Source: a bacterium
GTDB taxonomy: Bacteria; Bacillota_I; Bacilli_A; RF39; UBA660
Length of the DNA stretch: 51,245 bases
NCBI GenBank assembly: GCA_030531425.1
Contig: JAUNNO010000003.1
Location: 1 to 51,245 of the forward strand
Direction: 5' to 3'
The notes under the pieces: generated by a model
The model's database searches: none
The model's input: only the letters and a program-made list of their open reading frames with translations
What the model was told of the DNA's origin: nothing
Made by a program: the position numbers and the translations under genes
Shown: piece by piece, positions 1 to 51,245 of the stretch
Layout: each line of letters opens with the position of its first letter
How positions within the stretch are numbered: the stretch's first letter is position 1

Positions 1-163
1 ATGTAGTAATTCCAAATGGAAAGATAAAATTAAATAAAATATCAAACGTATTATTAAAATGATTAAATAAAATTACATATAAAACACTTATAAAAACAGA
101 ACAAATATATGTAATTGGAAATTTATAAATTATATTTTTTAATCTTTGAACATTATTTTTCAT
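1..163 (-). CDS. Membrane protein, 5' part only (runs off the window edge)
   Basis: ATG at 163 with GGGTGA RBS. Open hydrophobic frame MKNNVQRLKNIIYKFPITYICSVFISVLYVILF... continues to position 1. Confidence 0.6.
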   Translation of the reverse strand, partial: MKNNVQRLKNIIYKFPITYICSVFISVLYVILFNHFNNTFDILFNFIFPFGITT

Positions 164-187
164 AATATCACCCACTATATTGTATCG

Positions 188-580
188 CTACTTAACAATA
201 TAATTATTTTTTATATAGTTTTCAACTAAAGGGATCCTTAATTTATCCTTTTCTCTTGTACTTGATTTTAAATAATCTAAATAATTATTAATATCTTGCA
301 AATAATAATCTCCAAATTTTTCTTTTTTTAATTCCATATCATCTAATATACATTCTACTTTATCATTTACAGTATACCAGCCGTTTTCCTTACGCTTTAA
401 ATTATAATTATCATTTAACTGTTTTAAACCTTTTTTTGTAACAGCAATATCTAAATCTCCAGCTGATTCATAAATACCTCTTAAAACTAATGCACCTGAT
501 GATAATATAACAAATTCATTAGTATCTATTTTTAATGTATTTATTAATTTAAGTAGTTCTTCTTTATTCATCCTATTCAT
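188..580 (-). CDS. Nucleotidyltransferase-like protein
   Basis: SSGAL...GDLDI resembles the pol-beta NTase GS..DxD motif. AGGAGG RBS. Confidence 0.6.
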   Translation of the reverse strand: MNRMNKEELLKLINTLKIDTNEFVILSSGALVLRGIYESAGDLDIAVTKKGLKQLNDNYNLKRKENGWYTVNDKVECILDDMELKKEKFGDYYLQDINNYLDYLKSSTREKDKLRIPLVENYIKNNYIVK

Positions 581-610
581 ATATCCTCCTTTAAATATTT
601 AATATTTTTA

Positions 611-1063
611 TTATATACAATCTATATAAAATAATTTTTCGCCATCATTTAATGTTTCAATATAAATAGCTCCAAATTTTTCATAATAGTTTATTAAATT
701 GCTTTTTAAATATACTTTTTTATAATTTAATTCTTTTGCTTGTTTTAAAATTGCATTATTTAGTATTTTTGAATATCCTTTACCCCTATATTCTTTTTTT
801 ACATACATGGTAGCATACCAAGGTGTTAAATCTCTTCTCTCATCGCCATCATATTTAAACAATGATATAAAACCAACTAACTTATCATCTTCTTCTATTC
901 CAAGTATACTAATTACTTTATCTCCGTTTAATATTTTTTTAGACTTTTCTTCCACATATTTTTCCATTTCAATTATAGATTTAGGCGTACCCCACTCTAA
1001 ACTACACAATTTAATATACTCTTTTAAGTATTTAATATTTCTTTTTATATTAATAATTTTCAT
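611..1063 (-). CDS. GNAT family acetyltransferase
   Basis: Motif A YVKKEYRGKGYS and C-terminal NYYEKFG. Confidence 0.85.
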   Translation of the reverse strand: MKIINIKRNIKYLKEYIKLCSLEWGTPKSIIEMEKYVEEKSKKILNGDKVISILGIEEDDKLVGFISLFKYDGDERRDLTPWYATMYVKKEYRGKGYSKILNNAILKQAKELNYKKVYLKSNLINYYEKFGAIYIETLNDGEKLFYIDCI

Positions 1064-1173
1064 AACATCACTATATTAATTATAATAAAAATTCATTATA
1101 CTTGTTACCTTTCAAATTTTATATATACATATTTGAATTATATCTTCAATATTTATTAATAATTCTTATATTG

Positions 1174-1560
1174 TTATTTAAATAACAATGGGCATACACT
1201 TTCTTTACCATCAAATAACCCCATCTTTATATTATATTTATCTATTACTTTTTCAATCTCTTTTTTTTCAATCATACACGTACTTGTTACATAACCATCT
1301 TTATCATAATAAATATCCTTTATATAACTTATGAAAGGAAAACGGTCATATATAAAGGCAATATCATTAATAAAACCCACATTTTTATAATATGTACCAT
1401 CTTCATACGTCTTTTCAACATTTTTAACTAAATACCCCAAATCTCCACAGTCAAAATAACTACCATCACTCTTTTTTAAAAATCCATTATCATTATATTT
1501 AACTTCAACACCAAATAAATATTCTGTATTCCCTAGCCTAATTCTTTCCTCTAATATCAT
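1174..1560 (-). CDS. Hypothetical protein
   Basis: ORF track. Start moved to ATG 1560, which follows an AGGAGA RBS. Confidence 0.6.
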   Translation of the reverse strand: MILEERIRLGNTEYLFGVEVKYNDNGFLKKSDGSYFDCGDLGYLVKNVEKTYEDGTYYKNVGFINDIAFIYDRFPFISYIKDIYYDKDGYVTSTCMIEKKEIEKVIDKYNIKMGLFDGKESVCPLLFK

Positions 1561-1696
1561 AATATCTCCTTTTAAAATCGATTCTATATTCATAAATAAA
1601 TAAAACTTAACGATTACATCCATATTTTAACATAAAAACTTCAATATTTCTATCCCATTATAATTATTCATAACCACCTTAGCCATTAAAAGCAGA

Positions 1697-1840
1697 TTAT
1701 TCATCTGCTTTCTTACTAGATAAAAATGTAACTTTCTCCGCTATTACTTCTACATATCTTTTATGAGTTTCATCTTCTAGTTCTACATCTCTTATTTGAA
1801 TTCTAACTTTAATACCTATTAATGGTTTTTGATAATACAT
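1697..1840 (-). pseudogene. ssb: Truncated second ssb copy (C-terminal 47 codons)
   Basis: Translates MYYQKPLIGIKVRIQIRDVELEDETHKRYVEVIAEKVTFLSSKKADE, matching the C-terminus of 3209..3535. Confidence 0.8.
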
Positions 1841-2406
1841 TATTTTAAAATATTTTTAAATTTATTTTCTAAAAAATATTTATAATCTAAAGTTATATTT
1901 GGATCATTATATTCTCTTTTTATAACTTTATATAACCATTCTTTCTTTGTTTTAACAAATTCAACATATCTAACAATTCGTATATTTCCTTTTTTTTCTT
2001 CTTCTAAAATAGCCTCATAAGCGTCTTTTATATATTCGCACCCATCAACCTTTACACTATCAGAAGTTGTATATGCAAAAGGAATATCTTCTTGTTTATT
2101 TATATTTTCTATTATTTCTACGCTATAAATATATCCACTTACCCCTTTATAAGTTTCCTCTAATGCATTTGGATAATATTCTTCAATACGCTCAATTCCA
2201 TCTTTATCAAATCCATATGAAGCCCATTTATTCCACCCCTCGTCCCATTTGAAATTGTTTTCCTTGCAAAATTTTTCTACTGCATTACTTAAATATACTA
2301 AAACATTCTCTCTTTTTTCTGAAAAATAAATTAAGGGCTTTTTATGATTTGAAATGTGTGGAACTAATTCTTTTATATCTTTAACTTGGGATGCATGATA
2401 ATACAT
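1840..2406 (-). CDS. Hypothetical protein, possibly ADP-ribosyltransferase-like fold
   Basis: Start MYYHAS after GAGGTG RBS. YHAS..L.P..IYFS..GYIYSV pattern; fold call is weak. Confidence 0.55.
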   Translation of the reverse strand: MYYHASQVKDIKELVPHISNHKKPLIYFSEKRENVLVYLSNAVEKFCKENNFKWDEGWNKWASYGFDKDGIERIEEYYPNALEETYKGVSGYIYSVEIIENINKQEDIPFAYTTSDSVKVDGCEYIKDAYEAILEEEKKGNIRIVRYVEFVKTKKEWLYKVIKREYNDPNITLDYKYFLENKFKNILK

Positions 2407-2514
2407 AGCTTTCACCTCTACGTTAATTATATCACAATATTTCATATTCTCTCTAGCAATTATTCCAATTTTTTATTATATTTATAGTTTAAATTATTAT
2501 TTTTACTTATTATA

Positions 2515-2618
2515 TGTTAGTGCTAATATAAAAATGTAAGAAAATGATTAAATAAAAATGTAGGAAAAACGACATAATTATTTAAGCGAAAAACGACATT
2601 TTTATATTAGCACTAACA
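2515..2618. mobile_element. 104-bp MITE / internally deleted IS with TGT..ACA ends
   Basis: Perfect 23-bp terminal inverted repeat TGTTAGTGCTAATATAAAAATGT (2515-2537 / 2596-2618). Internal repeats TAAAAATGTA and GAAAAACGACAT. No target duplication seen. Confidence 0.75.
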
Positions 2619-3181
2619 ACTTGCAGTCATTCCAGACCATTCTTTATATATTTCATTTGTAAGTATAGCAAATTCAACATTATCCTTGATTCCATTATCA
2701 TGCCATACTTGTGTTAATTTTTTCTATTTATAATAGCTTTAATTCTATGTTCAATCCATTCAAATGTATAACCTTTAGCTAAATAAAAATTTATCATCTC
2801 GTCTATACCTTTTGATGGATCAAATACTTCATCTATCTTTTGATGTCCTAATTTAGCTAACCATAGTTTAAATGGTTCAGCTTTAGGGCTTGGAACCGAT
2901 TCTATTAGTCTAAATATTCCTTTTGTATCTAGTGTGTCAGTTTCGCGTAGTTTTCCATCTTGAGCTTTCATTTTCAAACGTACGATATTTTCGTACAGTT
3001 GACTTCCTTCATCAATAAGTTTCCTTTTTAAATCAGTCCAATATCTTTTTGGTATTGCACTATCAGTTAATGCATATATTACGTCAACAACACTAAAATA
3101 ATAATCTTCTTTTTCACTATCCCATATACTTCTTATTTCATAGCCTTCAAATATATTTTTTATTGTATCTAATTTATTCAT
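2619..3181 (-). pseudogene. Bro-N domain protein, frameshifted and truncated
   Basis: Paralog of 38058..38924. A one-base loss in the A6 run at 2718-2723 shifts the frame. Homology resumes (LTQVWHDNGIKDNVEFAILTNEIYKEWSGMTAS) until the MITE end at 2618. Confidence 0.8.
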
Positions 3182-3208
3182 AATCACCTCAACTATTAAA
3201 AGCAGATA

Positions 3209-3535
3209 TTATTCTGCTTTCTTACTAGATAAAAATGTAACTTTTTCTGCTATCACTTCTGTTGTATATTTTTTATTTCCTTCAGCATTTTCATATACGC
3301 TTGTTTGAATTCTTCCTTTAATGCCAACAAGATCACCTTTCTTGCAATATTCAACTGTACTTTCTGCAACTCCTTTCCAAAGAACACAAGAAATAAAGTC
3401 AGTATCGTATTCACCATTCATATTTTTAAATGATCTTGGGACTGCTAAAGTTATGTTTGCTAGCTTACCTTTATCCGTTTTTTTTAATTCAGGCTCTTGA
3501 ACAATTCTTCCAACCAAAACTGCTTGATTAAGCAC
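3209..3535 (-). CDS. ssb: Single-stranded DNA-binding protein (short, no acidic DDLPF tail)
   Basis: MLNQAVLVGR...DFISCVLW...KGDLVGIKGRIQT is a typical SSB OB fold. GGAGG RBS, GTG start. Confidence 0.92.
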   Translation of the reverse strand: MLNQAVLVGRIVQEPELKKTDKGKLANITLAVPRSFKNMNGEYDTDFISCVLWKGVAESTVEYCKKGDLVGIKGRIQTSVYENAEGNKKYTTEVIAEKVTFLSSKKAE

Positions 3536-3731
3536 AATTTCCCTCCTTTCAGTTAAAGAATATCATATCAAACATACATTAGCAAAAGTATGAAATTGAT
3601 ATATAGATTTTAAAAAATATATATTTTTTCTTTTTTACAATATAAAACCTAAATACTTAAAATTATATATTGCAATTATTTAAATTTAATATTTTATAAA
3701 AAAAAATACAAATTTGATAATTTGTACTCCA

Positions 3732-5045
3732 TTAAAAATAATTTTTTAAAAGCGCATTTAATTCAACTGCATACTCCATTGGAAGCTCTTCTCTAAATCT
3801 ATCAATAAATCCCATTATTAACAACTCTTTCGCTTTTTCTAAAGTAAGTCCCCTACTCATAAGATAAAATAGTTTTTCCTTGCTTATTTTTGATACTGTT
3901 GCCTCGTGATTGATATTTGAAGAATCATTACAAACCTCATTTATGGGTATGGTATCACTTCTAGATATTTCATCTATTATTATAGTATCACATTTAACTG
4001 TACTTTTAGAATTAATTGCATCCTTACTAATCTTCACTTTACCTCTATAAGTAGCATCGCCACCATTTAAAGCTATTGATTTACTTATTATTTCGCTTGT
4101 TGTATTTGGAGCAAGATGTATCATACGAGCTCCAGCATCTTGTATTTGATCTTTCGCAGCAACAGCTATTGATATACACCTGCCTTTAGAATATTTACCA
4201 TTTAATATACAAGATGGATACTTCATATTGATTTTAGAGCCAATATTCCCATCAATCCACTCCATTAATCCAGAATCTTCTACTATTGCCCTTTTTGTTA
4301 CTAAATTATAAACATTATTAGACCAATTTTGAATAGTAGTGTATCTACATTTAGAGTTCTTACCAACATAAATTTCAACTACAGCTGCATGCAGCGAATC
4401 AGAAGAATATATAGGGGCTGTACAACCTTCCATATAATGCAACTGTGAATTATCATCAACAATAATAATTGTTCTTTCAAATTGTCCCATATTTACACTA
4501 TTTATTCTAAAATAACTTTGAAGTGGTCTATCCAATTTTGTATTAGGAGGTATATATATAAATGTTCCACCACTCCATACAGCTCCATTTAAAGCAGTAT
4601 ATTTATTTTCATCATAACTAACTAATTTATTAAAATATTTTTTAAATATTTTAGGATATCTTTTTAAAGCTGTATCTGTATCACAAAAAATAACATTTTT
4701 ATCTAGCAATTCTTTTAACATATTATGATATATAGATTCACTTTCTACTTGAGCACCTACACCAGCTAAATATTTTTGTTCTGCTTCTATTATTCCAAGC
4801 TTATCAAATGTGTTTTTTATATCTTGTGGAACATCATCCCAACTTTTAGATGACTCACCCACTTTTTTATAATATGTTATATCATCAAAATTAATCTTTA
4901 ATTCTGGCCCAAAAGATGGATTAGGTAATTCTTTGAATTTTTCATAGGATTTTAATCTAAAATCTAACATCCATTTTGGCTCTTTCTTAATTTTTGATAT
5001 TTCAATAATTTTTTGTCTATCAATACCCTTATGCATAAAATTCAC
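3732..5045 (-). CDS. sufB: Fe-S cluster assembly protein SufB
   Basis: [42 protein letters not shown]. Confidence 0.95.
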
Positions 5046-5092
5046 CTAACTACATTATACTAAATATTAAAAAAAATAAAAAGCAAAATTAA

Positions 5093-5515
5093 CTATTTTA
5101 GTTTTTTTTGCTTAACATTATCTTCTATTTCCTCTTTACTAATTAATTTTAAATAATCTTCATTACTTATTAAATTTCCATCTATAAATTTTTCGCCATT
5201 TTGGAGCCTTTTTATTATTTTTTTTGATTTTTCTATTTCATCTAGTGTGAAAGTTTTGGAAGGCATTCCTTTTACTCCCACTCTTTTACCATCTTTTATT
5301 TTATCTTTAAATTTAGTTAAAACAAAAAGTCTACTAACAGTTGGCAAAAAATCATATTGTTGCTCTGTTTCTATATCAATTACAATATTTTTTTCTTTAT
5401 CAATAACACAATTTCTAACTGGATAATCTGAAAAATTAGGTAAAACATTTATTTCATTTACAAAAATGAAAGGACATATGTATATGCAAACAATTTCAAA
5501 CCTATTTTCTTTCAT
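5093..5515 (-). CDS. Hypothetical protein
   Basis: ORF overlapping the sufU 3' end, with GGAGG RBS. Confidence 0.65.
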   Translation of the reverse strand: MKENRFEIVCIYICPFIFVNEINVLPNFSDYPVRNCVIDKEKNIVIDIETEQQYDFLPTVSRLFVLTKFKDKIKDGKRVGVKGMPSKTFTLDEIEKSKKIIKRLQNGEKFIDGNLISNEDYLKLISKEEIEDNVKQKKLK

Positions 5516-5948
5516 TTATATCACTTACCTCCAAAAAATCTTTTATACCATTCCAAGTTAATGTCGCACAATTTTTCCTATTAGGTTGTTTTGATATACC
5601 ATTATATACAAAAGCTTCACCCAATAAATCTTTATTATATTCCTTTTCATCAATCATATTATTAAAATTATTAATTATCTCTATTGCATCATTCAATGTT
5701 GTTCCAATTAATTTTTTTATCATTATTGAAGTAGAACTAGTACATATTGCACAAGCTTCACCATCAAAATGTATATCCTCTATTTTACCATTTACTAATT
5801 TTATTTCAAGATCTATTTGATCTATACAACTTTTACTATTAGTATTTATTTTACAATAAGTATTATCATTAACTAATCCCCTGTTAACAGGATTTTGATA
5901 ATTTTCTAATATTATTGCTCTTTTCAATTCATCATCCATACAAATCAC
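5502..5948 (-). CDS. sufU: SUF system NifU-like sulfur transfer protein SufU
   Basis: SCIDQI, FDGEACAICTSSTS, RKNCATLTW. Start may be ATG 5939. Confidence 0.92.
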   Translation of the reverse strand: MICMDDELKRAIILENYQNPVNRGLVNDNTYCKINTNSKSCIDQIDLEIKLVNGKIEDIHFDGEACAICTSSTSIMIKKLIGTTLNDAIEIINNFNNMIDEKEYNKDLLGEAFVYNGISKQPNRKNCATLTWNGIKDFLEVSDINERK

Positions 5949-6041
5949 ATAGTTATTATATTATATTTGAAATAAAATTGCAAATATGAATTTTTATTTT
6001 TTTCTTGAATATAATTTTAATATAGAAAGGATGAAATAAAT

Positions 6042-6302
6042 ATGGAAACACTTAAAGTAGGAACTAAGTCAAACCCTAATTCAGTAGCTGGAGCACTAGC
6101 TAATGTATTTAGAGAAAAAGGAAGTGTAGAAATACAAGCAATAGGTGCTGGAGCATTAAATCAAGCTATTAAAGCAATTGCTATAGCAAGAGGGTTTGTT
6201 GCTCCTAGTGGGAAAAACTTAGTATGTATACCAGCTTTCACAGATATTGTAATTGATGGTGATGAAAGAACAGCTATAAAATTAATAGTAGAAGCAAAAT
6301 AG
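6042..6302 (+). CDS. spoVS: Stage V sporulation protein S
   Basis: 86 aa, LKVGTKSNPNSVAGALA...AIGAGALNQAIKAIAIARGFVAPSG. Confidence 0.96.
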   Translation: METLKVGTKSNPNSVAGALANVFREKGSVEIQAIGAGALNQAIKAIAIARGFVAPSGKNLVCIPAFTDIVIDGDERTAIKLIVEAK

Positions 6303-6343
6303 CTTCTTTTTTTGATTTTTTCAGTATTTTTATAATTTAAGTA

Positions 6344-6372
6344 TTGACAAAAGAATATATATACTATATAAT
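6344..6372 (+). promoter_or_regulatory. Sigma-A promoter of tRNA-Gly
   Basis: TTGACA-17 bp-TATAAT, perfect consensus. Confidence 0.85.
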
Positions 6373-6390
6373 TTTAATTGTCTACGAATT

Positions 6391-6464
6391 GCGGGTGTAG
6401 TTCAATGGTAGAACTCCAGCCTTCCAAGCTGATAACGTGGGTCCGATTCCCATCACCCGCTCCA
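6391..6464 (+). tRNA. tRNA-Gly(TCC)
   Basis: Acceptor stem GCGGGTG/CACCCGC, D arm GTTC/GAAC, anticodon loop CTTCCAA, encoded CCA. Confidence 0.95.
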
Positions 6465-6466
6465 TT
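6445..6466 (+). repeat. attL core of the inovirus-like prophage
   Basis: GATTCCCATCACCCGCTCCATT is identical to 12195..12216. Extends to 29 bp with one mismatch (6438..6466 vs 12188..12216). Confidence 0.92.
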
Positions 6467-6475
6467 AAAGATTTG

Positions 6476-6507
6476 AAAAGAGTGTCAATGCCAGAGATAC
6501 TCTTTTT
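6476..6507. terminator. Bidirectional terminator between the tRNA and the integrase
   Basis: AAAAGAGTGTC...GATACTCTTTT hairpin with flanking A and T tracts. Confidence 0.65.
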
Positions 6508-7354
6508 AATGCAAATATACATCTACAGTCATAGATACAGTACTATGTCCCATTGACTTAGAAACAACATCAATTGGAGTTTTTTTATGTATCATGCGTG
6601 TTGCATAGCTATGTCTAAATTCATGTTGAGTTATTGGTTTTAAATTTGCTTTATTACAAGCTTTTAATTTATATCTATCAATGGTTGTTGGTGATAATGG
6701 CTTTACTCCACCAAAAATATAATAATCAAAACAATAGCCATATTTATTTATATACATATTTTTTAATATTTTAAACCTAAAAAGAGTTAGTAAACTAATT
6801 TTAATAGTTCTAATACTAGATTGATTTTTTGGAGTGTCAAGTTCTCTTCTTCCTTTTCTTTGAATACTATGATTTATATGTACTAAATTGTTTTCTAAAT
6901 CACTAAATCGTAAAGCCATAGCCTCACTAGGTCTAGTACCATAAAAAAACATAAAATTAAAATATTGTTTAATAATATAATTATCTAAATTATTCCTAAA
7001 TTTCAAGAACTCATTTAAAGTATAAATATTATGTTTTTTATTTTCAATTTTCTTTTTAAATTTAGGAACTTGCAAAACAATATTTTCATTTACAAAATCA
7101 CAATATTTACAATATCTAAAAAATGCACTAAATTCATAATATAAATTTTTATTAAAATTATTACTAAAATTAAATTGTAAGATATTATTTTGCCAGTTAA
7201 TAATATCAAGTTTAGTAATAGAATTTAATTTTCTATTTTTAAAATAAGGTAAAATATGCAAATTAAAATTTTTAACTATTGTTTCAAACCCTTGTTTTTT
7301 ATGCCGACTTGAAGCATATTCTAAATAATTATTGTAAGCTTCTTCAAAGCTCAT
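6506..7354 (-). CDS. Tyrosine recombinase / phage integrase
   Basis: Catalytic set GTRPSEA (R), TPKN (K), HEFRH (HxxR), MGH and VYLH (Y). Confidence 0.93.
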   Translation of the reverse strand: MSFEEAYNNYLEYASSRHKKQGFETIVKNFNLHILPYFKNRKLNSITKLDIINWQNNILQFNFSNNFNKNLYYEFSAFFRYCKYCDFVNENIVLQVPKFKKKIENKKHNIYTLNEFLKFRNNLDNYIIKQYFNFMFFYGTRPSEAMALRFSDLENNLVHINHSIQRKGRRELDTPKNQSSIRTIKISLLTLFRFKILKNMYINKYGYCFDYYIFGGVKPLSPTTIDRYKLKACNKANLKPITQHEFRHSYATRMIHKKTPIDVVSKSMGHSTVSMTVDVYLH

Positions 7355-7471
7355 TTTATCGCCTCCGGGCGAATATTATAACTAAAAATTATTTTTTGTC
7401 AAATCACCACCTAAGTTGATTATAACATAATATTAAAATAAAAAACAATAAAATATAGAAAGGAAATAATA

Positions 7472-7585
7472 ATGAATACGATTTTGGAAGAAATTAAAAA
7501 AATATTTGGAAGAGTTATTGGAAAAATACTATTAGCAATAATAATTATTATTATTTTTGCTATTATATCATCTTGCTCAAAATAA
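7472..7585 (+). CDS. 37-aa single-TM peptide, opposite strand to the other phage genes
   Basis: GAAAGGA RBS. MNTILEEIKKIFGRVIGKILLAIIIIIIFAIISSCSK. Confidence 0.55.
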   Translation: MNTILEEIKKIFGRVIGKILLAIIIIIIFAIISSCSK

Positions 7586-7604
7586 TTAGGACTAATGGTC
7601 TTTT

Positions 7605-8186
7605 TTATTTTGTTATTTCACCTAATTCAATATCTTTTATTTTATGTCTAATACTTGTAATAAAAGTATTAAAAAATATTGTATGACTAGCAGCAACACT
7701 CCACATCTGATTTAAATCATTTTCTAATAAAATTATAAGTAAATCAGAGTATTCTAATATATTATTTGCAATTATAAATTGTTGTATTTCTTTTTTATAT
7801 TTATCTATTTCAGTACGAGTTAATTCATTAACTTGATTAGTATCAAATCCATTAATTAAAATCCTATCCCTATCATCATATTGATATTTTTCAGGATTAT
7901 CTAAATGTATATGATATCTATACATACCTCGCAAGCTTTCAAGTTTAATAGGTATTGTCATATTAAGACTATCACAAAATTCTTTAACATGATTATAAGT
8001 AGTTGGTCCGTCATAATTAAATATAATATGATAATGCGATTTTTTTTCAGTGCCATCTGGATTAATATCATTATCATGTAATGGACTTACAGCTATCTGT
8101 AAGCCGGTGTCTTGAAGTTTATCAAGCCAATCAGTAGGAAGACTTTCGGGATATCCTACACTAGCCCAAATACGACCTTTTTTCAT
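7605..8186 (-). CDS. rep: Rolling-circle replication initiator, pMV158/Rep_2 family (HUH)
   Basis: YPES, SPLHDND, KKSHYHII (HUH), YHIHLDNPEKYQY. GAAAGGAG RBS before ATG 8186. Confidence 0.92.
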   Translation of the reverse strand: MKKGRIWASVGYPESLPTDWLDKLQDTGLQIAVSPLHDNDINPDGTEKKSHYHIIFNYDGPTTYNHVKEFCDSLNMTIPIKLESLRGMYRYHIHLDNPEKYQYDDRDRILINGFDTNQVNELTRTEIDKYKKEIQQFIIANNILEYSDLLIILLENDLNQMWSVAASHTIFFNTFITSIRHKIKDIELGEITK

Positions 8187-8226
8187 AAAAAACTCCTTTC
8201 GATTGTCACAATTCACAATGCACCCA

Positions 8227-8253
8227 TTGGGGGGTGTCGTAGTAACCCCCCAA
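8227..8253 (-). promoter_or_regulatory. Double-strand origin nick hairpin (pMV158/pE194 type)
   Basis: Minus strand TTGGGGGGT-TACTACGAC-ACCCCCCAA. The loop is the conserved TACTACG/AC nick sequence, just upstream of rep. Confidence 0.9.
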
Positions 8254-8291
8254 AAAATGATGTATTGATAGGTGGCATAAATGCCACACTA

Positions 8292-8936
8292 TCAATATTT
8301 TTGAAATTCTTTTGATGGTAATTCTTTATAAGAATAGCTGTCAAATAATTTCCACAATTTAGGGCAATAAATATATTTAGTACCAAAAATAACGAATTGA
8401 TATTGATCTATAAGTTGCTTACTAATTGAATCAATTCCTATTTTTTTAGAAACCTGTTTTCTCTTAACAAAACCAGGAAATATTGATTTATTAACTATAA
8501 ATATTCGGGTAGCTAATTTACGAAGTTTTAAATCAATATCAAAATCTTGAGAAAACATGGCAATATCTACATTATAGTGTCTATGAAATTTATAAAAATA
8601 AGTTTCATCGTGACTAAAAGATTTAAAATTTCTATTATTATAATCAATTCCAGCCTCGTCCATTATTAATAAACAATCTTTAATCATATAAGTGCCAATA
8701 TCACTTTTAACAACTTTATAACTACCTTTTATAGGTACGTTAGAAAGAACAACTCCAAATTTTTTATTTTTTTTACCCTTTTTAAATCTTTTCTTAGCTA
8801 AATAAGCGGCGAAAGTTGTTTTTCCACTTCCAGGTACACCAATATACATATCAAATCTATTTGATTTATGTGAACGCAAATTTCCGATGAAAATCCAAAG
8901 AAAAAAACAACTTCCTAAAAAAATTATAAATTTCAT
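8292..8936 (-). CDS. Zot/pI-like assembly ATPase with N-terminal TM
   Basis: Walker A GVPGSGKT, Walker B LLIMDEAG, HRHYNVDIAMFSQ, hydrophobic N-terminus. Confidence 0.9.
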   Translation of the reverse strand: MKFIIFLGSCFFLWIFIGNLRSHKSNRFDMYIGVPGSGKTTFAAYLAKKRFKKGKKNKKFGVVLSNVPIKGSYKVVKSDIGTYMIKDCLLIMDEAGIDYNNRNFKSFSHDETYFYKFHRHYNVDIAMFSQDFDIDLKLRKLATRIFIVNKSIFPGFVKRKQVSKKIGIDSISKQLIDQYQFVIFGTKYIYCPKLWKLFDSYSYKELPSKEFQKY

Positions 8937-9019
8937 AAAAATTTCTCCTTTTGGTTAGTAACATTAAAATGATAAAGTATTATCATTTTAATACAAAACC
9001 ATTATAATTAAATATTAGC

Positions 9020-9078
9020 GTCAATAATTTTCTCGGCATAAAAGCAACAAGTTGCATTTATTCCAATTGCTTATTGAC
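9020..9078 (-). promoter_or_regulatory. Single-strand origin (ssoA/RSB-like) hairpin
   Basis: TTTATGCCGAGAAAA (RSB-like, 9028-9042) on the nicked strand, inside an imperfect hairpin closed by GTCAATAA/TTATTGAC. Confidence 0.7.
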
Positions 9079-9079
9079 T

Positions 9080-9286
9080 CTATCTAAAAATTAAGTTTTT
9101 ACCTAATAAGACAACAAATTTTACAATTTTTAAAACAATAAATAATATAAATATAAATGCTAAATTTAATATTATAAATCCTATAAATTTAATATCATCG
9201 GTTAAATTTAAAAATCCAAAATTTGTTTGTAAAAATTCAAGATAAGTATTCCAATATATGTAAAATGGTATATTATTTATATTCAT
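9080..9286 (-). CDS. Small single-TM phage protein
   Basis: 68 aa, hydrophobic core with basic C-terminus. Coupled to the upstream ORF by TAATG. Confidence 0.75.
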   Translation of the reverse strand: MNINNIPFYIYWNTYLEFLQTNFGFLNLTDDIKFIGFIILNLAFIFILFIVLKIVKFVVLLGKNLIFR

Positions 9287-9444
9287 TATCTCACAACCTT
9301 TTTAAATATAATGCTAATTGGTATTATAAAAACGCAAAATGTAGTAATAACTAAAAACAAAGTAGTTAAATCATAAAGCCAAGTTAAGGTAATAGGTAAC
9401 TCACCTAATATTCTAACTGACATATTATAAAATGAAATATCCAT
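9286..9444 (-). CDS. Small single-TM phage protein (52 aa, not in ORF track)
   Basis: AAGGAG RBS. MDISFYNMSVRILGELPITLTWLYDLTTLFLVITTFCVFIIPISIIFKKVVR; stop overlaps the next ATG. Confidence 0.75.
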   Translation of the reverse strand: MDISFYNMSVRILGELPITLTWLYDLTTLFLVITTFCVFIIPISIIFKKVVR

Positions 9445-9447
9445 TTT

Positions 9448-9651
9448 TTATTCGTCTCCTTTCTTACTAGAGCCACCAAAAGAAAAATCGCTAAAATTTA
9501 AAAGAAAATATAATATTAAAGCTAGTGTAAAAAAGCCTAATAAGAACATTCCTAATGAAATATCAGGATTTTCGTTTATTTTTAAGTCAAAAATCCAAGA
9601 AAAACATCTTGAAATTATATTAATCCAAAAATTAAATACATTAACCAACAA
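9448..9651 (-). CDS. Small membrane phage protein
   Basis: 67 aa with a TM segment, overlapping the upstream ORF. Confidence 0.7.
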   Translation of the reverse strand: MLVNVFNFWINIISRCFSWIFDLKINENPDISLGMFLLGFFTLALILYFLLNFSDFSFGGSSKKGDE

Positions 9652-9847
9652 TCAAACGCACCACCTTAAAAATTAAAACTATAAGTAAAAATGATATAAA
9701 AGATAAAATAACAATATCAAAAGGGGACGGTATTAAATCAATTAAATTATAAAATAATGAAGGTAAATCAATTATAAATTTAACAAAAGAAGATATACCT
9801 TGATTTAATACCGAAATTAAATCAGCAATAGAGTTTAAAAAATCCAT
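9641..9847 (-). CDS. Small membrane phage protein (pVI-like position)
   Basis: 68 aa, amphipathic then TM segment, directly after the pIII-like gene (TAATG coupling). Confidence 0.72.
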   Translation of the reverse strand: MDFLNSIADLISVLNQGISSFVKFIIDLPSLFYNLIDLIPSPFDIVILSFISFLLIVLIFKVVRLIVG

Positions 9848-11283
9848 TATTTAATCACCAACCTTAATATTAAAATAATAACAAAAATAGTTAAAGCAAA
9901 TAAAATAAACATTCTAATAGGTGTAGGCAAAGCCAAATAAAGTGAAGTGATATTTTGATTTATAAAAATTATAGTATTTCTAATATAAGTAATAAAATTA
10001 TCTATATTAGTAATAGAACCAGATGGAGTTGAAACAGAAAACTCATTTTTATGCGTTTGGTCGTCAAGAATAACACCATCTAAAACTTCAACTGTCCCGT
10101 AAACATCGCCAAAAGAATTATGTTTCAATATATTAACATCATATTCCTTATTAATATAAAAACATATATAAGAAGTAGATAAGTAATCTGATGTTATTGG
10201 TGAATAATGGTCAGTAGGAGTTTCAATTTTTAAATCTCTAAACCAAAAAATAGGATAAAAATAAGAAGAGTTAGAAAAAGCCATCTCAAAAGGATAAAAA
10301 GTATAATTAAAATATCCATTTCTATTATTAATATCTAAATAAGGATAATTTTTCATAGTTAAAAATGCACCTGGATTAGTCCTATCAAAAAATTTAGTTA
10401 TTTCTTCAGCATCATTTAAATAATACCACCAGCCATTAAATGAATTAGGGTCTTCATCAAATATTTGAACTTTATCAATAACGGCAGAATTATAGCGATA
10501 AGTAGACAATCCAGTAACTTTATTTTTAAACCATATAAAATCATAATTATGATAAAAAGGAGAATTAGTAGAAGGGTCAATTGATTGAACTCCTTTTGCT
10601 GTTATACTAAAAGTGTCATTTTTATTAACACATACCTGTTTAAAATTTTGATTACTATCAAATAAGGTATCATAAAATTTATGAAAATTTAATTTTTTAT
10701 CATAATATTGCCTACTAATAGCAGGGAAAGGTGTGTTGGCACTGAGTTTATAATAATCAGAAATATTATGAAATATTACGGGACCATAACCGTCGCCAAC
10801 AGTATTTGTATAATAAGTAACATTAACACCAACAGAATTAAAATCTAAATATAAAAAATTACCTCTATAATTTGGGGCAACATAGAAATTAAAAATACTA
10901 GTAGGATAAGTAATCCAATTGTTGCCACTTAAATAATTAGAAAAAAAATATTGAGCGTTATAATCAGTACCAGAATTATGGCTTGTTTTAAATAAAGAAA
11001 CAAAATCTTCAATATTTGTGTAATCAAAATTTAAATTTAATTGTGTGTTAATATAATTAAAAAGAGAATTAATAGTATTATAATCATTATAATTTGAAGA
11101 AGTAGGTTTTTGAAAATTAGAGTTATATCTTAATTGTGGATAATTAGTATAACTGTATGTATAAGTTGAGGCACTAGCTTTATTTAAAGTAAAACCAGCA
11201 ATAAAACCAACTACAAAAAAAATTAAATGAAATATATATTTAATATAAACATGTAATTTCCTTTCATATTTTAAAATATTCAT
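9847..11283 (-). CDS. Putative adsorption / minor coat protein (pIII-like), 478 aa
   Basis: N-terminal hydrophobic signal ending near ASA, large N/Y/F-rich domain, C-terminal TM. Start moved to 11283 because a separate ORF occupies 11291..11464. Confidence 0.7.
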   Translation of the reverse strand: MNILKYERKLHVYIKYIFHLIFFVVGFIAGFTLNKASASTYTYSYTNYPQLRYNSNFQKPTSSNYNDYNTINSLFNYINTQLNLNFDYTNIEDFVSLFKTSHNSGTDYNAQYFFSNYLSGNNWITYPTSIFNFYVAPNYRGNFLYLDFNSVGVNVTYYTNTVGDGYGPVIFHNISDYYKLSANTPFPAISRQYYDKKLNFHKFYDTLFDSNQNFKQVCVNKNDTFSITAKGVQSIDPSTNSPFYHNYDFIWFKNKVTGLSTYRYNSAVIDKVQIFDEDPNSFNGWWYYLNDAEEITKFFDRTNPGAFLTMKNYPYLDINNRNGYFNYTFYPFEMAFSNSSYFYPIFWFRDLKIETPTDHYSPITSDYLSTSYICFYINKEYDVNILKHNSFGDVYGTVEVLDGVILDDQTHKNEFSVSTPSGSITNIDNFITYIRNTIIFINQNITSLYLALPTPIRMFILFALTIFVIILILRLVIK

Positions 11284-11290
11284 AATTAAC

Positions 11291-11464
11291 CTACTTTCTA
11301 AATAAAAAATTATCAAATTCTTGATTTTTATCACTAAAGAATGTCTTATCAACCATATCATTTAATTTTTTTTGATTAGAGAATTTTATTTTATAATAAA
11401 ATATTAAAAATAAAATTAAAATTAAATTAAAAGATAAAGATAAACCTAATAAAAAATAAATCAT
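11291..11464 (-). CDS. Small N-terminal-TM phage protein (57 aa, not in ORF track)
   Basis: AGGAGA RBS. MIYFLLGLSLSFNLILILFLIFYYKIKFSNQKK...FLFRK. Confidence 0.72.
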   Translation of the reverse strand: MIYFLLGLSLSFNLILILFLIFYYKIKFSNQKKLNDMVDKTFFSDKNQEFDNFLFRK

Positions 11465-11477
11465 TGTATCATCTCCT

Positions 11478-11508
11478 AAATAAAAATAGCAGGATATTGA
11501 GCCTGCTA
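11478..11508 (-). terminator. Intrinsic terminator after the major coat gene
   Basis: TAGCAGG-8 nt-CCTGCTA followed by TTTTTATTT on the minus strand. Confidence 0.75.
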
Positions 11509-11694
11509 TCTGTGGATTACTCTACGTAGTACTGAGAATCCAACGAATGCTAAACTAATACCTATGTATAATAATGCTAATGGATTAGAAATTAGAAAAT
11601 CATAGATAGTACTAGCAGCAGATATTAACCAAGTTAATACTGATGTTGCTGATGTTGTAATTGCACTCATATCATCGGCCATTGTTAAAAACAT
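11506..11694 (-). CDS. Putative major coat protein (pVIII-like), 62 aa
   Basis: Strong GAAAGGAGG RBS. Acidic N-terminus (ADD), amphipathic helix, TM, basic tail LRRVIHR. Followed by a terminator. Confidence 0.78.
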   Translation of the reverse strand: MFLTMADDMSAITTSATSVLTWLISAASTIYDFLISNPLALLYIGISLAFVGFSVLRRVIHR

Positions 11695-11711
11695 AGCCAA
11701 CCCTCCTTTCA

Positions 11712-11879
11712 TTAATAAAAATGAGATTCAGAAGAAACATTCAAAAGTTCAAGTTCGGCTTTATCAAGAAAAACAAGCTTTTCATAAGTGTCTGTAAGTT
11801 TAATTACGACAACTTGATATTCATTACCAGATTTACTTGTACGAGTTTCTAATGTAGCAATAATTTTTTTTGCTTCCAT
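11712..11879 (-). CDS. Putative ssDNA-binding protein (pV-like), 55 aa, not in ORF track
   Basis: AGGAGG RBS. MEAKKIIATLETRTSKSGNEYQVVVIKLTDTYEKLVFL... has a beta-hairpin SKSGNEY pattern and lies upstream of the coat gene. Confidence 0.65.
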   Translation of the reverse strand: MEAKKIIATLETRTSKSGNEYQVVVIKLTDTYEKLVFLDKAELELLNVSSESHFY

Positions 11880-11948
11880 TTTTTACCCTCCTCTCTTTAT
11901 TTAATAATAACACGGAAAAATTTTATCTCCGTAAAATTTAAAAAAAAA

Positions 11949-12161
11949 TTAGCGAAAAGTTGCTAATTTATATTTTTTATTATCAATTTTAACATTAATA
12001 ATATAAGTATTTCTTCTATTATATTCATGTACTAAATCACTAAGTTTATAATTTAGATAATTACAAACTTCATTAAAATTATCTAAATAGCATATAACTT
12101 CATCATTTTCATCATATAATACAAAAGTATTATTTTTAAAAGTTTTAGATTTGAAATACAT
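11949..12161 (-). CDS. Small soluble phage protein, possibly DNA-binding
   Basis: 70 aa, GAAAGGA RBS, first gene inside attR. Confidence 0.6.
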   Translation of the reverse strand: MYFKSKTFKNNTFVLYDENDEVICYLDNFNEVCNYLNYKLSDLVHEYNRRNTYIINVKIDNKKYKLATFR

Positions 12162-12194
12162 TAATTCCTTTCTAGATTATTTATAATTGGGTCA

Positions 12195-12216
12195 GATTCC
12201 CATCACCCGCTCCATT
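12195..12216 (+). repeat. attR core (displaced tRNA-Gly 3' end)
   Basis: Identical to 6445..6466. Followed by terminator CTAGTAC-TTTTT-GTACTAG-T7 at 12227-12252. Confidence 0.92.
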
Positions 12217-12222
12217 TGAGAA

Positions 12223-12584
12223 TTTTCTAGTACTTTTTGTACTAGTTTTTTTATGTTAAAATAATATTTTTTGTATTATTATTTGTAGGTTTATTTGAGA
12301 CTCATTTTATATATAACACTAAAATATTCTCTAACACGTTTCTTCATAGAAGTAATCGTAAATAATTCATTTTCACCAACTATAATAAACAAATTATAAT
12401 TCATATGATAGTCATCATAATGTAATACTAATAAATTATAACCATACTTACTAAATATTATCTTTGTATACTAATAGCATGTATATTTGTTTTATCAAAA
12501 CCTACAATATAACCATAATAATATGTAAGTTCTATTCTATTTGTTTTTGCAAACTTATTTAACTCTTCGATAGTATATGTATTA
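12223..12584 (+). repeat. ~362-bp direct repeat, copy 1
   Basis: Nearly identical to 15707..16068 (offset 3484; I saw about 3 mismatches). Confidence 0.9.
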
Positions 12585-12725
12585 AAGTGTATCTTATTTA
12601 ACTTAATTATAGTTAGTCACCTCACTTCATACAAACAATACCGCATATTTTTAAGAATATCCAGCAAATTATTGAAATTATAATAAAAACCCATAATTAA
12701 TTTTAAATTATGAGTTTTTTTACTA

Positions 12726-14216
12726 TTATTTTTTTAAAACTTTTATATATGCCTGTTCTCCTTTTTCATCACAGACTCTATTATCTCTAGATATAATATG
12801 ATTTACTTCACAATATCTATTTTTGAATTCTTCTTCATGTTTTAAAAGTTCTCTCATATCTTGTATAAACACTTTATAAGTTTGATCTTCGTAAAACATA
12901 TTTTCTGGATTTTGCTCATCATATTTTTGGGATAATCTTTTTATTGTATAATCTAAATATTCTTCTATATTAGTTTCAGGCATTCTCTCATGAGCTACAA
13001 AGAAACTTCTTATAAATACTATTTCAATTCTAGTATTTCTATCTGCTGAAGAAATAAGTTTTCCATATACACTTCTTGGCTCATCTTCTTTTGAAGAACG
13101 ATGATCTTCTATTGCTTCTTTGATTGTTTTCATTTCTTCATCATTAAAAAATTGTTTCATACCTTTATCATTCATAAAATTTCTAGCTGCAATTATGTGA
13201 TGCGTAGCATGATCTTCATATTTTCCCCAATCATGACAAGATGCAATAGCATACATCATATTATCATCTAACCCTAATTTAAAAGTGTCATTTAAAGCAA
13301 AACTTCTTCTAATAACTTCTAAAATGTGAGCAATATTATGACCACCATCATTTTTATCATATTCAGGAAATATATGTTCAGTAATATAATCCTTTAAGTC
13401 TTGTCTAACATTTTTTGTATAATATTCTAATTCATCAATACCATTTTCTTCTAATATCACATTTCTTAATACATCAAATGACTTATTATAATCATCTTTG
13501 ACTTGATCATACACTGCATATAATATCTCATCTAATGACATATTTGGATTATGTCTTTTTACTTCATCAAAAGTTAACTTTAATTTATTGTTTAATCCAT
13601 TTACTTCCATAAATCTTCTCCTAAATTCTTCTTTATTTTCTGCTAATACTGCAATATCTTCTAAAAATTTTTTATAATCTAAATCTTCAAAGTACATTTT
13701 TTCGGTTGCATATCCTTTTTTACCAAATTTATTTATAATATGTTGTCTTGATTCTTCAATTATTTCATCAAGAGTATCATTTGAATTATGTTTAACTCTA
13801 TAAGCATAAGTTCTTTTAAGTGGGACATCTACTAATGTATTTCTATCAGCAGAAGAAACTATCTTTCCATAAATACTTCTTGGCTCTCCTTCTAAACTTG
13901 CTCTATGATCATATACTGCTTCTGACATAATTTTAATTTCATCATTAGTAAAAAATATTTTTAAATTCTTATCAGCGAGTAGCATTTCAGCAGACACTTT
14001 TTCATGATTTTTTGCATCTATATAATGTCCAATATCATGATAAGCGGCTATCGCATAAACCATATTATAATTAATGCCATCAGTTTCCTTAGCAAAATTA
14101 AAACTTCTCTTAATGACATATTTAATATGATCTAAATTATGCCCTAAATCATTATTTTTATAAATAGAAAAAATATTTTTCTCAATATACAGTTGTAATT
14201 CTTCGTTCAATAGCAT
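12726..14216 (-). CDS. Tandem double HD-domain phosphohydrolase
   Basis: GHNLDH..YHDIG..DHRAS..SSADRNT is repeated as GHNIAH..CHDWG..DHRSS..SSADRNT. Confidence 0.85.
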   Translation of the reverse strand: MLLNEELQLYIEKNIFSIYKNNDLGHNLDHIKYVIKRSFNFAKETDGINYNMVYAIAAYHDIGHYIDAKNHEKVSAEMLLADKNLKIFFTNDEIKIMSEAVYDHRASLEGEPRSIYGKIVSSADRNTLVDVPLKRTYAYRVKHNSNDTLDEIIEESRQHIINKFGKKGYATEKMYFEDLDYKKFLEDIAVLAENKEEFRRRFMEVNGLNNKLKLTFDEVKRHNPNMSLDEILYAVYDQVKDDYNKSFDVLRNVILEENGIDELEYYTKNVRQDLKDYITEHIFPEYDKNDGGHNIAHILEVIRRSFALNDTFKLGLDDNMMYAIASCHDWGKYEDHATHHIIAARNFMNDKGMKQFFNDEEMKTIKEAIEDHRSSKEDEPRSVYGKLISSADRNTRIEIVFIRSFFVAHERMPETNIEEYLDYTIKRLSQKYDEQNPENMFYEDQTYKVFIQDMRELLKHEEEFKNRYCEVNHIISRDNRVCDEKGEQAYIKVLKK

Positions 14217-14692
14217 CTTCACACCTCATACTAATTATAGCATATTTTTATATGCTTCTTAATTAAATATAGGATTTTATGTGAATAATTTTTATCTAAT
14301 GTGAGATTTCCATTAAATGTTTTGTGGTTTTGTTGTAGATTTATTGTCAAACTAAATGAAATTCATTTAATTTGAGTAAAACCAAATAATTTAAATATAT
14401 TTTTTTTTAATTTTTTCTTTATTTATTAACTACTATTTTATAAATATGCCTTAAAAATAAACTAATTTTTTGGGCTTTAAACTATTAAAGCCCTTTATTT
14501 TATTTATATATAACATGAAAGGGGTTTGGATAACTTCCCCCAGTCGCTCCATAAGTAAATACGCTCGAGCTTTTCGAGCCTTTTTAATACAACTAACTCA
14601 TTTGGGTTAGTTTTTTTTGTGTTTCGAACTCCTATGTTATCAGCTTGGAAGAAAACAAAAACTACCCTACTTTATAAAGAAAGGATGGAACT

Positions 14693-14960
14693 ATGGTAAA
14701 TATTATTATAGATGACTATCATTAGAAAAATCATTAAGAAAGAAAATTGAATTTATCTTTGTTTTTTATAATACTAAACCAAAGATAATTAATGGAAATA
14801 TTAGAAATATAGAACATACTAATCTATCTTATATTGAACCACATAGAGTTATTATTAAGTGAATAACTTTTCTAGTATTCAATTATTTTAAAATATTATA
14901 TATAAATAATCTATCAAACTCTATTGAGATAAAAGATTTAGAAAATTATATAAAAAAGAT
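14693..14960 (+). pseudogene. Decayed hypothetical gene ending at the MITE insertion
   Basis: GAAAGGA RBS and ATG. Early frameshift and an internal TGA in an otherwise long open frame. Confidence 0.4.
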
Positions 14961-15181
14961 TGTTACTATTCACAGCCGTTTTCAATAAATTATCAAAAAA
15001 TTCAATATTTATAAGGCTTTTCATAGATTTTATAGATTTTTCATAAAAAATTGTTTTTTTTAATGTGGGGATCTATTGTTAATTTTATAGCCATTTTACG
15101 ATAATAGTAATTGAAATAACAACATTTTATATATTAATGTGGGGATTTTAGATTTTACAAATTTGGCTGTGAATAGTAACA
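14961..15181. mobile_element. 221-bp MITE with 17-bp TIRs and 6-bp target duplication
   Basis: TGTTACTATTCACAGCC / GGCTGTGAATAGTAACA, with AAAGAT at 14955-14960 and 15182-15187. Internal repeat TTAATGTGGGGAT occurs twice. Confidence 0.85.
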
Positions 15182-15282
15182 AAAGATTAAATAGTTATTT
15201 AAATGTCAACTTCAAATAATACTACCTACATATAATAATATAAAATGATTGAAAAAAGAAGAAATTTATGTTATATTAAATA

Positions 15283-15396
15283 TATCAAGGAAACTTGCAT
15301 ATAATAAAAAAAGGAACATTCAATATTGCAGTGTTGAGTGTTGCCAATAATCTTTGGTATCACCTAATTCAATGCTGAGTTAGGTGATTTTCTTTT
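15283..15396 (+). ncRNA. Putative type I antitoxin RNA
   Basis: Promoter TTGAAA-17-TATATT with extended TG (15249-15277). Terminator ATCACCTAATTC/GAGTTAGGTGAT plus T tract. Convergent to a hydrophobic peptide gene; ends approximate. Confidence 0.6.
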
Positions 15397-15479
15397 CATA
15401 TCAAAACTATAAATAGTAATAATACTAGTAGGAAGATAAGTATGATTAATGAAAAGATTAATAAATCTTTCTTAAACAT
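15396..15479 (-). CDS. Putative type I toxin, 27-aa hydrophobic peptide
   Basis: MFKKDLLIFSLIILIFLLVLLLFIVLI. AAGGAGG RBS; own promoter TTGATA-17-TATAAT (15570-15542). Confidence 0.7.
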   Translation of the reverse strand: MFKKDLLIFSLIILIFLLVLLLFIVLI

Positions 15480-15706
15480 AATATCGCCTCCTTCCTTTTA
15501 TGGAATTTGGCAATCACCCAACTATTAAATGTTCCATACATATTATACCAAACATATATTCATATATCAATAGTATATGTTTTTTTTATATATTAAATTA
15601 TAGTATTAAAAACAGTATCATCAATATTTAATATAACCATAAACGTTTTACTTTACAAGGATTATTGATACTTTAAACTATATCCATCTATCACTACATT
15701 CGAAAT

Positions 15707-16068
15707 TTTTCTAGTACTTTTTGTTCTAGTTTTTTTGTGTTAAAATAATATTTTTTGTATTATTATTTGTAGGTCTATTTGAGACTCATTTTATATATAA
15801 CACTAAAATATTCTCTAACACGTTTCTTCATAGAAGTAATCGTAAATAATTCATTTTCACCAACTATAATAAACAAATTATAATTCATATGATAGTCATC
15901 ATAATGTAATACTAATAAATTATAACCATACTTACTAAATATTATCTTTGTATACTAATAGCATGTATATTTGTTTTATCAAAACCTACAATATAACCAT
16001 AATAATATGTAAGTTCTATTCTATTTGTTTTTGCAAACTTATTTAACTCTTCGATAGTATATGTATTA
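15707..16068 (+). repeat. ~362-bp direct repeat, copy 2
   Basis: Matches 12223..12584. Confidence 0.9.
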
Positions 16069-16179
16069 TTTAACTTATTTATAGTATTATTCACCTTGCT
16101 TAATGTAAACAATATCACAAGATTTATAAGCACCAATTCCTCCAGTAATTCCTACAACAATATTTAAATTTTCAAACAT
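15790..16179 (-). pseudogene. Heavily decayed coaBC-like (HFCD flavoprotein) remnant
   Basis: GGAAGGAG RBS then MFENLNIVVGITGGIGAYKSCDIV, the CoaBC N-terminal motif, stopping after 30 codons. Downstream extent is uncertain. Confidence 0.55.
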
Positions 16180-16202
16180 ATAAACTCCTTCCTTCTAATT
16201 TT

Positions 16203-17567
16203 TTAAAGTTCTAATTTTTTTACTTTCAATCTATTATTTTCAATATTACATTTCAAATTATAATAAGCTAATTTATTTATTGAACCATTCATTATTTTTT
16301 TTGTGATCAAGTAATCTAATTCATTATCATTAAATAAGCTAAATTCTAAAAATTCACTGTTATTTTGTGATACTTCGCAAATCTTTTTACAATTGTTAGC
16401 AAAAACTATATATGTTATTGAATTATCAATTCCAGGTGATGTATATACTTCATCAACTATAAATAAATCATCAGTAGAATAGCCAGTTTCCTCATTTAAT
16501 TCTCTTTTGGCTGTTTTTAATACATCCTCATTTGATTCAATATACCCAGATGGAAACTCTGCAATTAATTTATCTTCAATTCTATTTTGGAATGTAATTA
16601 TATATTCTTGATCTTTTGTTTTAGCAATTACTATTACAGCATTTTTACCCTTATTTTTAATAACTTTTTCTTTTTCTACAATTTCATTATTAGGAAGTTT
16701 ATAAACTTCTTTTATTAAACTAATAAAATTCCCATTATATAATAATTTATCAGTTATTTTTTCACCTTTAACTTTGCTATATAAATTATTTATTTTTTCT
16801 AATAATATTTTTTCTTTATATTCTGGACTCCTAATATAATTTAACGCATCAATTCTATTTTGGGTTTCTATAACACAATCATTTAATGAATTATTTTTAT
16901 CATTTAATAATTCTTCTTCAAATATTTGTTTAACTTCATAAGAAGATATATATTTTTGGGAATAAATAATAACCTTATCTTTTTCAAAATCATTTATTTT
17001 CTTTTTAGGAATCTCTTCACTATGGCTATCATATTTATCACGTATATCTACATAAATTCCATAAATATAATCTTCAGGATTACCAAAACAAGGCCCTAAA
17101 CAATCTTCAGATGAATCATAATAACAATCAAAAATATATATTGTATTGTCTATTAATCTTTGATTAACTAAAATTTCATCGCAGTCTATTCCCCAATATT
17201 CTCCCCATATTATACTACGAATGTTTAATTTGAATTTCAAAGTTTTTTTATCTATTTTTAATTCATCTAATATTCGTCCTTTATTGTATTCATCAAAACA
17301 AGATAAACAATTTGTATTTATATCAAATTCAATTATTACGCTATAAGGATTTTCTAAAAGTTCTTTTTCATTTTCAAATATTTCTTTTCGAAGCCTTTTT
17401 AACATTTCGTCTAATTTAACTGTGTAGTTATTTAAAGTTCTATATATTTCTAATTTTTCATATTCTGATAATATTTTATTACTGCTAGTTTTATATACAT
17501 TATCAATATATTCTAATTCCTCTTTCTTTAATTTTACAAATTCTTCTTTTAATCTTTCTAAATTCAT
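16203..17567 (-). CDS. Unknown N-terminal domain fused to a C-terminal NUDIX (ADP-ribose pyrophosphatase-like) hydrolase
   Basis: Nudix box EFPSGYIESNEDVLKTAKRELNEETGY and YTSPG. Confidence 0.8.
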   Translation of the reverse strand: MNLERLKEEFVKLKKEELEYIDNVYKTSSNKILSEYEKLEIYRTLNNYTVKLDEMLKRLRKEIFENEKELLENPYSVIIEFDINTNCLSCFDEYNKGRILDELKIDKKTLKFKLNIRSIIWGEYWGIDCDEILVNQRLIDNTIYIFDCYYDSSEDCLGPCFGNPEDYIYGIYVDIRDKYDSHSEEIPKKKINDFEKDKVIIYSQKYISSYEVKQIFEEELLNDKNNSLNDCVIETQNRIDALNYIRSPEYKEKILLEKINNLYSKVKGEKITDKLLYNGNFISLIKEVYKLPNNEIVEKEKVIKNKGKNAVIVIAKTKDQEYIITFQNRIEDKLIAEFPSGYIESNEDVLKTAKRELNEETGYSTDDLFIVDEVYTSPGIDNSITYIVFANNCKKICEVSQNNSEFLEFSLFNDNELDYLITKKIMNGSINKLAYYNLKCNIENNRLKVKKLEL

Positions 17568-17659
17568 AGTATTATTCCTTCCTTTCACTTTAATTTTATT
17601 ATAAATATATTGATAAGCAAAATATATTTGTGTTATAATATCGATAAGGAGAACTTATA

Positions 17660-18538
17660 ATGAATATAGATTTAGAATTATATAGAGTTTTTTACACAGT
17701 TGCTAAGCATAAACACATGACAAAAGCAAGTGAGGAATTACATATATCTCAACCAGCTATTTCTCAGTCAATAAAAAAATTAGAGGATCAATTAGGTGGT
17801 ACCCTATTTTTAAGAAGTAATAAAGGTATGGAACTAACTATGGAAGGGAAAATGTTTTATGAATATGTTAAAGGAGCACTAGAACTTATTAATAATGCAG
17901 AAAATGAATTTACTTCATTTAAAGATTTATCTAAAGGTGAAATTAAAATAGGTTGTTCTACTACATTAACTAAACTAGTTTTAATAGATTCTTTAAAAAA
18001 ATTTCATCTAGATTATCCAAACATAAATATTAATATAATAAATGATTTAACTAGTAATTTAATAAATGATTTAAAACTAGGTAAATTAGATTTTGTTATT
18101 TTTAATGAAAGTAATATTAAAGAAACCAATTTAAATCTAGAAAAAATAAAAGAACTACCCCAAGGTTTTATTTATAACCCAGAATTTTATTATGATAGTG
18201 TTAATAGTTTTGAAGATTTAAATAGTATTCCTCTTATTTTACAAAAAGAAGAAGCAAATAGCAGAAAACTATTAGATTATATCGCTCTAAACAATAATGT
18301 TAAATTAACTCCTAAAATGGAAGTTGTAAGTCAAGATTTAATTACAGAATTTGTTAATATTGGTTTAGGGGTTGGTTTTAGTATAATAGATTTAGCTAAA
18401 CGAAACTATAAAAACTTAAAAGAATTAAAAATAAACAAAAAAATACCAAATATAAATATATATTTGGCAACCAACAAATATGTTTCATTAACATTTGCTA
18501 GTAAAACATTTATAAACTATTTAAAAACTAACAATTAA
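17660..18538 (+). CDS. LysR family transcriptional regulator
   Basis: MTKASEELHISQPAISQSIKKLE...LFLRS HTH, 292 aa. Confidence 0.95.
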   Translation: MNIDLELYRVFYTVAKHKHMTKASEELHISQPAISQSIKKLEDQLGGTLFLRSNKGMELTMEGKMFYEYVKGALELINNAENEFTSFKDLSKGEIKIGCSTTLTKLVLIDSLKKFHLDYPNININIINDLTSNLINDLKLGKLDFVIFNESNIKETNLNLEKIKELPQGFIYNPEFYYDSVNSFEDLNSIPLILQKEEANSRKLLDYIALNNNVKLTPKMEVVSQDLITEFVNIGLGVGFSIIDLAKRNYKNLKELKINKKIPNINIYLATNKYVSLTFASKTFINYLKTNN

Positions 18539-19635
18539 TTATATTTTTTAACAAGTCTTTTTGAAAGACTTGTTTCATATGGCTCAAATGGAAAATCAAA
18601 GTATGTATAATATCCACCTTTTGGTAAATTTAAAAATTTATCTATTTTTTTATTTGCTTTATCAGATATTTTATTTATTCTAAAAGTTCCCAAGTTAGTT
18701 TTAACCAGTGGTACAACATACCTGGTTTTGGATTTAACATTAACACAATATTTTTCATTAATTGGCACTAAACTTTTATAAACAGTATCCGTTTTTTGAA
18801 ATAATTTAAAACAAGTTGATAAATATTTATCTTCACAATTTAAAATTTTATTAATTACTTCTTGTTCTGAAAGAGTATATAACTCTTCAACATTTAAAAA
18901 TCCAGCATTACTCATTGACTTACATATATCCGCTAAAAATTGCATTACTGTTCTATCTTTATCACTTACCCATTCAGGCCATAATTTTGAAATAGTATCT
19001 ATATATTCTTCACAAACAGATTTATCCTTAAAAGTAAGCTCTATAACTCCGGTTTCATTTTTATCTACTATAATATTATTATAAATTTTTCTAATTCTAT
19101 CTAGTTCCCAAACTCTAAAAAAGGTTAATCCACTTGAAAATGTATATTCAAATCTATCTGCTGAGAGTTTTGGTGTATCATTATCAGCAATAGGATAAAT
19201 TTTATAATCACTAACTTCCTCTAGTTTTATTCCATCTCTTTTTAACAAACTCATAATTCTTTTTGAGTTTTTAATAATATCAGAGGTTCTTTCTTCAGTA
19301 GATTCTTGATTTTCCGAATCCCCATTCATAAAATCTATACAATGTTTAAATACTGGTGTTGCAATATCATGAAATAAACCCGCTAATGTTTGTTTTTTGT
19401 CGTGTGTGAAATTCCATATAATAAGAGCAACTCCAACACTGTGATCTAAATTAGAATACCAATATCTTACATTAAAACATTTTGAATAATCTGTTCCACA
19501 ACTCATACTAATTTTACTTATACGCTCCATCTCTGGTGTATCAATATATTCTAATAACCATTCTGGAAATTCTTCTGATAAAATACTAAAATACTCTTTT
19601 ACTTCATCATTTAAACTTTCATAATATTTATTCAT
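18535..19635 (-). CDS. HD-domain phosphohydrolase
   Basis: LDHSVGV, GLFHDIATPVFKH, LSADRFEY. Confidence 0.88.
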   Translation of the reverse strand: MNKYYESLNDEVKEYFSILSEEFPEWLLEYIDTPEMERISKISMSCGTDYSKCFNVRYWYSNLDHSVGVALIIWNFTHDKKQTLAGLFHDIATPVFKHCIDFMNGDSENQESTEERTSDIIKNSKRIMSLLKRDGIKLEEVSDYKIYPIADNDTPKLSADRFEYTFSSGLTFFRVWELDRIRKIYNNIIVDKNETGVIELTFKDKSVCEEYIDTISKLWPEWVSDKDRTVMQFLADICKSMSNAGFLNVEELYTLSEQEVINKILNCEDKYLSTCFKLFQKTDTVYKSLVPINEKYCVNVKSKTRYVVPLVKTNLGTFRINKISDKANKKIDKFLNLPKGGYYTYFDFPFEPYETSLSKRLVKKYN

Positions 19636-19818
19636 ATACTAATCCCCCATACAAAGTTTTATATTTTTTAAGACTTTGTTAAATATTATATCACAAATTT
19701 ACTAAGCAAACTATAGTTTTATTAAAACATTAAAAATCATGCACACGCAATCTATTAAATAAAAGTAATATCAAAAAAACTCATTTGTTTTTTATATAAA
19801 TGAGTTTTTTTAATTTTT

Positions 19819-20961
19819 TTATTTTACGTCTTTCAAATAATATTCATAATAATTATTATAATCTTCTTGAATAGTTATTCTTAACTTCCTATTTTTTATA
19901 TCATATGTAGAATTATGTGTAGTATGCCAAAAAAGTATATTATCTTGACTTCTTAAATTATCTGCAATAGTAATCCAATAATTATTTTTTATCTGATTTA
20001 GTTGATTTAACATATTTTTCCACTCATTAGAATTTTGATTTTTAATTAAAGATTGAGTAGCCATTTCAGAATAAAATTCTTGTTTATTATCATATCTATA
20101 TACATTTGAAAATCTTACTCGTTTTAACAAGTTCCACATACCATCAAATGTAGATGCTTCATCATAATAATTTTTTAATATATTATATCTTTCAATACCA
20201 GAAGAATGTTCTGTATAATCTTCAATATTATTATAATAATTTGTCATTATTTGTTCATTGCCTTTTTTTTCTTTTGCTACAACCTTATTATTAATAAACT
20301 CTACTATATAAGTTTTATTTTCATCTGCAATCATTGCATGTAAATAATACTTTCCTTTTAAATCTCCATATATATTTTTACTCTTCAATAATTCTATAGC
20401 TTCATCTGCACTTGATGCATTATCTAATACAAATCTAGGAATAAATAACATATGAAGATTTTCACCATTTGGATTTGTTCCAGTTACAGGTTCTACATCT
20501 TCTAAAGGAACTACATTAATAGAACATATAACACCACTATCATTAATACCATCTAGTGTTGCATTAGGAATTAGTTCTAATTGTTTGTCATATTCTCCAC
20601 TATCAATTTTACTTTCTCTTAATCCCATATGATTAGCTACTCCTATTGAAGCATGTCTTGTTTTTGTGGCTTTTACTTTCACTATAAACTCTGGCACATC
20701 ATTAAATATATAGTCAAAATTACGGCCATAGAAATTACCATTTCTAACAGATGAACAACCAAATGCTTCTTGATCGTTTATAGTTTCTAAAGCATCATCT
20801 TTAGTATAATCATTATATGTTATCTCGTATAAATAAGGTGCGACTTTTTTCAAATTACTATATTTTTGCTTAGCTTTAACAAAATTCAAGATAAATAATA
20901 TAGCTATTATAAATATTAATAATAAAATTATACTTATAAACAATAATTTAGATTTTTTCAT
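19819..20961 (-). CDS. Secreted or anchored Ntn hydrolase (choloylglycine hydrolase / C45-like)
   Basis: N-terminal TM, GCSS..FYGRNFDY, DGINDSG, MTNY. Confidence 0.82.
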   Translation of the reverse strand: MKKSKLLFISIILLLIFIIAILFILNFVKAKQKYSNLKKVAPYLYEITYNDYTKDDALETINDQEAFGCSSVRNGNFYGRNFDYIFNDVPEFIVKVKATKTRHASIGVANHMGLRESKIDSGEYDKQLELIPNATLDGINDSGVICSINVVPLEDVEPVTGTNPNGENLHMLFIPRFVLDNASSADEAIELLKSKNIYGDLKGKYYLHAMIADENKTYIVEFINNKVVAKEKKGNEQIMTNYYNNIEDYTEHSSGIERYNILKNYYDEASTFDGMWNLLKRVRFSNVYRYDNKQEFYSEMATQSLIKNQNSNEWKNMLNQLNQIKNNYWITIADNLRSQDNILFWHTTHNSTYDIKNRKLRITIQEDYNNYYEYYLKDVK

Positions 20962-21099
20962 ATTATCAAACTCCTGTACTATAAATAGTATAACATAAAT
21001 AAAATATCTTGTGTATTAAATAAATAAAATTATTTATATTTATAGAATATAATTGTTTTAATTAAATACAATTAATTAGAATTGAAAAAGGAGAAAAAG

Positions 21100-22389
21100 A
21101 TGAAAAGATTTAAGAAATTGTTATTTACATTTTTATTGTTGGCATTACCTAGTATTGCTTTTGGAGCAACGCTAAATTATGAAGCAGCTATTGATGATAC
21201 ACTTTATACAACGCTAGAAGAAGCTGTCTTAAAAGCTTCAGACGGCGATACAATCAAACTTTTAGCTAACGTTACATTAGAAGATACACTTACTATAGAT
21301 AAAGATATAACTATAGATATGAATGATTTTAATATTGAAGCCAAGCAAAAGGTTTTAAAAATAGAAAACGGAAATTTAGTATTAACCGGTAAAGGTACTA
21401 TAAGAGAAACTGTGCCAGACTATTATGCAATAGTATTAAAAGGCTCTAGAAATGAAGATGATATAGACTACTCTACACTTACTATTGGTGAAGATATTAC
21501 AGTTGAAGGATGGTCTGCTATATTAATTGATAGATTAGGAGAAGTTAGTGTTAATGCAATTACTACAATTTATGAGGATACCACAACATATGATACAGCA
21601 TACGGAATTAAAGTAGATGTATATGGTAAATTAATATCAAAAAATGATACATCAGATGATGGTGGATTTGGTATTTATATCAATGGTAATATAAAACATA
21701 TGACAAATTATCCTGAAGTACATATATATGATGGTGCTTCTATCGACAGTACTAACGCTGGTATATATATGGCAGGATATGGTGAAGTAACTATAGATGA
21801 AGCTAGCATAAATGGTATAGGTTCTGGTATCGCTATGAAATCTGGAGTTTTAAATCTTAATAAAACTAATGTTACAAGTACTGGAGAAAAGCAAAATCCT
21901 ATAAGCTATGCTGATAGAATAGGTCCTACTGGAGCTGCCATTTTAATCGAATCAAATAATGATTACGCAGGTAATATGATTATTAATATATCAGACAGTG
22001 ATTTATACAGCGAAAATAATTCAGCAATTCTAGAATATATTGGAAATACCACTACAAGAGATACATCAATAACAGAAATCAGTATCAATGGTAATGGTAC
22101 ATATACATCTAATAAAGATGTGGCTACATTAAAACTTTCAGATTACTTTTCTGGTAAATTTATAACAGGTGGATACTTTTCTAAAGATCCTACTAAATAC
22201 GTAGCATCTGGATATAAAGCAACAAAAGATGGAGATATGTATAAAGTTACTAAAAAGTTTTTTCTAAGTACTATGGCTGAAGCAGACAGTGAAGAAAAAA
22301 GTAAATTTCCTGTTATATTAATTATAATTGGTGGTGCAATACTAGTATTTGTTGCATACAAACTAATCAATAAATATAAAAACAAATAA
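21100..22389 (+). CDS. Membrane-anchored surface protein, probable beta-helix
   Basis: Signal peptide, YTTLEEAV..GDTIKLL, G/I/N-rich repeats, C-terminal TM with basic tail. Confidence 0.75.
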   Translation: MKRFKKLLFTFLLLALPSIAFGATLNYEAAIDDTLYTTLEEAVLKASDGDTIKLLANVTLEDTLTIDKDITIDMNDFNIEAKQKVLKIENGNLVLTGKGTIRETVPDYYAIVLKGSRNEDDIDYSTLTIGEDITVEGWSAILIDRLGEVSVNAITTIYEDTTTYDTAYGIKVDVYGKLISKNDTSDDGGFGIYINGNIKHMTNYPEVHIYDGASIDSTNAGIYMAGYGEVTIDEASINGIGSGIAMKSGVLNLNKTNVTSTGEKQNPISYADRIGPTGAAILIESNNDYAGNMIINISDSDLYSENNSAILEYIGNTTTRDTSITEISINGNGTYTSNKDVATLKLSDYFSGKFITGGYFSKDPTKYVASGYKATKDGDMYKVTKKFFLSTMAEADSEEKSKFPVILIIIGGAILVFVAYKLINKYKNK

Positions 22390-22504
22390 TATCTAAAAAA
22401 AGAATAATTAAAAGTTAAATAATTATTCTTTTTTATATATAATAAATATTTATCATTATCAATTATTTGTATTTTTCATAATATAAATTGTAAGGGGGAA
22501 TCCC

Positions 22505-22910
22505 ATGATTTTAGAAATTAAGAATTTAAAAAAAACATATCATACAAAAGATAGCGAAACTTTAGCTGTTAAAGATTTTTCCTTTGATATAAATGAAGGA
22601 GATTTTATAGCAATCGTAGGACCTTCTGGTTGTGGAAAAAGTACTATATTATCTATATTATGTAATTTAGAAAATAAATCAGCCGGAGAAATACTATTTA
22701 AAGATAAAATCAATTTAGGTTATATGCCACAACAAGATTGTTTATTTGAATGGAGAAATATATTAGACAATTGCCTACTTGGCTTAGAATTAAACAAAAC
22801 CTTAAATGAAAATACAAAAAACAATGTTATTAACTTATTAAAAACATATGGGCTTAGTGATTTTATATATAGTTATCCAGATAATTTATCTGGAGGCATG
22901 AGACAAAGAG
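22505..22910 (+). CDS. ABC transporter ATP-binding protein (NitT/TauT, YtlC-like), 5' half, interrupted
   Basis: Walker A GPSGCGKS and signature LSGGMRQR, then loss of homology at the element boundary. Confidence 0.9.
22904..22910 (+). repeat. attL core CAAAGAG
   Basis: Repeated at 39214..39220. Joining the two copies restores the ABC frame. Confidence 0.85.
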
Positions 22911-23078
22911 CTGGATGAATATGATGAAGACACAGGTAATAATTAAGAAAAGTTGCTTATAGCCCATAAAATAAGGGGAAAATCAACATTTGAGATTTTT
23001 GATTTTCCTAAAAATTGAAAAAAATTTTAAAAAATAATTTCAAAAAATTATGTATTTTTATAAGAAAAGAGGTAAAAA

Positions 23079-23474
23079 ATGTTATTAGATAATAATACTG
23101 ATAAAGTAATTGATTTATTAGATATGTATGATAATTTAAGTAATATTGATAAAATAAGATTAGCAATATATCTATTAGAAAACAAAAATTTTGATATTAA
23201 TTTTAATATTAAAGATATGATTATATTATTAAAAGAAGTTTTAAATAAGCTTGATCCAAGTTATAGTAAAACTATTGTTAATTTTGCTAAATACAAGAAT
23301 TTATTATTTCTTTCAGCCAAGTATTTAGAACTAACTGAAAAAGAAAAGAAAAACTTTTCAATAGAAATGTTATTTAATATCTTTGAAACTGATTTTAAAG
23401 ATAAAGTTATCAATAGAGAGATAAATAAGCACTTATATGTGTATGATTATTGTTATTCTATATTGAATAAGTAA
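23079..23474 (+). CDS. Hypothetical helical protein
   Basis: AGAGG RBS. Followed by a terminator hairpin at ~23478-23516. Confidence 0.65.
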   Translation: MLLDNNTDKVIDLLDMYDNLSNIDKIRLAIYLLENKNFDINFNIKDMIILLKEVLNKLDPSYSKTIVNFAKYKNLLFLSAKYLELTEKEKKNFSIEMLFNIFETDFKDKVINREINKHLYVYDYCYSILNK

Positions 23475-23550
23475 AAAAATACCCTAGTAGTCATTTGACT
23501 ATTAGAGTATTTTTTTATTTTCGCAATATCTTAATAGTGCGAACAGATTA

Positions 23551-24864
23551 TTAATTAGATTTTGCTTCAACCATCTCATAAATAATACATGTTTTACCAC
23601 TTAATTTAGAATTCTCTTGCTCACAATAATATCCATTTTCTTTATTAACAGTTTTGTTATAGTTTAAGCATCTACTACCATCATCTATTGATGTATATCC
23701 ACTAGGACAAGTTCTTTCTTTTTGTGGTTTTTGAGTATATTTAACTTCGCATTTTGTTCCATTTAATATGCCATCTCTCTCGCAATAATACGATGTTGGT
23801 TTAGTTTTTACTTCTTTATAACATTTATTGTCGTTTCCAAGATCTCCAGTCTTACATCTATAATCAGATTCATAATAAGAACTCATATCTACACAACCAC
23901 CATTAATTAATCTATCACCATTTAAACAACTACCATTTATAGTTGGTTTAGGTCCATAACATTTATGATTCATTAAAATATCTGTTGCTGGAGTTAATCT
24001 ACAATATTCTTCTGCCTCACCAATTAGTTCTTTTTTTATACAATATCCACTTACTGGATCATAATCTCCAGAATCACATTTTCCACGAGCATCATCAATC
24101 TCTTCACTTACACAATTATTGTTAATTAATTTAAATCCATCGTTACATACATAATTATTAGTTTCAATAGCTCCAACTTCTTCATAACATTTGCCTTCAT
24201 ATTCCAAGTAATTTCTAGGACATACTTCACCTTTACTAGCAGATACTCTTTTAATTTCTTTTAAGCAGAAATCCCCTTCAAGAGTATAACCTTCATCACA
24301 ATACTTGCCAGTTTCTTTTGTTTCTTTAAGCTCTGACACTGAATCATTTACTATATTCTCTAAAGTAATATTGTCATTATCTTGAATGATCGACTTTACA
24401 TATGCTATTTTAGCTGGACTTACATTATATTTTTTAGCAAGTTCTTCATCTTCTTTAGTTACACTTTCAATAATTACTATCTCGGTATGAATTCCTTTTT
24501 TACCAAATTCATACTCAATCTGCTCCGAAACCATTTTATTTGTAATTTTACCATCAACATGTAAAATAACATCTAGATTGTTTTCATTATCAACATATCC
24601 TTTTTCAATTAAATTAGATATTAGTATTTCAAATGAATCATCTAATGATTTTCCTTTATAATTATCATCTAATATATCTTTGGCATCATCATTTAATGCA
24701 ACTACGCTTTTGACTTTTTCACGTTTATATAAATTAATTTCAACGCTTGGATTTATGTCTAATGTAATAGTTGATACTGTTCTATTATTCCAAATAATAA
24801 ATCCTATAATTCCTATTACGATTACCAAGCAAACTATAATGGGTATAATTATTTTCTTTTTCAT
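23551..24864 (-). CDS. Membrane protein with RsgI-like extracellular domain and Cys-rich repeats
   Basis: TM, then LDINPSVEI..VVALNDDAK, then repeated C-x-x-G-[YF]..C units. Confidence 0.75.
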   Translation of the reverse strand: MKKKIIIPIIVCLVIVIGIIGFIIWNNRTVSTITLDINPSVEINLYKREKVKSVVALNDDAKDILDDNYKGKSLDDSFEILISNLIEKGYVDNENNLDVILHVDGKITNKMVSEQIEYEFGKKGIHTEIVIIESVTKEDEELAKKYNVSPAKIAYVKSIIQDNDNITLENIVNDSVSELKETKETGKYCDEGYTLEGDFCLKEIKRVSASKGEVCPRNYLEYEGKCYEEVGAIETNNYVCNDGFKLINNNCVSEEIDDARGKCDSGDYDPVSGYCIKKELIGEAEEYCRLTPATDILMNHKCYGPKPTINGSCLNGDRLINGGCVDMSSYYESDYRCKTGDLGNDNKCYKEVKTKPTSYYCERDGILNGTKCEVKYTQKPQKERTCPSGYTSIDDGSRCLNYNKTVNKENGYYCEQENSKLSGKTCIIYEMVEAKSN

Positions 24865-24875
24865 AGATTTTCCTC

Positions 24876-25637
24876 CTAATCATTAATCAATTTAGCATGA
24901 AGTACAACTCGTTTAGTACCATCACCAATACAACTTGATAGTGTTAGTATTTTATCTTCTCCAGATACTTCCACTTTATAATCATAAATTGATCTTGATT
25001 TTAATTTCTTAATAAATTTATCAAATTCATCATTATCTTTAAATTCAGTATTAATATAATAATCTTCAGGTTTAATCGAATAAGTAGAAAACACTTGATA
25101 GTAATAAATTCCTTTTTCAGTTACTAATACTATCTTTTGATTATCTTCATTTTCATACCAAACTTCATTAAGAGTATTTTTTAATGTTCCAAACATTGAT
25201 CCATCTCTTGTATTATGACCAAAGATAATTATATTTTTATCTGAATCATCAAACTTGTTATGGTAATCTGCAAATATCCATCCTGAAACATTCCATTTCT
25301 TTTTAAAGTTATGCTTTAAATAATAACTATTATCATTACCCCTAACAACTATATAATCTATATTTGTATTATTTACCTTAACATAAGCGACAGTATCCTT
25401 ATTTGTTTCTTTCAAAGTTTTAAAATCTATATCGTATTTTATTTTTTGATTTTCTTCAATAGATTCAATAATAGTAATTGAATCTTTAATAATTGTTTCT
25501 TGTATTTTTTTGTTATCCTTATTATTTTCTAAATAAGAAATGATTTTTATTAAAGATAAAAGAAACATAAAGAAAAATACTAACATGATTACAAATAATA
25601 ATAATTTTTTCTTATTTAATTTCCTTTTCTTCTTCAC
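24876..25637 (-). CDS. srtB: Class B sortase
   Basis: N-terminal TM, YYLKHN, IIFGHN..GSMFGTL, TLSSC..R. Confidence 0.92.
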   Translation of the reverse strand: MKKKRKLNKKKLLLFVIMLVFFFMFLLSLIKIISYLENNKDNKKIQETIIKDSITIIESIEENQKIKYDIDFKTLKETNKDTVAYVKVNNTNIDYIVVRGNDNSYYLKHNFKKKWNVSGWIFADYHNKFDDSDKNIIIFGHNTRDGSMFGTLKNTLNEVWYENEDNQKIVLVTEKGIYYYQVFSTYSIKPEDYYINTEFKDNDEFDKFIKKLKSRSIYDYKVEVSGEDKILTLSSCIGDGTKRVVLHAKLIND

Positions 25638-25645
25638 AATAACAC

Positions 25646-25996
25646 CTACTTTTTAATAAAAGTAAAAGTACCATTTTCATTCTTTAAAATTAATTTTTTT
25701 TCTTTAAATGAATATGAATACTTAGAATCTTCAGATTTTTCATTTTCAAAATCAATATATAAATAATTATCTTTTAATTTATAATTAAATTCATACTCAT
25801 GAAGCGACACTATCAATTTACCAGTATTATTTTTATAAAATTCATAAATTGTTACATTATCGTTAGTCCAAGTTCCAACTAATTTTAATTTATCTGAAAA
25901 AACTACTTTTATTACTAATATAATTATAACAAGAAAACATAAAAGTATTGCTAAGTTTTTAAGTTTTAATTTTCTTTTTTTCTTCAAAATAATCAC
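25646..25996 (-). CDS. Small membrane-anchored beta protein (DUF5640-like)
   Basis: TM then LVGTW..YEF...TGKL. Confidence 0.6.
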   Translation of the reverse strand: MIILKKKRKLKLKNLAILLCFLVIIILVIKVVFSDKLKLVGTWTNDNVTIYEFYKNNTGKLIVSLHEYEFNYKLKDNYLYIDFENEKSEDSKYSYSFKEKKLILKNENGTFTFIKK

Positions 25997-26062
25997 TTCC
26001 TAATTTTAAAGGCGATAATATTACTACTATCGCCTAAATACTATCTCTATGATTTTTTATAT

Positions 26063-28714
26063 TTATTTAACTTTAGATTTTTTTGATTTTGTAGCAGTAA
26101 TCATTCCAACAGATAAACCAAAAACTGATATTAATAACATCCCAAACCACATATAAATATTATCCCCAGTTTGCGGATTATTTGTAGTTGAATTATTAGA
26201 AGGTACTACATAACTACCAGTTAAGGCATAGTTACTTAAATGTTCCAAAGTCCCAACTAAATAATCACCTTCTACTTTAAGATTAATAGGATTTTCAGTA
26301 CTTATATTTCCTTGATCATCCATATCTACATTTATAATCTTAAATGTATTATATTTTTTCATCTCATCTGTCATTTTAATTTTGATATTAAATTTTGATT
26401 GACTTTCATGAACCTGGAATCCATCATCATTTATAACCTCTATTTCGTAGAAAGCTAAAAGTGTACCATAGTCTTTTGTTACATTCTTTAACGTTTCAAG
26501 AACTTGATTATACATTTCTTTTGGTATACCAGCTTCTTCTAATTGTTCATCTGTAAATGATAAATAATTAATTATAGTAAAAGTAAACTCTCTATCTTTT
26601 TCTTCAGTAAATGATATACTATTTCCATTCTCATCTGGTACAGTATATTTTTCTGTTTCAGCATTATTATTTTCTTCTTTTTCAACCCATTTAGCATATA
26701 ATGTTACATTATTAGTTATTGGTGTATTAAAATCAAATCTTGTAGATGAAGTTACATCTTCATACCAACCATCAAATGTATACCCCTCTTTAGTAGGAGC
26801 AGTTGGTTCAGATACAGATGTTCCAGATGTTACTTCTTTACTTTCAACTGCACTTCCACCATTTGAATTAAATGTGACTGTATATTTTGTAGTATCTGTT
26901 AAAGTTTTAGATACAACTGCATAGTTTGAAAAACTATTTGTTTCAAATGTTATTGTATTATTTTCTTCATTATATGTTGCATCAATTAATTCATATCCAG
27001 TTATTTCATCTCCATTATGTGTTTCATGAACTATAGCTAAGTTTTTACCACTCATATCATTTTCTAGTTCTAAAGTAATAGTGGCTTTATTATCAATATT
27101 TTCAACTGGTGTATCCCAAGATTCATAGTTTCCACTAGAATCTTTTTTACCACCTTTATAAATTGAATTATAAAGAGATATATCTAAGTAATTTTCTATA
27201 TCATAACCTTCATCTGTTGCTTTACTTTCAAAACCTTCCATTCTATTAGGAGACATACTAATAACGTCATTAACTTCTAATTTGGCAGTACCATTTTCAA
27301 AATTTGTATCGGTTTCTATATTACCAGATTTAACGTTCACAGAATTAGGAATTACTTCATCACTAACTTCTTCAAATATTGCTCCTAAATGAAAATTATC
27401 GGCACCGTTTCCCATATTTTCTTCATTAAATACTATTTTATACACTCCAACTTCATCAGTAGTAGTAAATCCAGCACTACTATTTGTAAGCCCTACTAAT
27501 TGATATCCAGGATCTGGTACAACTCTTATTGTTAATTCTGCTCCATAAGGAACAAGTGCTTCACCCCAAGCATCTCTTCTATCTGTATAAGCTTTATTAC
27601 CATCGTGCCACTCATAAATTTCACCAGTTCCATGAAACTTTGCACTATTATAATCATTAACATTATCAAACGTATAACTAACATTATCTAAATCTGTATA
27701 TTTTACTTCTACAAATTCAAGGCTGCCATGAGTGAATAATGAATCCTCATTTGGATCATAATCTGGTTCAGTATCTTTTTTATAATTCCATCCAAAACTT
27801 CCAACTAATTTTTCATTAGAAAGTTTACTACCTTCAACTACGATATTGTATCCATCTTCATTATATGGTACATCATTAATCCAAAATTGTAATGCTCTTC
27901 CTATATGATGTTCGTATATTTCATCTTTTGTATGTGGTGTTTGATTAGCATAATTAACACCATTTATTTCCAATTTTGAATATTCAATATTTGTCGCACC
28001 TACAAAGAAAAAGTCTACTGTTCCACTGCCATCATAATTATATTCATATTCAATTGGATTAGTTGTGCTTACACCGGTTGCATTAGGTGGCATTACTCCA
28101 TTTTTAAAAGTTGCGTTACCAAAAGTGAATGGTACTCCTTCTTCCTCTATATGATCTGCATTAATTGCAAATTTAAATCTAACTACATCAGGATTATTAG
28201 GTTCACTTTCTACATAATGGTATTCAATATCACTACCACTAATATTAATTGAAATATTTCCAGTTGTTCTAACAGTGTTATCAATTGGAGGTCCATCTAC
28301 TATCTCAACATCTAAGTTATTTTGAGGTGGATTTGTAACTACTAAAGTAAATATATAATTATTTCCATCAACTCTAGCATTTTTTTCAATGTAATTACTT
28401 AAGTTCCCACCATAAGAAATGTCAGGATAAGAATCTCCTTTTTTAGATGTACTAATTTCTATCGTGTATTCATTTGTAGCAGAATGATATTCATCACTAC
28501 TATTTGTCCAATTGGAACCGTTTATAGATACACTATTTACAGGATAACCATTATCATCAAGATTAAATGTAATAAAACTTTCTCCTGTTCCAATACTTTC
28601 TGCAAATACATTTATTATTGGTGCAAAATAACTAAATATCATTGCAAAAATCATTGTAAATGCCATAAATTTCTTTGGCATTTTTTTAATTGTTCTTTTA
28701 ATTTTTTTTGTCAT
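26063..28714 (-). CDS. Sortase-anchored surface protein with a Listeria/Bacteroides (InlB B) repeat
   Basis: Signal peptide, YTVTFNSNGGS..PTKEGYTFDGWY..TLYAKW, and NPQTG + TM + basic tail. Confidence 0.88.
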   Translation of the reverse strand: MTKKIKRTIKKMPKKFMAFTMIFAMIFSYFAPIINVFAESIGTGESFITFNLDDNGYPVNSVSINGSNWTNSSDEYHSATNEYTIEISTSKKGDSYPDISYGGNLSNYIEKNARVDGNNYIFTLVVTNPPQNNLDVEIVDGPPIDNTVRTTGNISINISGSDIEYHYVESEPNNPDVVRFKFAINADHIEEEGVPFTFGNATFKNGVMPPNATGVSTTNPIEYEYNYDGSGTVDFFFVGATNIEYSKLEINGVNYANQTPHTKDEIYEHHIGRALQFWINDVPYNEDGYNIVVEGSKLSNEKLVGSFGWNYKKDTEPDYDPNEDSLFTHGSLEFVEVKYTDLDNVSYTFDNVNDYNSAKFHGTGEIYEWHDGNKAYTDRRDAWGEALVPYGAELTIRVVPDPGYQLVGLTNSSAGFTTTDEVGVYKIVFNEENMGNGADNFHLGAIFEEVSDEVIPNSVNVKSGNIETDTNFENGTAKLEVNDVISMSPNRMEGFESKATDEGYDIENYLDISLYNSIYKGGKKDSSGNYESWDTPVENIDNKATITLELENDMSGKNLAIVHETHNGDEITGYELIDATYNEENNTITFETNSFSNYAVVSKTLTDTTKYTVTFNSNGGSAVESKEVTSGTSVSEPTAPTKEGYTFDGWYEDVTSSTRFDFNTPITNNVTLYAKWVEKEENNNAETEKYTVPDENGNSISFTEEKDREFTFTIINYLSFTDEQLEEAGIPKEMYNQVLETLKNVTKDYGTLLAFYEIEVINDDGFQVHESQSKFNIKIKMTDEMKKYNTFKIINVDMDDQGNISTENPINLKVEGDYLVGTLEHLSNYALTGSYVVPSNNSTTNNPQTGDNIYMWFGMLLISVFGLSVGMITATKSKKSKVK

Positions 28715-28780
28715 AAAATCCTCTACCTTTCTATTCAAAAATAACATAATATTTTTAAATAAAAAAGCACTAAAAAAAGA

Positions 28781-30103
28781 CTAGTTAGTCTTATAGAAGC
28801 ATTTTTCTTTTAATTCTTTCTTTTTCATACCAGTCTTTTTATAAATATTTGCAACATGATTTCTAATTGTATTTACAGAAACAAATAATTCATCAGCTAT
28901 TTCTTGATTGCTTAATCCTTGTATTAATAAATTTAAAACTTTTTCTTCTTGAGTTCCTAACTTATACTTTACTGCTATATTTTTTACAGCATCATTTTCT
29001 GACATTTTATTACTTTGAAAATATAATAAGAAGTATAAAACTATAACTAGTGACAAAAAGAATGTAATTACAACTACTAATAATGTATAATGTTCGATTA
29101 ATTTATCTTCAAATAATACCATTAGTCCTTCCATAATTCTAGAATACATCAACCCAAAAGCTGCAACCCATACCATATTCTTTTTATTATCAACTAAATT
29201 AACAAATGTCATTGTTCTAAAAAGCACAAAGAATGCTACAAACGAATAAGATAATCCTGCAATTAAATTAATTGAATAACCTTCTTTTAATAAAATTATT
29301 GAAAGTAGTGAAACAACAAAACTTGCTATTGTTAATATTTCAAACAAACTATTTTTCTTATCCACTAAAAATCCTGCAACAAGTAATCCTAAACAATAAT
29401 ATAATCTTGTCGCACCATATCCACCAGCTATATCAATTGTATTAATTGCGATAACATCAGTTGATAAAGCAGAAAGTAATGACATAGCTAAAACAATTAT
29501 TGATATTCTTATAAAATAATTTCTAAAACTTGATGTTTGTTTTTCTTCTTTGACTTGTATTAGATTAGTTTTATTTATAACTAAATATAAATTTAATAAT
29601 AGCATTGGTACATATATTATCAGAGCTTTAATAGACGAATAAAAGCTTTCTGGAAATAAAATCATTAAATATGTTCCAATTGATCCCAAACCATATCCAA
29701 TAGCAAAAACTCTTCCACGATACTCTTTTTCTACATTGCTACCTAGTAATGAAAAATGATATCCTGCTCCAAATCCTGCAGTTCCAAAAAAGCATGATAA
29801 ACACAAACACACACTCATAAAATATTTATTTTCTGTTGCAAAAAAAGATATCATACTAACAAGAGATAGTAACATAAATATAATAAATATATTCTTCACA
29901 TTTTTATTCTTTCTATATAGCAATCCAAAAGTTAGTATTCCCAAAGCCATAGATAAGCTTCCAAATAATAACTCTACAATATTAACAAATTCAACACTAG
30001 CATAATTAGTTAAATGTTGTTCCTGTGTTAAATATAATGAACTACACCAAAAGAATCCAATTGCTAAAATTAAAATATATTTTAAATTATTTTTACTAAA
30101 CAT
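28781..30103 (-). CDS. Multi-TM sensor fused to a LuxR HTH
   Basis: About 12 hydrophobic segments, then GLSNQEIADELFVSVNTIRNHVANIYKK. Confidence 0.88.
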   Translation of the reverse strand: MFSKNNLKYILILAIGFFWCSSLYLTQEQHLTNYASVEFVNIVELLFGSLSMALGILTFGLLYRKNKNVKNIFIIFMLLSLVSMISFFATENKYFMSVCLCLSCFFGTAGFGAGYHFSLLGSNVEKEYRGRVFAIGYGLGSIGTYLMILFPESFYSSIKALIIYVPMLLLNLYLVINKTNLIQVKEEKQTSSFRNYFIRISIIVLAMSLLSALSTDVIAINTIDIAGGYGATRLYYCLGLLVAGFLVDKKNSLFEILTIASFVVSLLSIILLKEGYSINLIAGLSYSFVAFFVLFRTMTFVNLVDNKKNMVWVAAFGLMYSRIMEGLMVLFEDKLIEHYTLLVVVITFFLSLVIVLYFLLYFQSNKMSENDAVKNIAVKYKLGTQEEKVLNLLIQGLSNQEIADELFVSVNTIRNHVANIYKKTGMKKKELKEKCFYKTN

Positions 30104-30280
30104 AGTAAACCACCCAGATATTATTATATCATGAATTTATATTATTTTTTCACTAAATAACTATATAGTCTTTTTTGTTTAATAAGTAGTATTTCTTAAT
30201 ATTTATGATCATCGGAATATTACTATTTTATGATTATTTAATTGAATTAAAGTAAGTTTAGGGTACTGCTATTTTACTAC

Positions 30281-30832
30281 TTAATTACTACTATTTTCTA
30301 ATGCTTTATTATTTTCATATTTTTTTAGCCAATTATTCCAAGAAATACATCTTGAAATTGCCACATATCGTAATACAATCCATATTAAAGCATCATAAAA
30401 TTGTTCTTCTTTTAATTCAGTTGAAAAACAATATTTTTTGATAATAGAAATATCTATTGGCAAAGATAGTTTTCTACCATTCTTTCCGATTACCTTAAAA
30501 AGAATATCATTTGCAACAGTATCTCCTTCTTCAATTACTGCATCAAATTCTTCTTTTTTACTAGCATAATAATCTGTTATTTCATCAACATCTCTTGAAA
30601 CTTCTTTAAATTGTTCCATAGTTAATGATTTTAATTTTCCTAATTCTTGATTAATTAGAATACTACAAACTTGATCTCGTTCAGATTTATCTAATCTATT
30701 TACAATTTGTATTAATTCATCTAAATCTAGATCTAATACTTCTTGAACTTTTGTTAAATCCCTTTCCATTGTATTAGAGATAACTCTTGCTACTTCTTTT
30801 ACATCTTTCTTTTCTTTAATAATATTTTTCAT
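30281..30832 (-). CDS. Hypothetical protein
   Basis: AAGGAG RBS, 183 aa. Confidence 0.65.
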   Translation of the reverse strand: MKNIIKEKKDVKEVARVISNTMERDLTKVQEVLDLDLDELIQIVNRLDKSERDQVCSILINQELGKLKSLTMEQFKEVSRDVDEITDYYASKKEEFDAVIEEGDTVANDILFKVIGKNGRKLSLPIDISIIKKYCFSTELKEEQFYDALIWIVLRYVAISRCISWNNWLKKYENNKALENSSN

Positions 30833-30949
30833 AAATTTTAGCTCCTTCTTAATAAACCTAAACTTACTACAATTTACATTATATCACATTTTGGCTTGAT
30901 ATCCCGATAATTTACAATTTTCTCAAATATTAATGGGACAATTATATCG

Positions 30950-31408
30950 GTGATATATATGATTGGTAATAACTTAAAATATGCAAGAGAAGAACTTGAA
31001 ATGACGCAAAAAGAACTAGGTTATGTTTTTGGTGTTAGTCAAAGCACTGTAGCTGGATGGGAAAATGCTATTGATGTAATTCCATTTAATAAATTAATTA
31101 GATTTTGTAATTTATATAATTATTCGTTAGATTTTATTTGCGGATTTACTAGAAAAAATACTGAATATGGTACTTTTAAAATTGACAAAGTTAAAATTGG
31201 AAAGAAATTAAAGGAATTAAGAACTGAACTTAAATTATCACAACAACAAATTGCTGCTGATTGTGGATTTTTCAAATCAACTTATGGCAATTATGAAGTG
31301 GGAAGATATTTAATTAATACCATGAATATTTATAGTATTTGTAAAACTTATAATATATCAATGGATTGGATTGTCGGAAGGACAAACAAAAAAAGTATGA
31401 ATCAATAA
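30950..31408 (+). CDS. XRE regulator with two HTH domains
   Basis: MTQKELG..VSQSTVAGWE and LSQQQIA..KSTYGNYE. Confidence 0.88.
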   Translation: MIYMIGNNLKYAREELEMTQKELGYVFGVSQSTVAGWENAIDVIPFNKLIRFCNLYNYSLDFICGFTRKNTEYGTFKIDKVKIGKKLKELRTELKLSQQQIAADCGFFKSTYGNYEVGRYLINTMNIYSICKTYNISMDWIVGRTNKKSMNQ

Positions 31409-31504
31409 TAATTTGAAACATACTTTTTTATTTTTTATGACTAGTGACGGCATGACGGCAAATTTTGGGTGGGTACCACCTAATTTTTCCTGTCATTGCT
31501 GTCA

Positions 31505-31954
31505 TTATTTTTTATATTTATACATTTTTTCAGCAAGTTCTTTATTTTCTCTATTAGCACTATTTACTGCCATTAGATTACACAAAATTGAAATAGTAAA
31601 TAGTATATAAACAATTACTATTACATAAGGATTGGTCTTAATACTTTTATTAAACATTTCTAAAGCCATAACTACTAAATATAAAAGACCGCTTAATACT
31701 AATGTCCCAGTTGTTAAACCGTCAAATGAATATCTAATAGCTTTAGAATCTTTTTTATCAACATTCCATTCACCAACTTTAGTCCATTTATATAGATAAT
31801 ATGTTTCACATACTAGCATTACAGGAACTATAATCCAATAAATAGCATAATAATTATCTTTGTTAGTTGTCAGACACAATATCATAAATATAAGTAATAT
31901 AACATTTATAATTATTCTTAATATATCAAATATCTTTTTAGTTTTTCTTTGCAT
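31505..31954 (-). CDS. 4-TM membrane protein
   Basis: Four hydrophobic segments; overlaps the 3' end of the XRE gene. Confidence 0.7.
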   Translation of the reverse strand: MQRKTKKIFDILRIIINVILLIFMILCLTTNKDNYYAIYWIIVPVMLVCETYYLYKWTKVGEWNVDKKDSKAIRYSFDGLTTGTLVLSGLLYLVVMALEMFNKSIKTNPYVIVIVYILFTISILCNLMAVNSANRENKELAEKMYKYKK

Positions 31955-32450
31955 TCTCTATATTCTCCTTTCTTCTAGCACTATTTAAAACATTAACTAT
32001 TTCTTTGGCTGTTCTAATTTGATATTCTGTATCTTCAATAGTTTGTTCTATTTGCTCTCTTTGAGTTTCATTGTAATCTTTTTCTTCTAGGTCTTTTTTA
32101 AATTGTTCTACCATTTCCTCCCAGTTCTTAATAACTGATGAAGTATTAAGGATAGCATCAACAATTTGATCCCCCTTTAATCCAGAATAATAATTAATTA
32201 AGAATGGATTTAAAGGTGTAACTTGAAATCCTAGCCCAGCAGCATACATTAAATCATTATAGTTTAAACCAATTACTTTACTAATCTTTCTTAATGTTTT
32301 AGGATTAGGTATTTCTCTTTCTCCTGATTCAATACGAGCAAGTTCAGTATCACTTATTTTAGCAATTCTTGATAATTCTCTTTTAGATAAATGCTTTTCT
32401 TCTCTTGCTCTGGCAATCATTTGCCCAACAGTTTCTTCATTATTAATCAT
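31938..32450 (-). CDS. XRE family repressor
   Basis: LSKRELSRIAKISDTELARIESGER..P. AAGGAG RBS before ATG 32450. Confidence 0.88.
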   Translation of the reverse strand: MINNEETVGQMIARAREEKHLSKRELSRIAKISDTELARIESGEREIPNPKTLRKISKVIGLNYNDLMYAAGLGFQVTPLNPFLINYYSGLKGDQIVDAILNTSSVIKNWEEMVEQFKKDLEEKDYNETQREQIEQTIEDTEYQIRTAKEIVNVLNSARRKENIENAKKN

Positions 32451-32529
32451 ACGAATTAACTCCTTTCGCAATATAAATATAACATATTTTTAATACATTT
32501 GCAACCTTTTTAAAGAAATTTACATAAAT

Positions 32530-32590
32530 TTGCAACTTAATAGTTGACAAATTATTTTTTATAGTATATACTCAACTTATAAGTTGCATT
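32530..32590 (+). promoter_or_regulatory. Sigma-A promoter overlapped by palindromic operators
   Basis: TTGACA (32544)-17-TATACT (32567). CAACT-N4-AGTTG palindromes at ~32533-32546 and 32573-32586. Confidence 0.7.
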
Positions 32591-32816
32591 TTTAATTAAA
32601 ATTCAACTTAAATACTGTTCTTTGAAAATTAAATAGAGTTGGAAATCGCCGATATCTGCCGACTCGTTAAACAAATGCAAGGCAAACATCCTATTGGCAC
32701 GGAAGTTGTGGATTAACTAATATCCTCGTTACATATATGGCTAATAACTATATATACATCCTTAAAGGGAGTTGTTGGTAACACTAAAACCATCAGAAAG
32801 GAAAGGAAGGTAATAA

Positions 32817-33068
32817 ATGAATGCAGAAGAAACACTAAAATTAATTTCTACTAAAACTTGGTGCAATATTAATGATTTAATGAAGCTTACAGGATTAAGT
32901 AGAAGTTCAGCATTAAAGATTAGAAATAAAATCAAAGACACACTAAATTATGAAATTCATACAAGAGATTTACCAATGAATGTTGTAATTGATTATCTAA
33001 ATATTGATGTTGAATATTTAAAAAATGTCGCAACTAGAAAGGAGGTGCAAGATGAAAACAATAAGTGA
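32817..33068 (+). CDS. Small HTH DNA-binding protein (excisionase-like)
   Basis: INDLMKLTGLSRSSALKI; first gene of the rep/mob operon. Confidence 0.65.
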   Translation: MNAEETLKLISTKTWCNINDLMKLTGLSRSSALKIRNKIKDTLNYEIHTRDLPMNVVIDYLNIDVEYLKNVATRKEVQDENNK

Positions 33069-34008
33069 AATGAGAAAAGAAAACATTAAAAAAGATTTCA
33101 TAGTTGAGAACTTTATGAAATCTAATGGGTTATATTGTCTTGTTGCTAGACCAAAGGTTGGCAAGTCGTTACTCGCACTACAACTTGCTAACTCGATAGC
33201 AACAGGAACAAACTTTTTAGGATTTAGAACAAGTCCTTCTCCTGTCTTATATATTAGCACAGAAATGAATTTTTCACAAATTTTAGATAGAATCGACAAG
33301 ATGAAACTTGAATTTACTGATGATAATTTTAGATTAAAAGAACAGGAAATTAATGAAAGAAAATTAAATTTAATGGACTTACAACTAGAGTTTCAAGAGT
33401 TTGCAAATGACCTTAAAGGTAAATTTGTAATTATAGATATGTTTAGTGGAATTGATTTAAACAATGGTTATGATTTAAATAATTATCAAGATATGGGACA
33501 ATATGTTATTCCAAAATTTAGAGAATTATGTAAAAGATATAACTTTACAATTTTATTAATTCATCATCTAAATAAGAATAATAAATCACTTGGCTCTACT
33601 GCTATTGATGGCTCAGTTGATGGAATTATCACTTTAAAAAGAGATCAAAATCTTAAAGATAAAATACTATTAAGTTATGAAAGTAGAGATTATGAAAGTA
33701 TTGATTTAGTTTTAAAAAGAAATAAAGATTTAACATTTGAAGTATCAGAAACTGATAGTAATGATTTAAATCTTAACCTTATAATTTTTCTAAATTATGC
33801 TATTAAACAAAAAGATTTTTCATTCACAATTTCTGATATAATTAGTGATTTAAAATTACAAATTACACCATCAGTATTTGGAAAATTATTAAAGCAAAAT
33901 TTAGATAATTTAGAAAAAGAAGGTCTTCATATTGAATCAAAAAGAACTGGTCCTGATAGATTATATCATGCAAAATATGAAGAACCTATCTTTGAAGATT
34001 TAGAATAA
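33052..34008 (+). CDS. AAA_25 / RepA-like helicase ATPase
   Basis: ARPKVGKS, VLYISTE, VIID, LIHHLNK, LGSTAI. Confidence 0.85.
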   Translation: MKTISEMRKENIKKDFIVENFMKSNGLYCLVARPKVGKSLLALQLANSIATGTNFLGFRTSPSPVLYISTEMNFSQILDRIDKMKLEFTDDNFRLKEQEINERKLNLMDLQLEFQEFANDLKGKFVIIDMFSGIDLNNGYDLNNYQDMGQYVIPKFRELCKRYNFTILLIHHLNKNNKSLGSTAIDGSVDGIITLKRDQNLKDKILLSYESRDYESIDLVLKRNKDLTFEVSETDSNDLNLNLIIFLNYAIKQKDFSFTISDIISDLKLQITPSVFGKLLKQNLDNLEKEGLHIESKRTGPDRLYHAKYEEPIFEDLE

Positions 34009-34191
34009 TCTTCAAAATTTTTGATAACTTTTTTCTAAAAAGTTAGTAAAAAATGAACGAGGCACGTTTTGTTTTTCGTAAGAAAAATGAAAGTGGCGAT
34101 AGTGAATATTTTTACAATTATTAAAATGATTTTTAAATCAGTTTTAATAATTCATTAAATAATAAGTATCTGATAGATAGTTATTATTTAA

Positions 34192-34322
34192 TCTTGTTTA
34201 TAAGCATTTGCCTTTGCTACTGCTTAGGCATTTGCGAATAAACAAGCAAAGGGGTTTTTAGGGAACTCCCTAAACTCACGGTGGGCTATGCCCTAGTGAG
34301 ATAGGTCAATAAATGACCTTTC
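34192..34322 (+). promoter_or_regulatory. Hairpin cluster upstream of mobV, candidate oriT / origin
   Basis: Several inverted repeats (CTTGTTTAT/ATAAACAAG, TTTAGGGA/TCCCTAAA, CTCAC/GTGAG, AGGTCA/TGACCT). GTGGGCTAT resembles MOBV nick regions. Confidence 0.5.
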
Positions 34323-34353
34323 TACTAAAGAAGTACAGCAAGGAGGTGTAAAA

Positions 34354-35826
34354 ATGTACGATGGAAATCAAGTTTTGAGATTTGAAAGCAAATATAAAGC
34401 AAAAGATTTAGGTGGACTTGGTGTAGAACTTACTCAAAGAAAAGGTACAGGAAATTATGATAAAGATAGAACTGAGTTTAATCATAGTTTCGTACCACTT
34501 ACTAAACCAACTTTGCAAGAGCAGGTCTATTCTAAATTAAAAGAAAATAAAATATATTATAATGATGGCAAGAATACCAATTTATTAAATGGTGCTATCG
34601 TTACAAGTGGAAAAGAATTTTTTCAAAGTTTGGGAATGAAGTTTAAAGCAAGTGATAGGATTCAACAAGTAGGAAAAAATAAAGGAAAACCTATCTATAT
34701 TCCTGATATAAAAAGTGATGAAGATATTCCAGAAAAAGTTAAAAATTTTTTCAAAGATAGTTACAACTTTTTAGAAGAACTTGTTGGTAAAGATAATATA
34801 GTTTATGCAGAAGTTCATTACGATGAAGATACTCCACACATGCACTTTTATTTTATGCCAATCGTAAATGAAGTAAGAAGAAAAGTTTTTGAAACAGATT
34901 TAAACGGAAATATAATTTATCGAGAAGGTATAGATAAAAAAGGTAATAAAAAAATGTATCCTGTCCAAAAGAAAGATGAGAATGGTAAAAATATTTTTAA
35001 AGTAGAACAAGGTAAATTTCTAAATTGTGATCAGTTTTGGAAAGCATTAGGTGGTAAAGTATCTTATGCAAAAATACAAGATGATTATAATAAATATATT
35101 ACTGAAAAAGGATACAAGTTATTCAGAGGCAATATTGGAGATAATAAACATCATATAACTAAAGCTCAAAAAGAAATTGAGGATTTAAATGAACAAATTG
35201 AAGAAATGAAAATTGAGTTTGAAAGAAATAAAAAATTAAATGATATTGAAATAGAAACTGCTAAAGAAATTTCTGAAATAGATTCAAAAGAAGTTTTAAA
35301 TCCAGTAAAAAGAAAAGTAATCGGTTATAAAGATGAAGATATCAACAATTTAATTGATTATTCGAAAAAGATACAAAAGCAAAATTCTAATAGTAAAAAT
35401 GTCATTAAACAAAAAGATGTATTAATTGATGAACTTACTACTAAAGTAGGACATCTACAAAGTGAGAACAATAAATTAAAAGATGGTCGTGCTATTAAAG
35501 AACGAGATACTAGAATTTATGAACAACAACAAACTATATCCAAGCAAAAAACAATCATTAAGGAAAAGGAATCTATTATTAAAAAGTTAGAAGATAAAGT
35601 TACTGAAATACAAGAAACATTTAATAACTTTAAAGAAAAGATGTTTAACTTTTGTGATAAGATTTGCAGAGCTTTAGGTCATAAAATTGGTCTTCACTTC
35701 TCTAAAAATTATGATATCGACTATAATGAAATGGAATATTATGCTCAGGAAGTAAATCGCAAGTATGAAAAGTCTTATGAAAGACCAGAAAAAGATAAAT
35801 CAGATGATTTTGAAATAGGAATGTAA
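34354..35826 (+). CDS. mobV: MobV/Pre family relaxase
   Basis: DKDRTEFN, AEVHYDEDTPHMHF, QDDY, long coiled-coil C-terminus. Confidence 0.92.
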   Translation: MYDGNQVLRFESKYKAKDLGGLGVELTQRKGTGNYDKDRTEFNHSFVPLTKPTLQEQVYSKLKENKIYYNDGKNTNLLNGAIVTSGKEFFQSLGMKFKASDRIQQVGKNKGKPIYIPDIKSDEDIPEKVKNFFKDSYNFLEELVGKDNIVYAEVHYDEDTPHMHFYFMPIVNEVRRKVFETDLNGNIIYREGIDKKGNKKMYPVQKKDENGKNIFKVEQGKFLNCDQFWKALGGKVSYAKIQDDYNKYITEKGYKLFRGNIGDNKHHITKAQKEIEDLNEQIEEMKIEFERNKKLNDIEIETAKEISEIDSKEVLNPVKRKVIGYKDEDINNLIDYSKKIQKQNSNSKNVIKQKDVLIDELTTKVGHLQSENNKLKDGRAIKERDTRIYEQQQTISKQKTIIKEKESIIKKLEDKVTEIQETFNNFKEKMFNFCDKICRALGHKIGLHFSKNYDIDYNEMEYYAQEVNRKYEKSYERPEKDKSDDFEIGM

Positions 35827-36052
35827 GTATTTAACTCTTAATATTTAAAAAAAGACTTTTGTAACCAAAAAAATATGTGTTGTATAAATGTGATAATAAA
35901 ATTAATAATAACCTTTTTATAAAAAATGTACCAAAAATAAAAATTTAAATTTAGTAATGATTGGAGGATTGATATTATGGAGAAAAATTTACAAAAAAGT
36001 TATTACAATAGTCTTTTTATCTCTCAAACTTGAGTATGAAAGGAGTTTAACA

Positions 36053-36178
36053 ATGACATACAATATTATTGATATTGTAGATAAAGATTTAACTGATACT
36101 AAACTAAAAGAAATAGTTAATAAAAAGTTGTATAAAATCATTGAATTGTTGGAGTTTAATGTTAATTATTCTGAATAG
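36053..36178 (+). CDS. 41-aa protein upstream of the recombinase (possible directionality factor)
   Basis: GAAAGGAG RBS before ATG 36053. Function inferred from position only. Confidence 0.55.
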   Translation: MTYNIIDIVDKDLTDTKLKEIVNKKLYKIIELLEFNVNYSE

Positions 36179-36249
36179 ATGTTATAATAGTATTGGTTAT
36201 AAGTTTAACTTTAAACTTAATTATTACCTTAGAATTGGAGGTAATAGTT

Positions 36250-37863
36250 ATGAATGAAATGGAGAGTGTTGAGAGTAAGAAAGTATTAAGAGTTGGTATT
36301 TATTTAAGATTATCTAATGAAGACAGAGATAAAGCAAATAAAGAAGATGATAGTGAATCTATTAAGAATCAAAGAAATATGCTTATTGACTATGTTAATA
36401 AGCATCCCGAATTTGCCTTAATAGATGAGTATTGTGATGAAGATTTATCTGGTGCTGGAACTTATAGACCTGAATTTGAAAGATTAATTAGAGATTGTGA
36501 AAACAGAAAACTTGATATTGTATTATGTAAAAGTCAATCAAGATTTTCAAGAGATATGGAAATTGTTGAGAAATATATCAATAACAAGTTTAAAGAATGG
36601 AATATTAGATTTATCGGTTTATCTGATAATGCTGATACTGAAATTCTAGGTAATAAGAAATCAAGACAAATAAATGGTCTAGTTAATGAATGGTACTTGG
36701 AAGATGTTTCAAACAATATAAGAAGTGCTTTTAATTCCAAAATGAAGCAAGGAGAATTCATTTCTCCTTTTGCCTCATTTGGTTATGAAATTGATCCGAA
36801 TGATAATAACAAATTAATAGTCGATCCAGTCGCTTCTGAAATTGTAAAAAACATCTATAATCTATATCTAACAGGTTTAGGGTTTACAGGTATAGCTAAA
36901 TACTTAAATAGTAAAGAAATACCTTGTCCTTCCCTTTATAAATACCGAAAAGGCATTAAATTAAATGTAATTAGTAATAGACCTCGTGAAGAAATAAAAT
37001 GGACTACAAATGCTATTAAAACAATTCTAACAAATGAAGTTTATCTAGGACATTTAATACAAGGCAAAAGAACTACTGTTAGTTATAAAAATCACAAGAT
37101 TAGAAATAAAGATAAAAGCGAATGGATAAGAATTGAAAATACACACGAAGCTATCATTGATGAAGAAACATTTAGTAAAGTACAAATTGCTATGAAAGAA
37201 AGAACTAAACCTATGAGTACAACGGGTGCAGTTCATATCTTCTCTGGTAAAGTATTTTGTTTAGAATGTGAACATTATATGAGAAAAAAGAATACTAAAA
37301 AGCATGAATATTTAGTCTGTTCTAATAATCGTGATGGTTATGATGATTGCGAAAACAAAGCTTCAATTAGATATGATGAACTTGCAAATCTAGTATTAGA
37401 TGCAATTAATAAGAAAATTCAAAAGTTTTATGATGAAGAAGAATTAGAAAATTTAGATTCAAAAAAAGTTGATAGTAGATTCAAGAAAAAAATAAAAGCC
37501 TTAGAAAAACAAAAAACTGATATTCAAAATAGAATTTCTAAAACAAGAAATTATTTACAAAATCTTTATGAAGATAAAGTCAATGGTGTTGTAACATCAG
37601 AACAATTTAAAGATTTAATGGCAAATTATAATAAAGATGAAGATACTTTCAATGACCAAATTAAATCTATTACTAATGAAATTGCTTATTACAAAATGAA
37701 AGAAGAATCTTCAAAGAATAATAAAGAGATATTTAACAAATATCAAAAATTAGAAGAATTAAACAGAGTTATTGTTGATGAATTTATAGATAAAATCTAT
37801 ATTGGAAAGTTAAATGAAGAAACCAAAAGTAGAGATATACAAATTAAATGGAATTTTGAATAG
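36250..37863 (+). CDS. Large serine recombinase
   Basis: YLRLS, SG..RPEF, SRFSR, recombinase domain, Zn ribbon CLEC...C...C, coiled coil. Confidence 0.95.
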   Translation: MNEMESVESKKVLRVGIYLRLSNEDRDKANKEDDSESIKNQRNMLIDYVNKHPEFALIDEYCDEDLSGAGTYRPEFERLIRDCENRKLDIVLCKSQSRFSRDMEIVEKYINNKFKEWNIRFIGLSDNADTEILGNKKSRQINGLVNEWYLEDVSNNIRSAFNSKMKQGEFISPFASFGYEIDPNDNNKLIVDPVASEIVKNIYNLYLTGLGFTGIAKYLNSKEIPCPSLYKYRKGIKLNVISNRPREEIKWTTNAIKTILTNEVYLGHLIQGKRTTVSYKNHKIRNKDKSEWIRIENTHEAIIDEETFSKVQIAMKERTKPMSTTGAVHIFSGKVFCLECEHYMRKKNTKKHEYLVCSNNRDGYDDCENKASIRYDELANLVLDAINKKIQKFYDEEELENLDSKKVDSRFKKKIKALEKQKTDIQNRISKTRNYLQNLYEDKVNGVVTSEQFKDLMANYNKDEDTFNDQIKSITNEIAYYKMKEESSKNNKEIFNKYQKLEELNRVIVDEFIDKIYIGKLNEETKSRDIQIKWNFE

Positions 37864-37904
37864 AGATTTTATTCTCTATTCTAATTCCAAATACATAGTA
37901 AAGG

Positions 37905-38000
37905 AGCAATGTGCAAAAAATGCACTTTGCAAATTTGGATAACCATGTATCACTTTATAACCTAGATGTTATTATTAGTGTTGGTTATCGAATTAAAAAT
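37905..38000 (+). pseudogene. RhuM-family gene fragment
   Basis: Translates SNVQKMHFANLDNHVSLYNLDVIISVGYRIKN; YNLDVIISVGYR is the RhuM signature. In-frame stop just upstream. Confidence 0.75.
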
Positions 38001-38057
38001 TCAACTTGTCAATTTTTCTGACAAGTTGAAATAATCTTAAAAATATAGAGAAAGGAT

Positions 38058-38924
38058 GTGAAAAAAATGGGACAAAACAAGTTAGAAACAATTACTAATC
38101 TATTTGAAGGTAAAGAAATTAGAAGTATTTGGGATAGCGAAAAAGAAGAATATTATTTTAGTGTAGTTGATGTTATTGCTGTCTTAACTGATAGTAAAGA
38201 TTCTAGTGATTATTGGACAACCCTTAAAAGAAGATTAATTAAAGATGAAGGAAGTGAACTTCCGACAAATTGTCGGAGTTTGAAACTAAAAGCTAAAGAT
38301 GGCAAAATGAGAAATACTGATACATTAAATACCAAATGGATTTTTAGACTTATAGAATCAGTTCCTAGCCCTAAAGCAGAGCCATTTAAAGTTTGGTTAG
38401 CTAATTTAGGTAGTGAAAGAATCGATGAAGTGTTTGACCCAGAAATAGCTGCTAATAGAATTGTAAACTATTATCGTAATAAAGGTTATACTGATGAATG
38501 GATAAAGAAAAGATTAACAGGTATTGTTGATAGATTTAAACTAACTGATATATGGAAAGATGGTGGCATTGAAAAACCAGTTGAATATGCTCTACTTACA
38601 AATGAAATATATAAAGGTTGGTCTGGAATGAAAGCAAGTGAATACAAATCATATAAAGGTTTAAGAAAAGAATCTTTAAGAGATAATATGACAGATATTG
38701 AAATTGCTTTAACTAACATTGGTGAAATCGCTGCTCGTGATATTGCTAAAACTGAACATCCACAAGGATTAGGCGAAAATATGAAAGTTGCCGCTCGTGG
38801 TGGAAGAGTTGCTAAAGGTGCTAGAGATTTATATGAAGAAGAAACAAAAACATCAGCTATTTCAAAAGAAAATGCACTAAATTATCAATATAAAGATGAT
38901 AATAAATTAATTGAAAATAAATAA
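38058..38924 (+). CDS. Bro-N domain protein (phage antirepressor-like)
   Basis: IRSIWD..YYFSVVDVI, RLIESVPSPKAEPFK.WLA, LRDNMTDIE. Confidence 0.9.
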   Translation: MKKMGQNKLETITNLFEGKEIRSIWDSEKEEYYFSVVDVIAVLTDSKDSSDYWTTLKRRLIKDEGSELPTNCRSLKLKAKDGKMRNTDTLNTKWIFRLIESVPSPKAEPFKVWLANLGSERIDEVFDPEIAANRIVNYYRNKGYTDEWIKKRLTGIVDRFKLTDIWKDGGIEKPVEYALLTNEIYKGWSGMKASEYKSYKGLRKESLRDNMTDIEIALTNIGEIAARDIAKTEHPQGLGENMKVAARGGRVAKGARDLYEEETKTSAISKENALNYQYKDDNKLIENK

Positions 38925-39213
38925 TATAAATCTCAACATTGATAATTAAGTGAATCGGTCACAAATTGTGACCAATTGAGCATAAAATTAACAAACAATA
39001 ACTTAAAAATGAAAAAAATATAGGTTGTATCAGGACACACTTTGCAAACCTATATAAAATAAGACTTTCTTAAAATAAATTTAAAACTTGTAAAACTAAA
39101 AAGTTAAACTTTTATGAAATATTTATCCTTTAGGTTAAAAAAAAGGCTTGAATCAGGTAGCCAGCAAACCCTTATAAATAAAGGAAATAATGAAAAAATG
39201 TCTTCACTGCATT

Positions 39214-39220
39214 CAAAGAG
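39214..39220 (+). repeat. attR core CAAAGAG
   Basis: Matches 22904..22910. Confidence 0.85.
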
Positions 39221-39555
39221 TCTCTTTAATAAGAACACTTGCTACAAATCCAGATTTATTATTATTAGATGAGCCATTCTCTGCATTGGATTATCAAAGT
39301 AGACTTGCAATTTCTGATGATATTTATAATATCCTAAAAAAAGAAAAGAAAACTATGATTATGGTAACTCATGATATTGCAGAAGCAATTAGCATTTGTA
39401 ATAAAGTTATAGTATTAACTAAAAGGCCAGCCATTATAAAAAATGTTTATAATATAGAGCTTGAAAATAAATCTACCCCTATTAAAAATAGAACTGATAA
39501 AAAATTTAATTATTATTATGATTTAATATGGAAGGATATTGATTTTCATGTATAG
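39221..39555 (+). CDS. ABC transporter ATP-binding protein, 3' half
   Basis: VSLIRTLA..LLLLDEPFSALD (Walker B / D-loop), VTHD (H-loop). Confidence 0.9.
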
Positions 39556-40333
39556 TATAGAGCATAAAAAATATTTAAAAAAAAGAAAAAAAGAAAATTT
39601 TTTTATTATAATATGTCAAATATCTATAATATTAATTTTTATATTACTATGGCAAATACTTGCTAATATGAACCTTATTAATACTTTTATATTTTCGAGT
39701 CCTAAAAAAATATTAAATACAATTATAAACCTATACAAACAAAAAAAATTATTTAATAATATTTGGGTAACAGTATATGAAACATTTTTGAGTTTTAGTA
39801 TTGCAACTATACTAGGTATTATAATTGCTACAATTTTGTGGTGGAACAAAAAAGTACAAAAAATAATTGAACCCTATTTAACTATATTAAATAGTTTACC
39901 TAAAGTAGCATTAGGTCCCATTATTATTATTTGGTTTGGCTCTGGAATTAAATCCATTATATTCATGGCTCTTTTAATATCATTAATAATAACTATTATA
40001 AATATATTTGATGGTTTTAATAATACCAATATAAATAAAATTAATTTAATGAAAACAATGGGAGCAAAAAAATACCAAATATATTTTAAACTTATTTTAC
40101 CTAATAGTTTAAAAAACATAATAAGTACACTAAAAATAAATGTAAGTATGTCTTTAATTGGAGTTATTATGGGAGAATTTTTAGTATCTAAAAAAGGAAT
40201 TGGATATTTAATATTATATGGATCACAAGTATTCAATTTAAGTCTTGTTATAAGTGGTATTTTTATTCTTTGTATTGTAGCAGCAATTATGTATTACTTA
40301 GTATCCTTATTAGAAAAATATATTATAAAATAA
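39548..40333 (+). CDS. ABC transporter permease (NitT/TauT, YtlD-like)
   Basis: FSSP, PYLTILNSLPKVALGP, GVIMGEFL..KKGIGY. Confidence 0.9.
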   Translation: MYSIEHKKYLKKRKKENFFIIICQISIILIFILLWQILANMNLINTFIFSSPKKILNTIINLYKQKKLFNNIWVTVYETFLSFSIATILGIIIATILWWNKKVQKIIEPYLTILNSLPKVALGPIIIIWFGSGIKSIIFMALLISLIITIINIFDGFNNTNINKINLMKTMGAKKYQIYFKLILPNSLKNIISTLKINVSMSLIGVIMGEFLVSKKGIGYLILYGSQVFNLSLVISGIFILCIVAAIMYYLVSLLEKYIIK

Positions 40334-40357
40334 TAATGCCCTTAACTAGGGCATTAT

Positions 40358-40819
40358 TTAATATGTCTCATGATTTAATTTTTTATATTCTTCAAAAAGT
40401 TCAAGGCAAGCTTCTCTATCTATATTTATTAAATAATCTTTTAATTTTTCTCTACCCTCAAATATTTTGTCAAATTTATAATCTCTAAAACCTATACCAG
40501 AATTATCAAGTATAGTAGCGCCATAATATATTTTATCTATATTAGCCCACATACAAGCACAAAGACACATGTCACATGGCTCTCCTGTTGTATATAAAAT
40601 ACATCCCTCTAAATTATAAGTGTTTAGAGTTTTGCAGGCATCTTTTATTGCCATTATTTCCCCATGGCAAGTAGGATCCTTTTTTAATAGGACCTCATTA
40701 TGTCCTTTTCCAACTATTAGCCCATTATTTACTACAATAGCTCCAAATGGACCACCTTCATTATTATTTATACCAATTCTAGCTTCTTCTATTGCTTGAT
40801 GCATATATCTATTAACCAT
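40358..40819 (-). CDS. guaD: Guanine deaminase (cytidine-deaminase fold)
   Basis: GGPFGA, DPTCHGE, EPCDMC, GF.D. Start ATG 40819. Confidence 0.85.
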   Translation of the reverse strand: MVNRYMHQAIEEARIGINNNEGGPFGAIVVNNGLIVGKGHNEVLLKKDPTCHGEIMAIKDACKTLNTYNLEGCILYTTGEPCDMCLCACMWANIDKIYYGATILDNSGIGFRDYKFDKIFEGREKLKDYLINIDREACLELFEEYKKLNHETY

Positions 40820-40896
40820 AAAATAATCTCCTTTATTATATATTTTTATTATAACAAAAAAAAGCAAACTTTAAAAGTGAAGTTGCTTTTTTTAAG

Positions 40897-41223
40897 TTAA
40901 ATTAATCCTGCATCTTTTAAAACATGCCATATACAAGAATAACTTCTTTTTGCATAAAACTTACAAAATTTTCTTATTGAAGTGTTATTTCTTTTGTAAA
41001 GATTAATTATATACTCTCTTTCCTCATCTGATATTGAATTTTTAGGTTTCCTATTTGTGTTTCCATGAACAAAACTAAGAGTACCTGCTTCTAAATCTTT
41101 TTTTAGCTTTAATAAGTATTTTTCATGGTATCCTGTTACTTTAGCTATCTCTTTATAAGTCAAAAAACTCTCCCCTGTTTGAACCTTTTTCATCAAATTT
41201 ACAGCTTCTTCTTTTCTGCTCAT
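40897..41223 (-). CDS. HTH protein resembling the N-terminus of ISNCY/IS481-like transposases
   Basis: TYKEIAKVTGY, VHGNTNRKPKNSI, SYSCIWHVLKDAG. No DDE domain. Confidence 0.6.
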   Translation of the reverse strand: MSRKEEAVNLMKKVQTGESFLTYKEIAKVTGYHEKYLLKLKKDLEAGTLSFVHGNTNRKPKNSISDEEREYIINLYKRNNTSIRKFCKFYAKRSYSCIWHVLKDAGLI

Positions 41224-41276
41224 ACTATCACCACTTCCAATATATCACAAAAGTAATTATATTACAAGATAAAATA

Positions 41277-42305
41277 TCATTTTTTTTCTAAACAATGAAT
41301 ATATTCTATTGTATAATCCTTTTTATAATCTCTATCACAATCAGATTTAAATCTTTTATGCCTTTTTTCATATCTTTTATAGTTTCCAAATTTTTTCATT
41401 ATTCTTTCAATTTCTTCTATTGGAATTATACCCTCATCATTATAACTTAATAATATATATTTAAAATCCGCATTTTCTATTAAATCTTCTAACTCATTTA
41501 ATGCCTTACTTTTTATACAATAATTTGATTTTTTTGAATTCTCATCTCTTATTCCTGTTACTCCCTTTATTTTGGGATTATCATAAAGCGCTATAGTTTC
41601 TAACATATGATAATTTGTATCATATTTTCTAGTATTATAAGGCGGATCTAAATATAGAATATCTCCTTTTATTTTTCTTATAAGATTTTTACTATCTTCA
41701 TTATATATTTCATAATTTTTATTTTTAAATATAAGTTCTAATGGTTTTATTTCAATTACCTTCTCAGCACTTCTTTTTGTATTTTTTAAGAATGCTTCAT
41801 AAACAGAAGCTGTATTAGCTACTTTATCAGAAGCTTCTATTAGACAGGCCAAAAGATAAAAATATTCTTGTTCAGTGATAGTTTTTCTTTTTTTCCATTT
41901 TTCAATTTTTATTCTCATTGCATCAATTTTAAGAGCATTTATAGAAGTAAAATAATTTCTTCTATATTCCCTTTTCATAGTACCTTCTAAAGTATAATTT
42001 TTATATATAAATCCTTTTTTACCATTAAGACCATTTAAGCAAGAGAATGGATCAATATGTTTCTTATATAACTTTTCAAATTTTAATTCATCACTATTTT
42101 CTATTAAACCTTTTAATGTAACATAACTAAAATACTGTATATCATTAGCTATTATATTATATCCTTTTTCTTTAAAATATTTAGAAACTACACCAGTACC
42201 TGCAAATATATCACAAAATATAGTGTTTTTTTTAGGTTTAGTAAAATCTTCTATTACCTCATCTATATAACTTAAAATAGAATATTTAGATCCTATGTAA
42301 TTCAT
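41277..42305 (-). CDS. Adenine-specific DNA methyltransferase (D12/alpha class)
   Basis: MNYIGSK, DIFAGTG, YLDPPY, LSYN. Confidence 0.9.
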   Translation of the reverse strand: MNYIGSKYSILSYIDEVIEDFTKPKKNTIFCDIFAGTGVVSKYFKEKGYNIIANDIQYFSYVTLKGLIENSDELKFEKLYKKHIDPFSCLNGLNGKKGFIYKNYTLEGTMKREYRRNYFTSINALKIDAMRIKIEKWKKRKTITEQEYFYLLACLIEASDKVANTASVYEAFLKNTKRSAEKVIEIKPLELIFKNKNYEIYNEDSKNLIRKIKGDILYLDPPYNTRKYDTNYHMLETIALYDNPKIKGVTGIRDENSKKSNYCIKSKALNELEDLIENADFKYILLSYNDEGIIPIEEIERIMKKFGNYKRYEKRHKRFKSDCDRDYKKDYTIEYIHCLEKK

Positions 42306-42349
42306 TTCAATCACCCAGTTATATTTTAACATAAAAAAGACTATTTTTT

Positions 42350-43495
42350 CTAGTCTTTTAAAGATTTTATAATTTCAACTTTATCAAGAACTTCCCAGGG
42401 AAGCCCATTTTTTCCAAAATGTCCAAAACCAGTAGTTAAATGATATATAGGCTTTTTTAAATCTAATTCTTTTATAATGTTACTTGGTTCAAAATTAAAT
42501 ACTTTATTTATTATATTTAATATTTTATCTTCAGCTATTTTGTTAGTTTCAAAAGTATTTATATAAATTGAAAGCGGTTTTGACATTCCAATAGCATATG
42601 AAACTTGTATTTCAATCCTGTCACATAATTTAGCTGCTACTATATTTTTTGCTACATATCTAGCATAATATGATGCGCTTCTATCTACTTTGGTATAATC
42701 TTTACCAGAAAAAGCTCCACCACCGTGACCACAAACACCCCCATAAGTATCTACAATTATTTTTCTACCAGTAAGCCCACTATCACCTACTGGTCCTCCA
42801 ATCACAAATCTACCAGTAGGATTAATATAAATTTTAGTATTTTTATTAATCATATTTTTGGGAACTACAGCATCAATTACTTGTTTTTTTATATCTTTTT
42901 TTAATACGTCCAAATCTATCTCATCGTGTTGTGCCGAGATTAAAATTGTATCTATATATTTTGGTTTACCATCTTCATATAAAACTGTTACTTGTGTTTT
43001 TCCATCTGGTCTTAAATAATCTATTACTTTATCTTTAAAAACTTGCATTAATCTTTTAGAAAGAAGGCTTGCCATATATATTGGATATGGCATAAATTCA
43101 TTTGTCTCATTAGTTGCATATCCAAACATCATACCTTGATCTCCAGCTCCTATGCTATTTAAATCAATTGAATTATCAACTCCCATGGCTATATCACTTG
43201 ATTGAGTATTTATATTTATATCTATTTTTACCTTTTTCCCATTAAATCCCAATTTGTCATCATCATATCCAATATCTATAATAGTTTTTCTAACAATTGC
43301 TTCAATATCAATATTTGCTTTACTACTAACCTCACCCATTACTACAACCCCATTATAATATGCGCATACCTCAACTGCAACTCTAGAATCTGAATCTAAA
43401 GTTAAATATGCATCCAATATATTATCTGCTATTTGATCACATAACTTATCTGGATGCCCTAAAGTTACTGATTCTGATGTAAATAATTTTTTCAT
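42350..43495 (-). CDS. metK: S-adenosylmethionine synthetase
   Basis: [40 protein letters not shown]. Confidence 0.98.
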
Positions 43496-43516
43496 AAATA
43501 CCTCCTTTTTTACCTC

Positions 43517-43548
43517 AAAAAGAAAAGTACATAGATAACCTATGTACT
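43517..43548 (-). terminator. Riboswitch-controlled terminator in the metK leader
   Basis: AGTACATAG/CTATGTACT hairpin followed by TTTTCTTTTT. Confidence 0.8.
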
Positions 43549-43557
43549 ATTGATTAT

Positions 43558-43654
43558 CCTCATCTTCCGATATTAATATCGCAGGAATTAGCACCTAACT
43601 TAAATAGGTTGCTGGATTTCATAGGGCCTGATCCCTCCATCACTCTTAATAAGG
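43558..43654 (-). ncRNA. SAM-I (S-box) riboswitch
   Basis: CCTTATTAAGAG..GGAGGGA..GGCCCTATGAA..CAGCAACC..GGTGCTAATTCC..GAAGATGAGG upstream of metK. Confidence 0.95.
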
Positions 43655-43700
43655 TAAATTTTTATTTACAATATAATTTTAATACCACTTATTTAATTTG

Positions 43701-44012
43701 TCAAATTTTCTTTCTCAAACAAATACGAATAGTGTAAAATAAGAAAAACACCATTATACCAATATATAACCATAATAATATATCGTAAAATATTCCATTA
43801 GTATATTTTGCTATAATAGCAGGAAATGAATCTGGAAATACTCTATTAACGAAATGCTTAAATTCTTTTATTCCTATATGATTAGCTATATAATCTATTA
43901 ATCTTAAAAAAATATCAATACTTGCTATAGAATATACTATTTTTGAAAATCTTCTAAACCAGCAGAAGCAAAATATAACAAGAGCAATAACAATAATAGC
44001 ATCTATATACAT
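43701..44012 (-). CDS. Small membrane protein
   Basis: About 3 TM segments, GAGGTGG RBS. Confidence 0.7.
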   Translation of the reverse strand: MYIDAIIVIALVIFCFCWFRRFSKIVYSIASIDIFLRLIDYIANHIGIKEFKHFVNRVFPDSFPAIIAKYTNGIFYDILLWLYIGIMVFFLFYTIRICLRKKI

Positions 44013-44062
44013 AAAACCACCTCTATCATACTAATTAAGTATATCATAAATATATAGCAAAT

Positions 44063-44980
44063 TCAATTAATTTTAAATGATTTATCATTTAGACTACTTA
44101 AAAAATCGTGATATGAATCTAATCTATTATTTAGATAATAAAGTTGCTCTCCAATCATCATAATAATATATTTAATCCAAGCATTTATTGCTTCATTATT
44201 ATCTATATCATTTTTAAATCTAATTGCATTTTGTTTATCAAAATAAGTTAATCTAGTTAAATCAAAACTTTTAGATAAATTAATTATTGGATACTTAAAA
44301 TTTTTATCATATTTGATATTTATGGCTGTTTTTAAATATTTATTTAATAATATTCTGGCACATCTTCCATTACCATTAGAAAAAGGATGAATTTTAATAA
44401 ATAATACATGTATTAAAGCACTTTTTACTATAGGATCATCTAATTCATTACCTTGTAAATTATTATAATACTCTACAAATTCTTTCATATAAGTTTCGAT
44501 TTCCTCAGGAGCTGGTGGAATATGAACTGCATAATTAATTCCATTTGAATCTCCAATCCATACTGGTATCATTCTATAATTTCCACTTAAATTACTTTTT
44601 TCTTCTTTTACATATTCTTGATATGTTATATCCTTATTTTTTTCTTCTCTAATTTTCTCAAACGTTTCTCTATCCAATATTTTATCGTTACATCTAACTG
44701 AAGCATTTAATAATTTTATCAATTCTTCATTTATTTTAGTTTCATTCATGGCTCCTTCGTCATATAAAACTTCAACTGCCGGTGAATATAAAGTTCTTTC
44801 TAACTTGCTTGAATCTACATTTTCTTTAAAAAGATAATCTCTTAAAAATATTTCTTGGGCTGTTTTGTTATAATGCGATAATTTTTCTATATATTGTTCT
44901 ATATCTTCCCATACAAAGCTTAACCTTTTTTTTACTGAATCATCTAATTTAACATTTTGTAAAAATTCTTTTATTTTCAT
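44063..44980 (-). CDS. Fic domain protein
   Basis: HPFSNGNGRCAR. Confidence 0.9.
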   Translation of the reverse strand: MKIKEFLQNVKLDDSVKKRLSFVWEDIEQYIEKLSHYNKTAQEIFLRDYLFKENVDSSKLERTLYSPAVEVLYDEGAMNETKINEELIKLLNASVRCNDKILDRETFEKIREEKNKDITYQEYVKEEKSNLSGNYRMIPVWIGDSNGINYAVHIPPAPEEIETYMKEFVEYYNNLQGNELDDPIVKSALIHVLFIKIHPFSNGNGRCARILLNKYLKTAINIKYDKNFKYPIINLSKSFDLTRLTYFDKQNAIRFKNDIDNNEAINAWIKYIIMMIGEQLYYLNNRLDSYHDFLSSLNDKSFKIN

Positions 44981-45043
44981 TTTATCACCAGTTATATATT
45001 ATCATTAATTAAAAAATTAGTCAAAAAAATAATCCAATTAGGA

Positions 45044-45580
45044 TTATTTTAAAGCATCTAATAATTCTGCTTTTTTCATAGTAGTATAACCATCTATGTT
45101 TTTATCTTTAGCTAATTTTTTTAATTCAGCTACAGTTAATTTAGATAAGTCTTCACTAACTTCTTTTTTTTCTACTTTTTTAGTTTCAGTTTTAGTAGTT
45201 TTTACTTCTTGCTTAATAGTTTTTCCTTCTAAAGCATCTTTAGCAACATTAACTAAATTTGAGAAAGCTTTTTCATCAGCTATAGCTATTTCACTTAACA
45301 TTTTTCTATTTATTTCAATATTAGCTTTATTTAATCCTGAAATAAATTTAGAATAACTAATATCATTCATACGACATGCTGCATTTATTCTAGTTATCCA
45401 TAATTTACGCATCTCTCTTTTATTTTGTTTTCTATCTCTATATGCATATTTTAAAGAATGCATAACTTGTTCTTTAGCTGTTTTATAAAGTTTATGTTTT
45501 GATCCAAAATAACCTCTAGCTAATTTTAAAACTTTTTTTCTTCTATTCTTATGAATATTACTTCCTTTTACTCTTGCCAT
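45044..45580 (-). CDS. rplT: 50S ribosomal protein L20 with a C-terminal Rho_N-like extension
   Basis: [24 protein letters not shown], plus about 60 extra C-terminal residues. Confidence 0.95.
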
Positions 45581-45600
45581 CTTGTTTCCTCCTTCTTAAA

Positions 45601-45798
45601 TTAAAATTGAACTTTTTTAAATCTATTTGCATCTGCTTTATTTAATTCTGATGCTTTTCTACCACATCTATTTGATGCCGCATTTTTCTTTCCTGTATTA
45701 TGTCTTGTTCCAGGATGTCCTATACTAATAGAACCACTTTCTCTTACATTTAAAACTTTCTTAGTTCCTTTATGTGATTTAATTTTGTTTTTTGGCAT
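45601..45798 (-). CDS. rpmI: 50S ribosomal protein L35
   Basis: MPK.KIKSHKG; 65 aa, basic, between infC and rplT. Confidence 0.88.
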   Translation of the reverse strand: MPKNKIKSHKGTKKVLNVRESGSISIGHPGTRHNTGKKNAASNRCGRKASELNKADANRFKKVQF

Positions 45799-45808
45799 AT
45801 TATTCCTC

Positions 45809-46339
45809 CTATTTTTCTTTTTTTGGCATAAGTATCATTGTCATATTTCTACCTTCCAAAATCGGCTTTTGCTCTATATCTGCAACATTCGATAATGAAT
45901 CTGCAAATTTTAATAAAACATCCCTGCCTAATTCAGTATGAGCCATTTCTCTACCTTTAAAACGAATTGACGCTTTTACTTTGTGTCCTTTTTCTAAATA
46001 TTTACTAGAATTTTTTACACGTGTATCAAAGTCATGTATATCGATTGCAACGGAAAGTCTGTACTCTTTCATTTCTAAGTTCGCTTCTCTTTGCTTTTTT
46101 ATATTTTCTTTTTGTTTCTTTTTATTTTGATATTTAAATTTATTGTAATCCATTATTTTGCATACTGGTGGATTACCGTTTGGATTAATCATAACTAAAT
46201 CAAATCCTGCATAGGTTGACAAAGTAAGCGCATCCTTAATTGATTTAATACCTAACTGTTCTCCATTTGGACCGATAACCATAACCTCTTTGGCTCTAAT
46301 TTGTTCATTAATAAACAAATCTTTTTCTCTGTTTGCTAT
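45809..46339 (-). CDS. infC: Translation initiation factor IF-3
   Basis: INEQIRA, PPVCKIMDY, RFKGRE. AGGAGG spacing points to an ATA start at 46339. Confidence 0.95.
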   Translation of the reverse strand: MANREKDLFINEQIRAKEVMVIGPNGEQLGIKSIKDALTLSTYAGFDLVMINPNGNPPVCKIMDYNKFKYQNKKKQKENIKKQREANLEMKEYRLSVAIDIHDFDTRVKNSSKYLEKGHKVKASIRFKGREMAHTELGRDVLLKFADSLSNVADIEQKPILEGRNMTMILMPKKEK

Positions 46340-46369
46340 AACAAACACCTCCTAATATCTTATACCATG

Positions 46370-46470
46370 AAAAAAGTGCATACAAATAGTATCCACTTAA
46401 CAATAAACACAACATTCATTGGCATTTACCCATCACTTAAGCAATCGGGTGGATGTGGATACATCACTTT
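46370..46470 (-). ncRNA. L20 leader (autoregulatory attenuator)
   Basis: Upstream of infC-rpmI-rplT. GTATCCAC can pair with GTGGATAC, competing with terminator AAGTGGATAC/GTATGCACTT-T tract. Confidence 0.7.
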
Positions 46471-46544
46471 CCGCTTTCCGGCTTTCCGCTTTCCTTTTTC
46501 ATACAACAACGATTATACAATTAAAATTGTATTTTGTCAACACT

Positions 46545-47552
46545 TTATTCAAATAAACTAGTATTTGCACACGCTTTTAAGTCATATCCACTAATAATTT
46601 TCTTTTTATAAGCAAAATATCCAGCTGAAGCAATCATAGCTGCATTATCAGTACAATACTTTATATTCGGTATTGTTAAATTTATTCCATTTGCCTCACA
46701 AAGACTAGTAAATTTATCTCTTATTCCACTATTAGCAGATACTCCTCCAGCAATTATCAAATTTTTAACATTATATTCTTTTAATGCTTTCATAGTTTTT
46801 TTAGATAATACTTCTACCACTCTATTTTGAAAAGAACAAGCAATATCTTCTTTTCTAATTTCATTTCCTCTTTGAAGTTCATTATGAACCAAATTAATAA
46901 CCGCACTCTTTATTCCACTAAATGAGAAATTATATGTATTATCATCAAGTGGTAGTGGTAGTGGATAGGTATCTTTTCCTTTATAAGATAACCTATCTAC
47001 CATAGGCCCACCAGGATAAGGAACACCTATAACCCTGGCTACTTTATCATAACATTCACCCACTGCATCATCCAATGTGCCTCCAATTTTTTTAAAAGAA
47101 TAATGATCGCTCATATATATAAGTTCGGTATGTCCTCCTGATATTACAAGCGCTATTAAAGGAAACTTCATTTCTGATACTAAGTTATTTGCATATATAT
47201 GACCTGCTATATGATGAACGGGAATTAATGGTTTATTATATATATATGAAAGTGTCGTTGCAGCTAGAACACCTATCAAAAGACATCCTATTAATCCTGG
47301 CCCATATGTAACTGAAATTGCATCTATATCATCCATAGTAAGTGATGACTTTTCTAAACATTCTTCTATAACCATTGTAATATTTTCAACATGCATCCTA
47401 CTTGCAATCTCTGGTACTACTCCTCCATAATTTGAATGTGTATCCATCTGCGATAAAACAACAGTAGTAATCTCATCGCACCCATTTTTTACAATTGACA
47501 CACTAGTTTCATCACAACTTGTTTCTATTCCTAATATATATATATCCTTCAT
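46545..47552 (-). CDS. tsaD: t6A tRNA threonylcarbamoyltransferase TsaD
   Basis: LGIETSCDET, GGVVPEIASR.H, HHIAGH, CTDNAAMI. Confidence 0.97.
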   Translation of the reverse strand: MKDIYILGIETSCDETSVSIVKNGCDEITTVVLSQMDTHSNYGGVVPEIASRMHVENITMVIEECLEKSSLTMDDIDAISVTYGPGLIGCLLIGVLAATTLSYIYNKPLIPVHHIAGHIYANNLVSEMKFPLIALVISGGHTELIYMSDHYSFKKIGGTLDDAVGECYDKVARVIGVPYPGGPMVDRLSYKGKDTYPLPLPLDDNTYNFSFSGIKSAVINLVHNELQRGNEIRKEDIACSFQNRVVEVLSKKTMKALKEYNVKNLIIAGGVSANSGIRDKFTSLCEANGINLTIPNIKYCTDNAAMIASAGYFAYKKKIISGYDLKACANTSLFE

Positions 47553-47960
47553 CTAATCACCCAAATTCTTAATCATCAAAAATCCATCCTCTGATCCATA
47601 ATAATTTTTTCTTATTGTAGATATTTTATAACCATTTTTTTGATAAAATTTTATAGCTATTTTATTACTTTCTTTAACTTCTAATGTTATATTTTTTAAA
47701 TTAGAATAATTTTCTAAATATTTTAATAAATTTGATCCTATAAAATTATTTCTATATTCATCTAAAACAAAAATATATTCAATCTCAATTCTATCATATA
47801 TATAATCAAACAATAATACTCCACAAATACTATTTTCCTCATATACAATACATTTTAAAAATTGATTTGTTTTAAAAGAATCTAATGTTAAAGTATAATT
47901 AAAATTTTTAAGCAACTCATTTACTTCTTTTAAATCTGTATTTTTAAATTTTCTAATCAT
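47553..47960 (-). CDS. rimI: RimI-like GNAT acetyltransferase
   Basis: TLEVKESNKIAIKFY..G..RKNYY; between tsaB and tsaD. Confidence 0.85.
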   Translation of the reverse strand: MIRKFKNTDLKEVNELLKNFNYTLTLDSFKTNQFLKCIVYEENSICGVLLFDYIYDRIEIEYIFVLDEYRNNFIGSNLLKYLENYSNLKNITLEVKESNKIAIKFYQKNGYKISTIRKNYYGSEDGFLMIKNLGD

Positions 47961-48573
47961 TTTTCAAATTCTCTTCTGCTTCTGTTAATTTTAAATAATT
48001 GGGATTTAAATTATGTGGATTAACACCTAAATCAGTTAAATGTTTTCCTACTATTTTTAATATATCCACCTTTGGTTTAATAATATTTTCAATATCAAAT
48101 TCATCATTTGATACAAAACTGTAATCAGAATTTAAATCTTTAATTAACAATTCTAAATTAATTAAACTATCTTTTTTTATTACATTAAGATTATTATCAT
48201 ATATTCCAGCAAATACATTTCCTCTTCTAGCATCTATTAATGGAACTATATACTTTTTAGAAGTTTGTGTGGTTGCTAAAAATTCTAAACTAGATATAGG
48301 AATTATTTTCTTTTTTAAAGCCCAAGCTATAGTCTTTCCAACTGTAACACCTATTCTAATCCCAGTAAAAGAACCTGGTCCATTAACAACAAAAATATTA
48401 TCTATATCGTTAATAGTAAAATTTATTTTATTAAATCCTTCATATATTATAGGCATAATTTTAGATGATGCGTCATTTATTATTTTATCTTCATAATTAT
48501 ATAAAATATTATTATCCTCTAAAATTGCTATATTAACAAAAGAAGAAGTTGTATTTAAAAATAAACTTCTCAT
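47953..48573 (-). CDS. tsaB: TsaB
   Basis: GPGSFTGIRIG, IDARRG. Confidence 0.95.
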   Translation of the reverse strand: MRSLFLNTTSSFVNIAILEDNNILYNYEDKIINDASSKIMPIIYEGFNKINFTINDIDNIFVVNGPGSFTGIRIGVTVGKTIAWALKKKIIPISSLEFLATTQTSKKYIVPLIDARRGNVFAGIYDNNLNVIKKDSLINLELLIKDLNSDYSFVSNDEFDIENIIKPKVDILKIVGKHLTDLGVNPHNLNPNYLKLTEAEENLKND

Positions 48574-49022
48574 AATACTGCCTCACATAACTCCTCATAT
48601 TTTTCACCATATGGTGTTATTATCAAAACTCTTTTATTTTCATCTATTACTTTAAACTTAATTTCTAATCTTTCATCTGGCAATATATCCTTAATTGTTT
48701 TAGCCCATTCTATTACAACAATTCCACCTTTAGTATAATATTCTTCTATATTAACGCCTGTTGTATTACCATCTAATCTATAAACATCCATGTGATATAG
48801 AGGCATTTCTCCATCTAAATATTCTTTAATAATTGTAAATGTTGGAGAAGTTATACTTTCTTCTATTCCAAGACCATTTGCAAGACCTTTTGTGAAAACA
48901 GTTTTTCCACTTCCAAGTTCTCCATCTAGACAAATAACCATATTTTCAAACTTTTCTGCTTCTATATTTTGAGCTAATTCTATAGTTTCTAATTCACTAT
49001 GAGTTGTAATTTTATATTCCAT
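48570..49022 (-). CDS. tsaE: TsaE ATPase
   Basis: GELGSGKT, SPTFTI, HMDVYRL, IEWA. Confidence 0.96.
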   Translation of the reverse strand: MEYKITTHSELETIELAQNIEAEKFENMVICLDGELGSGKTVFTKGLANGLGIEESITSPTFTIIKEYLDGEMPLYHMDVYRLDGNTTGVNIEEYYTKGGIVVIEWAKTIKDILPDERLEIKFKVIDENKRVLIITPYGEKYEELCEAVL

Positions 49023-49106
49023 TTAAATCACCATTATTATTATAGCATTAATAATTATATTATTACAATATAAATTTTATTTTTATAAAAAAAAGACCGA
49101 AGTCTT

Positions 49107-49550
49107 TTATATACATTCTACATATGTATCAGGTAAACATCTAAGTACACAGCAGCAATTTAAATTCATTGTAAAAAATGAATTAGTTGCTACATAAGGA
49201 TAAATAGATGTTGTATCAGGATTTTCTTGAAGTACTCTAAATGTTGCACAACATCCATCTATTTTTTCTACTCTAAATACATTAGAACAAACTACACCAT
49301 CATCACCACATACTACATTTTCTCTTGTTGTTGGCATACTCCAAGGTACTCCATTTCCACAGCAAGTGTATAATATAACTGGTCTAGTGTTACAACCTAA
49401 AGTTGTAGTCCCACAGCCTAAAAATCCTCTATCGCAAGTTTCTAAACAAGTGTCTCCACAGCAATTTGCATTTTGTTGTAATACATTTATTACTGTAAGG
49501 ATTTCAGCTATGCAACGGCAGTTATCGTTATCTGTATTATTATTACACAT
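49107..49550 (-). CDS. CotY/CotZ-family Cys-rich spore coat protein
   Basis: CIAEIL..I..LQ, NTRP, FRVEKIDGCCATFRVL, NLNCCC..RCL. Confidence 0.82.
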   Translation of the reverse strand: MCNNNTDNDNCRCIAEILTVINVLQQNANCCGDTCLETCDRGFLGCGTTTLGCNTRPVILYTCCGNGVPWSMPTTRENVVCGDDGVVCSNVFRVEKIDGCCATFRVLQENPDTTSIYPYVATNSFFTMNLNCCCVLRCLPDTYVECI

Positions 49551-49692
49551 ATATAATCCACCCTTTCATTATTTCTATAATAATGTATTCGCAAATTAAT
49601 AAAAGGTGTAAATTATTACCCATTTTTAAATAATTAGTTTTAATTATTGATTAATTTCTATTTTTTTTGTAAAATTAATTTAGGAGTGTATT

Positions 49693-50586
49693 ATGGAAAA
49701 TAATAATGATTGTATAAAAGATCGAGAAGATTATGTTATATGTGAAAAAAACGGGATAAAAATAACTGCAAGACAACTTCAATTAGAAGGATTAACTATA
49801 ATGGATGAAATTCATAGAGTATGTGAAAAAAATAATATAAAATATGCTCTTATTGCGGGAAGTGCGTTAGGGATTGTAAACTATAAGGGTTTTATTCCTT
49901 GGGATGATGACATTGATCTTTGTATTCTAAGGAAAGATTGGAATAGATTTATTGATGCTTTGAATAAAGATTTATCTGATAATTTCTATTTTCAATGCTT
50001 TGAAAATGACAAAAATTTTAATACAATAAATGGCCCTACGATGAAAATAAGAAAAAAAAATACTTATATTAAAGAATCAAATTTTCTCTTAAAAAACAGA
50101 TGCAAATCTGGCGATGGTATTTTTGTAGATGTAATAATATATGATAATGTAAATGAAAATAAATTTATTGATGAATTATGTAGAACAGTTATCAAAATAA
50201 TTATGCCTTTTATTGTATTTTTGGATAATTTACACATAAATCCAATTCATTTAAAAAAATTTGTTGTATGGTTTTCCAATATTTATTCTAGAAAATGTGA
50301 AAATAGTAAACTCATGAGTCAACCAATTTCAGTTCCATGGGAAAAATTTTTACACGAGCCAGTATTCTTAAAAGAAGATATACTTCCATTTAAACTATAT
50401 GATTTTGAAGGTAGAAAATATTATTCCTATAATAACATTGAAAAAATATTAAAAGAGTGGTATGGCCCTAATTGCCTAAAAAAATGGGATGGCGAAAAAT
50501 GGATTGAACCATATCCTATCGAAAAGAGAAAGCCAAAGCACACCGTTGATTTGAATTTGAATGGAAGTGATGCCATTGAAAAATAA
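49693..50586 (+). CDS. licD: LicD family phosphotransferase
   Basis: GSALG..KGFIPWDDDID. Confidence 0.9.
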   Translation: MENNNDCIKDREDYVICEKNGIKITARQLQLEGLTIMDEIHRVCEKNNIKYALIAGSALGIVNYKGFIPWDDDIDLCILRKDWNRFIDALNKDLSDNFYFQCFENDKNFNTINGPTMKIRKKNTYIKESNFLLKNRCKSGDGIFVDVIIYDNVNENKFIDELCRTVIKIIMPFIVFLDNLHINPIHLKKFVVWFSNIYSRKCENSKLMSQPISVPWEKFLHEPVFLKEDILPFKLYDFEGRKYYSYNNIEKILKEWYGPNCLKKWDGEKWIEPYPIEKRKPKHTVDLNLNGSDAIEK

Positions 50587-50714
50587 AATAATCAATTACT
50601 GTCTATTATTAAGTCTACTATTCATATTTCTTTCTATTATATTATTTGAACAAATAAGTTTTTGGTTTCTTGGAATAGGAATATCAATAATAGGAATTAT
50701 AATTTTATATATAA

Positions 50715-51245
50715 TCAATCATTAAACATATGATTGATTTTTTTTGTTATTATGATACCACTTATTAATAAAAACATTCCTATAATTAAATCATATATAT
50801 CATAATTACAATTAAATGTCTTTAATCCCATTATGATTATAGATGATATACTAAATCCTAATATAGCACTATAAGTTTTAGATTTATAATTATTAAACAA
50901 ATAATTAATTAATTTTGATGTTAAAATTATCCCTATAAATACTCCAATAAAAAAAGGAAATAATACAATGATATTTTTATATAACAAATTAATATTTAAT
51001 ATACTTGCAAAAGACTCTAAGACTTTTCCATAACAGCCTAACATCATTAGTATAGCAGTACCACTTATACCAGGCACTATCATCGTAAATGCATCTATAA
51101 CCCCTACAATTATATAATAAATAAAATTTATAATTTTACTATCAAATTCTATATTATTATTAATATTTAATAATGAAAGCAAAAACAATACAATAATTAT
51201 TATTAAAGATATATACCTATCTTTTTTTTCTATTTTTTTATCTAT
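50715..51245 (-). CDS. DUF368-like membrane protein, 3' part (5' end outside the window)
   Basis: MIVPGISGTAILMMLG, multiple TM segments. Confidence 0.8.
   Translation of the reverse strand: MDKKIEKKDRYISLIIIIVLFLLSLLNINNNIEFDSKIINFIYYIIVGVIDAFTMIVPGISGTAILMMLGCYGKVLESFASILNINLLYKNIIVLFPFFIGVFIGIILTSKLINYLFNNYKSKTYSAILGFSISSIIIMGLKTFNCNYDIYDLIIGMFLLISGIIITKKINHMFND

Follow-up and report, generated by a model that had tools for sequence, protein, structure and literature searches.

Why should two genes of one family carry a DNA palindrome at the same place in their coding sequences, each with letters of its own? The question is raised by two Bro-N genes in a stretch of bacterial DNA of 51,245 nt, here called the window, with a GC content of 25%. 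Gene 2 is intact, occupying positions 38058–38924 on the forward strand and encoding 288 amino acids from a GTG start, or 285 from an ATG at 38067. Its paralogue gene 1, on the reverse strand at 2714–3187, is frameshifted and 3′-truncated. The open reading frame of gene 1 has 157 amino acids and its homology runs on to ~2598 in a different frame; residues 6–160 align at 66% identity, and the piece that follows has two stops. Both genes match Pfam Bro-N (PF02498; cut-off 25.6 bits), with 38.3 bits for gene 1 and 38.2 bits for gene 2. Gene 2 matches the PADLOC family PDC-S13 with an E-value of 1.4e-110 over profile positions 6–275 of 286, its N-domain also matches PDC-S04 (E = 7.7e-25), and it has more than 8000 homologues at E ≤ 1e-10. 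PDC-S13 presumably acts in defence, PADLOC listing it as a candidate family only. A literature search on the name 'PDC-S13' found no paper, and we know of no anti-phage assay of this family. The genes for an XRE regulator (31938–32471, reverse strand), an AAA_25 ATPase (33025–34008), a MobV relaxase (34354–35826) and a large serine recombinase (36193–37863, forward strand), all assigned with Pfam, together form a mobilisable element adjoining gene 2.

Palindromes within and beside the genes

The initial annotation described four palindromes in the window, and their coordinates and letters agree with the sequence. That of gene 1 (2972–3004, reverse strand) encodes SQLYENIVRLK and scores 33.7 bits with model R1. 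That of gene 2 (38253–38285, forward strand) encodes SELPTNCRSLK, and probably serves the product of this gene as a dyad-symmetric binding site. The other two are non-coding copies on the forward strand. Orphan A (37999–38031; 21.3 bits) has a perfect stem of 12 bp with a 7-nt spacer, and orphan B (38949–38981; 37.9 bits) starts 25 nt past the stop codon of gene 2. When the dyad centre is placed on the middle base of 'codon 6' in each copy, the four have 11, 11, 12 and 12 Watson–Crick pairs per 16. Counted over 14-nt arms the scores are 11, 11, 11 and 12, and all four copies lie in the top 33 of the 51,217 odd centres of the window. At least 11 of 14 pairs are reached by 702 centres in the whole 1.32-Mb assembly, most of them A+T-only or terminator-like. 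Centres that contain G+C and have the CA(R)(Y)T arm signature are few in the assembly, and three of these fall within 1 kb, at 38015, 38269 and 38965. The folding energies of these copies as single-stranded DNA are −7.5, −6.3, −11.0 (orphan A) and −6.3 kcal/mol, and their z-scores range from −2.8 to −4.9.

One more palindrome of this type, the fifth, is found at 37906–37930, inside the remnant of a RhuM gene. Each of the five cores is unique in its own genome at up to two mismatches (for gene 2, the 15-nt core), and thus the only cognate site found lies within the gene itself. REP- or MITE-like dispersed repeats were rejected on the same count, there being no near-identical copies. An intrinsic terminator was rejected for the sites within genes, where a T-run is absent; only orphan A resembles one, and on the minus strand only.

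The RhuM remnant (37905–37997, forward strand) matches Pfam RhuM with an E-value of 9.5e-6; its 25.5 bits against Virulence_RhuM (PF13310) are under the cut-off of 33.7. It aligns by blastn with intact RhuM-Fic genes of two related genomes at 81/93 and 80/93 positions (86–87%), the homology being confined to 37905–37997. The remnant starts at the 5′ edge of its own coding palindrome, 42 nt past the recombinase stop codon, and stops 1 nt before orphan A. The loose ends of metagenome contigs at 37905 and 37991 agree with these limits. The window yielded neither an empty site nor the second (N-terminal) half of a split RhuM gene. The palindrome in the remnant is most likely the leftover of a lost paralogue.

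The same origin is probable for the two orphans. The 24-nt core of orphan B recurs at 24/24 positions in an intergenic orphan of a related genome (G011:C19), and the identity stops at the edges of the palindrome. In related genomes decaying pieces of Bro-N genes retain the palindrome, and the suggestion of the initial annotation that the non-coding copies are remnants of deleted paralogues is supported for both. Perfect palindromes persist in decayed non-coding gene pieces, where the cognate protein may be absent, and this counts against a binding site for the gene's own protein. Both orphans belong to the Val/Asp class (GTC...GAC in orphan A). Orphan A overlaps a promoter-like site for gene 2 (TTGTCA, 18 nt, AATAAT at 38006–38035); its specificity class differs from that of gene 2's own site, so that it is no obvious operator for gene 2.

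Conservation of a DNA dyad

How general is the palindrome in this family? We analyzed 73 distinct homologous 33-mers from many phyla, with 2000 synonymous-codon shuffles per site. In all 73 homologues these 33 nt make up a dyad of 12 pairs, with arms of ~12–13 bp about an A/T centre of 1–5 nt, roughly 29 bases in total. The palindromic stretch is present in Bacillota, Bacteroidota, Proteobacteria, Saccharibacteria, Spirochaetes and methanogen assemblies, and the family occurs on viral contigs too. The mean number of Watson–Crick pairs per 14 is 11.9, compared with 7.2 in the shuffles and 3.6 in the remainder of these genes. Homologues are thus clearly more palindromic than codon-shuffled controls, with P < 0.01 at 64 of 73 sites and P < 0.05 at 72. 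In 69 of the 73 genes no other palindrome in the reading frame is as good as the site, and only a fraction of 8.6e-5 of 57,983 other centres in these genes reaches 11/14.

The earlier statement that both arms change together, made on four copies, holds throughout the family. Paired cells amount to 92.9%; shuffles give 65.9%, with 0 of 500 attaining the real figure, and sliding the partner by 1–3 columns leaves a pairing of only 24–40%. Cells changed on both sides number 232 against 74 in shuffles, with compensatory change at 10 of the 12 pairs. Covariation by synonymous change can be seen, as in GAG TTG...CAA CTG versus GAA CTG...CAG TTG. Some 33-mers are 97–100% identical between gene pairs with flanks that are 58–69% identical. 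The observation is confirmed, and is far more general than the initial annotation saw.

Bro-N/PDC-S13, RhuM and DUF1016/YhcG genes typically sit in type I restriction–modification operons and defence islands. RhuM genes contain the same CAGTT..A/T..AACTG palindrome in another reading frame (SVVRNFRTTA), with at least 10 of 13 pairs in 34 of 37 genes compared with 4 of 222 control windows. In DUF1016 genes a different palindrome occurs, kept at a fixed position in 28 of 31. Since the same DNA is read in a different frame in RhuM, the effect is not at the level of the protein. The segment encoded by the palindrome is a loop and the start of a strand in the AF2 model, with no β-hairpin. Stem mismatches comprise 9 of G·T type and 12 of A·C type. 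Both orientations are represented among the central 9-mers, ACAAATTGT 23 times versus ACAATTTGT 4 times, and in a second pair ACAAAATGT 8 times versus ACATTTTGT 6 times. With a strand-symmetric signal and a spacer found both ways round, the element acts at the level of DNA rather than RNA or protein. What is kept is the dyad symmetry of double-stranded DNA, with the orientation of the spacer irrelevant, as expected of an operator.

Coupling to a predicted recognition helix in an exchangeable block

The palindrome adjoins the codons of what is predicted to be the recognition helix of a winged-helix-like domain. In gene 2 this helix is placed at 38202–38243 on the forward strand, with the motif YWxxLKxxL (residues 46–59 of the 285-amino-acid form). 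The N-domain has pLDDT values of 78–92 in the AF2 model, and the C-terminal two thirds are under 50. No solved structure matched the protein in a structure comparison.

Among 153 unique sequences the base at pair 5 is coupled to a protein residue. With G:C at this pair the residue is Lys in 43 and Arg in 7 of 53; with T:A it is Val in 37, Trp in 7 and Thr in 5 of 51; and with C:G it is Asp in 38 of 48, a coupling that is confounded with one super-class having a GAA/ATC centre. The coupling persists over differing codon and amino-acid contexts. Over 179 variable protein columns, mutual information with pairs 3–8 is highest for columns −18, −16, −15, −12, −11, −8 and −7, which form one face of the helix, its N-terminal residues going with the outer pairs and its C-terminal residues with the inner pairs. 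The top columns for pairs 10–11 are the wing residues +13, +18 and +19. The ratio of mutual information to entropy (MI/H) rises to 0.98, and the maximum over 111 C-terminal columns is 0.16–0.27. Residues −5 to −1 are very variable and nearer the site, yet absent from the top columns. The putative specificity residues co-vary with positions of the site as those of a repressor do with its operator, although linkage within the recombining block confounds the comparison. Because helix and palindrome lie only 30–55 nt apart and are co-inherited in recombination blocks, the association is inflated, and co-transfer of ready-made blocks is still compatible with an independent-pair test on a backbone tree.

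The block in question, at 38194–38315 on the forward strand of gene 2, comprises the helix, the palindrome and the first wing strand. Its per-site mismatch is 0.23–0.39 compared with 0.08–0.18 elsewhere, making it 2–3 times more variable. A metagenome contig has 128 other letters in exchange for 38194–38315, and contig depth dips over 38202–38289. Near-identical gene pairs are mosaic, the block being exchanged as a unit. Thus the genes L004 and L007 are 97–99% identical to L021 over the first 145 nt and 85–88% downstream, but 45–69% over helix and palindrome. The proposal of a hypervariable segment diversified by swapping is borne out to this extent, or about half; the orphans carry stop codons and would make poor donors.

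The protein is predicted to be a symmetric homodimer. The prediction scores 0.70 compared with 0.00 for the best control; of proteins solved as pairs 20 of 30 attain this mark, and of those solved as single chains 1 of 23. The runs agree in at least 85% of contacts, with a partner pLDDT of at least 79. The predicted interface is formed by residues 88–136, leaving the helix free.

A protein that may bind its own gene

The explanation we prefer, and to which we give an even chance, is that each protein binds as a dimer to a dyad site in its own gene, helix and site making up a portable specificity module. That a protein's own coding sequence contains its operator was among the options first raised, and now draws the best support, from the strand-symmetric dyad, the adjacency of the helix, the covariation of residues and bases, and the predicted homodimer. 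The symmetric homodimer would place its winged-helix-like N-domains on the palindrome ~10–50 nt downstream from the codons that specify its recognition helix, with the helix reading pairs 3–8 from the dyad centre and the wing reading pairs 10–11. We infer that the protein binds the palindrome in this way, and that binding regulates its own gene. Sitting there, it could autoregulate by way of an intragenic operator or roadblock, or take part in some other self-recognition. Helix and site would be a hypervariable specificity module of ~120 nt, co-inherited and swapped among paralogues by recombination, so that the paralogues of one genome would carry different, orthogonal pairs. A broader proposal, that Bro-N/PDC-S13, RhuM and DUF1016/YhcG each carry a cognate dyad inside the codons of their own DNA-binding domain, with helix and site as a portable hypervariable 'specificity cassette' of ~120 nt, is put forward more tentatively, with somewhat less than an even chance. 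Symmetry is nearly complete at all positions 2–12; this is more than most operators need and counts against a self-site, and is also expected from a hairpin function or from arm-to-arm template switching.

Could the palindrome serve instead to initiate recombination? A hairpin or cruciform that is cut, or that stalls replication, would be repaired from paralogues, and the block diversified by gene conversion, in analogy with structure-initiated antigenic variation. We regard this as unlikely, and it is compatible with the self-site model. The block replaced between L004 or L007 and L021, and in the metagenome contig (38194–38315), contains the palindrome, and the variable region (residues 41–90) is centred roughly upon it. 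Fragments end at palindrome edges (the RhuM remnant at 37905–37997, and the core of orphan B compared with G011), spacer inversions are observed, and the state of pair 5 changes 28–38 times among 145 genes on the backbone tree. Yet the ends of the block lie off the palindrome, ~75 nt upstream on the 5′ side and 15–100 nt downstream on the 3′ side, and flanking homology alone can explain the exchange. A break site would need second-order selection, and the tracking of bases by helix and wing residues in a read-out pattern is left unexplained. That coupling is equally unaccounted for if the element is a functionless quasi-palindrome that perpetuates itself, template switching from arm to arm copying changes and flipping the spacer so that mutation bias maintains the dyad. 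The strand-symmetric mismatches and the two spacer orientations would follow from such a process, as would symmetry reaching positions 1–2 (51 and 63 of 80 sites), which cannot pair in a hairpin, and the survival of perfect dyads in pseudogene debris with stop codons. However, equally strong coding palindromes are very rare in the same genes, as the count of centres given above indicates, three families of one genomic niche each retain a palindrome whose position is fixed, and identical 33-mers occur in genes with saturated flanks. We consider this explanation quite improbable.

The orphans flanking gene 2 and adjoining the serine recombinase gene bring to mind silent donor cassettes, or att- or attC-like recombination sites, for example for that recombinase. 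Related genomes have arrays of 2–4 different palindromes 100–300 nt apart, and downstream copies 25–145 nt past the stop are also present in L035, L036 and L041. There is only a slim chance of this, since array pieces have stops within the would-be donor segment and some are palindrome only, with flanking homology absent. Orphans are few outside this genus (roughly 6 of 81 sources), most loci need no recombinase while the family extends over many phyla and viral contigs, and neither an empty site nor the missing half of a split RhuM gene turned up in the window. Gene conversion from silent cassettes was rejected on the array in G020:C55, where pieces have stops inside the segment and one is palindrome only. 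The attC of integrons is an imperfect inverted repeat of about 57–141 bp, next to cassettes and accompanied by an integron integrase. Sites of 27–33 nt fall well below this size and lie inside genes, and an integron attC was rejected. Least probable of all is an mRNA stem-loop governing translation, stability or processing of the transcript, as the stable stem, the compensatory changes and the transcribed region might suggest. G·U is not tolerated, G·T-type mismatches being no commoner than A·C; the loops occur as reverse complements, which alters an RNA loop but not a DNA dyad; and on the sense strand the stems within genes are not followed by a T-run. Orphans occur in both orientations. Moreover Val tracks T, and the thymine-methyl contact underlying the Val–T rule is a feature of DNA. 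No Rfam family matched the palindromes (best E-value 0.61), and a structured cis-regulatory RNA was rejected on this together with the mismatch types and loop orientations.

If the protein does bind its own gene, this would be a clean natural case of overlapping codes, in which 29 bp are at once protein code and the binding site of that protein. It would explain how genes that land without a promoter inside restriction–modification operons regulate themselves; the cassette would provide autoregulation independent of a promoter, keep paralogues orthogonal and recombine as a unit. The covariation would then be a natural residue-to-base read-out table for this fold, offering dozens of naturally orthogonal repressor/operator pairs of readable specificity, and a first functional handle on PDC-S13, RhuM and DUF1016, three very common families of unassigned function. 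Even without binding, a coding palindrome that is maintained by both compensatory and synonymous change, and that two families read in two different frames, is an unusual constraint, and one relevant to annotators and to codon-based tests of selection.

Comparison with known systems

Operators and roadblocks within genes are known, such as lac O2 inside lacZ and the internal gal operator. These too are dyad repressor sites within coding sequence, the DNA serving both as protein code and binding site. By contrast the putative site here lies in the regulator's own gene, among the codons of its own DNA-binding domain, and its dyad is kept across phyla while the sequence diversifies with the recognition helix; binding would be as inferred above. 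ParB/Spo0J provides a case of a palindromic parS inside the protein's own gene, so that protein and cognate site are inherited together; a literature search on ParB/Spo0J with parS in its own gene found no paper with that phrase. There is no homology, and parS is nearly invariant and serves chromosome segregation, whereas the present site is hypervariable, specific to the paralogue and part of a candidate defence gene. The controller (C) proteins of restriction–modification systems are small helix–turn–helix dimers that autoregulate via palindromic C-boxes. They share with our putative system a palindromic site for an autoregulating dimer, and specificities that diversify and avoid cross-talk, but C-boxes are upstream, outside the coding sequence, and homology to Bro-N is absent. 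Quasi-palindromes are hotspots of template switching, at which arms are homogenised, the spacer can be inverted and deletions end at the stem bases. All three features recur here, yet such hotspots are mutational and not conserved elements, and do not explain the fixed position, the conservation across phyla or the coupling of residues and bases.

Perfect inverted repeats with both arms coding also occur in the mitochondrial genes of Nematomorpha, as coding palindromes of up to 284 bp (PMC6649704). Those repeats are long, numerous and lineage-specific, and a cognate binding protein is not proposed in the accessible part of that report (PMC6649704). Here, in contrast, a gene family has a single short dyad, fixed in position and coupled to a putative recognition helix.

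Palindromes within Bro-N, RhuM and DUF1016 genes

Re-reading of the sequence confirms the four palindromes reported by the initial annotation. One lies in each Bro-N gene of the window, at 2972-3004 (minus strand) in gene 1 and 38253-38285 (plus strand) in gene 2, and two non-coding copies flank gene 2, termed orphan A (37999-38031) and orphan B (38949-38981). Centred on the middle base of 'codon' 6, the four form 11, 11, 12 and 12 of 16 Watson-Crick pairs. With 14-nt arms all fall within the best 33 of the 51,217 odd centres of the window (25% G+C), where a general search for short-range inverted repeats returns mostly A+T-rich overlapping matches. The whole 1.32-Mb assembly has 702 centres with at least 11 of 14 pairs; few resemble these four in G+C content and arm signature, and three of the few cluster within 1 kb around gene 2. 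Each core is single-copy in its own genome with up to two mismatches allowed. Both genes encode a Bro-N domain. Gene 1 (2714-3187, minus strand) carries a frameshift and is truncated; gene 2 (38058-38924, plus strand) is intact. Gene 2 has a full-length match to PDC-S13, a candidate defence family in PADLOC (E = 1.4e-110), and none to any NCBIfam family. Apparent fragments of its 3′ end elsewhere in the genome (contigs C4 and C56) were discarded as A+T-rich chance matches inside other genes.

The palindrome is conserved throughout the family. A protein search gives at least 8000 homologues of gene 2 at E ≤ 1e-10. The best 120 of these are at least 79% identical to it, and in them the 11-residue segment falls into classes by residues 4/8 (P/R, T/S, V/D, Y/V, H/V and S/R), the two being encoded by reverse-complementary codons. 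Species genomes spanning many phyla supplied 80 loci, 599 of the 601 pattern matches listed being relatives. Cutting out the homologous 33 nt gave 84 segments, 80 of them in-frame, stop-free runs of 11 codons, 73 of which are distinct. These 73 sites average 11.9 of 14 Watson-Crick pairs, compared with 7.2 when each peptide is re-coded in 2000 shuffles that follow the codon usage of its gene and 3.6 at other centres of the same ORFs (n = 57,983). The codon-shuffle P is below 0.01 at 64 of the 73 and below 0.05 at 72, and the site is the best centre of its ORF in 69 (3 ties). In the alignment of the 73 sites 92.9% of cells of a 12-pair structure are paired, against 65.9% in column shuffles (none of 500 reaching the observed value), and slid partners pair in only 24-40% of cells. 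The arms had been said to change together in the four palindromes; this holds family-wide, with 232 cells changed on both sides (74 in shuffles) and compensatory change at 10 of the 12 pairs. Some of the covariation is purely synonymous, 5′ GAG TTG occurring with 3′ CAA CTG, and 5′ GAA CTG with 3′ CAG TTG. From the excess of pairing and the synonymous covariation, homologues are clearly more palindromic than codon-shuffled controls, and the contrary supposition fails. One 381-aa homologue (P0001) has an internal partial duplication that places two different cassettes, SELTTKCSQLK and SELHENIVQLK, in one ORF.

RhuM genes adjoining some Bro-N loci contain a palindrome of the same type (CAGTT, variable stem, A/T centre, AACTG). 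It is read in a different frame, for example as SVVRNFRTTA, and lies 10 nt closer to the conserved DGK turn. At least 10 of 13 pairs form in 34 of 37 matches (37 loci), compared with 4 of 222 control windows drawn from those genes. Thus the same nucleotides are conserved under two translations. The RhuM loci with the palindrome include L132-L161, L017, L048, L050, L068, L013 and L098; variants of the RhuM helix I-x-x-H-I/L-x-N-I accompany the palindrome classes. A DUF1016/YhcG gene on contig C55 of the same genome (locus L247:1620-1670, outside the window) has a coding palindrome as well, and in DUF1016_N it occupies one conserved position, ..F-P-x-x-x-T-L-x-x-x-L-S-W.. (loci L242-L271). At least 9 of 12 pairs form in 28 of 31 such genes (18 of 184 control windows), and at least 10 in 17 of 31 (4 of 184). 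The stems covary, the centre is found in both orientations (ACACTGT and ACAGTGT), and the sequence family is unlike that of Bro-N and RhuM. In passages of one study (PMC9881135) RhuM and DUF1016 are described as enriched beside phase-variable type I restriction-modification genes.

The palindrome is a DNA feature and not a protein feature. Cross-strand pairing in a beta-hairpin, as the source of residue pairs such as P/R, V/D and Y/V, is ruled out by the synonymous covariation, the frame used in RhuM and the secondary structure of the AF2 model of gene 2, in which the segment runs from a loop into the first part of a strand and makes no beta-hairpin. An RNA feature is unlikely. Stem mismatches comprise 9 of G•T type against 12 of A•C type; central 9-mers are found as mutual reverse complements (ACAAATTGT 23 times and ACAATTTGT 4, ACAAAATGT 8 and ACATTTTGT 6), and reversing the spacer turns an Asn codon at the centre into one for Ile, or a Lys codon into one for Phe. 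An Rfam search of 37800-39200 (E ≤ 10) gave chance-level matches only, with none above chance. Terminators were rejected for the orphans, orphan A alone qualifying, as a terminator-like sequence on the minus strand only. Integron attC and dif-like sites are expected to have a size and context different from those of these palindromes, and were dropped on those grounds.

The variable helix and its coupling to the palindrome

In the AF2 model of gene 2 the N-domain has pLDDT values of 78-92, and the C-terminal part is below 50. The modelled order is strand, strand, helix 33-40, helix 46-59 (YWxxLKxxL), loop and a two-stranded wing (residues 70-75 and 81-88) with DGK at its tip. We read this modelled layout as winged-helix-like, the name of the fold being our own. 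A Foldseek search of the PDB with the whole model found no match at E ≤ 0.001, which says little since the C-terminal part of the query is of low confidence.

The helix, loop and wing are the variable part of the protein, since per-site mismatch among 119 close homologues is highest at residues 41-90 (0.23-0.39, compared with 0.08-0.18 in most other blocks). Sequence comparisons indicate that this part is exchanged as one block. Loci L004 and L007 are 97-99% identical to L021 over the first 145 nt and 85-88% downstream, and 45-69% over helix and palindrome; in converse pairs the 33-mers are 97-100% identical within flanks of just 58-69%. Contigs of bovine and other gut metagenomes (Logan) with at least 85% likeness dip in depth over 38202-38289, and one contig has 128 other letters in place of 38194-38315.

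Within the block the bases of the palindrome are coupled to residues of the helix. We compiled 153 unique helix-plus-palindrome stretches, including genus loci and 80 added viral-contig loci (141 of 150 viral-contig pattern matches being relatives). Pair 5, counted from the dyad centre, joins codon 4 (third base) to codon 8 (first base), and it tracks residue x2 of the helix motif YW-x1-x2-LK. Where the pair is G:C (n = 53) x2 is K in 43, R in 7, T in 2 and Q in 1; with T:A (n = 51) it is V in 37, W in 7, T in 5 and K and R in 1 each; and with C:G (n = 48) it is D in 38, A in 5, T and V in 2 each and M in 1. The coupling persists across codon contexts encoding different residues: T with Val in V/N, T/S, A/S, L/K and P/S, G with Lys in V/H, L/Q and G/P, and G with Arg in S/R. 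That of C with Asp is confounded with a single super-class (GAA/ATC centre). These pairings are the textbook read-out preferences, by which G is contacted by Lys or Arg, T by a hydrophobic side chain and C by Asp.

Mutual information was calculated over 179 variable protein columns, excluding the 11 palindrome-encoded residues. Numbered from the start of the segment, the top columns for pairs 3-8 are −18, −16, −15, −12, −11, −8 and −7, a single face of the helix, with outer pairs coupled to its N-terminal residues and inner pairs to its C-terminal ones; for pairs 10-11 they are wing residues +13, +18 and +19. MI/H reaches 0.98, and the 111 C-terminal columns have maxima of 0.16-0.27 (median ~0.1). 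None of the highly variable residues −5 to −1, which lie nearer the site, is a top column; this speaks against linkage that simply depends on distance. In an independent-pair test on a tree built from the rest of the protein, G with K/R changes the same way in 17.8 pairs, T with V/W in 15.7 and C with D in 13.1; none changes the opposite way, and 4.2, 4.3 and 2.9 respectively do not change. This shows co-transfer at least; repeated independent origin is unproven because the block moves as a unit.

Orphan palindromes and gene remnants

Gene 2 adjoins a mobilisable element with a large serine recombinase, a MobV relaxase and an AAA_25 ATPase. The element, with genes within 31938-37863, also has an XRE regulator and a small ORF; its recombinase is 556 aa with DUF4368, and the element as a whole resembles clostridial serine-recombinase transposons. 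Between the divergent XRE gene and the element genes, at 32540-32610, three occurrences of CAACTT/AAGTTG give even-centred palindromes (e.g. 32573-32586) adjoining a promoter-like TTGACA...TATATA pair; they are probably XRE operators. Beyond gene 2 a 121-aa ORF (39190-39555) covers just the C-terminal part of an ABC-transporter ATPase; no N-terminal part turned up nearby, pointing to an insertion or deletion on its left.

Orphans A and B are both of the Val/Asp class (GTC...GAC), unlike the palindrome of gene 2 (Pro/Arg). A RhuM remnant separates the recombinase gene from orphan A. Its homology covers exactly 37905-37997, where intact RhuM-Fic genes from two related genomes are identical to it at 81 and 80 of 93 positions. 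The remnant starts where the palindrome of RhuM itself has its 5′ edge and stops 1 nt short of orphan A; metagenome contigs have loose ends at 37905 and 37991, in agreement with these bounds. Searching the window by tblastn with two RhuM proteins for the second half matched the remnant only, which lends no support to the element having inserted into a RhuM gene at that gene's palindrome. The intact relative (L098, G014:C12; L099, G020:C10) is a 319-aa RhuM-Fic fusion. Its neighbours are a methyltransferase gene and an rsmI-like gene, and it does not belong to a restriction-modification operon.

The 24-nt core of orphan B recurs (24/24) between unrelated genes in another genome of the genus, the identity stopping at the palindrome edges. 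A contig of metagenome run X6 replaces 38919-39002, which holds orphan B, with 34 other letters, so a related lineage lacks it. A covariance model of the site has matches in 22 of 27 genus genomes; of the 35 placeable sites, 14 lie in intact-looking genes, 14 in orphan or pseudogene pieces and 4 in partial genes, and contig ends truncate the other 3. In one 560-nt spacer four different palindromes lie amid decayed Bro-N pieces with stop codons, one being a palindrome alone. Elsewhere in the window's own genome (G000:C47:8653-8729) two Bro-N-type palindrome-only orphans lie 44 nt apart, right after a RhuM-Fic stop codon. Outside the genus orphans are few; extra copies occur in L011, L035, L036, L041 and L071, those of L035, L036 and L041 100-145 nt past the stop, and the right half of the L041 copy is identical to that of its own gene's palindrome.

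Given these decayed palindrome-bearing pieces in related genomes, the orphans are best read as remnants of lost paralogues. Selectively retained remnants were one option of the initial annotation; the evidence favours remnants, and retention by selection would be a further step. Arm-to-arm correction, deletions ending at the stems or residual use could each let the dyad outlive the rest of its gene. Orphan A overlaps a promoter-like site for gene 2 (TTGTCA, 18 nt, AATAAT), yet we would not call it a gene 2 operator, as its class differs from that of gene 2.

A dyad proposed to be bound by the protein that it helps to encode

What is the palindrome for? The best-supported reading, to which we give an even chance, is that each protein would bind the dyad in its own coding sequence as a dimer. 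A symmetric homodimer is predicted with a score of 0.70 (best control 0.00); among proteins of solved structure, 20 of 30 pairs and 1 of 23 single chains attain that mark. The predictions agree in at least 85% of contacts with partner pLDDT of at least 79, and the predicted interface lies on residues 88-136, the best conserved ones, and leaves the helix free. Two recognition helices might then lie about one DNA turn apart over pairs 3-8, with the wings further out, and helix and site would form a portable specificity module. The simplest idea for the effect of binding is autoregulation, through an intragenic operator or roadblock, which would suit genes that often land promoterless inside restriction-modification operons.

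The operator within its own coding sequence, one of the options first suggested, gains from the DNA-level dyad, the helix and wing coupling and the predicted dimer; both the binding and its regulatory role are what we infer. Our chief reservations about self-binding concern linkage within a recombining block, the near-total symmetry of the site and the survival of perfect dyads in pieces of dead genes. A hypervariable segment diversified by swapping had also been suggested: residues 41-90 are indeed the most variable and form a mosaic block, and the stop codons in array pieces count against such pieces as donors. A single external factor shared by all the domains fits less well than a site for each, as judged from the distinct sequence family of the DUF1016 palindromes.

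A literature search, mostly at the level of titles and abstracts, found no description of these palindromes. Intragenic operators are known, as is a partition protein whose own gene harbours its site. As far as we can tell, what is new here is a hypervariable dyad within the codons of the DNA-binding domain of its own predicted binder, and the conservation of such a dyad across phyla and in two frames in two families.

What the first reader, a model, noticed from the sequence alone, without database searches (positions are those of the whole stretch)
6467..12216. Complete 5.75-kb filamentous prophage in a low-GC monoderm host, integrating via its own integrase into tRNA-Gly
Seen: exact att repeats and apparently intact genes in the order small soluble protein, pV-like, pVIII-like with terminator, small TM, pIII-like, four small TM genes, sso, pI/Zot, dso, Rep, integrase. 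Established: pI/Zot is the inovirus marker. Well-studied inoviruses mostly use host XerCD at dif, though some encode integrases. Inference: an active, probably uncharacterised inovirus of an uncultured Bacilli lineage.
Basis: partly seen in the sequence, partly recalled or inferred. Interest (0 to 1): 0.85.

Follow-up and report, generated by a model that had tools for sequence, protein, structure and literature searches.

The report
Small filamentous prophage at tRNA-Gly
This is a complete-looking 5.75-kb filamentous-phage (inovirus) genome inserted into a glycine tRNA gene of a small, low-GC gut-type bacterium; it belongs to a group already known from faecal viromes, and the same genome also holds a stripped-down 2.1-kb relative that may be its parasite.

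Summary
Observation confirmed. Window 6467-12216 is a 5,750-bp insertion at the 3' end of tRNA-Gly(TCC). The flanking repeat is 28 of 29 identical, 22 nt exact, so "exact" is slightly overstated.

- The ATPase passes Pfam Zot, and its model best matches the solved Zot N-terminal domain (2R2A).
- Rep is a pMV158-type RepB with all six active-site residues. Between zot and rep sits a G/C hairpin whose loop holds the exact pMV158 nick 9-mer TACTACGAC, followed by three 7-bp repeats.
- The 62-aa coat-like protein and five small membrane proteins are conserved in related elements.
- Circular 5-7-kb faecal-virome genomes (bajarodino and Dulem viruses) have the same gene order. Their attP carries a tRNA-Gly-like core between the integrase and the first gene.
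- A sister species carries a 6.9-kb relative at the same tRNA. Six other relatives have the site empty.

Not shown: activity (no sequencing run was listed), ssDNA, virions. "pV-like" rests on position and weak leads only.

Verdict: a new member of a known kind; thousands of inovirus prophages are already described.

Extra: a 2.1-kb tRNA-Glu element on another contig keeps its own integrase, the coat gene, the nick hairpin and a conserved structured hairpin, but has no Rep or Zot. It is a candidate satellite.

The parts
6391..6464 (+). tRNA-Gly(TCC), the integration target (attB side of attL); intact
   Evidence: ARAGORN; Rfam tRNA 67 bits
6438..6466 (.). attL repeat (22 nt exact, 6445-6466)
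6506..7354 (-). tyrosine integrase, 282 aa, with SAM-like N-terminal domain
   Evidence: PF00589 1.3e-19, PF14659 1.7e-12, phrog_1 6.5e-47. R...HxxR...Y read directly in the sequence. 12/12 TTGACA-16-TATAAT promoter at 7402-7375
7472..7585 (+). 37-aa TM ORF, antisense, between rep and int; status doubtful
   Evidence: no homologue in the 12 related loci searched; no family
7605..8186 (-). RCR initiator, pMV158 RepB type. 193 aa from the ATG with a Shine-Dalgarno sequence; the ORF is open to 8216
   Evidence: PF01719 1.5e-37, RepB_C 1.6e-5. RepB 3DKX 9.9e-15 with the residues matching H39, D42, H55, H57, Y99 and Y115 conserved (residue numbers from PMC5030251). SD
8203..8223 (-). three tandem 7-bp repeats GTGCATT-GTGAATT-GTGACAA, 3' of the nick hairpin; candidate Rep binding site
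   Evidence: read. The same repeats occur in the G010 mini-element. pMV158 has 7-bp proximal repeats to the right of IR-I (PMC1851628)
8229..8251 (-). double-strand origin: hairpin GGGGGGT/ACCCCCC with TACTACGAC in the loop; predicted nick between G8238 and A8237
   Evidence: z = -3.2 for the 75-nt intergenic region. Nick 9-mer and loop position as in pMV158. Same hairpin in Dulem virus 59, G337, G000:C43 and G010
8292..8936 (-). pI/Zot-family assembly ATPase, 214 aa, with an N-terminal TM helix
   Evidence: PF05707 26 bits against cut-off 20.3; phrog_25712 1e-15; phrog_197. Model pLDDT 81, best PDB hit 2R2A at E 5e-8. The N-terminal hydrophobic segment is seen in most of the 40 aligned homologues
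8945..9082 (-). conserved structured element. Hairpin 1 (9078-9020) has three tiers around invariant GGAATAAA...TTATGCCG; it is followed by a second, perfect hairpin and then TGTTACTAAC. Candidate single-strand origin and/or packaging signal
   Evidence: z = -6.05. The motif is present in 8 distinct elements at different gene positions. 7 of 7 fold alike, z -2.7 to -4.1. Alignment
9080..9286 (-). 68-aa single-TM protein
   Evidence: 54-67% identical in G018, G022, G014, G337
9286..9444 (-). 52-aa TM protein
9448..9651 (-). 67-aa TM protein
9641..9847 (-). 68-aa TM protein
9847..11283 (-). 478-aa protein from M27 of the 504-aa ORF; signal-like N-terminus ending ...NKASA, and a C-terminal TM anchor; pIII-like by position and topology only
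   Evidence: 22-32% identical in related elements. No Pfam family. Atlas gave only a lead at 0.86 to a Hofneiviricota cluster
11291..11464 (-). 57-aa TM protein
11484..11511 (-). terminator-like hairpin plus T-run, overlapping the coat gene stop
11506..11694 (-). 62-aa major-coat-like protein: acidic N-terminus, hydrophobic core, basic C-terminus ...LRRVIHR
   Evidence: AAAGGAGGG Shine-Dalgarno. 48 homologues of 54-63 aa. Alignment has 18 invariant columns. Hydropathy
11712..11879 (-). 55-aa soluble protein (three strands plus a helix); candidate ssDNA-binding protein, by position
   Evidence: 254 homologues, no Pfam family. Model pLDDT 86.7. Only significant fold match is an uncharacterised Inoviridae sp. 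protein. Weak gene-V and PC4-like rows
11949..12161 (-). 70-aa protein next to attP, conserved in full-length and mini elements; function unknown (regulator or excision factor is a guess)
12188..12216 (.). attR repeat
   Evidence: The left arm aligns with the attP of circular relatives. The right flank is a hairpin plus T-run, like the tRNA terminators at empty sites

Best explanation
Window 6467-12216 is an integrated, complete-looking genome of a small temperate filamentous phage (order Tubulavirales, inovirus-like) in a walled, outer-membrane-less, 25%-GC host with a 1.3-Mb genome.

Shown:
- A phage tyrosine integrase gene sits next to attL, at the 3' end of tRNA-Gly.
- The tRNA is kept intact by a 22-nt identical core.
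- Free circular relatives carry the matching attP between int and the first gene.

Inferred life cycle:
1. Excision gives a 5.75-kb circle.
2. The RepB-type HUH nuclease binds the 7-bp repeats and nicks TACTACG/AC in the extruded hairpin loop on the coding strand.
3. Rolling-circle synthesis then displaces that strand.
4. The conserved three-tier hairpin element upstream of zot serves on the displaced strand as the complementary-strand origin and/or the packaging signal.
5. The 55-aa protein may coat the ssDNA.
6. The strand is threaded through the membrane by the N-terminally anchored 214-aa Zot/pI ATPase together with the small membrane proteins.
7. During threading it exchanges its coating for the 62-aa coat protein.
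8. The 478-aa membrane-anchored protein caps the filament and binds the receptor.
9. No secretin is needed, because there is no outer membrane.
For: - att repeat and tRNA.
- Families: integrase, Rep_OBD + RepB_C, and Zot above the Pfam cut-off; PHROGs.
- Zot: model pLDDT 81. Its best solved match is 2R2A, the Zot N-terminal domain, at E 5e-8 and TM 0.51-0.57. The next row is RAD51-type at 2.2e-5, and no FtsK or VirB4 chain appears among the rows shown.
- Rep aligns to pMV158 RepB at 9.9e-15 with all six active-site residues conserved.
- The exact nick 9-mer lies in a hairpin loop, as in pMV158 (PMC1851628 and PMC5030251, passages read).
- 72 of 50,697 phage records encode a relative of the ATPase, all below 60% identity. 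They are named bajarodino virus (40), Inovirus sp. (20), Dulem virus (11) and Bacteriophage sp. (1).
- Four of these records were inspected. Three are circular genomes of 5.35-7.1 kb that encode Zot, Rep and integrase plus small ORFs and one large ORF. The fourth is linear and unannotated.
- The Dulem genomes came from 0.2-um-filtered faeces after rolling-circle amplification (PMC11281440, passages read).
- The attP of three circular relatives aligns with attR and carries a tRNA-Gly-like core.
- G337, a sister species, has a 6,881-bp relative between two copies of the same core at tRNA-Gly. Its int, rep and zot are 83%, 87% and 79% identical, and it has the same nick hairpin.
- Six relatives have a single core followed by a terminator hairpin, that is, empty sites.
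- All small TM ORFs are conserved in the same order in G018, G022 and G014 and in G337.
- Every gene has a Shine-Dalgarno sequence, and coding density is 88%.
- Host envelope.
Against: - There is no direct evidence of excision, ssDNA or particles. No sequencing run was listed, so junction reads and coverage could not be examined.
- The coat, pIII-like and pV-like roles rest on size, topology, position and conservation. No family model reaches significance: phrog_6548 'major coat protein' scores E 0.7, and gene V protein scores only E 0.35 by Foldseek.
- No isolate inovirus matched the ATPase by tblastn at E <= 0.01. Only profile-level and fold-level similarity link it to classical pI.
- The ATPase lacks the C-terminal membrane/periplasmic half of classical pI and has its TM helix at the N-terminus instead.
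- The structured element sits at different gene positions in relatives and is absent from the zot-upstream gap in G018, G014 and G337. Its role is therefore uncertain.
- The dso + Rep module is mostly found on small plasmid-like contigs: 73 of 80 metagenome contigs with the hairpin encode Rep, and only 4 of 80 also encode Zot. The replication module alone therefore does not mark a virus.
Confidence: 0.85

Rival explanations
1. It is a cryptic or domesticated element: an integrative rolling-circle plasmid, or a defective prophage, that keeps inovirus-like genes but no longer makes particles.
For: The pMV158-type Rep + dso module is typical of small plasmids. 66 of 80 metagenome contigs with the hairpin show Rep and none of the other 11 query proteins. 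There is no expression or excision evidence. The genome also holds a clearly reduced relative on C43, so decay does occur in this lineage.
Against: All 12 genes are intact and full length compared with their homologues. Both att sites are intact. The gene set matches that of free circular genomes recovered from filtered faeces. Shine-Dalgarno sequences and the integrase promoter are preserved.
Confidence: 0.1
2. The element is real, but it is an assembly or binning artefact in this place: a free phage genome mis-joined into a host contig of a metagenome-assembled genome.
For: The genome is a 98-contig draft. Phage GC content (23.8%) is close to the host's (25.1%), so composition cannot tell them apart.
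Against: The junctions have the exact structure expected of site-specific integration. attL completes an intact tRNA. attR is followed by a tRNA-type terminator, as in six relatives. The one mismatch lies on the side predicted for attP and attB arms. A sister species shows the same insertion site.
Confidence: 0.03

Closest known systems
Small circular Inoviridae genomes from animal faecal viromes (bajarodino viruses 33 and 49, PQ006162 and PQ006130; Dulem virus 59, PP511793; porcine 'Inovirus sp.')
   Same: - Size is 5-7 kb.
- All encode Zot, Rep and integrase, small ORFs and one large ORF. Zot-Rep-integrase are adjacent in bajarodino virus 49 and Dulem virus 59.
- Integrase is 65-77% identical at the protein level, up to 81% at the DNA level.
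- Rep is 69% identical in Dulem 59, which has the same nick hairpin.
- attP carries a tRNA-Gly-like core at the same place.

   Different: - Zot is at most 41% identical by tblastn, and the structural module is largely unalignable at the DNA level.
- Those records are free circles without a known host. This one is integrated in a host genome.
Metagenome- and genome-mined inoviruses of monoderm hosts (Roux et al. 2019, PMC6813254) and Enterocloster inoviruses (PMC10061712)
   Same: - The detection hallmarks are a pI-like ATPase plus 30-90-aa single-TMD proteins and short genes.
- Prophages with direct repeats in a tRNA or next to an integrase are reported: 582 from genomes and 44 from metagenomes.
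- Tyrosine recombinases are listed among the integration families.
(passages read; Enterocloster passages)
   Different: I could not place this element in one of their six candidate families, because their models and supplements were not available here. The Enterocloster phages are 6.5-8.5 kb in Clostridia. This host is a 1.3-Mb Bacilli-like lineage.
Rolling-circle plasmid pMV158 (RepB, dso)
   Same: - Rep has OBD plus a C-terminal domain, with all metal-binding and catalytic residues conserved.
- The 9-mer TACTACG/AC lies in the loop of a G/C-rich inverted repeat.
- 7-bp direct repeats lie to the 3' side.

   Different: Here the replicon is joined to a virion-assembly module and an integrase. 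A distal 'bind' locus 84 bp away, and ssoA/ssoU, were not identified.
Ff (M13/fd/f1) and CTXphi-type inoviruses of Gram-negative bacteria
   Same: Gene logic: ssDNA-handling gene, then the major coat gene with a terminator, minor proteins, a large adsorption protein, and the pI ATPase. This is recalled textbook order. The ATPase fold matches the Zot N-terminal domain.
   Different: - No secretin (pIV) in the element or the host.
- pI is half the length and is anchored at its N-terminus.
- It integrates with its own tyrosine integrase at a tRNA, not by XerCD at dif (the latter recalled).
- Its Rep is of another family.

Membership tests
Tubulavirales / inovirus-like filamentous phage | pI/Zot-family morphogenesis ATPase | tested here: met
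   PF05707 26.0 bits against cut-off 20.3. 104 of the 120 listed homologues carry PF05707. Best solved fold is 2R2A at E 5e-8
Tubulavirales / inovirus-like filamentous phage | several 30-90-aa proteins with one TM segment, short genes, genome of about 4.5-12 kb | tested here: met
   Six proteins of 52-68 aa have a TM-like segment. Length is 5,750 bp. These criteria are as stated in PMC6813254
Tubulavirales / inovirus-like filamentous phage | major coat protein: small helix with an acidic N-terminus, hydrophobic middle and basic C-terminus | tested here: inconclusive
   The sequence pattern fits and is strongly conserved.
Tubulavirales / inovirus-like filamentous phage | circular ssDNA packaged in a filament and extruded without lysis | not testable with these tools
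   No run was listed. Relatives were recovered as circles from filtered, RCA-amplified faecal extracts
pMV158-family rolling-circle replicon | Rep with HUH motif, catalytic Tyr and metal ligands | tested here: met
   PF01719 1.5e-37. Alignment to 3DKX has the residues matching H39, D42, H55, H57, Y99 and Y115 conserved
pMV158-family rolling-circle replicon | nick sequence TACTACG/AC in the loop of an inverted repeat | tested here: met
   8244-8236 lies within hairpin 8251-8229
pMV158-family rolling-circle replicon | single-strand origin of the ssoA/ssoU type | tested here: inconclusive
   A conserved structured element exists. I had no ssoA/ssoU model or sequence to compare it with
Tyrosine-recombinase, tRNA-targeting temperate element | integrase next to a tRNA whose 3' end is duplicated at the far end | tested here: met
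   attP is present in circular relatives. Empty sites
Ff gene V / G5P ssDNA-binding protein (for the 55-aa protein) | OB-like G5P fold or family match | tested here: inconclusive
   No Pfam hit, alone or across the 34 family members. Foldseek gene V rows have E 0.35-0.9 and TM 0.26-0.29. VIA Z <= 3.5. Atlas 'Putative_G5P' scores 0.77, in the chance range

The most novel reading that the evidence does not exclude
The same genome carries a second element of 2,146 bp on another contig (G000:C43, about 173-2300), integrated at tRNA-Glu. It has its own integrase (63% identical), its own 70-aa-type gene and a small ORF. In the opposite orientation it keeps only three things from the phage: the nick hairpin, the coat gene (96% identical at the protein level) and the conserved three-tier hairpin (60 nt identical). 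It has no Rep, Zot or adsorption protein.

A 2,373-bp element of the same build sits at tRNA-Ser in a sister species (G010:C126). It carries the same three 7-bp repeats as the window phage.

Reading: these are evolved integrative satellites of the filamentous phage. They borrow the helper's Rep and assembly machine, supply their own coat protein and choose their own tRNA site. This would be a monoderm counterpart of the RS1/TLC satellites of CTXphi. It would also mark the three-tier hairpin as the cis-acting packaging or complementary-strand signal.
Probability: 0.35. Interest if true: 0.7.

Novelty: new member of a known kind. Interest (0 to 1): 0.45.

Why it matters
**Host link.** The element ties a clade of small faecal-virome "Inoviridae sp." circles to a host. 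In the passages read, the lemur study predicted hosts for its faecal inoviruses only by software. Here the host is a small-genome, low-GC, walled monoderm lineage, and the integration site is exact.

**A compact model for filament export without an outer membrane.** The element has a 214-aa, N-terminally anchored pI, five small membrane proteins and no secretin.

**Replication module.** It documents an inovirus that uses a pMV158-type origin identical in its nick site to that of a well-studied plasmid. The replication step is therefore directly testable with known biochemistry.

**Satellite candidates.** If real, they would be the first such parasites of filamentous phages that I know of outside Vibrio (recalled knowledge, not searched exhaustively). 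They would also point to the cis-acting signal needed for packaging.

Tried and rejected
- **Excision or coverage test.** The look-up of sequencing runs with window 6000-12700 listed no run.
- **The search for related loci in viral contigs.** With the ATPase it found 44 pattern matches but no confirmed relative. The exact dso pattern found nothing in viral contigs.
- **Solved structures by sequence.** Nothing was found for the ATPase at E <= 0.1. Only the fold search found 2R2A.
- **p55 as gene V protein.** No significant Foldseek match in PDB (best E 0.32). VIA-align against 48,161 chains gave Z <= 3.5, with PC4, YdbC and Pur-alpha among many unrelated rows. Atlas gave no named cluster above 0.77. 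Pfam over 34 members gave nothing relevant. I keep ssDNA binding as a positional guess only.
- **The large protein.** No family was found; the Atlas rows are leads only, and its own Atlas model is poor (pLDDT 0.29).
- **A promoter in the structured element.** I first read TTGAC...TATAAT there as a promoter. The spacing is 12 nt in the window and in C43 (read), too short for a canonical sigma-70 site, so I dropped that reading.
- **The ssoA CS-6 hexamer.** TAGCGT occurs on the wrong strand in the window. I dropped it as chance.
- **Free circular mini-elements.** blastn of the C43 element against phages hit only the integrases of five full-length records. Among 80 metagenome contigs with the nick hairpin, none had the coat gene. 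The satellite idea therefore has no support from free forms.
- **Right-flank synteny.** The HD-domain gene right of attR lies on other contigs in relatives. A classical 'same two neighbours, no insert' empty site was not found. Only the tRNA plus its terminator is comparable.
- **Host name.** Cluster look-up of housekeeping proteins gave no taxon.
- **Supplements.** Those of PMC6813254 and PMC11281440 (family models, host tables) were not seen. They may already list close relatives or place this clade.
- **Literature search.** No paper was found for 'bajarodino'. 'inovirus' + 'pMV158' returned 5 papers. The one I read (passages of PMC6668415) does not name an inovirus in the pMV158-like Rep cluster in those passages.

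Full report
**1. What is there**

- The window is 24-25% G+C and is one contig of a 1.32-Mb, 98-contig genome scored 94% complete.
- ARAGORN finds a single tRNA, tRNA-Gly(TCC), at 6391-6464. Rfam agrees.
- The last 27 nt of the tRNA plus two more bases (6438-6466) recur at 12188-12216.
- The two copies are 28 of 29 identical, with 22 nt exact.
- The 20-nt core has no other copy in the window at up to three mismatches, against 0 expected in 100 shuffles. It has no other exact copy in the whole genome.
- The single mismatch (C6444 against A12194) lies on the left of the exact stretch. That is the side expected if attL keeps the attB left arm and attR keeps the attP left arm.
- Between the repeats lie 5,750 bp with 12 genes, all on the minus strand. 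Each has a Shine-Dalgarno sequence, several have overlapping stop and start codons, and coding density is 88%.

**2. The genes**

*Integrase and Rep*
- Integrase (6506-7354): PF00589 1.3e-19, PF14659 1.7e-12, phrog_1 6.5e-47. A 12/12 sigma-70-type promoter lies just upstream.
- Rep (7605-8186, from the ATG with a Shine-Dalgarno sequence): PF01719 1.5e-37 plus RepB_C.
- Rep aligns to the crystal-structure sequence of pMV158 RepB at 9.9e-15.
- The residues that PMC5030251 names as metal ligands and catalytic or supporting tyrosines (H39, D42, H55, H57, Y99, Y115; passages read) are all conserved in that alignment.

*ATPase*
- The ATPase (8292-8936, 214 aa) passes the Pfam Zot threshold (26.0 against 20.3 bits). 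It also hits phrog_25712 (1e-15) and phrog_197, 'Zot-like'.
- It has 354 relatives in the large protein collection. Of the 120 listed, 104 carry PF05707. The few that have a name are called Bacilli, Firmicutes or Oscillospiraceae MAG proteins.
- A model built on 40 homologues (pLDDT 81, pTM 0.71) best matches 2R2A, the N-terminal domain of Neisseria Zot (E 5e-8, TM 0.51-0.57).
- The next rows are RAD51/RadA-type ATPases from 2.2e-5.
- Unlike classical pI, the protein has its one hydrophobic helix at the N-terminus, and it ends right after the ATPase domain. The N-terminal hydrophobic segment is seen in most of the 40 aligned homologues.

*Structural-type genes*
- The 62-aa protein (11506-11694) has a strong Shine-Dalgarno sequence at Met7 of the longer ORF.
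- It has 48 homologues of 54-63 aa.
- It shows an acidic N-terminus, a hydrophobic core and an invariant basic end ...RVIHR.
- A terminator-like hairpin overlaps its stop codon.
- Five further proteins of 52-68 aa each have one TM-like segment.
- The 478-aa protein has a signal-like start and a C-terminal anchor.
- All of these are conserved, in the same order, in related elements of four sister species. The small TM proteins are 35-67% identical and the large protein 22-32%.

*The 55-aa and 70-aa proteins*
- The 55-aa protein has 254 homologues with an almost invariant core. Its model is three strands plus a helix (pLDDT 86.7).
- Its only significant fold match is an uncharacterised protein of 'Inoviridae sp. 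ctDDr4' (E 8.6e-5).
- Gene V protein, PC4-like and G5P signals are all in the chance range. 'pV-like' is therefore a positional inference.
- The 70-aa protein next to attP has no family.

**3. Origins**

- On the coding strand between zot and rep the sequence reads GGGGGGT-TACTACGAC-ACCCCCC (8251-8229). It folds as a hairpin with the 9-mer in the loop.
- PMC1851628 and PMC5030251 (passages read) give 5'-TACTACG/AC-3', in the apical loop of IR-I, as the pMV158 RepB nick site. They also describe 7-bp direct repeats to its right.
- Here three 7-bp repeats (GTGCATT, GTGAATT, GTGACAA; 8223-8203) follow the hairpin.
- The same hairpin precedes rep in Dulem virus 59 and in the G337 prophage.
- The hairpin is not virus-specific. 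Of 80 metagenome contigs fetched with it (out of at least 117 matches), 73 encode a Rep homologue and only 4 also encode a Zot homologue. Several look like circles or repeats of about 2.75 kb.
- That fits the published view that inoviruses swap replication modules with plasmids (PMC6668415, passages read).
- The 143-nt gap upstream of zot folds far better than shuffles (z = -6.05).
- Its first hairpin has three tiers around the invariant motif GGAATAAA...TTATGCCG. The motif occurs in eight distinct elements, at different gene positions.
- Seven of seven folded alone adopt the same three-tier shape (z -2.7 to -4.1), with different apical stems. In MT839862 the basal stem differs as well.
- On the alignment itself only 1 of 14 consensus pairs shows a double change, because the paired core is invariant and the apical stems do not align.
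- I read it as a cis-acting ssDNA element, either the complementary-strand origin or the packaging signal. Which of the two is not shown.

**4. Evidence from elsewhere**

- tblastn of the ATPase finds 72 of 50,697 phage records, all below 60% identity and all metagenomic.
- Four records were inspected. Three are circular genomes of 5.35-7.1 kb that encode Zot, Rep and integrase, small ORFs and one large ORF. The fourth is linear and unannotated.
- Their integrases are 65-77% identical at the protein level.
- In three of them the gap between int and the next gene aligns with the window's attR and carries a tRNA-Gly-3'-like core. That is the attP expected if the window element arose by attP x attB recombination.
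- The Dulem genomes came from 0.45/0.2-um-filtered faecal supernatant, viral nucleic-acid extraction and rolling-circle amplification (PMC11281440, passages read).
- Within the host genus, G337 has a 6,881-bp relative between two copies of the same core at tRNA-Gly.
- Six other species have one core followed directly by a hairpin and T-run, like the sequence right of attR.
- A coat homologue is present in 8 of 27 genomes of the genus.
- A Zot homologue is present in 8 of 301 genomes sampled across the order, G000 included. Distribution is patchy, as for a mobile element.
- The host genome gave no Omp85 and no secretin match but five transpeptidase matches, so a walled monoderm is the best reading.

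**5. Comparison with what is known**

- Roux et al. (PMC6813254; passages and section 9 read) already reported about 10,000 inovirus-like sequences.
- These include 582 genome-borne and 44 metagenome-borne prophages with direct repeats in a tRNA or next to an integrase.
- They also report tyrosine recombinases among the integration families, and candidate families tied to monoderm hosts.
- The element meets their stated hallmarks. It is therefore a new member of a known kind.
- What it adds: a host and an exact att site for a clade so far seen as free circles; a fully readable pMV158-type origin; and a very reduced, N-terminally anchored pI.
- The Pfam name 'Zot' says nothing here about toxicity. 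From recall, the enterotoxic activity of V. cholerae Zot maps outside the ATPase domain.

**6. A second, reduced element**

- Contig C43 of the same genome begins with a 2,146-bp element bounded by a 29-of-32 repeat of the 3' end of tRNA-Glu.
- In one direction it has an integrase (63% identical), a 70-aa-type gene and a 57-aa ORF.
- In the other direction it has:
  - the nick hairpin, with 34 nt identical to the window;
  - the coat gene, 96% identical at the protein level;
  - hairpin 1 of the structured element, with 60 nt identical.
- It has no Rep, no Zot and no large protein. Its 7-bp repeats differ from the window's (GTGACGC, GTGACGT, GTGACAA).
- G010:C126 holds a 2,373-bp element of the same build at tRNA-Ser, flanked by host genes on both sides. 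It carries 7-bp repeats identical to the window's.
- No Zot was found in G010, which is 69% complete.
- Two elements of the same reduced build at different tRNAs look more like an evolved satellite than like random decay. However, no free circular form was found, and there are only two examples.

**7. Verdict**

- Activity is untested.
- Novelty is modest for the prophage itself and higher for the satellite reading.

Noticed in passing
G000:C43 about 149-2326 (locus L006): A 2,146-bp element at tRNA-Glu(TTC). It has its own integrase, a 70-aa-type gene and a 57-aa ORF. In inverted orientation it has the phage nick hairpin, the coat gene (96% aa identity) and the conserved three-tier hairpin. 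It has no Rep, Zot or large protein. Candidate satellite, or a defective relative.
   Followed up: partly
G010:C126 3648-6049 (locus L025): A 2,373-bp element of the same reduced build at tRNA-Ser(GCT) in a sister species. Its nick hairpin and three 7-bp repeats are identical to the window phage's. No Zot was found in that 69%-complete genome.
   Followed up: partly
window 12217-12640 and 15707-16114: A direct repeat of about 0.4 kb (94% over 418 nt, with about 330 nt identical). It starts at the outer edge of attR and brackets the HD-domain gene (12726-14222) and an ORF-poor stretch (14223-15700, no Rfam hit). A weaker third copy lies on C86. The sequence upstream of copy 2 faintly resembles the tRNA 3' end. 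Unexplained; possibly the trace of an older insertion at the same tRNA.
   Followed up: partly
window 7472-7585 (+): A 37-aa, very hydrophobic ORF with a good Shine-Dalgarno sequence, antisense between rep and int. It is not conserved in the related loci searched. It could be spurious, or a small membrane peptide.
   Followed up: partly
G337:C51 (locus L061 6416-13313): A 6,881-bp prophage of the same type between two copies of the same tRNA-Gly core in another species of the genus. The conserved three-tier hairpin sits after the coat gene instead of before zot.
   Followed up: yes
metagenome loci L062-L141: The same G/C hairpin with TACTACGAC occurs on many small contigs that encode only a RepB homologue. 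Five contigs show two copies 2.7-2.8 kb apart. This suggests a pool of about 2.75-kb rolling-circle plasmids that share the phage's origin type.
   Followed up: partly
window 8292-8936 and alignment A3: This clade's pI/Zot ATPase is only about 210 aa, and its single TM helix is at the N-terminus instead of after the ATPase domain. This is an inverted, minimal architecture compared with classical pI.
   Followed up: partly
window 43557-43655 (-): A SAM riboswitch (Rfam RF00162, 81 bits). Ordinary.
   Followed up: no

Follow-up and report, generated by a model that had tools for sequence, protein, structure and literature searches.

The skin, SPbeta and gin elements follow a common scheme: the interrupted gene is rebuilt in the mother cell, and the insert is kept in the spore. 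In the reports on skin (in sigK), SPbeta (in spsM) and skinCd, a large serine recombinase (LSR) brings about a base-exact gene interruption in a spore former according to the logic of a directionality factor; the inserts are prophages or prophage remnants, the targets are proven mother-cell genes, and developmental excision has been demonstrated (PMC4191935, PMC5499854, PMC5025042). The gin element of Bacillus cereus ATCC 10987, located in the coding sequence of the sporulation regulator gene gerE, is described as a non-phage insert with an LSR and the 42-amino-acid protein GirX, for which that report gives no known motif (PMC5595907). Serine-recombinase integrative mobilizable elements (IMEs) of Firmicutes, e. 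g. the streptococcal elements in rumA, carry one serine integrase and a MobV-type relaxase but no mating pore, and they occupy a fixed site inside a dispensable gene, flanked by a very short repeat; according to the review, a directionality factor had been neither identified nor suggested for any such IME (PMC5704250). Finally, Tn4451 and Tn4453 combine the recombinase TnpX, an LSR with a DUF4368-type C-terminus, with a MobV (Mob_Pre) relaxase on a mobilizable element of small size; for Tn4451, the same review describes integration of low specificity and an excision that proceeds without a directionality factor (PMC5704250).

Here, we describe an element that shares features with these systems. 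It was found in a stretch of 51,245 nucleotides, hereafter called the window, from an uncultured gut bacterium of the Bacilli (GenBank assembly GCA_030531425.1, contig JAUNNO010000003.1). As in skin, SPbeta and skinCd, an LSR-type element interrupts a gene of a putative spore former with single-base precision; unlike in these, no phage genes were found in it. With gin it shares the non-phage nature, the position inside a coding sequence and the prospect that precise excision would rebuild the host gene, and its putative partner protein of 41 amino acids resembles GirX in its tiny size and in the lack of a known motif. In contrast to gin, the interrupted gene encodes an ABC importer ATPase rather than a sporulation regulator, the element has a MobV relaxase, and its family spreads between genera (PMC5595907). 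The architecture is that of the rumA-type IMEs, whereas the host clade and the target, the codons of an ABC signature motif, are new, and the family possesses a conserved candidate directionality factor (PMC5704250).

Results

The first-pass annotation of the window had reported an ABC ATPase gene that is split by a serine-recombinase element at a precise site and would be restored exactly by excision. The parts of the transporter operon are:

22452..22487, plus strand: promoter-like blocks 5' of the ATPase gene, -35 block ATCATTATCAATT (22452-22464) and -10 block CATAATATAAA (22477-22487)
22505..22910, plus strand: 5' part of the ATPase gene, codons 1-135 and the first base of Val136
39220..39555, plus strand: 3' part of the ATPase gene, from Val136 through residue 246 and the stop codon, with Walker B and H-loop
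39539..40333, plus strand: permease of the same transporter (BPD_transp_1), open reading frame intact

Our analysis bears out the split. Joining 22505..22910 to 39221..39555 yields 741 nucleotides that are translated without a stop into 246 amino acids including ...LSGGMRQRVSLIRT... and the Walker B motif LLLLDEPF, and since all 16 uninterrupted orthologues of the genus are exactly 246 amino acids long, the join is no arithmetic accident. The insert of 16,310 bp lies in the signature-motif codons of the transporter ATPase. The 5' part carries Walker A, the Q-loop and LSGGMRQR, and its reading frame continues into the element up to a stop at 22918. Both halves and the downstream permease are undamaged, as had been noted, and all frames are open. 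The best NCBIfam matches of the ATPase, SaoA and SaoP, are far below their cut-offs and lie among NitT/TauT-type families. It is conceivable that the halves are produced separately, the C half from an ATG in the element arm (frame 39190..39555), and reassemble without any excision: in the window, an in-frame ATG is present 10 codons before Val136, together with an AAAGGA ribosome-binding site. However, only four of 54 attR sites have an in-frame ATG 5' of the C half, and the closest arms read AAT at this position; we therefore regard such a rescue as highly improbable.

The element contains the following genes:

23079..23474, plus strand: 131-amino-acid ORF at the left end, no family
23551..24864, minus strand: cargo membrane protein with RsgI-like central domain and Cys-rich repeats
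24876..25637, minus strand: cargo class B sortase (Pfam Sortase; TIGR03064 181 bits, above the cut-off)
25646..25996, minus strand: cargo DUF5640 protein
26063..28747, minus strand: cargo surface protein of 894 amino acids, Listeria-Bacteroides repeat, sorting signal NPQTG at the C-terminus and a membrane anchor after it
28781..30103, minus strand: cargo polytopic membrane protein with C-terminal LuxR/GerE helix-turn-helix
30950..32471: regulatory module of three genes, i. e. a double-HTH XRE protein (30950-31408, plus strand), a small membrane protein (31505-31954, minus strand) and an XRE protein (31938-32471, minus strand)
33025..34008, plus strand: AAA_25/RepA-DnaB-like ATPase, a backbone gene common to the elements of genomes G007 and G024
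34354..35826, plus strand: MobV (Mob_Pre) relaxase, Mob_Pre 64.9 bits (cut-off 25.5)
36053..36175, plus strand: 41-amino-acid ORF (MTYNIIDIVDK...), candidate recombination directionality factor
36176..36249, plus strand: conserved leader between this ORF and the recombinase gene, with a GGAGG ribosome-binding site and an imperfect inverted repeat
36250..37863, plus strand: LSR, 537 amino acids from the ATG at 36250, with Resolvase, Recombinase, Zn ribbon and DUF4368 domains
38058..38924, plus strand: protein with a Bro-N domain, usually found at the right end in this element family

The recombinase is a member of the LSR family: the Pfam domains Resolvase, Recombinase and Zn_ribbon_recom all score above their cut-offs, DUF4368 reaches 26.4 bits (cut-off 25), and the catalytic serine (R20-L21-S22) is found in every one of the 52 relatives aligned. 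Its best NCBIfam match is XisF, the LSR of the developmentally excised fdxN element of Anabaena; its score of 128 bits, below the cut-off of 375, indicates a general family likeness only. The relaxase is slightly below the NCBIfam MobV cut-off (94.3 versus 100 bits). A family scan of the element ORFs of at least 100 amino acids detected neither conjugation-pore nor phage structural families. Judged by its genes, i. e. its own integrase and its own relaxase with mating-pore genes not found, the insert is an IME. The element, which had initially been compared with skin and SPbeta, is not a prophage of that type but a MobV-carrying mobilizable island that moves horizontally. Among the other genes, the 894-amino-acid protein is probably the substrate of the class B sortase of the element, and homologues of the 131-amino-acid ORF occupy the corresponding position in the G024 element (75% identical) and at loci L114 and L175 (92%).

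The attachment sites are:

22889..22933, plus strand: attL, host arm ending in ...ATGAGACAAAGA, crossover 22910-22911 = GC, element arm TGGATGAATATGATGAAGACAC
39195..39242, plus strand: attR, element arm ATGTCTTCACTGCATTCAAAGA, crossover 39220-39221 = GT, host arm CTCTTTAATAAGAACACTTGC

Both ends share the core CAAAGAG (22904-22910 and 39214-39220). The predicted symmetry of attP was borne out: the reconstructed arms mirror each other in register over 22 nucleotides per side (TGTCTTCA..ATTCA..AG and its reverse complement), and the centre of symmetry corresponds to window bases 22910-22911 and 39220-39221. A related element in G024 has a perfectly palindromic attP, ATTCGTAGA-GT-TCTACGAAT, that is centred on the same dinucleotide. 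This dinucleotide is GT in all 36 other attL and all 53 other attR sites (89/89), and GC occurs only in the attL of the window, where base 22911 (C) is read from a single metagenome assembly. A matched crossover dinucleotide, as expected of elements of the skin, SPbeta and gin type, is thus not found in the window. For the Bxb1 integrase, overhangs that are unable to base-pair are reported to block religation (PMC5062993), and by analogy the window recombinase would be sensitive to the mismatch of one base. Of the claim of exact restoration, the join that yields 246 residues stands, but because the crossover dinucleotides of attL and attR differ, excision of the window copy and with it the restoration of the gene is doubtful. 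A search for the attB and attP junctions that excision would leave, a check already suggested with the first-pass annotation, returned none for the window element in Logan contigs of four runs, which cover mainly the cargo; a single scan with an attP-type 19-mer gave 25 chance matches and one tandem junction, none of them an excision junction of this element.

The window copy could nevertheless be a recent and fully excisable arrival, with 22911 being an assembly or consensus artefact or with the mismatch being tolerated. The open ATPase halves and permease, as well as the intact recombinase, 41-amino-acid ORF and relaxase, are in agreement with this possibility. Moreover, the backbone is 93-96% identical at the DNA level to elements in other public assemblies, and four metagenomes, each from a different study, contain pieces of the cargo at 99-100% identity; both findings point to a recent arrival. 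On the other hand, the assembled contig has GC where GT is kept at 89 of 89 other sites, and the same allele deviates twice more at otherwise invariant positions: in the -35 block, the window reads ATTATCA (T at 22459) instead of the ATTAACA found at 20 of 20 other loci of the genus, and Ala137Ser directly adjoins the crossover. We rate an ordinary active insertion as possible, though on the unlikely side. The ATPase allele of the window has six private changes at residues that are invariant in the other 21 sequences of the genus, the highest number among 19 full-length sequences (0-3 in the others), whereas the permease with only three private changes is no outlier. The ATPase gene may be entering decay; alternatively, its private substitutions may be a long-branch effect.

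At the level of the family, the split alleles evolve like intact ones: dN/dS was 0.00-0.13 in 14 pairs of split alleles as compared to 0.02-0.10 in six pairs of intact alleles. This equal purifying selection, for which a dN/dS comparison had been recommended at the outset, suggests that the insertions of the family are probably reversible in nature. However, independent insertions after the split of the hosts could have produced the pairs with low values, and selection would then have acted on intact genes.

Among 23 species of the genus with the ATPase orthologue, six are occupied at the same codon, 16 are intact and one is truncated elsewhere; the gene is absent from four further species (27 in all) and can thus be regarded as dispensable. 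Across 80 loci encoding recombinases with 65-99% identity, an ATPase half adjoins the recombinase in 58, always at the same codon (both halves in 28 loci, the C half alone in 25, the N half alone in five), and the 28 complete elements range from 2.8 to 13.2 kb. This specificity sets the family apart from Tn4451 and rules out low target specificity of the TnpX type. At one locus, the closest relative of the recombinase (99% identical amino acids) resides in the same motif of a different, exporter-type ABC ATPase, indicating that the choice of the target tracks the DNA sequence rather than the function of the gene. The family spreads horizontally, as judged from recombinase dS values of 0.007-0.19 between hosts with permease dS values of at least 0.84 or saturated; at loci L110 and L111, the recombinase genes are 99.8% identical and the permease genes 65.5%. 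In three sister groups, recombinase and host dS are comparable. The question whether different elements occupy this site in relatives has a positive answer. In addition, LSRs of three lineages unrelated to each other have inserted into the transporter operon, at three of its conserved motifs.

Of 79 related loci, at least 54, minimal elements included, have a homologue of the 41-amino-acid ORF about 75 nucleotides upstream of the recombinase gene. The protein is predicted to bind the recombinase: the ipSAE of the modelled complex was 0.75 as compared to 0.00 for the best control, a level that 116 of the 157 solved complexes and two of the 215 mismatched pairs attain, counts that are only rough due to self-made alignments. 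Three runs shared at least 80% of the contacts, which involve recombinase residues 381-406 and 487-537, and the pLDDT of the partner was at least 77. Based on the model and on the analogy, the protein is a candidate for a GirX-like directionality factor.

By gene content, the host and its genus are endospore formers. The host has Spo0A, SpoIVA, an uninterrupted sigK above the NCBIfam cut-off, CotE and, in confirmation of the initial observation, spoVS and a CotZ-like gene; no SpoIIIAE was detected in this genome, which is 94% complete. CotE is present in 27 of 27 genomes of the genus, and in the window genome a further LSR element interrupts the coat gene cotE. Do these elements serve sporulation? 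It had been proposed that the insertion might be a developmental switch, or else simply recent. In a fuller form of the switch idea, the transporter gene would be expressed late in the mother cell under a factor of the sigma-K type, like ytlACD; during sporulation, the 41-amino-acid factor would direct excision of the element in the mother cell, which rebuilds the gene there, whereas the spore would keep the insert. The conserved promoter blocks, AACA-N15/16-CATAnTATAAA, fit the sigma-K consensus; however, they approximate a sigma-A promoter equally well (TTAACA-N17-TAnTAT), and the strict sigma-K pattern has only two matches in the genome, both unrelated. A single further gene of the genome combines this -10 block with this ribosome-binding layout, and its Cys/His-rich product gives a weak CotD match (E 0.0012) below the cut-off. 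The extended -10-like TGTTATAAT in the conserved leader of the recombinase gene (36180-36188) is uninformative with respect to timing. In support of the initial statement that ytlC and ytlD are expressed during sporulation, ytlA, ytlC and ytlD are included in a listing of the B. subtilis sigma-K regulon (PMC3416734). In other genera, the operon has the make-up of the YtlC/YtlD systems with an NMT1-type binding protein (NMT1 in six of six upstream genes scanned), the ATPase and a BPD_transp_1 permease, similar to YtlC2D2A (PMC11466899); in the genus studied here, the binding-protein gene is located elsewhere, on contig C17. Outside the genus, the orthologue is present in three of five genomes with a strong Spo0A match and in none of 11 without, with relatives that are not independent.

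Discussion

Our analysis suggests that the insert is a 16,310-bp IME that belongs to a large family in uncultured gut Bacilli, and that the window copy is most likely trapped; for this explanation as a whole, we estimate a probability of about 0.6. The LSR would pair its near-palindromic attP with the stretch of an ABC importer ATPase gene that encodes SGGM(R/K)QR-V-ALIR and serves as attB, and it would exchange strands at the GT that opens the Val codon. Integration would halve the ATPase gene and thus switch off the transporter. Given the MobV relaxase, a co-resident conjugative element could carry the window copy to other cells. Excision with reconstitution of the gene is probably governed by the 41-amino-acid protein in a manner similar to GirX or SprB, as its position, its conservation and the predicted complex suggest. 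In the window copy, the two-base overhangs of the GC attL and the GT attR would remain unpaired after strand exchange, and this copy would thus most likely be trapped or be excised very poorly.

How does the idea of a developmental switch fare? The set of sporulation genes in host and genus, the split cotE gene and the resemblance to the ytlACD operon speak for it, as do the tolerance of the operon for insertions by three LSR lineages at three motifs and the purifying selection on split alleles. Moreover, the combination of an LSR with a partner of about 41 amino acids mirrors GirC and the 42-amino-acid GirX of the gerE element (PMC5595907). However, the elements are of a mobilizable kind that spreads horizontally to targets set by DNA sequence, the gene is dispensable, no excision junction was seen in the contigs and the scan, and the crossover bases of the window copy do not match. 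We thus consider the switch a tentative idea with odds well below even. It can be extended to a joint reading that is just as speculative: the ytlACD-like importer would be a late mother-cell operon in spore-forming gut Bacilli with small genomes, and up to three unrelated LSR lineages would use it at three motifs, each being excised in the mother cell under the control of a tiny directionality factor. The germ line could then carry the inserts at little cost, and the window copy would be a natural "locked" mutant just past the loss of excision.

Four observations are new here: the GC in attL versus GT at 89 of 89 other sites, the 41-amino-acid candidate factor, the dN/dS of the split alleles and the disruption of cotE by another LSR. 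The mismatch of GC and GT provides a natural test of element fixation and of the later decay of the target gene, and the recombinase, its site of about 45 bp and the small candidate partner would make a compact pair for integration and excision. If the elements are only selfish islands, the finding is mainly of value for annotation: the two ATPase "pseudogene" pieces to be expected in many assemblies of gut Bacilli are one interrupted gene. If excision is tied to sporulation, a transporter would join the sporulation genes known to be reconstituted, as a new class of target, the niche would be used by mobilizable elements in addition to prophages, and the system would offer a handle on sporulation in uncultured gut bacteria with genomes of 1.3 Mb.

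The element and the gene it splits

The gene for the ATPase of an ABC importer is interrupted by an insert of 16,310 bp, counted between the crossover points, in the window, an entire contig (51,245 bp) from an assembly of 1.32 Mb (24.9% G+C, estimated to be 94% complete). When 22505..22910 and 39221..39555 are joined, the resulting 741 nt form a stop-free frame for a protein of 246 amino acids, and all 16 uninterrupted orthologues within the genus have exactly this length. The split of the ATPase gene claimed in the first-pass annotation is thus borne out, and so is the symmetric attP that it had proposed: the two arms are mirror images of 22 nt, in register. The features are as follows:

22505..22918: ORF with the 5' part of the ATPase gene; first 135 residues, from Walker A through LSGGMRQR, then foreign sequence
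left end of the element: ORF of 131 aa, no family
minus strand: cargo block with RsgI-like membrane protein, class B sortase (TIGR03064, above its cut-off), DUF5640 protein, surface protein (894 aa, ending in NPQTG and an anchor) and membrane LuxR-type regulator
in the element: two XRE regulators
in the element: AAA_25 ATPase
in the element: MobV/Mob_Pre relaxase
36053-36175: 41-aa ORF, about 75 nt upstream of the recombinase gene
36250..37863, plus strand: large serine recombinase, 537 aa, with Resolvase, Recombinase, Zn ribbon and DUF4368 domains
in the element: Bro-N protein
from 39220: 3' part of the ATPase gene, Val136 to residue 246, with an intact BPD_transp_1 permease gene downstream

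Judged from this gene content, and since none of the genes of the insert matched phage structural or mating-pore families, the make-up is that of an integrative mobilizable element (IME) and not of a prophage. In its mode of action, the element is like the gin element and the site-specific serine-recombinase IMEs known from Firmicutes. It has the pairing of a DUF4368 recombinase with MobV in common with Tn4451, but not the low target specificity of the latter. Among the titles and selected passages searched, we found no published description of an element family in the ABC signature motif. An Rfam scan of 20000-41500 gave no family at gathering score, and hence no riboswitch that might hint at the substrate of the transporter. 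Elsewhere in the window, spoVS (6042-6302) is neighbored by genes for a tyrosine integrase, for a Rep_OBD replication protein and for an ATPase with a weak likeness to Zot. This stretch (6506-8936) is possibly a small integrated element, either plasmid-like or resembling a filamentous phage.

One insertion point in a family of elements

The first-pass annotation had proposed to see whether different elements occupy this site in relatives, and they do so in 6 of 23 species of the genus and at 58 of 80 related loci. Among the 27 species genomes of the genus in the collection searched, 23 have the orthologous ATPase and the other four have paralogues only. The gene is intact in 16 of the 23, split at the identical base in six, and truncated in one (G041). 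In four of the split cases (G000, G024, G023 and G008), a homologous recombinase (67-83% identical) adjoins the 3' half of the ATPase gene; in G011 and G001 attL alone is seen, at a contig end. The ATPase frame of G041 (contig C26) stops at 204 aa, and the insertion site is unoccupied. Two assemblies, G007 (gene on C53, element on C60) and G041 (site on C26, element on C46), have an uninterrupted site on one contig and an element on another, perhaps as a result of mixed populations or of binning. The C46 contig ends 3 nt beyond the GT, and its end matches the junction of G024, not G041's own site. In G003, a second, decayed 5' half of the ATPase gene (C1:30387-30764, inside locus L067; 66% identical, four stops) lies about 5 kb from the intact gene.

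To cover relatives of the recombinase, one genome per species was scanned; 163 stretches were confirmed and 80 loci kept, mostly from assemblies named 'uncultured Bacilli bacterium' from the guts of rabbit, human, sheep, deer and chicken, with Candidatus Onthousia, Scybalousia and Faecisoma among the hosts. With a profile made from the 16 intact ATPases, an ATPase half was detected beside the recombinase at the 58 loci (both halves at 28, only the 3' half at 25, only the 5' half at 5); most of the remaining 22 loci end too early, and at three of them a 3' half is cut short where the contig stops. The last ~30 bases of locus L068 are not biological; we take this contig end to be Illumina adapter sequence. 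The 28 complete elements measure 2.8-13.2 kb, and the smallest hold the recombinase, one other gene and little else.

At one of these 22 loci (L069, 13033-14962), a recombinase with 99% protein identity to that of the window lies inside a different ABC ATPase, at the same ...QR|VALI... motif, and the next gene encodes a membrane protein that resembles exporters. What is recognized is hence the DNA and not a particular gene: judging from the loci compared, the landing site is set by the DNA encoding the ABC signature region, and the use made of it is overwhelmingly in this one importer gene.

Elements were also found in tandem. L101 has two recombinases (9944-11611 and 18545-20098), family members between one pair of gene halves, and L084/L145 on one circular chromosome likewise contains two tandem members; the pairs are 77% and 65%, or 90% and 65%, identical to the recombinase of the window. 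At L175, a recombinase gene directly adjoins another element's left arm. From these cases it seems that the end of a resident element can serve incoming ones as a site. A pattern search revealed no internal att sites in the tandem loci, with patterns so strict that known sites were missed as well.

The crossover dinucleotide and excision

The attP reconstructed from G024, ATTCGTAGA-GT-TCTACGAAT, is a perfect palindrome centred on GT, and the window has the same centre of symmetry at 22910-22911 and 39220-39221. This GT opens the codon for the Val after LSGGxRQR. It is present at 33 of 33 attL and 53 of 53 attR sites of the related loci and at three further attL sites of the genus, i. e. at 89 of 89. 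In the window, attR has GT, whereas attL, as assembled, has GC. The C of the window is derived: where the left arm is the same (TGGATGAAT...), as in G001, G011 and many further loci, the element has GT. According to a passage of PMC5062993, the two-base overhangs of serine integrases must pair after a rotation by 180 degrees, otherwise no religation occurs; by this rule, attL(GC) x attR(GT) should give no product. The earlier statement that excision restores the gene exactly therefore holds as arithmetic, but probably not in the cell.

Junctions of excised elements were searched in two ways. In the sequencing-run search, no run contained more than 35% of the words, and four Logan contig sets were examined. 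They cover mainly the cargo (23.5-30.1 kb), contain no joint of 22910 to 39221 or the reverse, and bridge neither att site, so that they have no bearing on excision; the joints listed for these contigs have sides of 21-25 nt in AT-rich DNA. A search of metagenome contigs with one exact 19-nt attP-type motif gave 26 hits, 25 of them chance matches in unrelated DNA and without bearing on excision. The remaining hit was L175, whose recombinase gene is 62% identical; an excised circle was rejected here in favor of a tandem junction. Circles are rarely kept in assemblies. The idea that the split protein is rescued was also rejected, as just 4 of 54 attR sites have an in-frame ATG.

A candidate small partner of the recombinase

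The 41-aa ORF, the candidate directionality factor, is present at no fewer than 54 of 79 loci by a simple motif test, the minimal elements included. This ORF is separated from the recombinase gene by a spacer whose conservation exceeds that of much coding sequence and which contains TGTTATAAT, an extended -10-like element, as well as an imperfect hairpin. Many elements also have, upstream of the 41-aa ORF, an ORF of 18 aa that is equipped with a strong ribosome-binding site. The 18-aa ORF, the 41-aa ORF and the leader with TGTTATAAT look like a compact regulatory cassette (window 35976-36249).

A complex was predicted from recombinase residues 190-537 (alignment of 52 rows) and the small protein (27 rows). 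The ipSAE was 0.75 in three of three runs and 0.00 for the best control; 116 of 157 solved complexes and 2 of 215 mismatched pairs reach the mark, a rough calibration, with custom alignments. At least 80% of the contacts agreed between runs, and the pLDDT of the partner was at least 77. The predicted contacts involve residues 381-406, right after the zinc ribbon, and 487-537, the end of DUF4368. The model thus supports binding of the 41-aa protein to the recombinase, but it is no demonstration. The gerE element has a similar arrangement, a large serine recombinase (GirC) with a partner of 42 aa (GirX) as compared to 41 aa here; as reported in a passage of PMC5595907, GirX is needed for excision by GirC and blocks integration. 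For serine-integrase IMEs, according to a 2017 review (PMC5704250), a directionality factor had been neither identified nor proposed.

A developmental switch?

It is tempting to speculate that excision is tied to sporulation throughout the family, as in a developmental switch, even though we consider this unlikely. The sporulation genes of the host include those for Spo0A and SpoIVA and a sigK that is uninterrupted and above the NCBIfam cut-off. CotE is encoded in 27 of 27 genomes of the genus. In the host itself, an element of about 6.3 kb that encodes another large serine recombinase interrupts cotE at profile position ~40:

contig C68 (locus L158), 6235-13177, minus strand: cotE element, ~6.3 kb

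Its recombinase (551 aa) is ~30% identical to that of the window; besides genes for an LD-carboxypeptidase and a glycosyltransferase, the element has two unknown ORFs. Of the 26 other genomes of the genus, 25 have an intact cotE, and G022 has an N piece only. A recombinase-borne interruption of a true coat gene hence exists in this organism. As to the target, a putative counterpart of ytlC, the genes ytlA, ytlC and ytlD appear as sigma-K regulon genes in an excerpt of a published listing (PMC3416734). In other genera, the interrupted operon encodes an NMT1 binding protein, the ATPase and the permease (six of six scanned), the same make-up as in the YtlC2D2A operon (PMC11466899); in the genus of the window, the gene for the binding protein sits elsewhere. 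The same operon is interrupted by two further, unrelated recombinase lineages (22-27% identical), one just after the H-loop of the ATPase at profile position ~189 (L100, L110, L114, L125), the other in the permease near residue 209 (L123, L133, L136, L137). In some genomes, the operon is interrupted twice. Beyond the genus, the orthologue was found in three of five genomes with a strong Spo0A match and in none of 11 without such a match, all of them relatives and not independent cases.

The consensus for sigma-K is AC-N16/17-CATAnnnTA. Conserved promoter blocks of the ATPase gene match it, but they fit sigma-A geometry about as well. Scans of the genome for sigma-K promoters were discarded because they gave too few hits for a regulon and the ATPase promoter is also sigma-A-like. 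The only other gene of the genome that shares the -10 block (CATAnTATAAATTAG) and ribosome-binding layout of the ATPase gene (C82, 2371-2631, minus strand) encodes an 86-aa Cys/His-rich protein with a weak match to CotD (E 0.0012, under the cut-off).

Several points are neutral to a switch or speak against it: SpoIIIAE was not found in the host genome, the ATPase gene is dispensable within the genus, the nearest relative of the recombinase is inserted into a different ABC gene, the elements are evidently mobile, and no excision junction was seen in the contigs searched. The observation made in the first-pass annotation is confirmed and its interpretation partly supported: the precise, recombinase-borne split stands, the comparison with prophages does not, and the developmental reading is doubtful.

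Spread of the family and fate of the split gene

Comparisons of recombinase and host genes argue that the element moves between species and genera, since the two have diverged in an uncoupled manner: between L110 and L111, the recombinase genes are 99.8% and the permease genes 65.5% identical, and in several other pairs the dS of the recombinase is 0.13-0.19 while that of the permease is at least 0.84 or saturated. Moreover, the backbone in the window is 93-96% DNA-identical to elements of other assemblies, and pieces of the cargo occur at 99-100% identity in contigs from four metagenomes of four studies. For the family as a whole, a vertical, domesticated intervening sequence was rejected because of the mismatch between recombinase and host divergence. 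Three sister groups (L095/L103/L117, L133/L135 and L143/L144/L146/L147) look co-diverged, with a recombinase dS (0.05-0.27) similar to that of the host (0.05-0.40).

The matched parts of the ATPase halves are free of frameshifts and stops at the 58 loci, and the dN/dS of split alleles, a check suggested earlier, is in the purifying range (0.00-0.13 for 14 pairs of ATPase pieces), the same as in six intact pairs of the genus (0.02-0.10). If the inserts were present during this divergence, the split gene has been kept working, which would require that it is reconstituted. Alternatively, closely related elements may have been re-inserted independently in each lineage.

In the window copy, the -35-like promoter block reads ATTATCA, as compared to ATTAACA in 20 of 20 other loci of the genus. 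The ATPase has six private changes at residues that are invariant in the other 21 sequences of the genus: L75P (beside the Q-loop), S79C, I96L, A137S (next to the crossover), S202T and K227T. This is the maximum among 19 full-length sequences (0-3 in the others); the permease, with three, is not an outlier. As proof of decay this excess was rejected, six changes against three being a weak signal. The window copy is probably stuck: taken together, the mismatch at attL, the promoter change and the private changes in the ATPase suggest that this element can no longer leave and that the gene it splits is beginning to drift.
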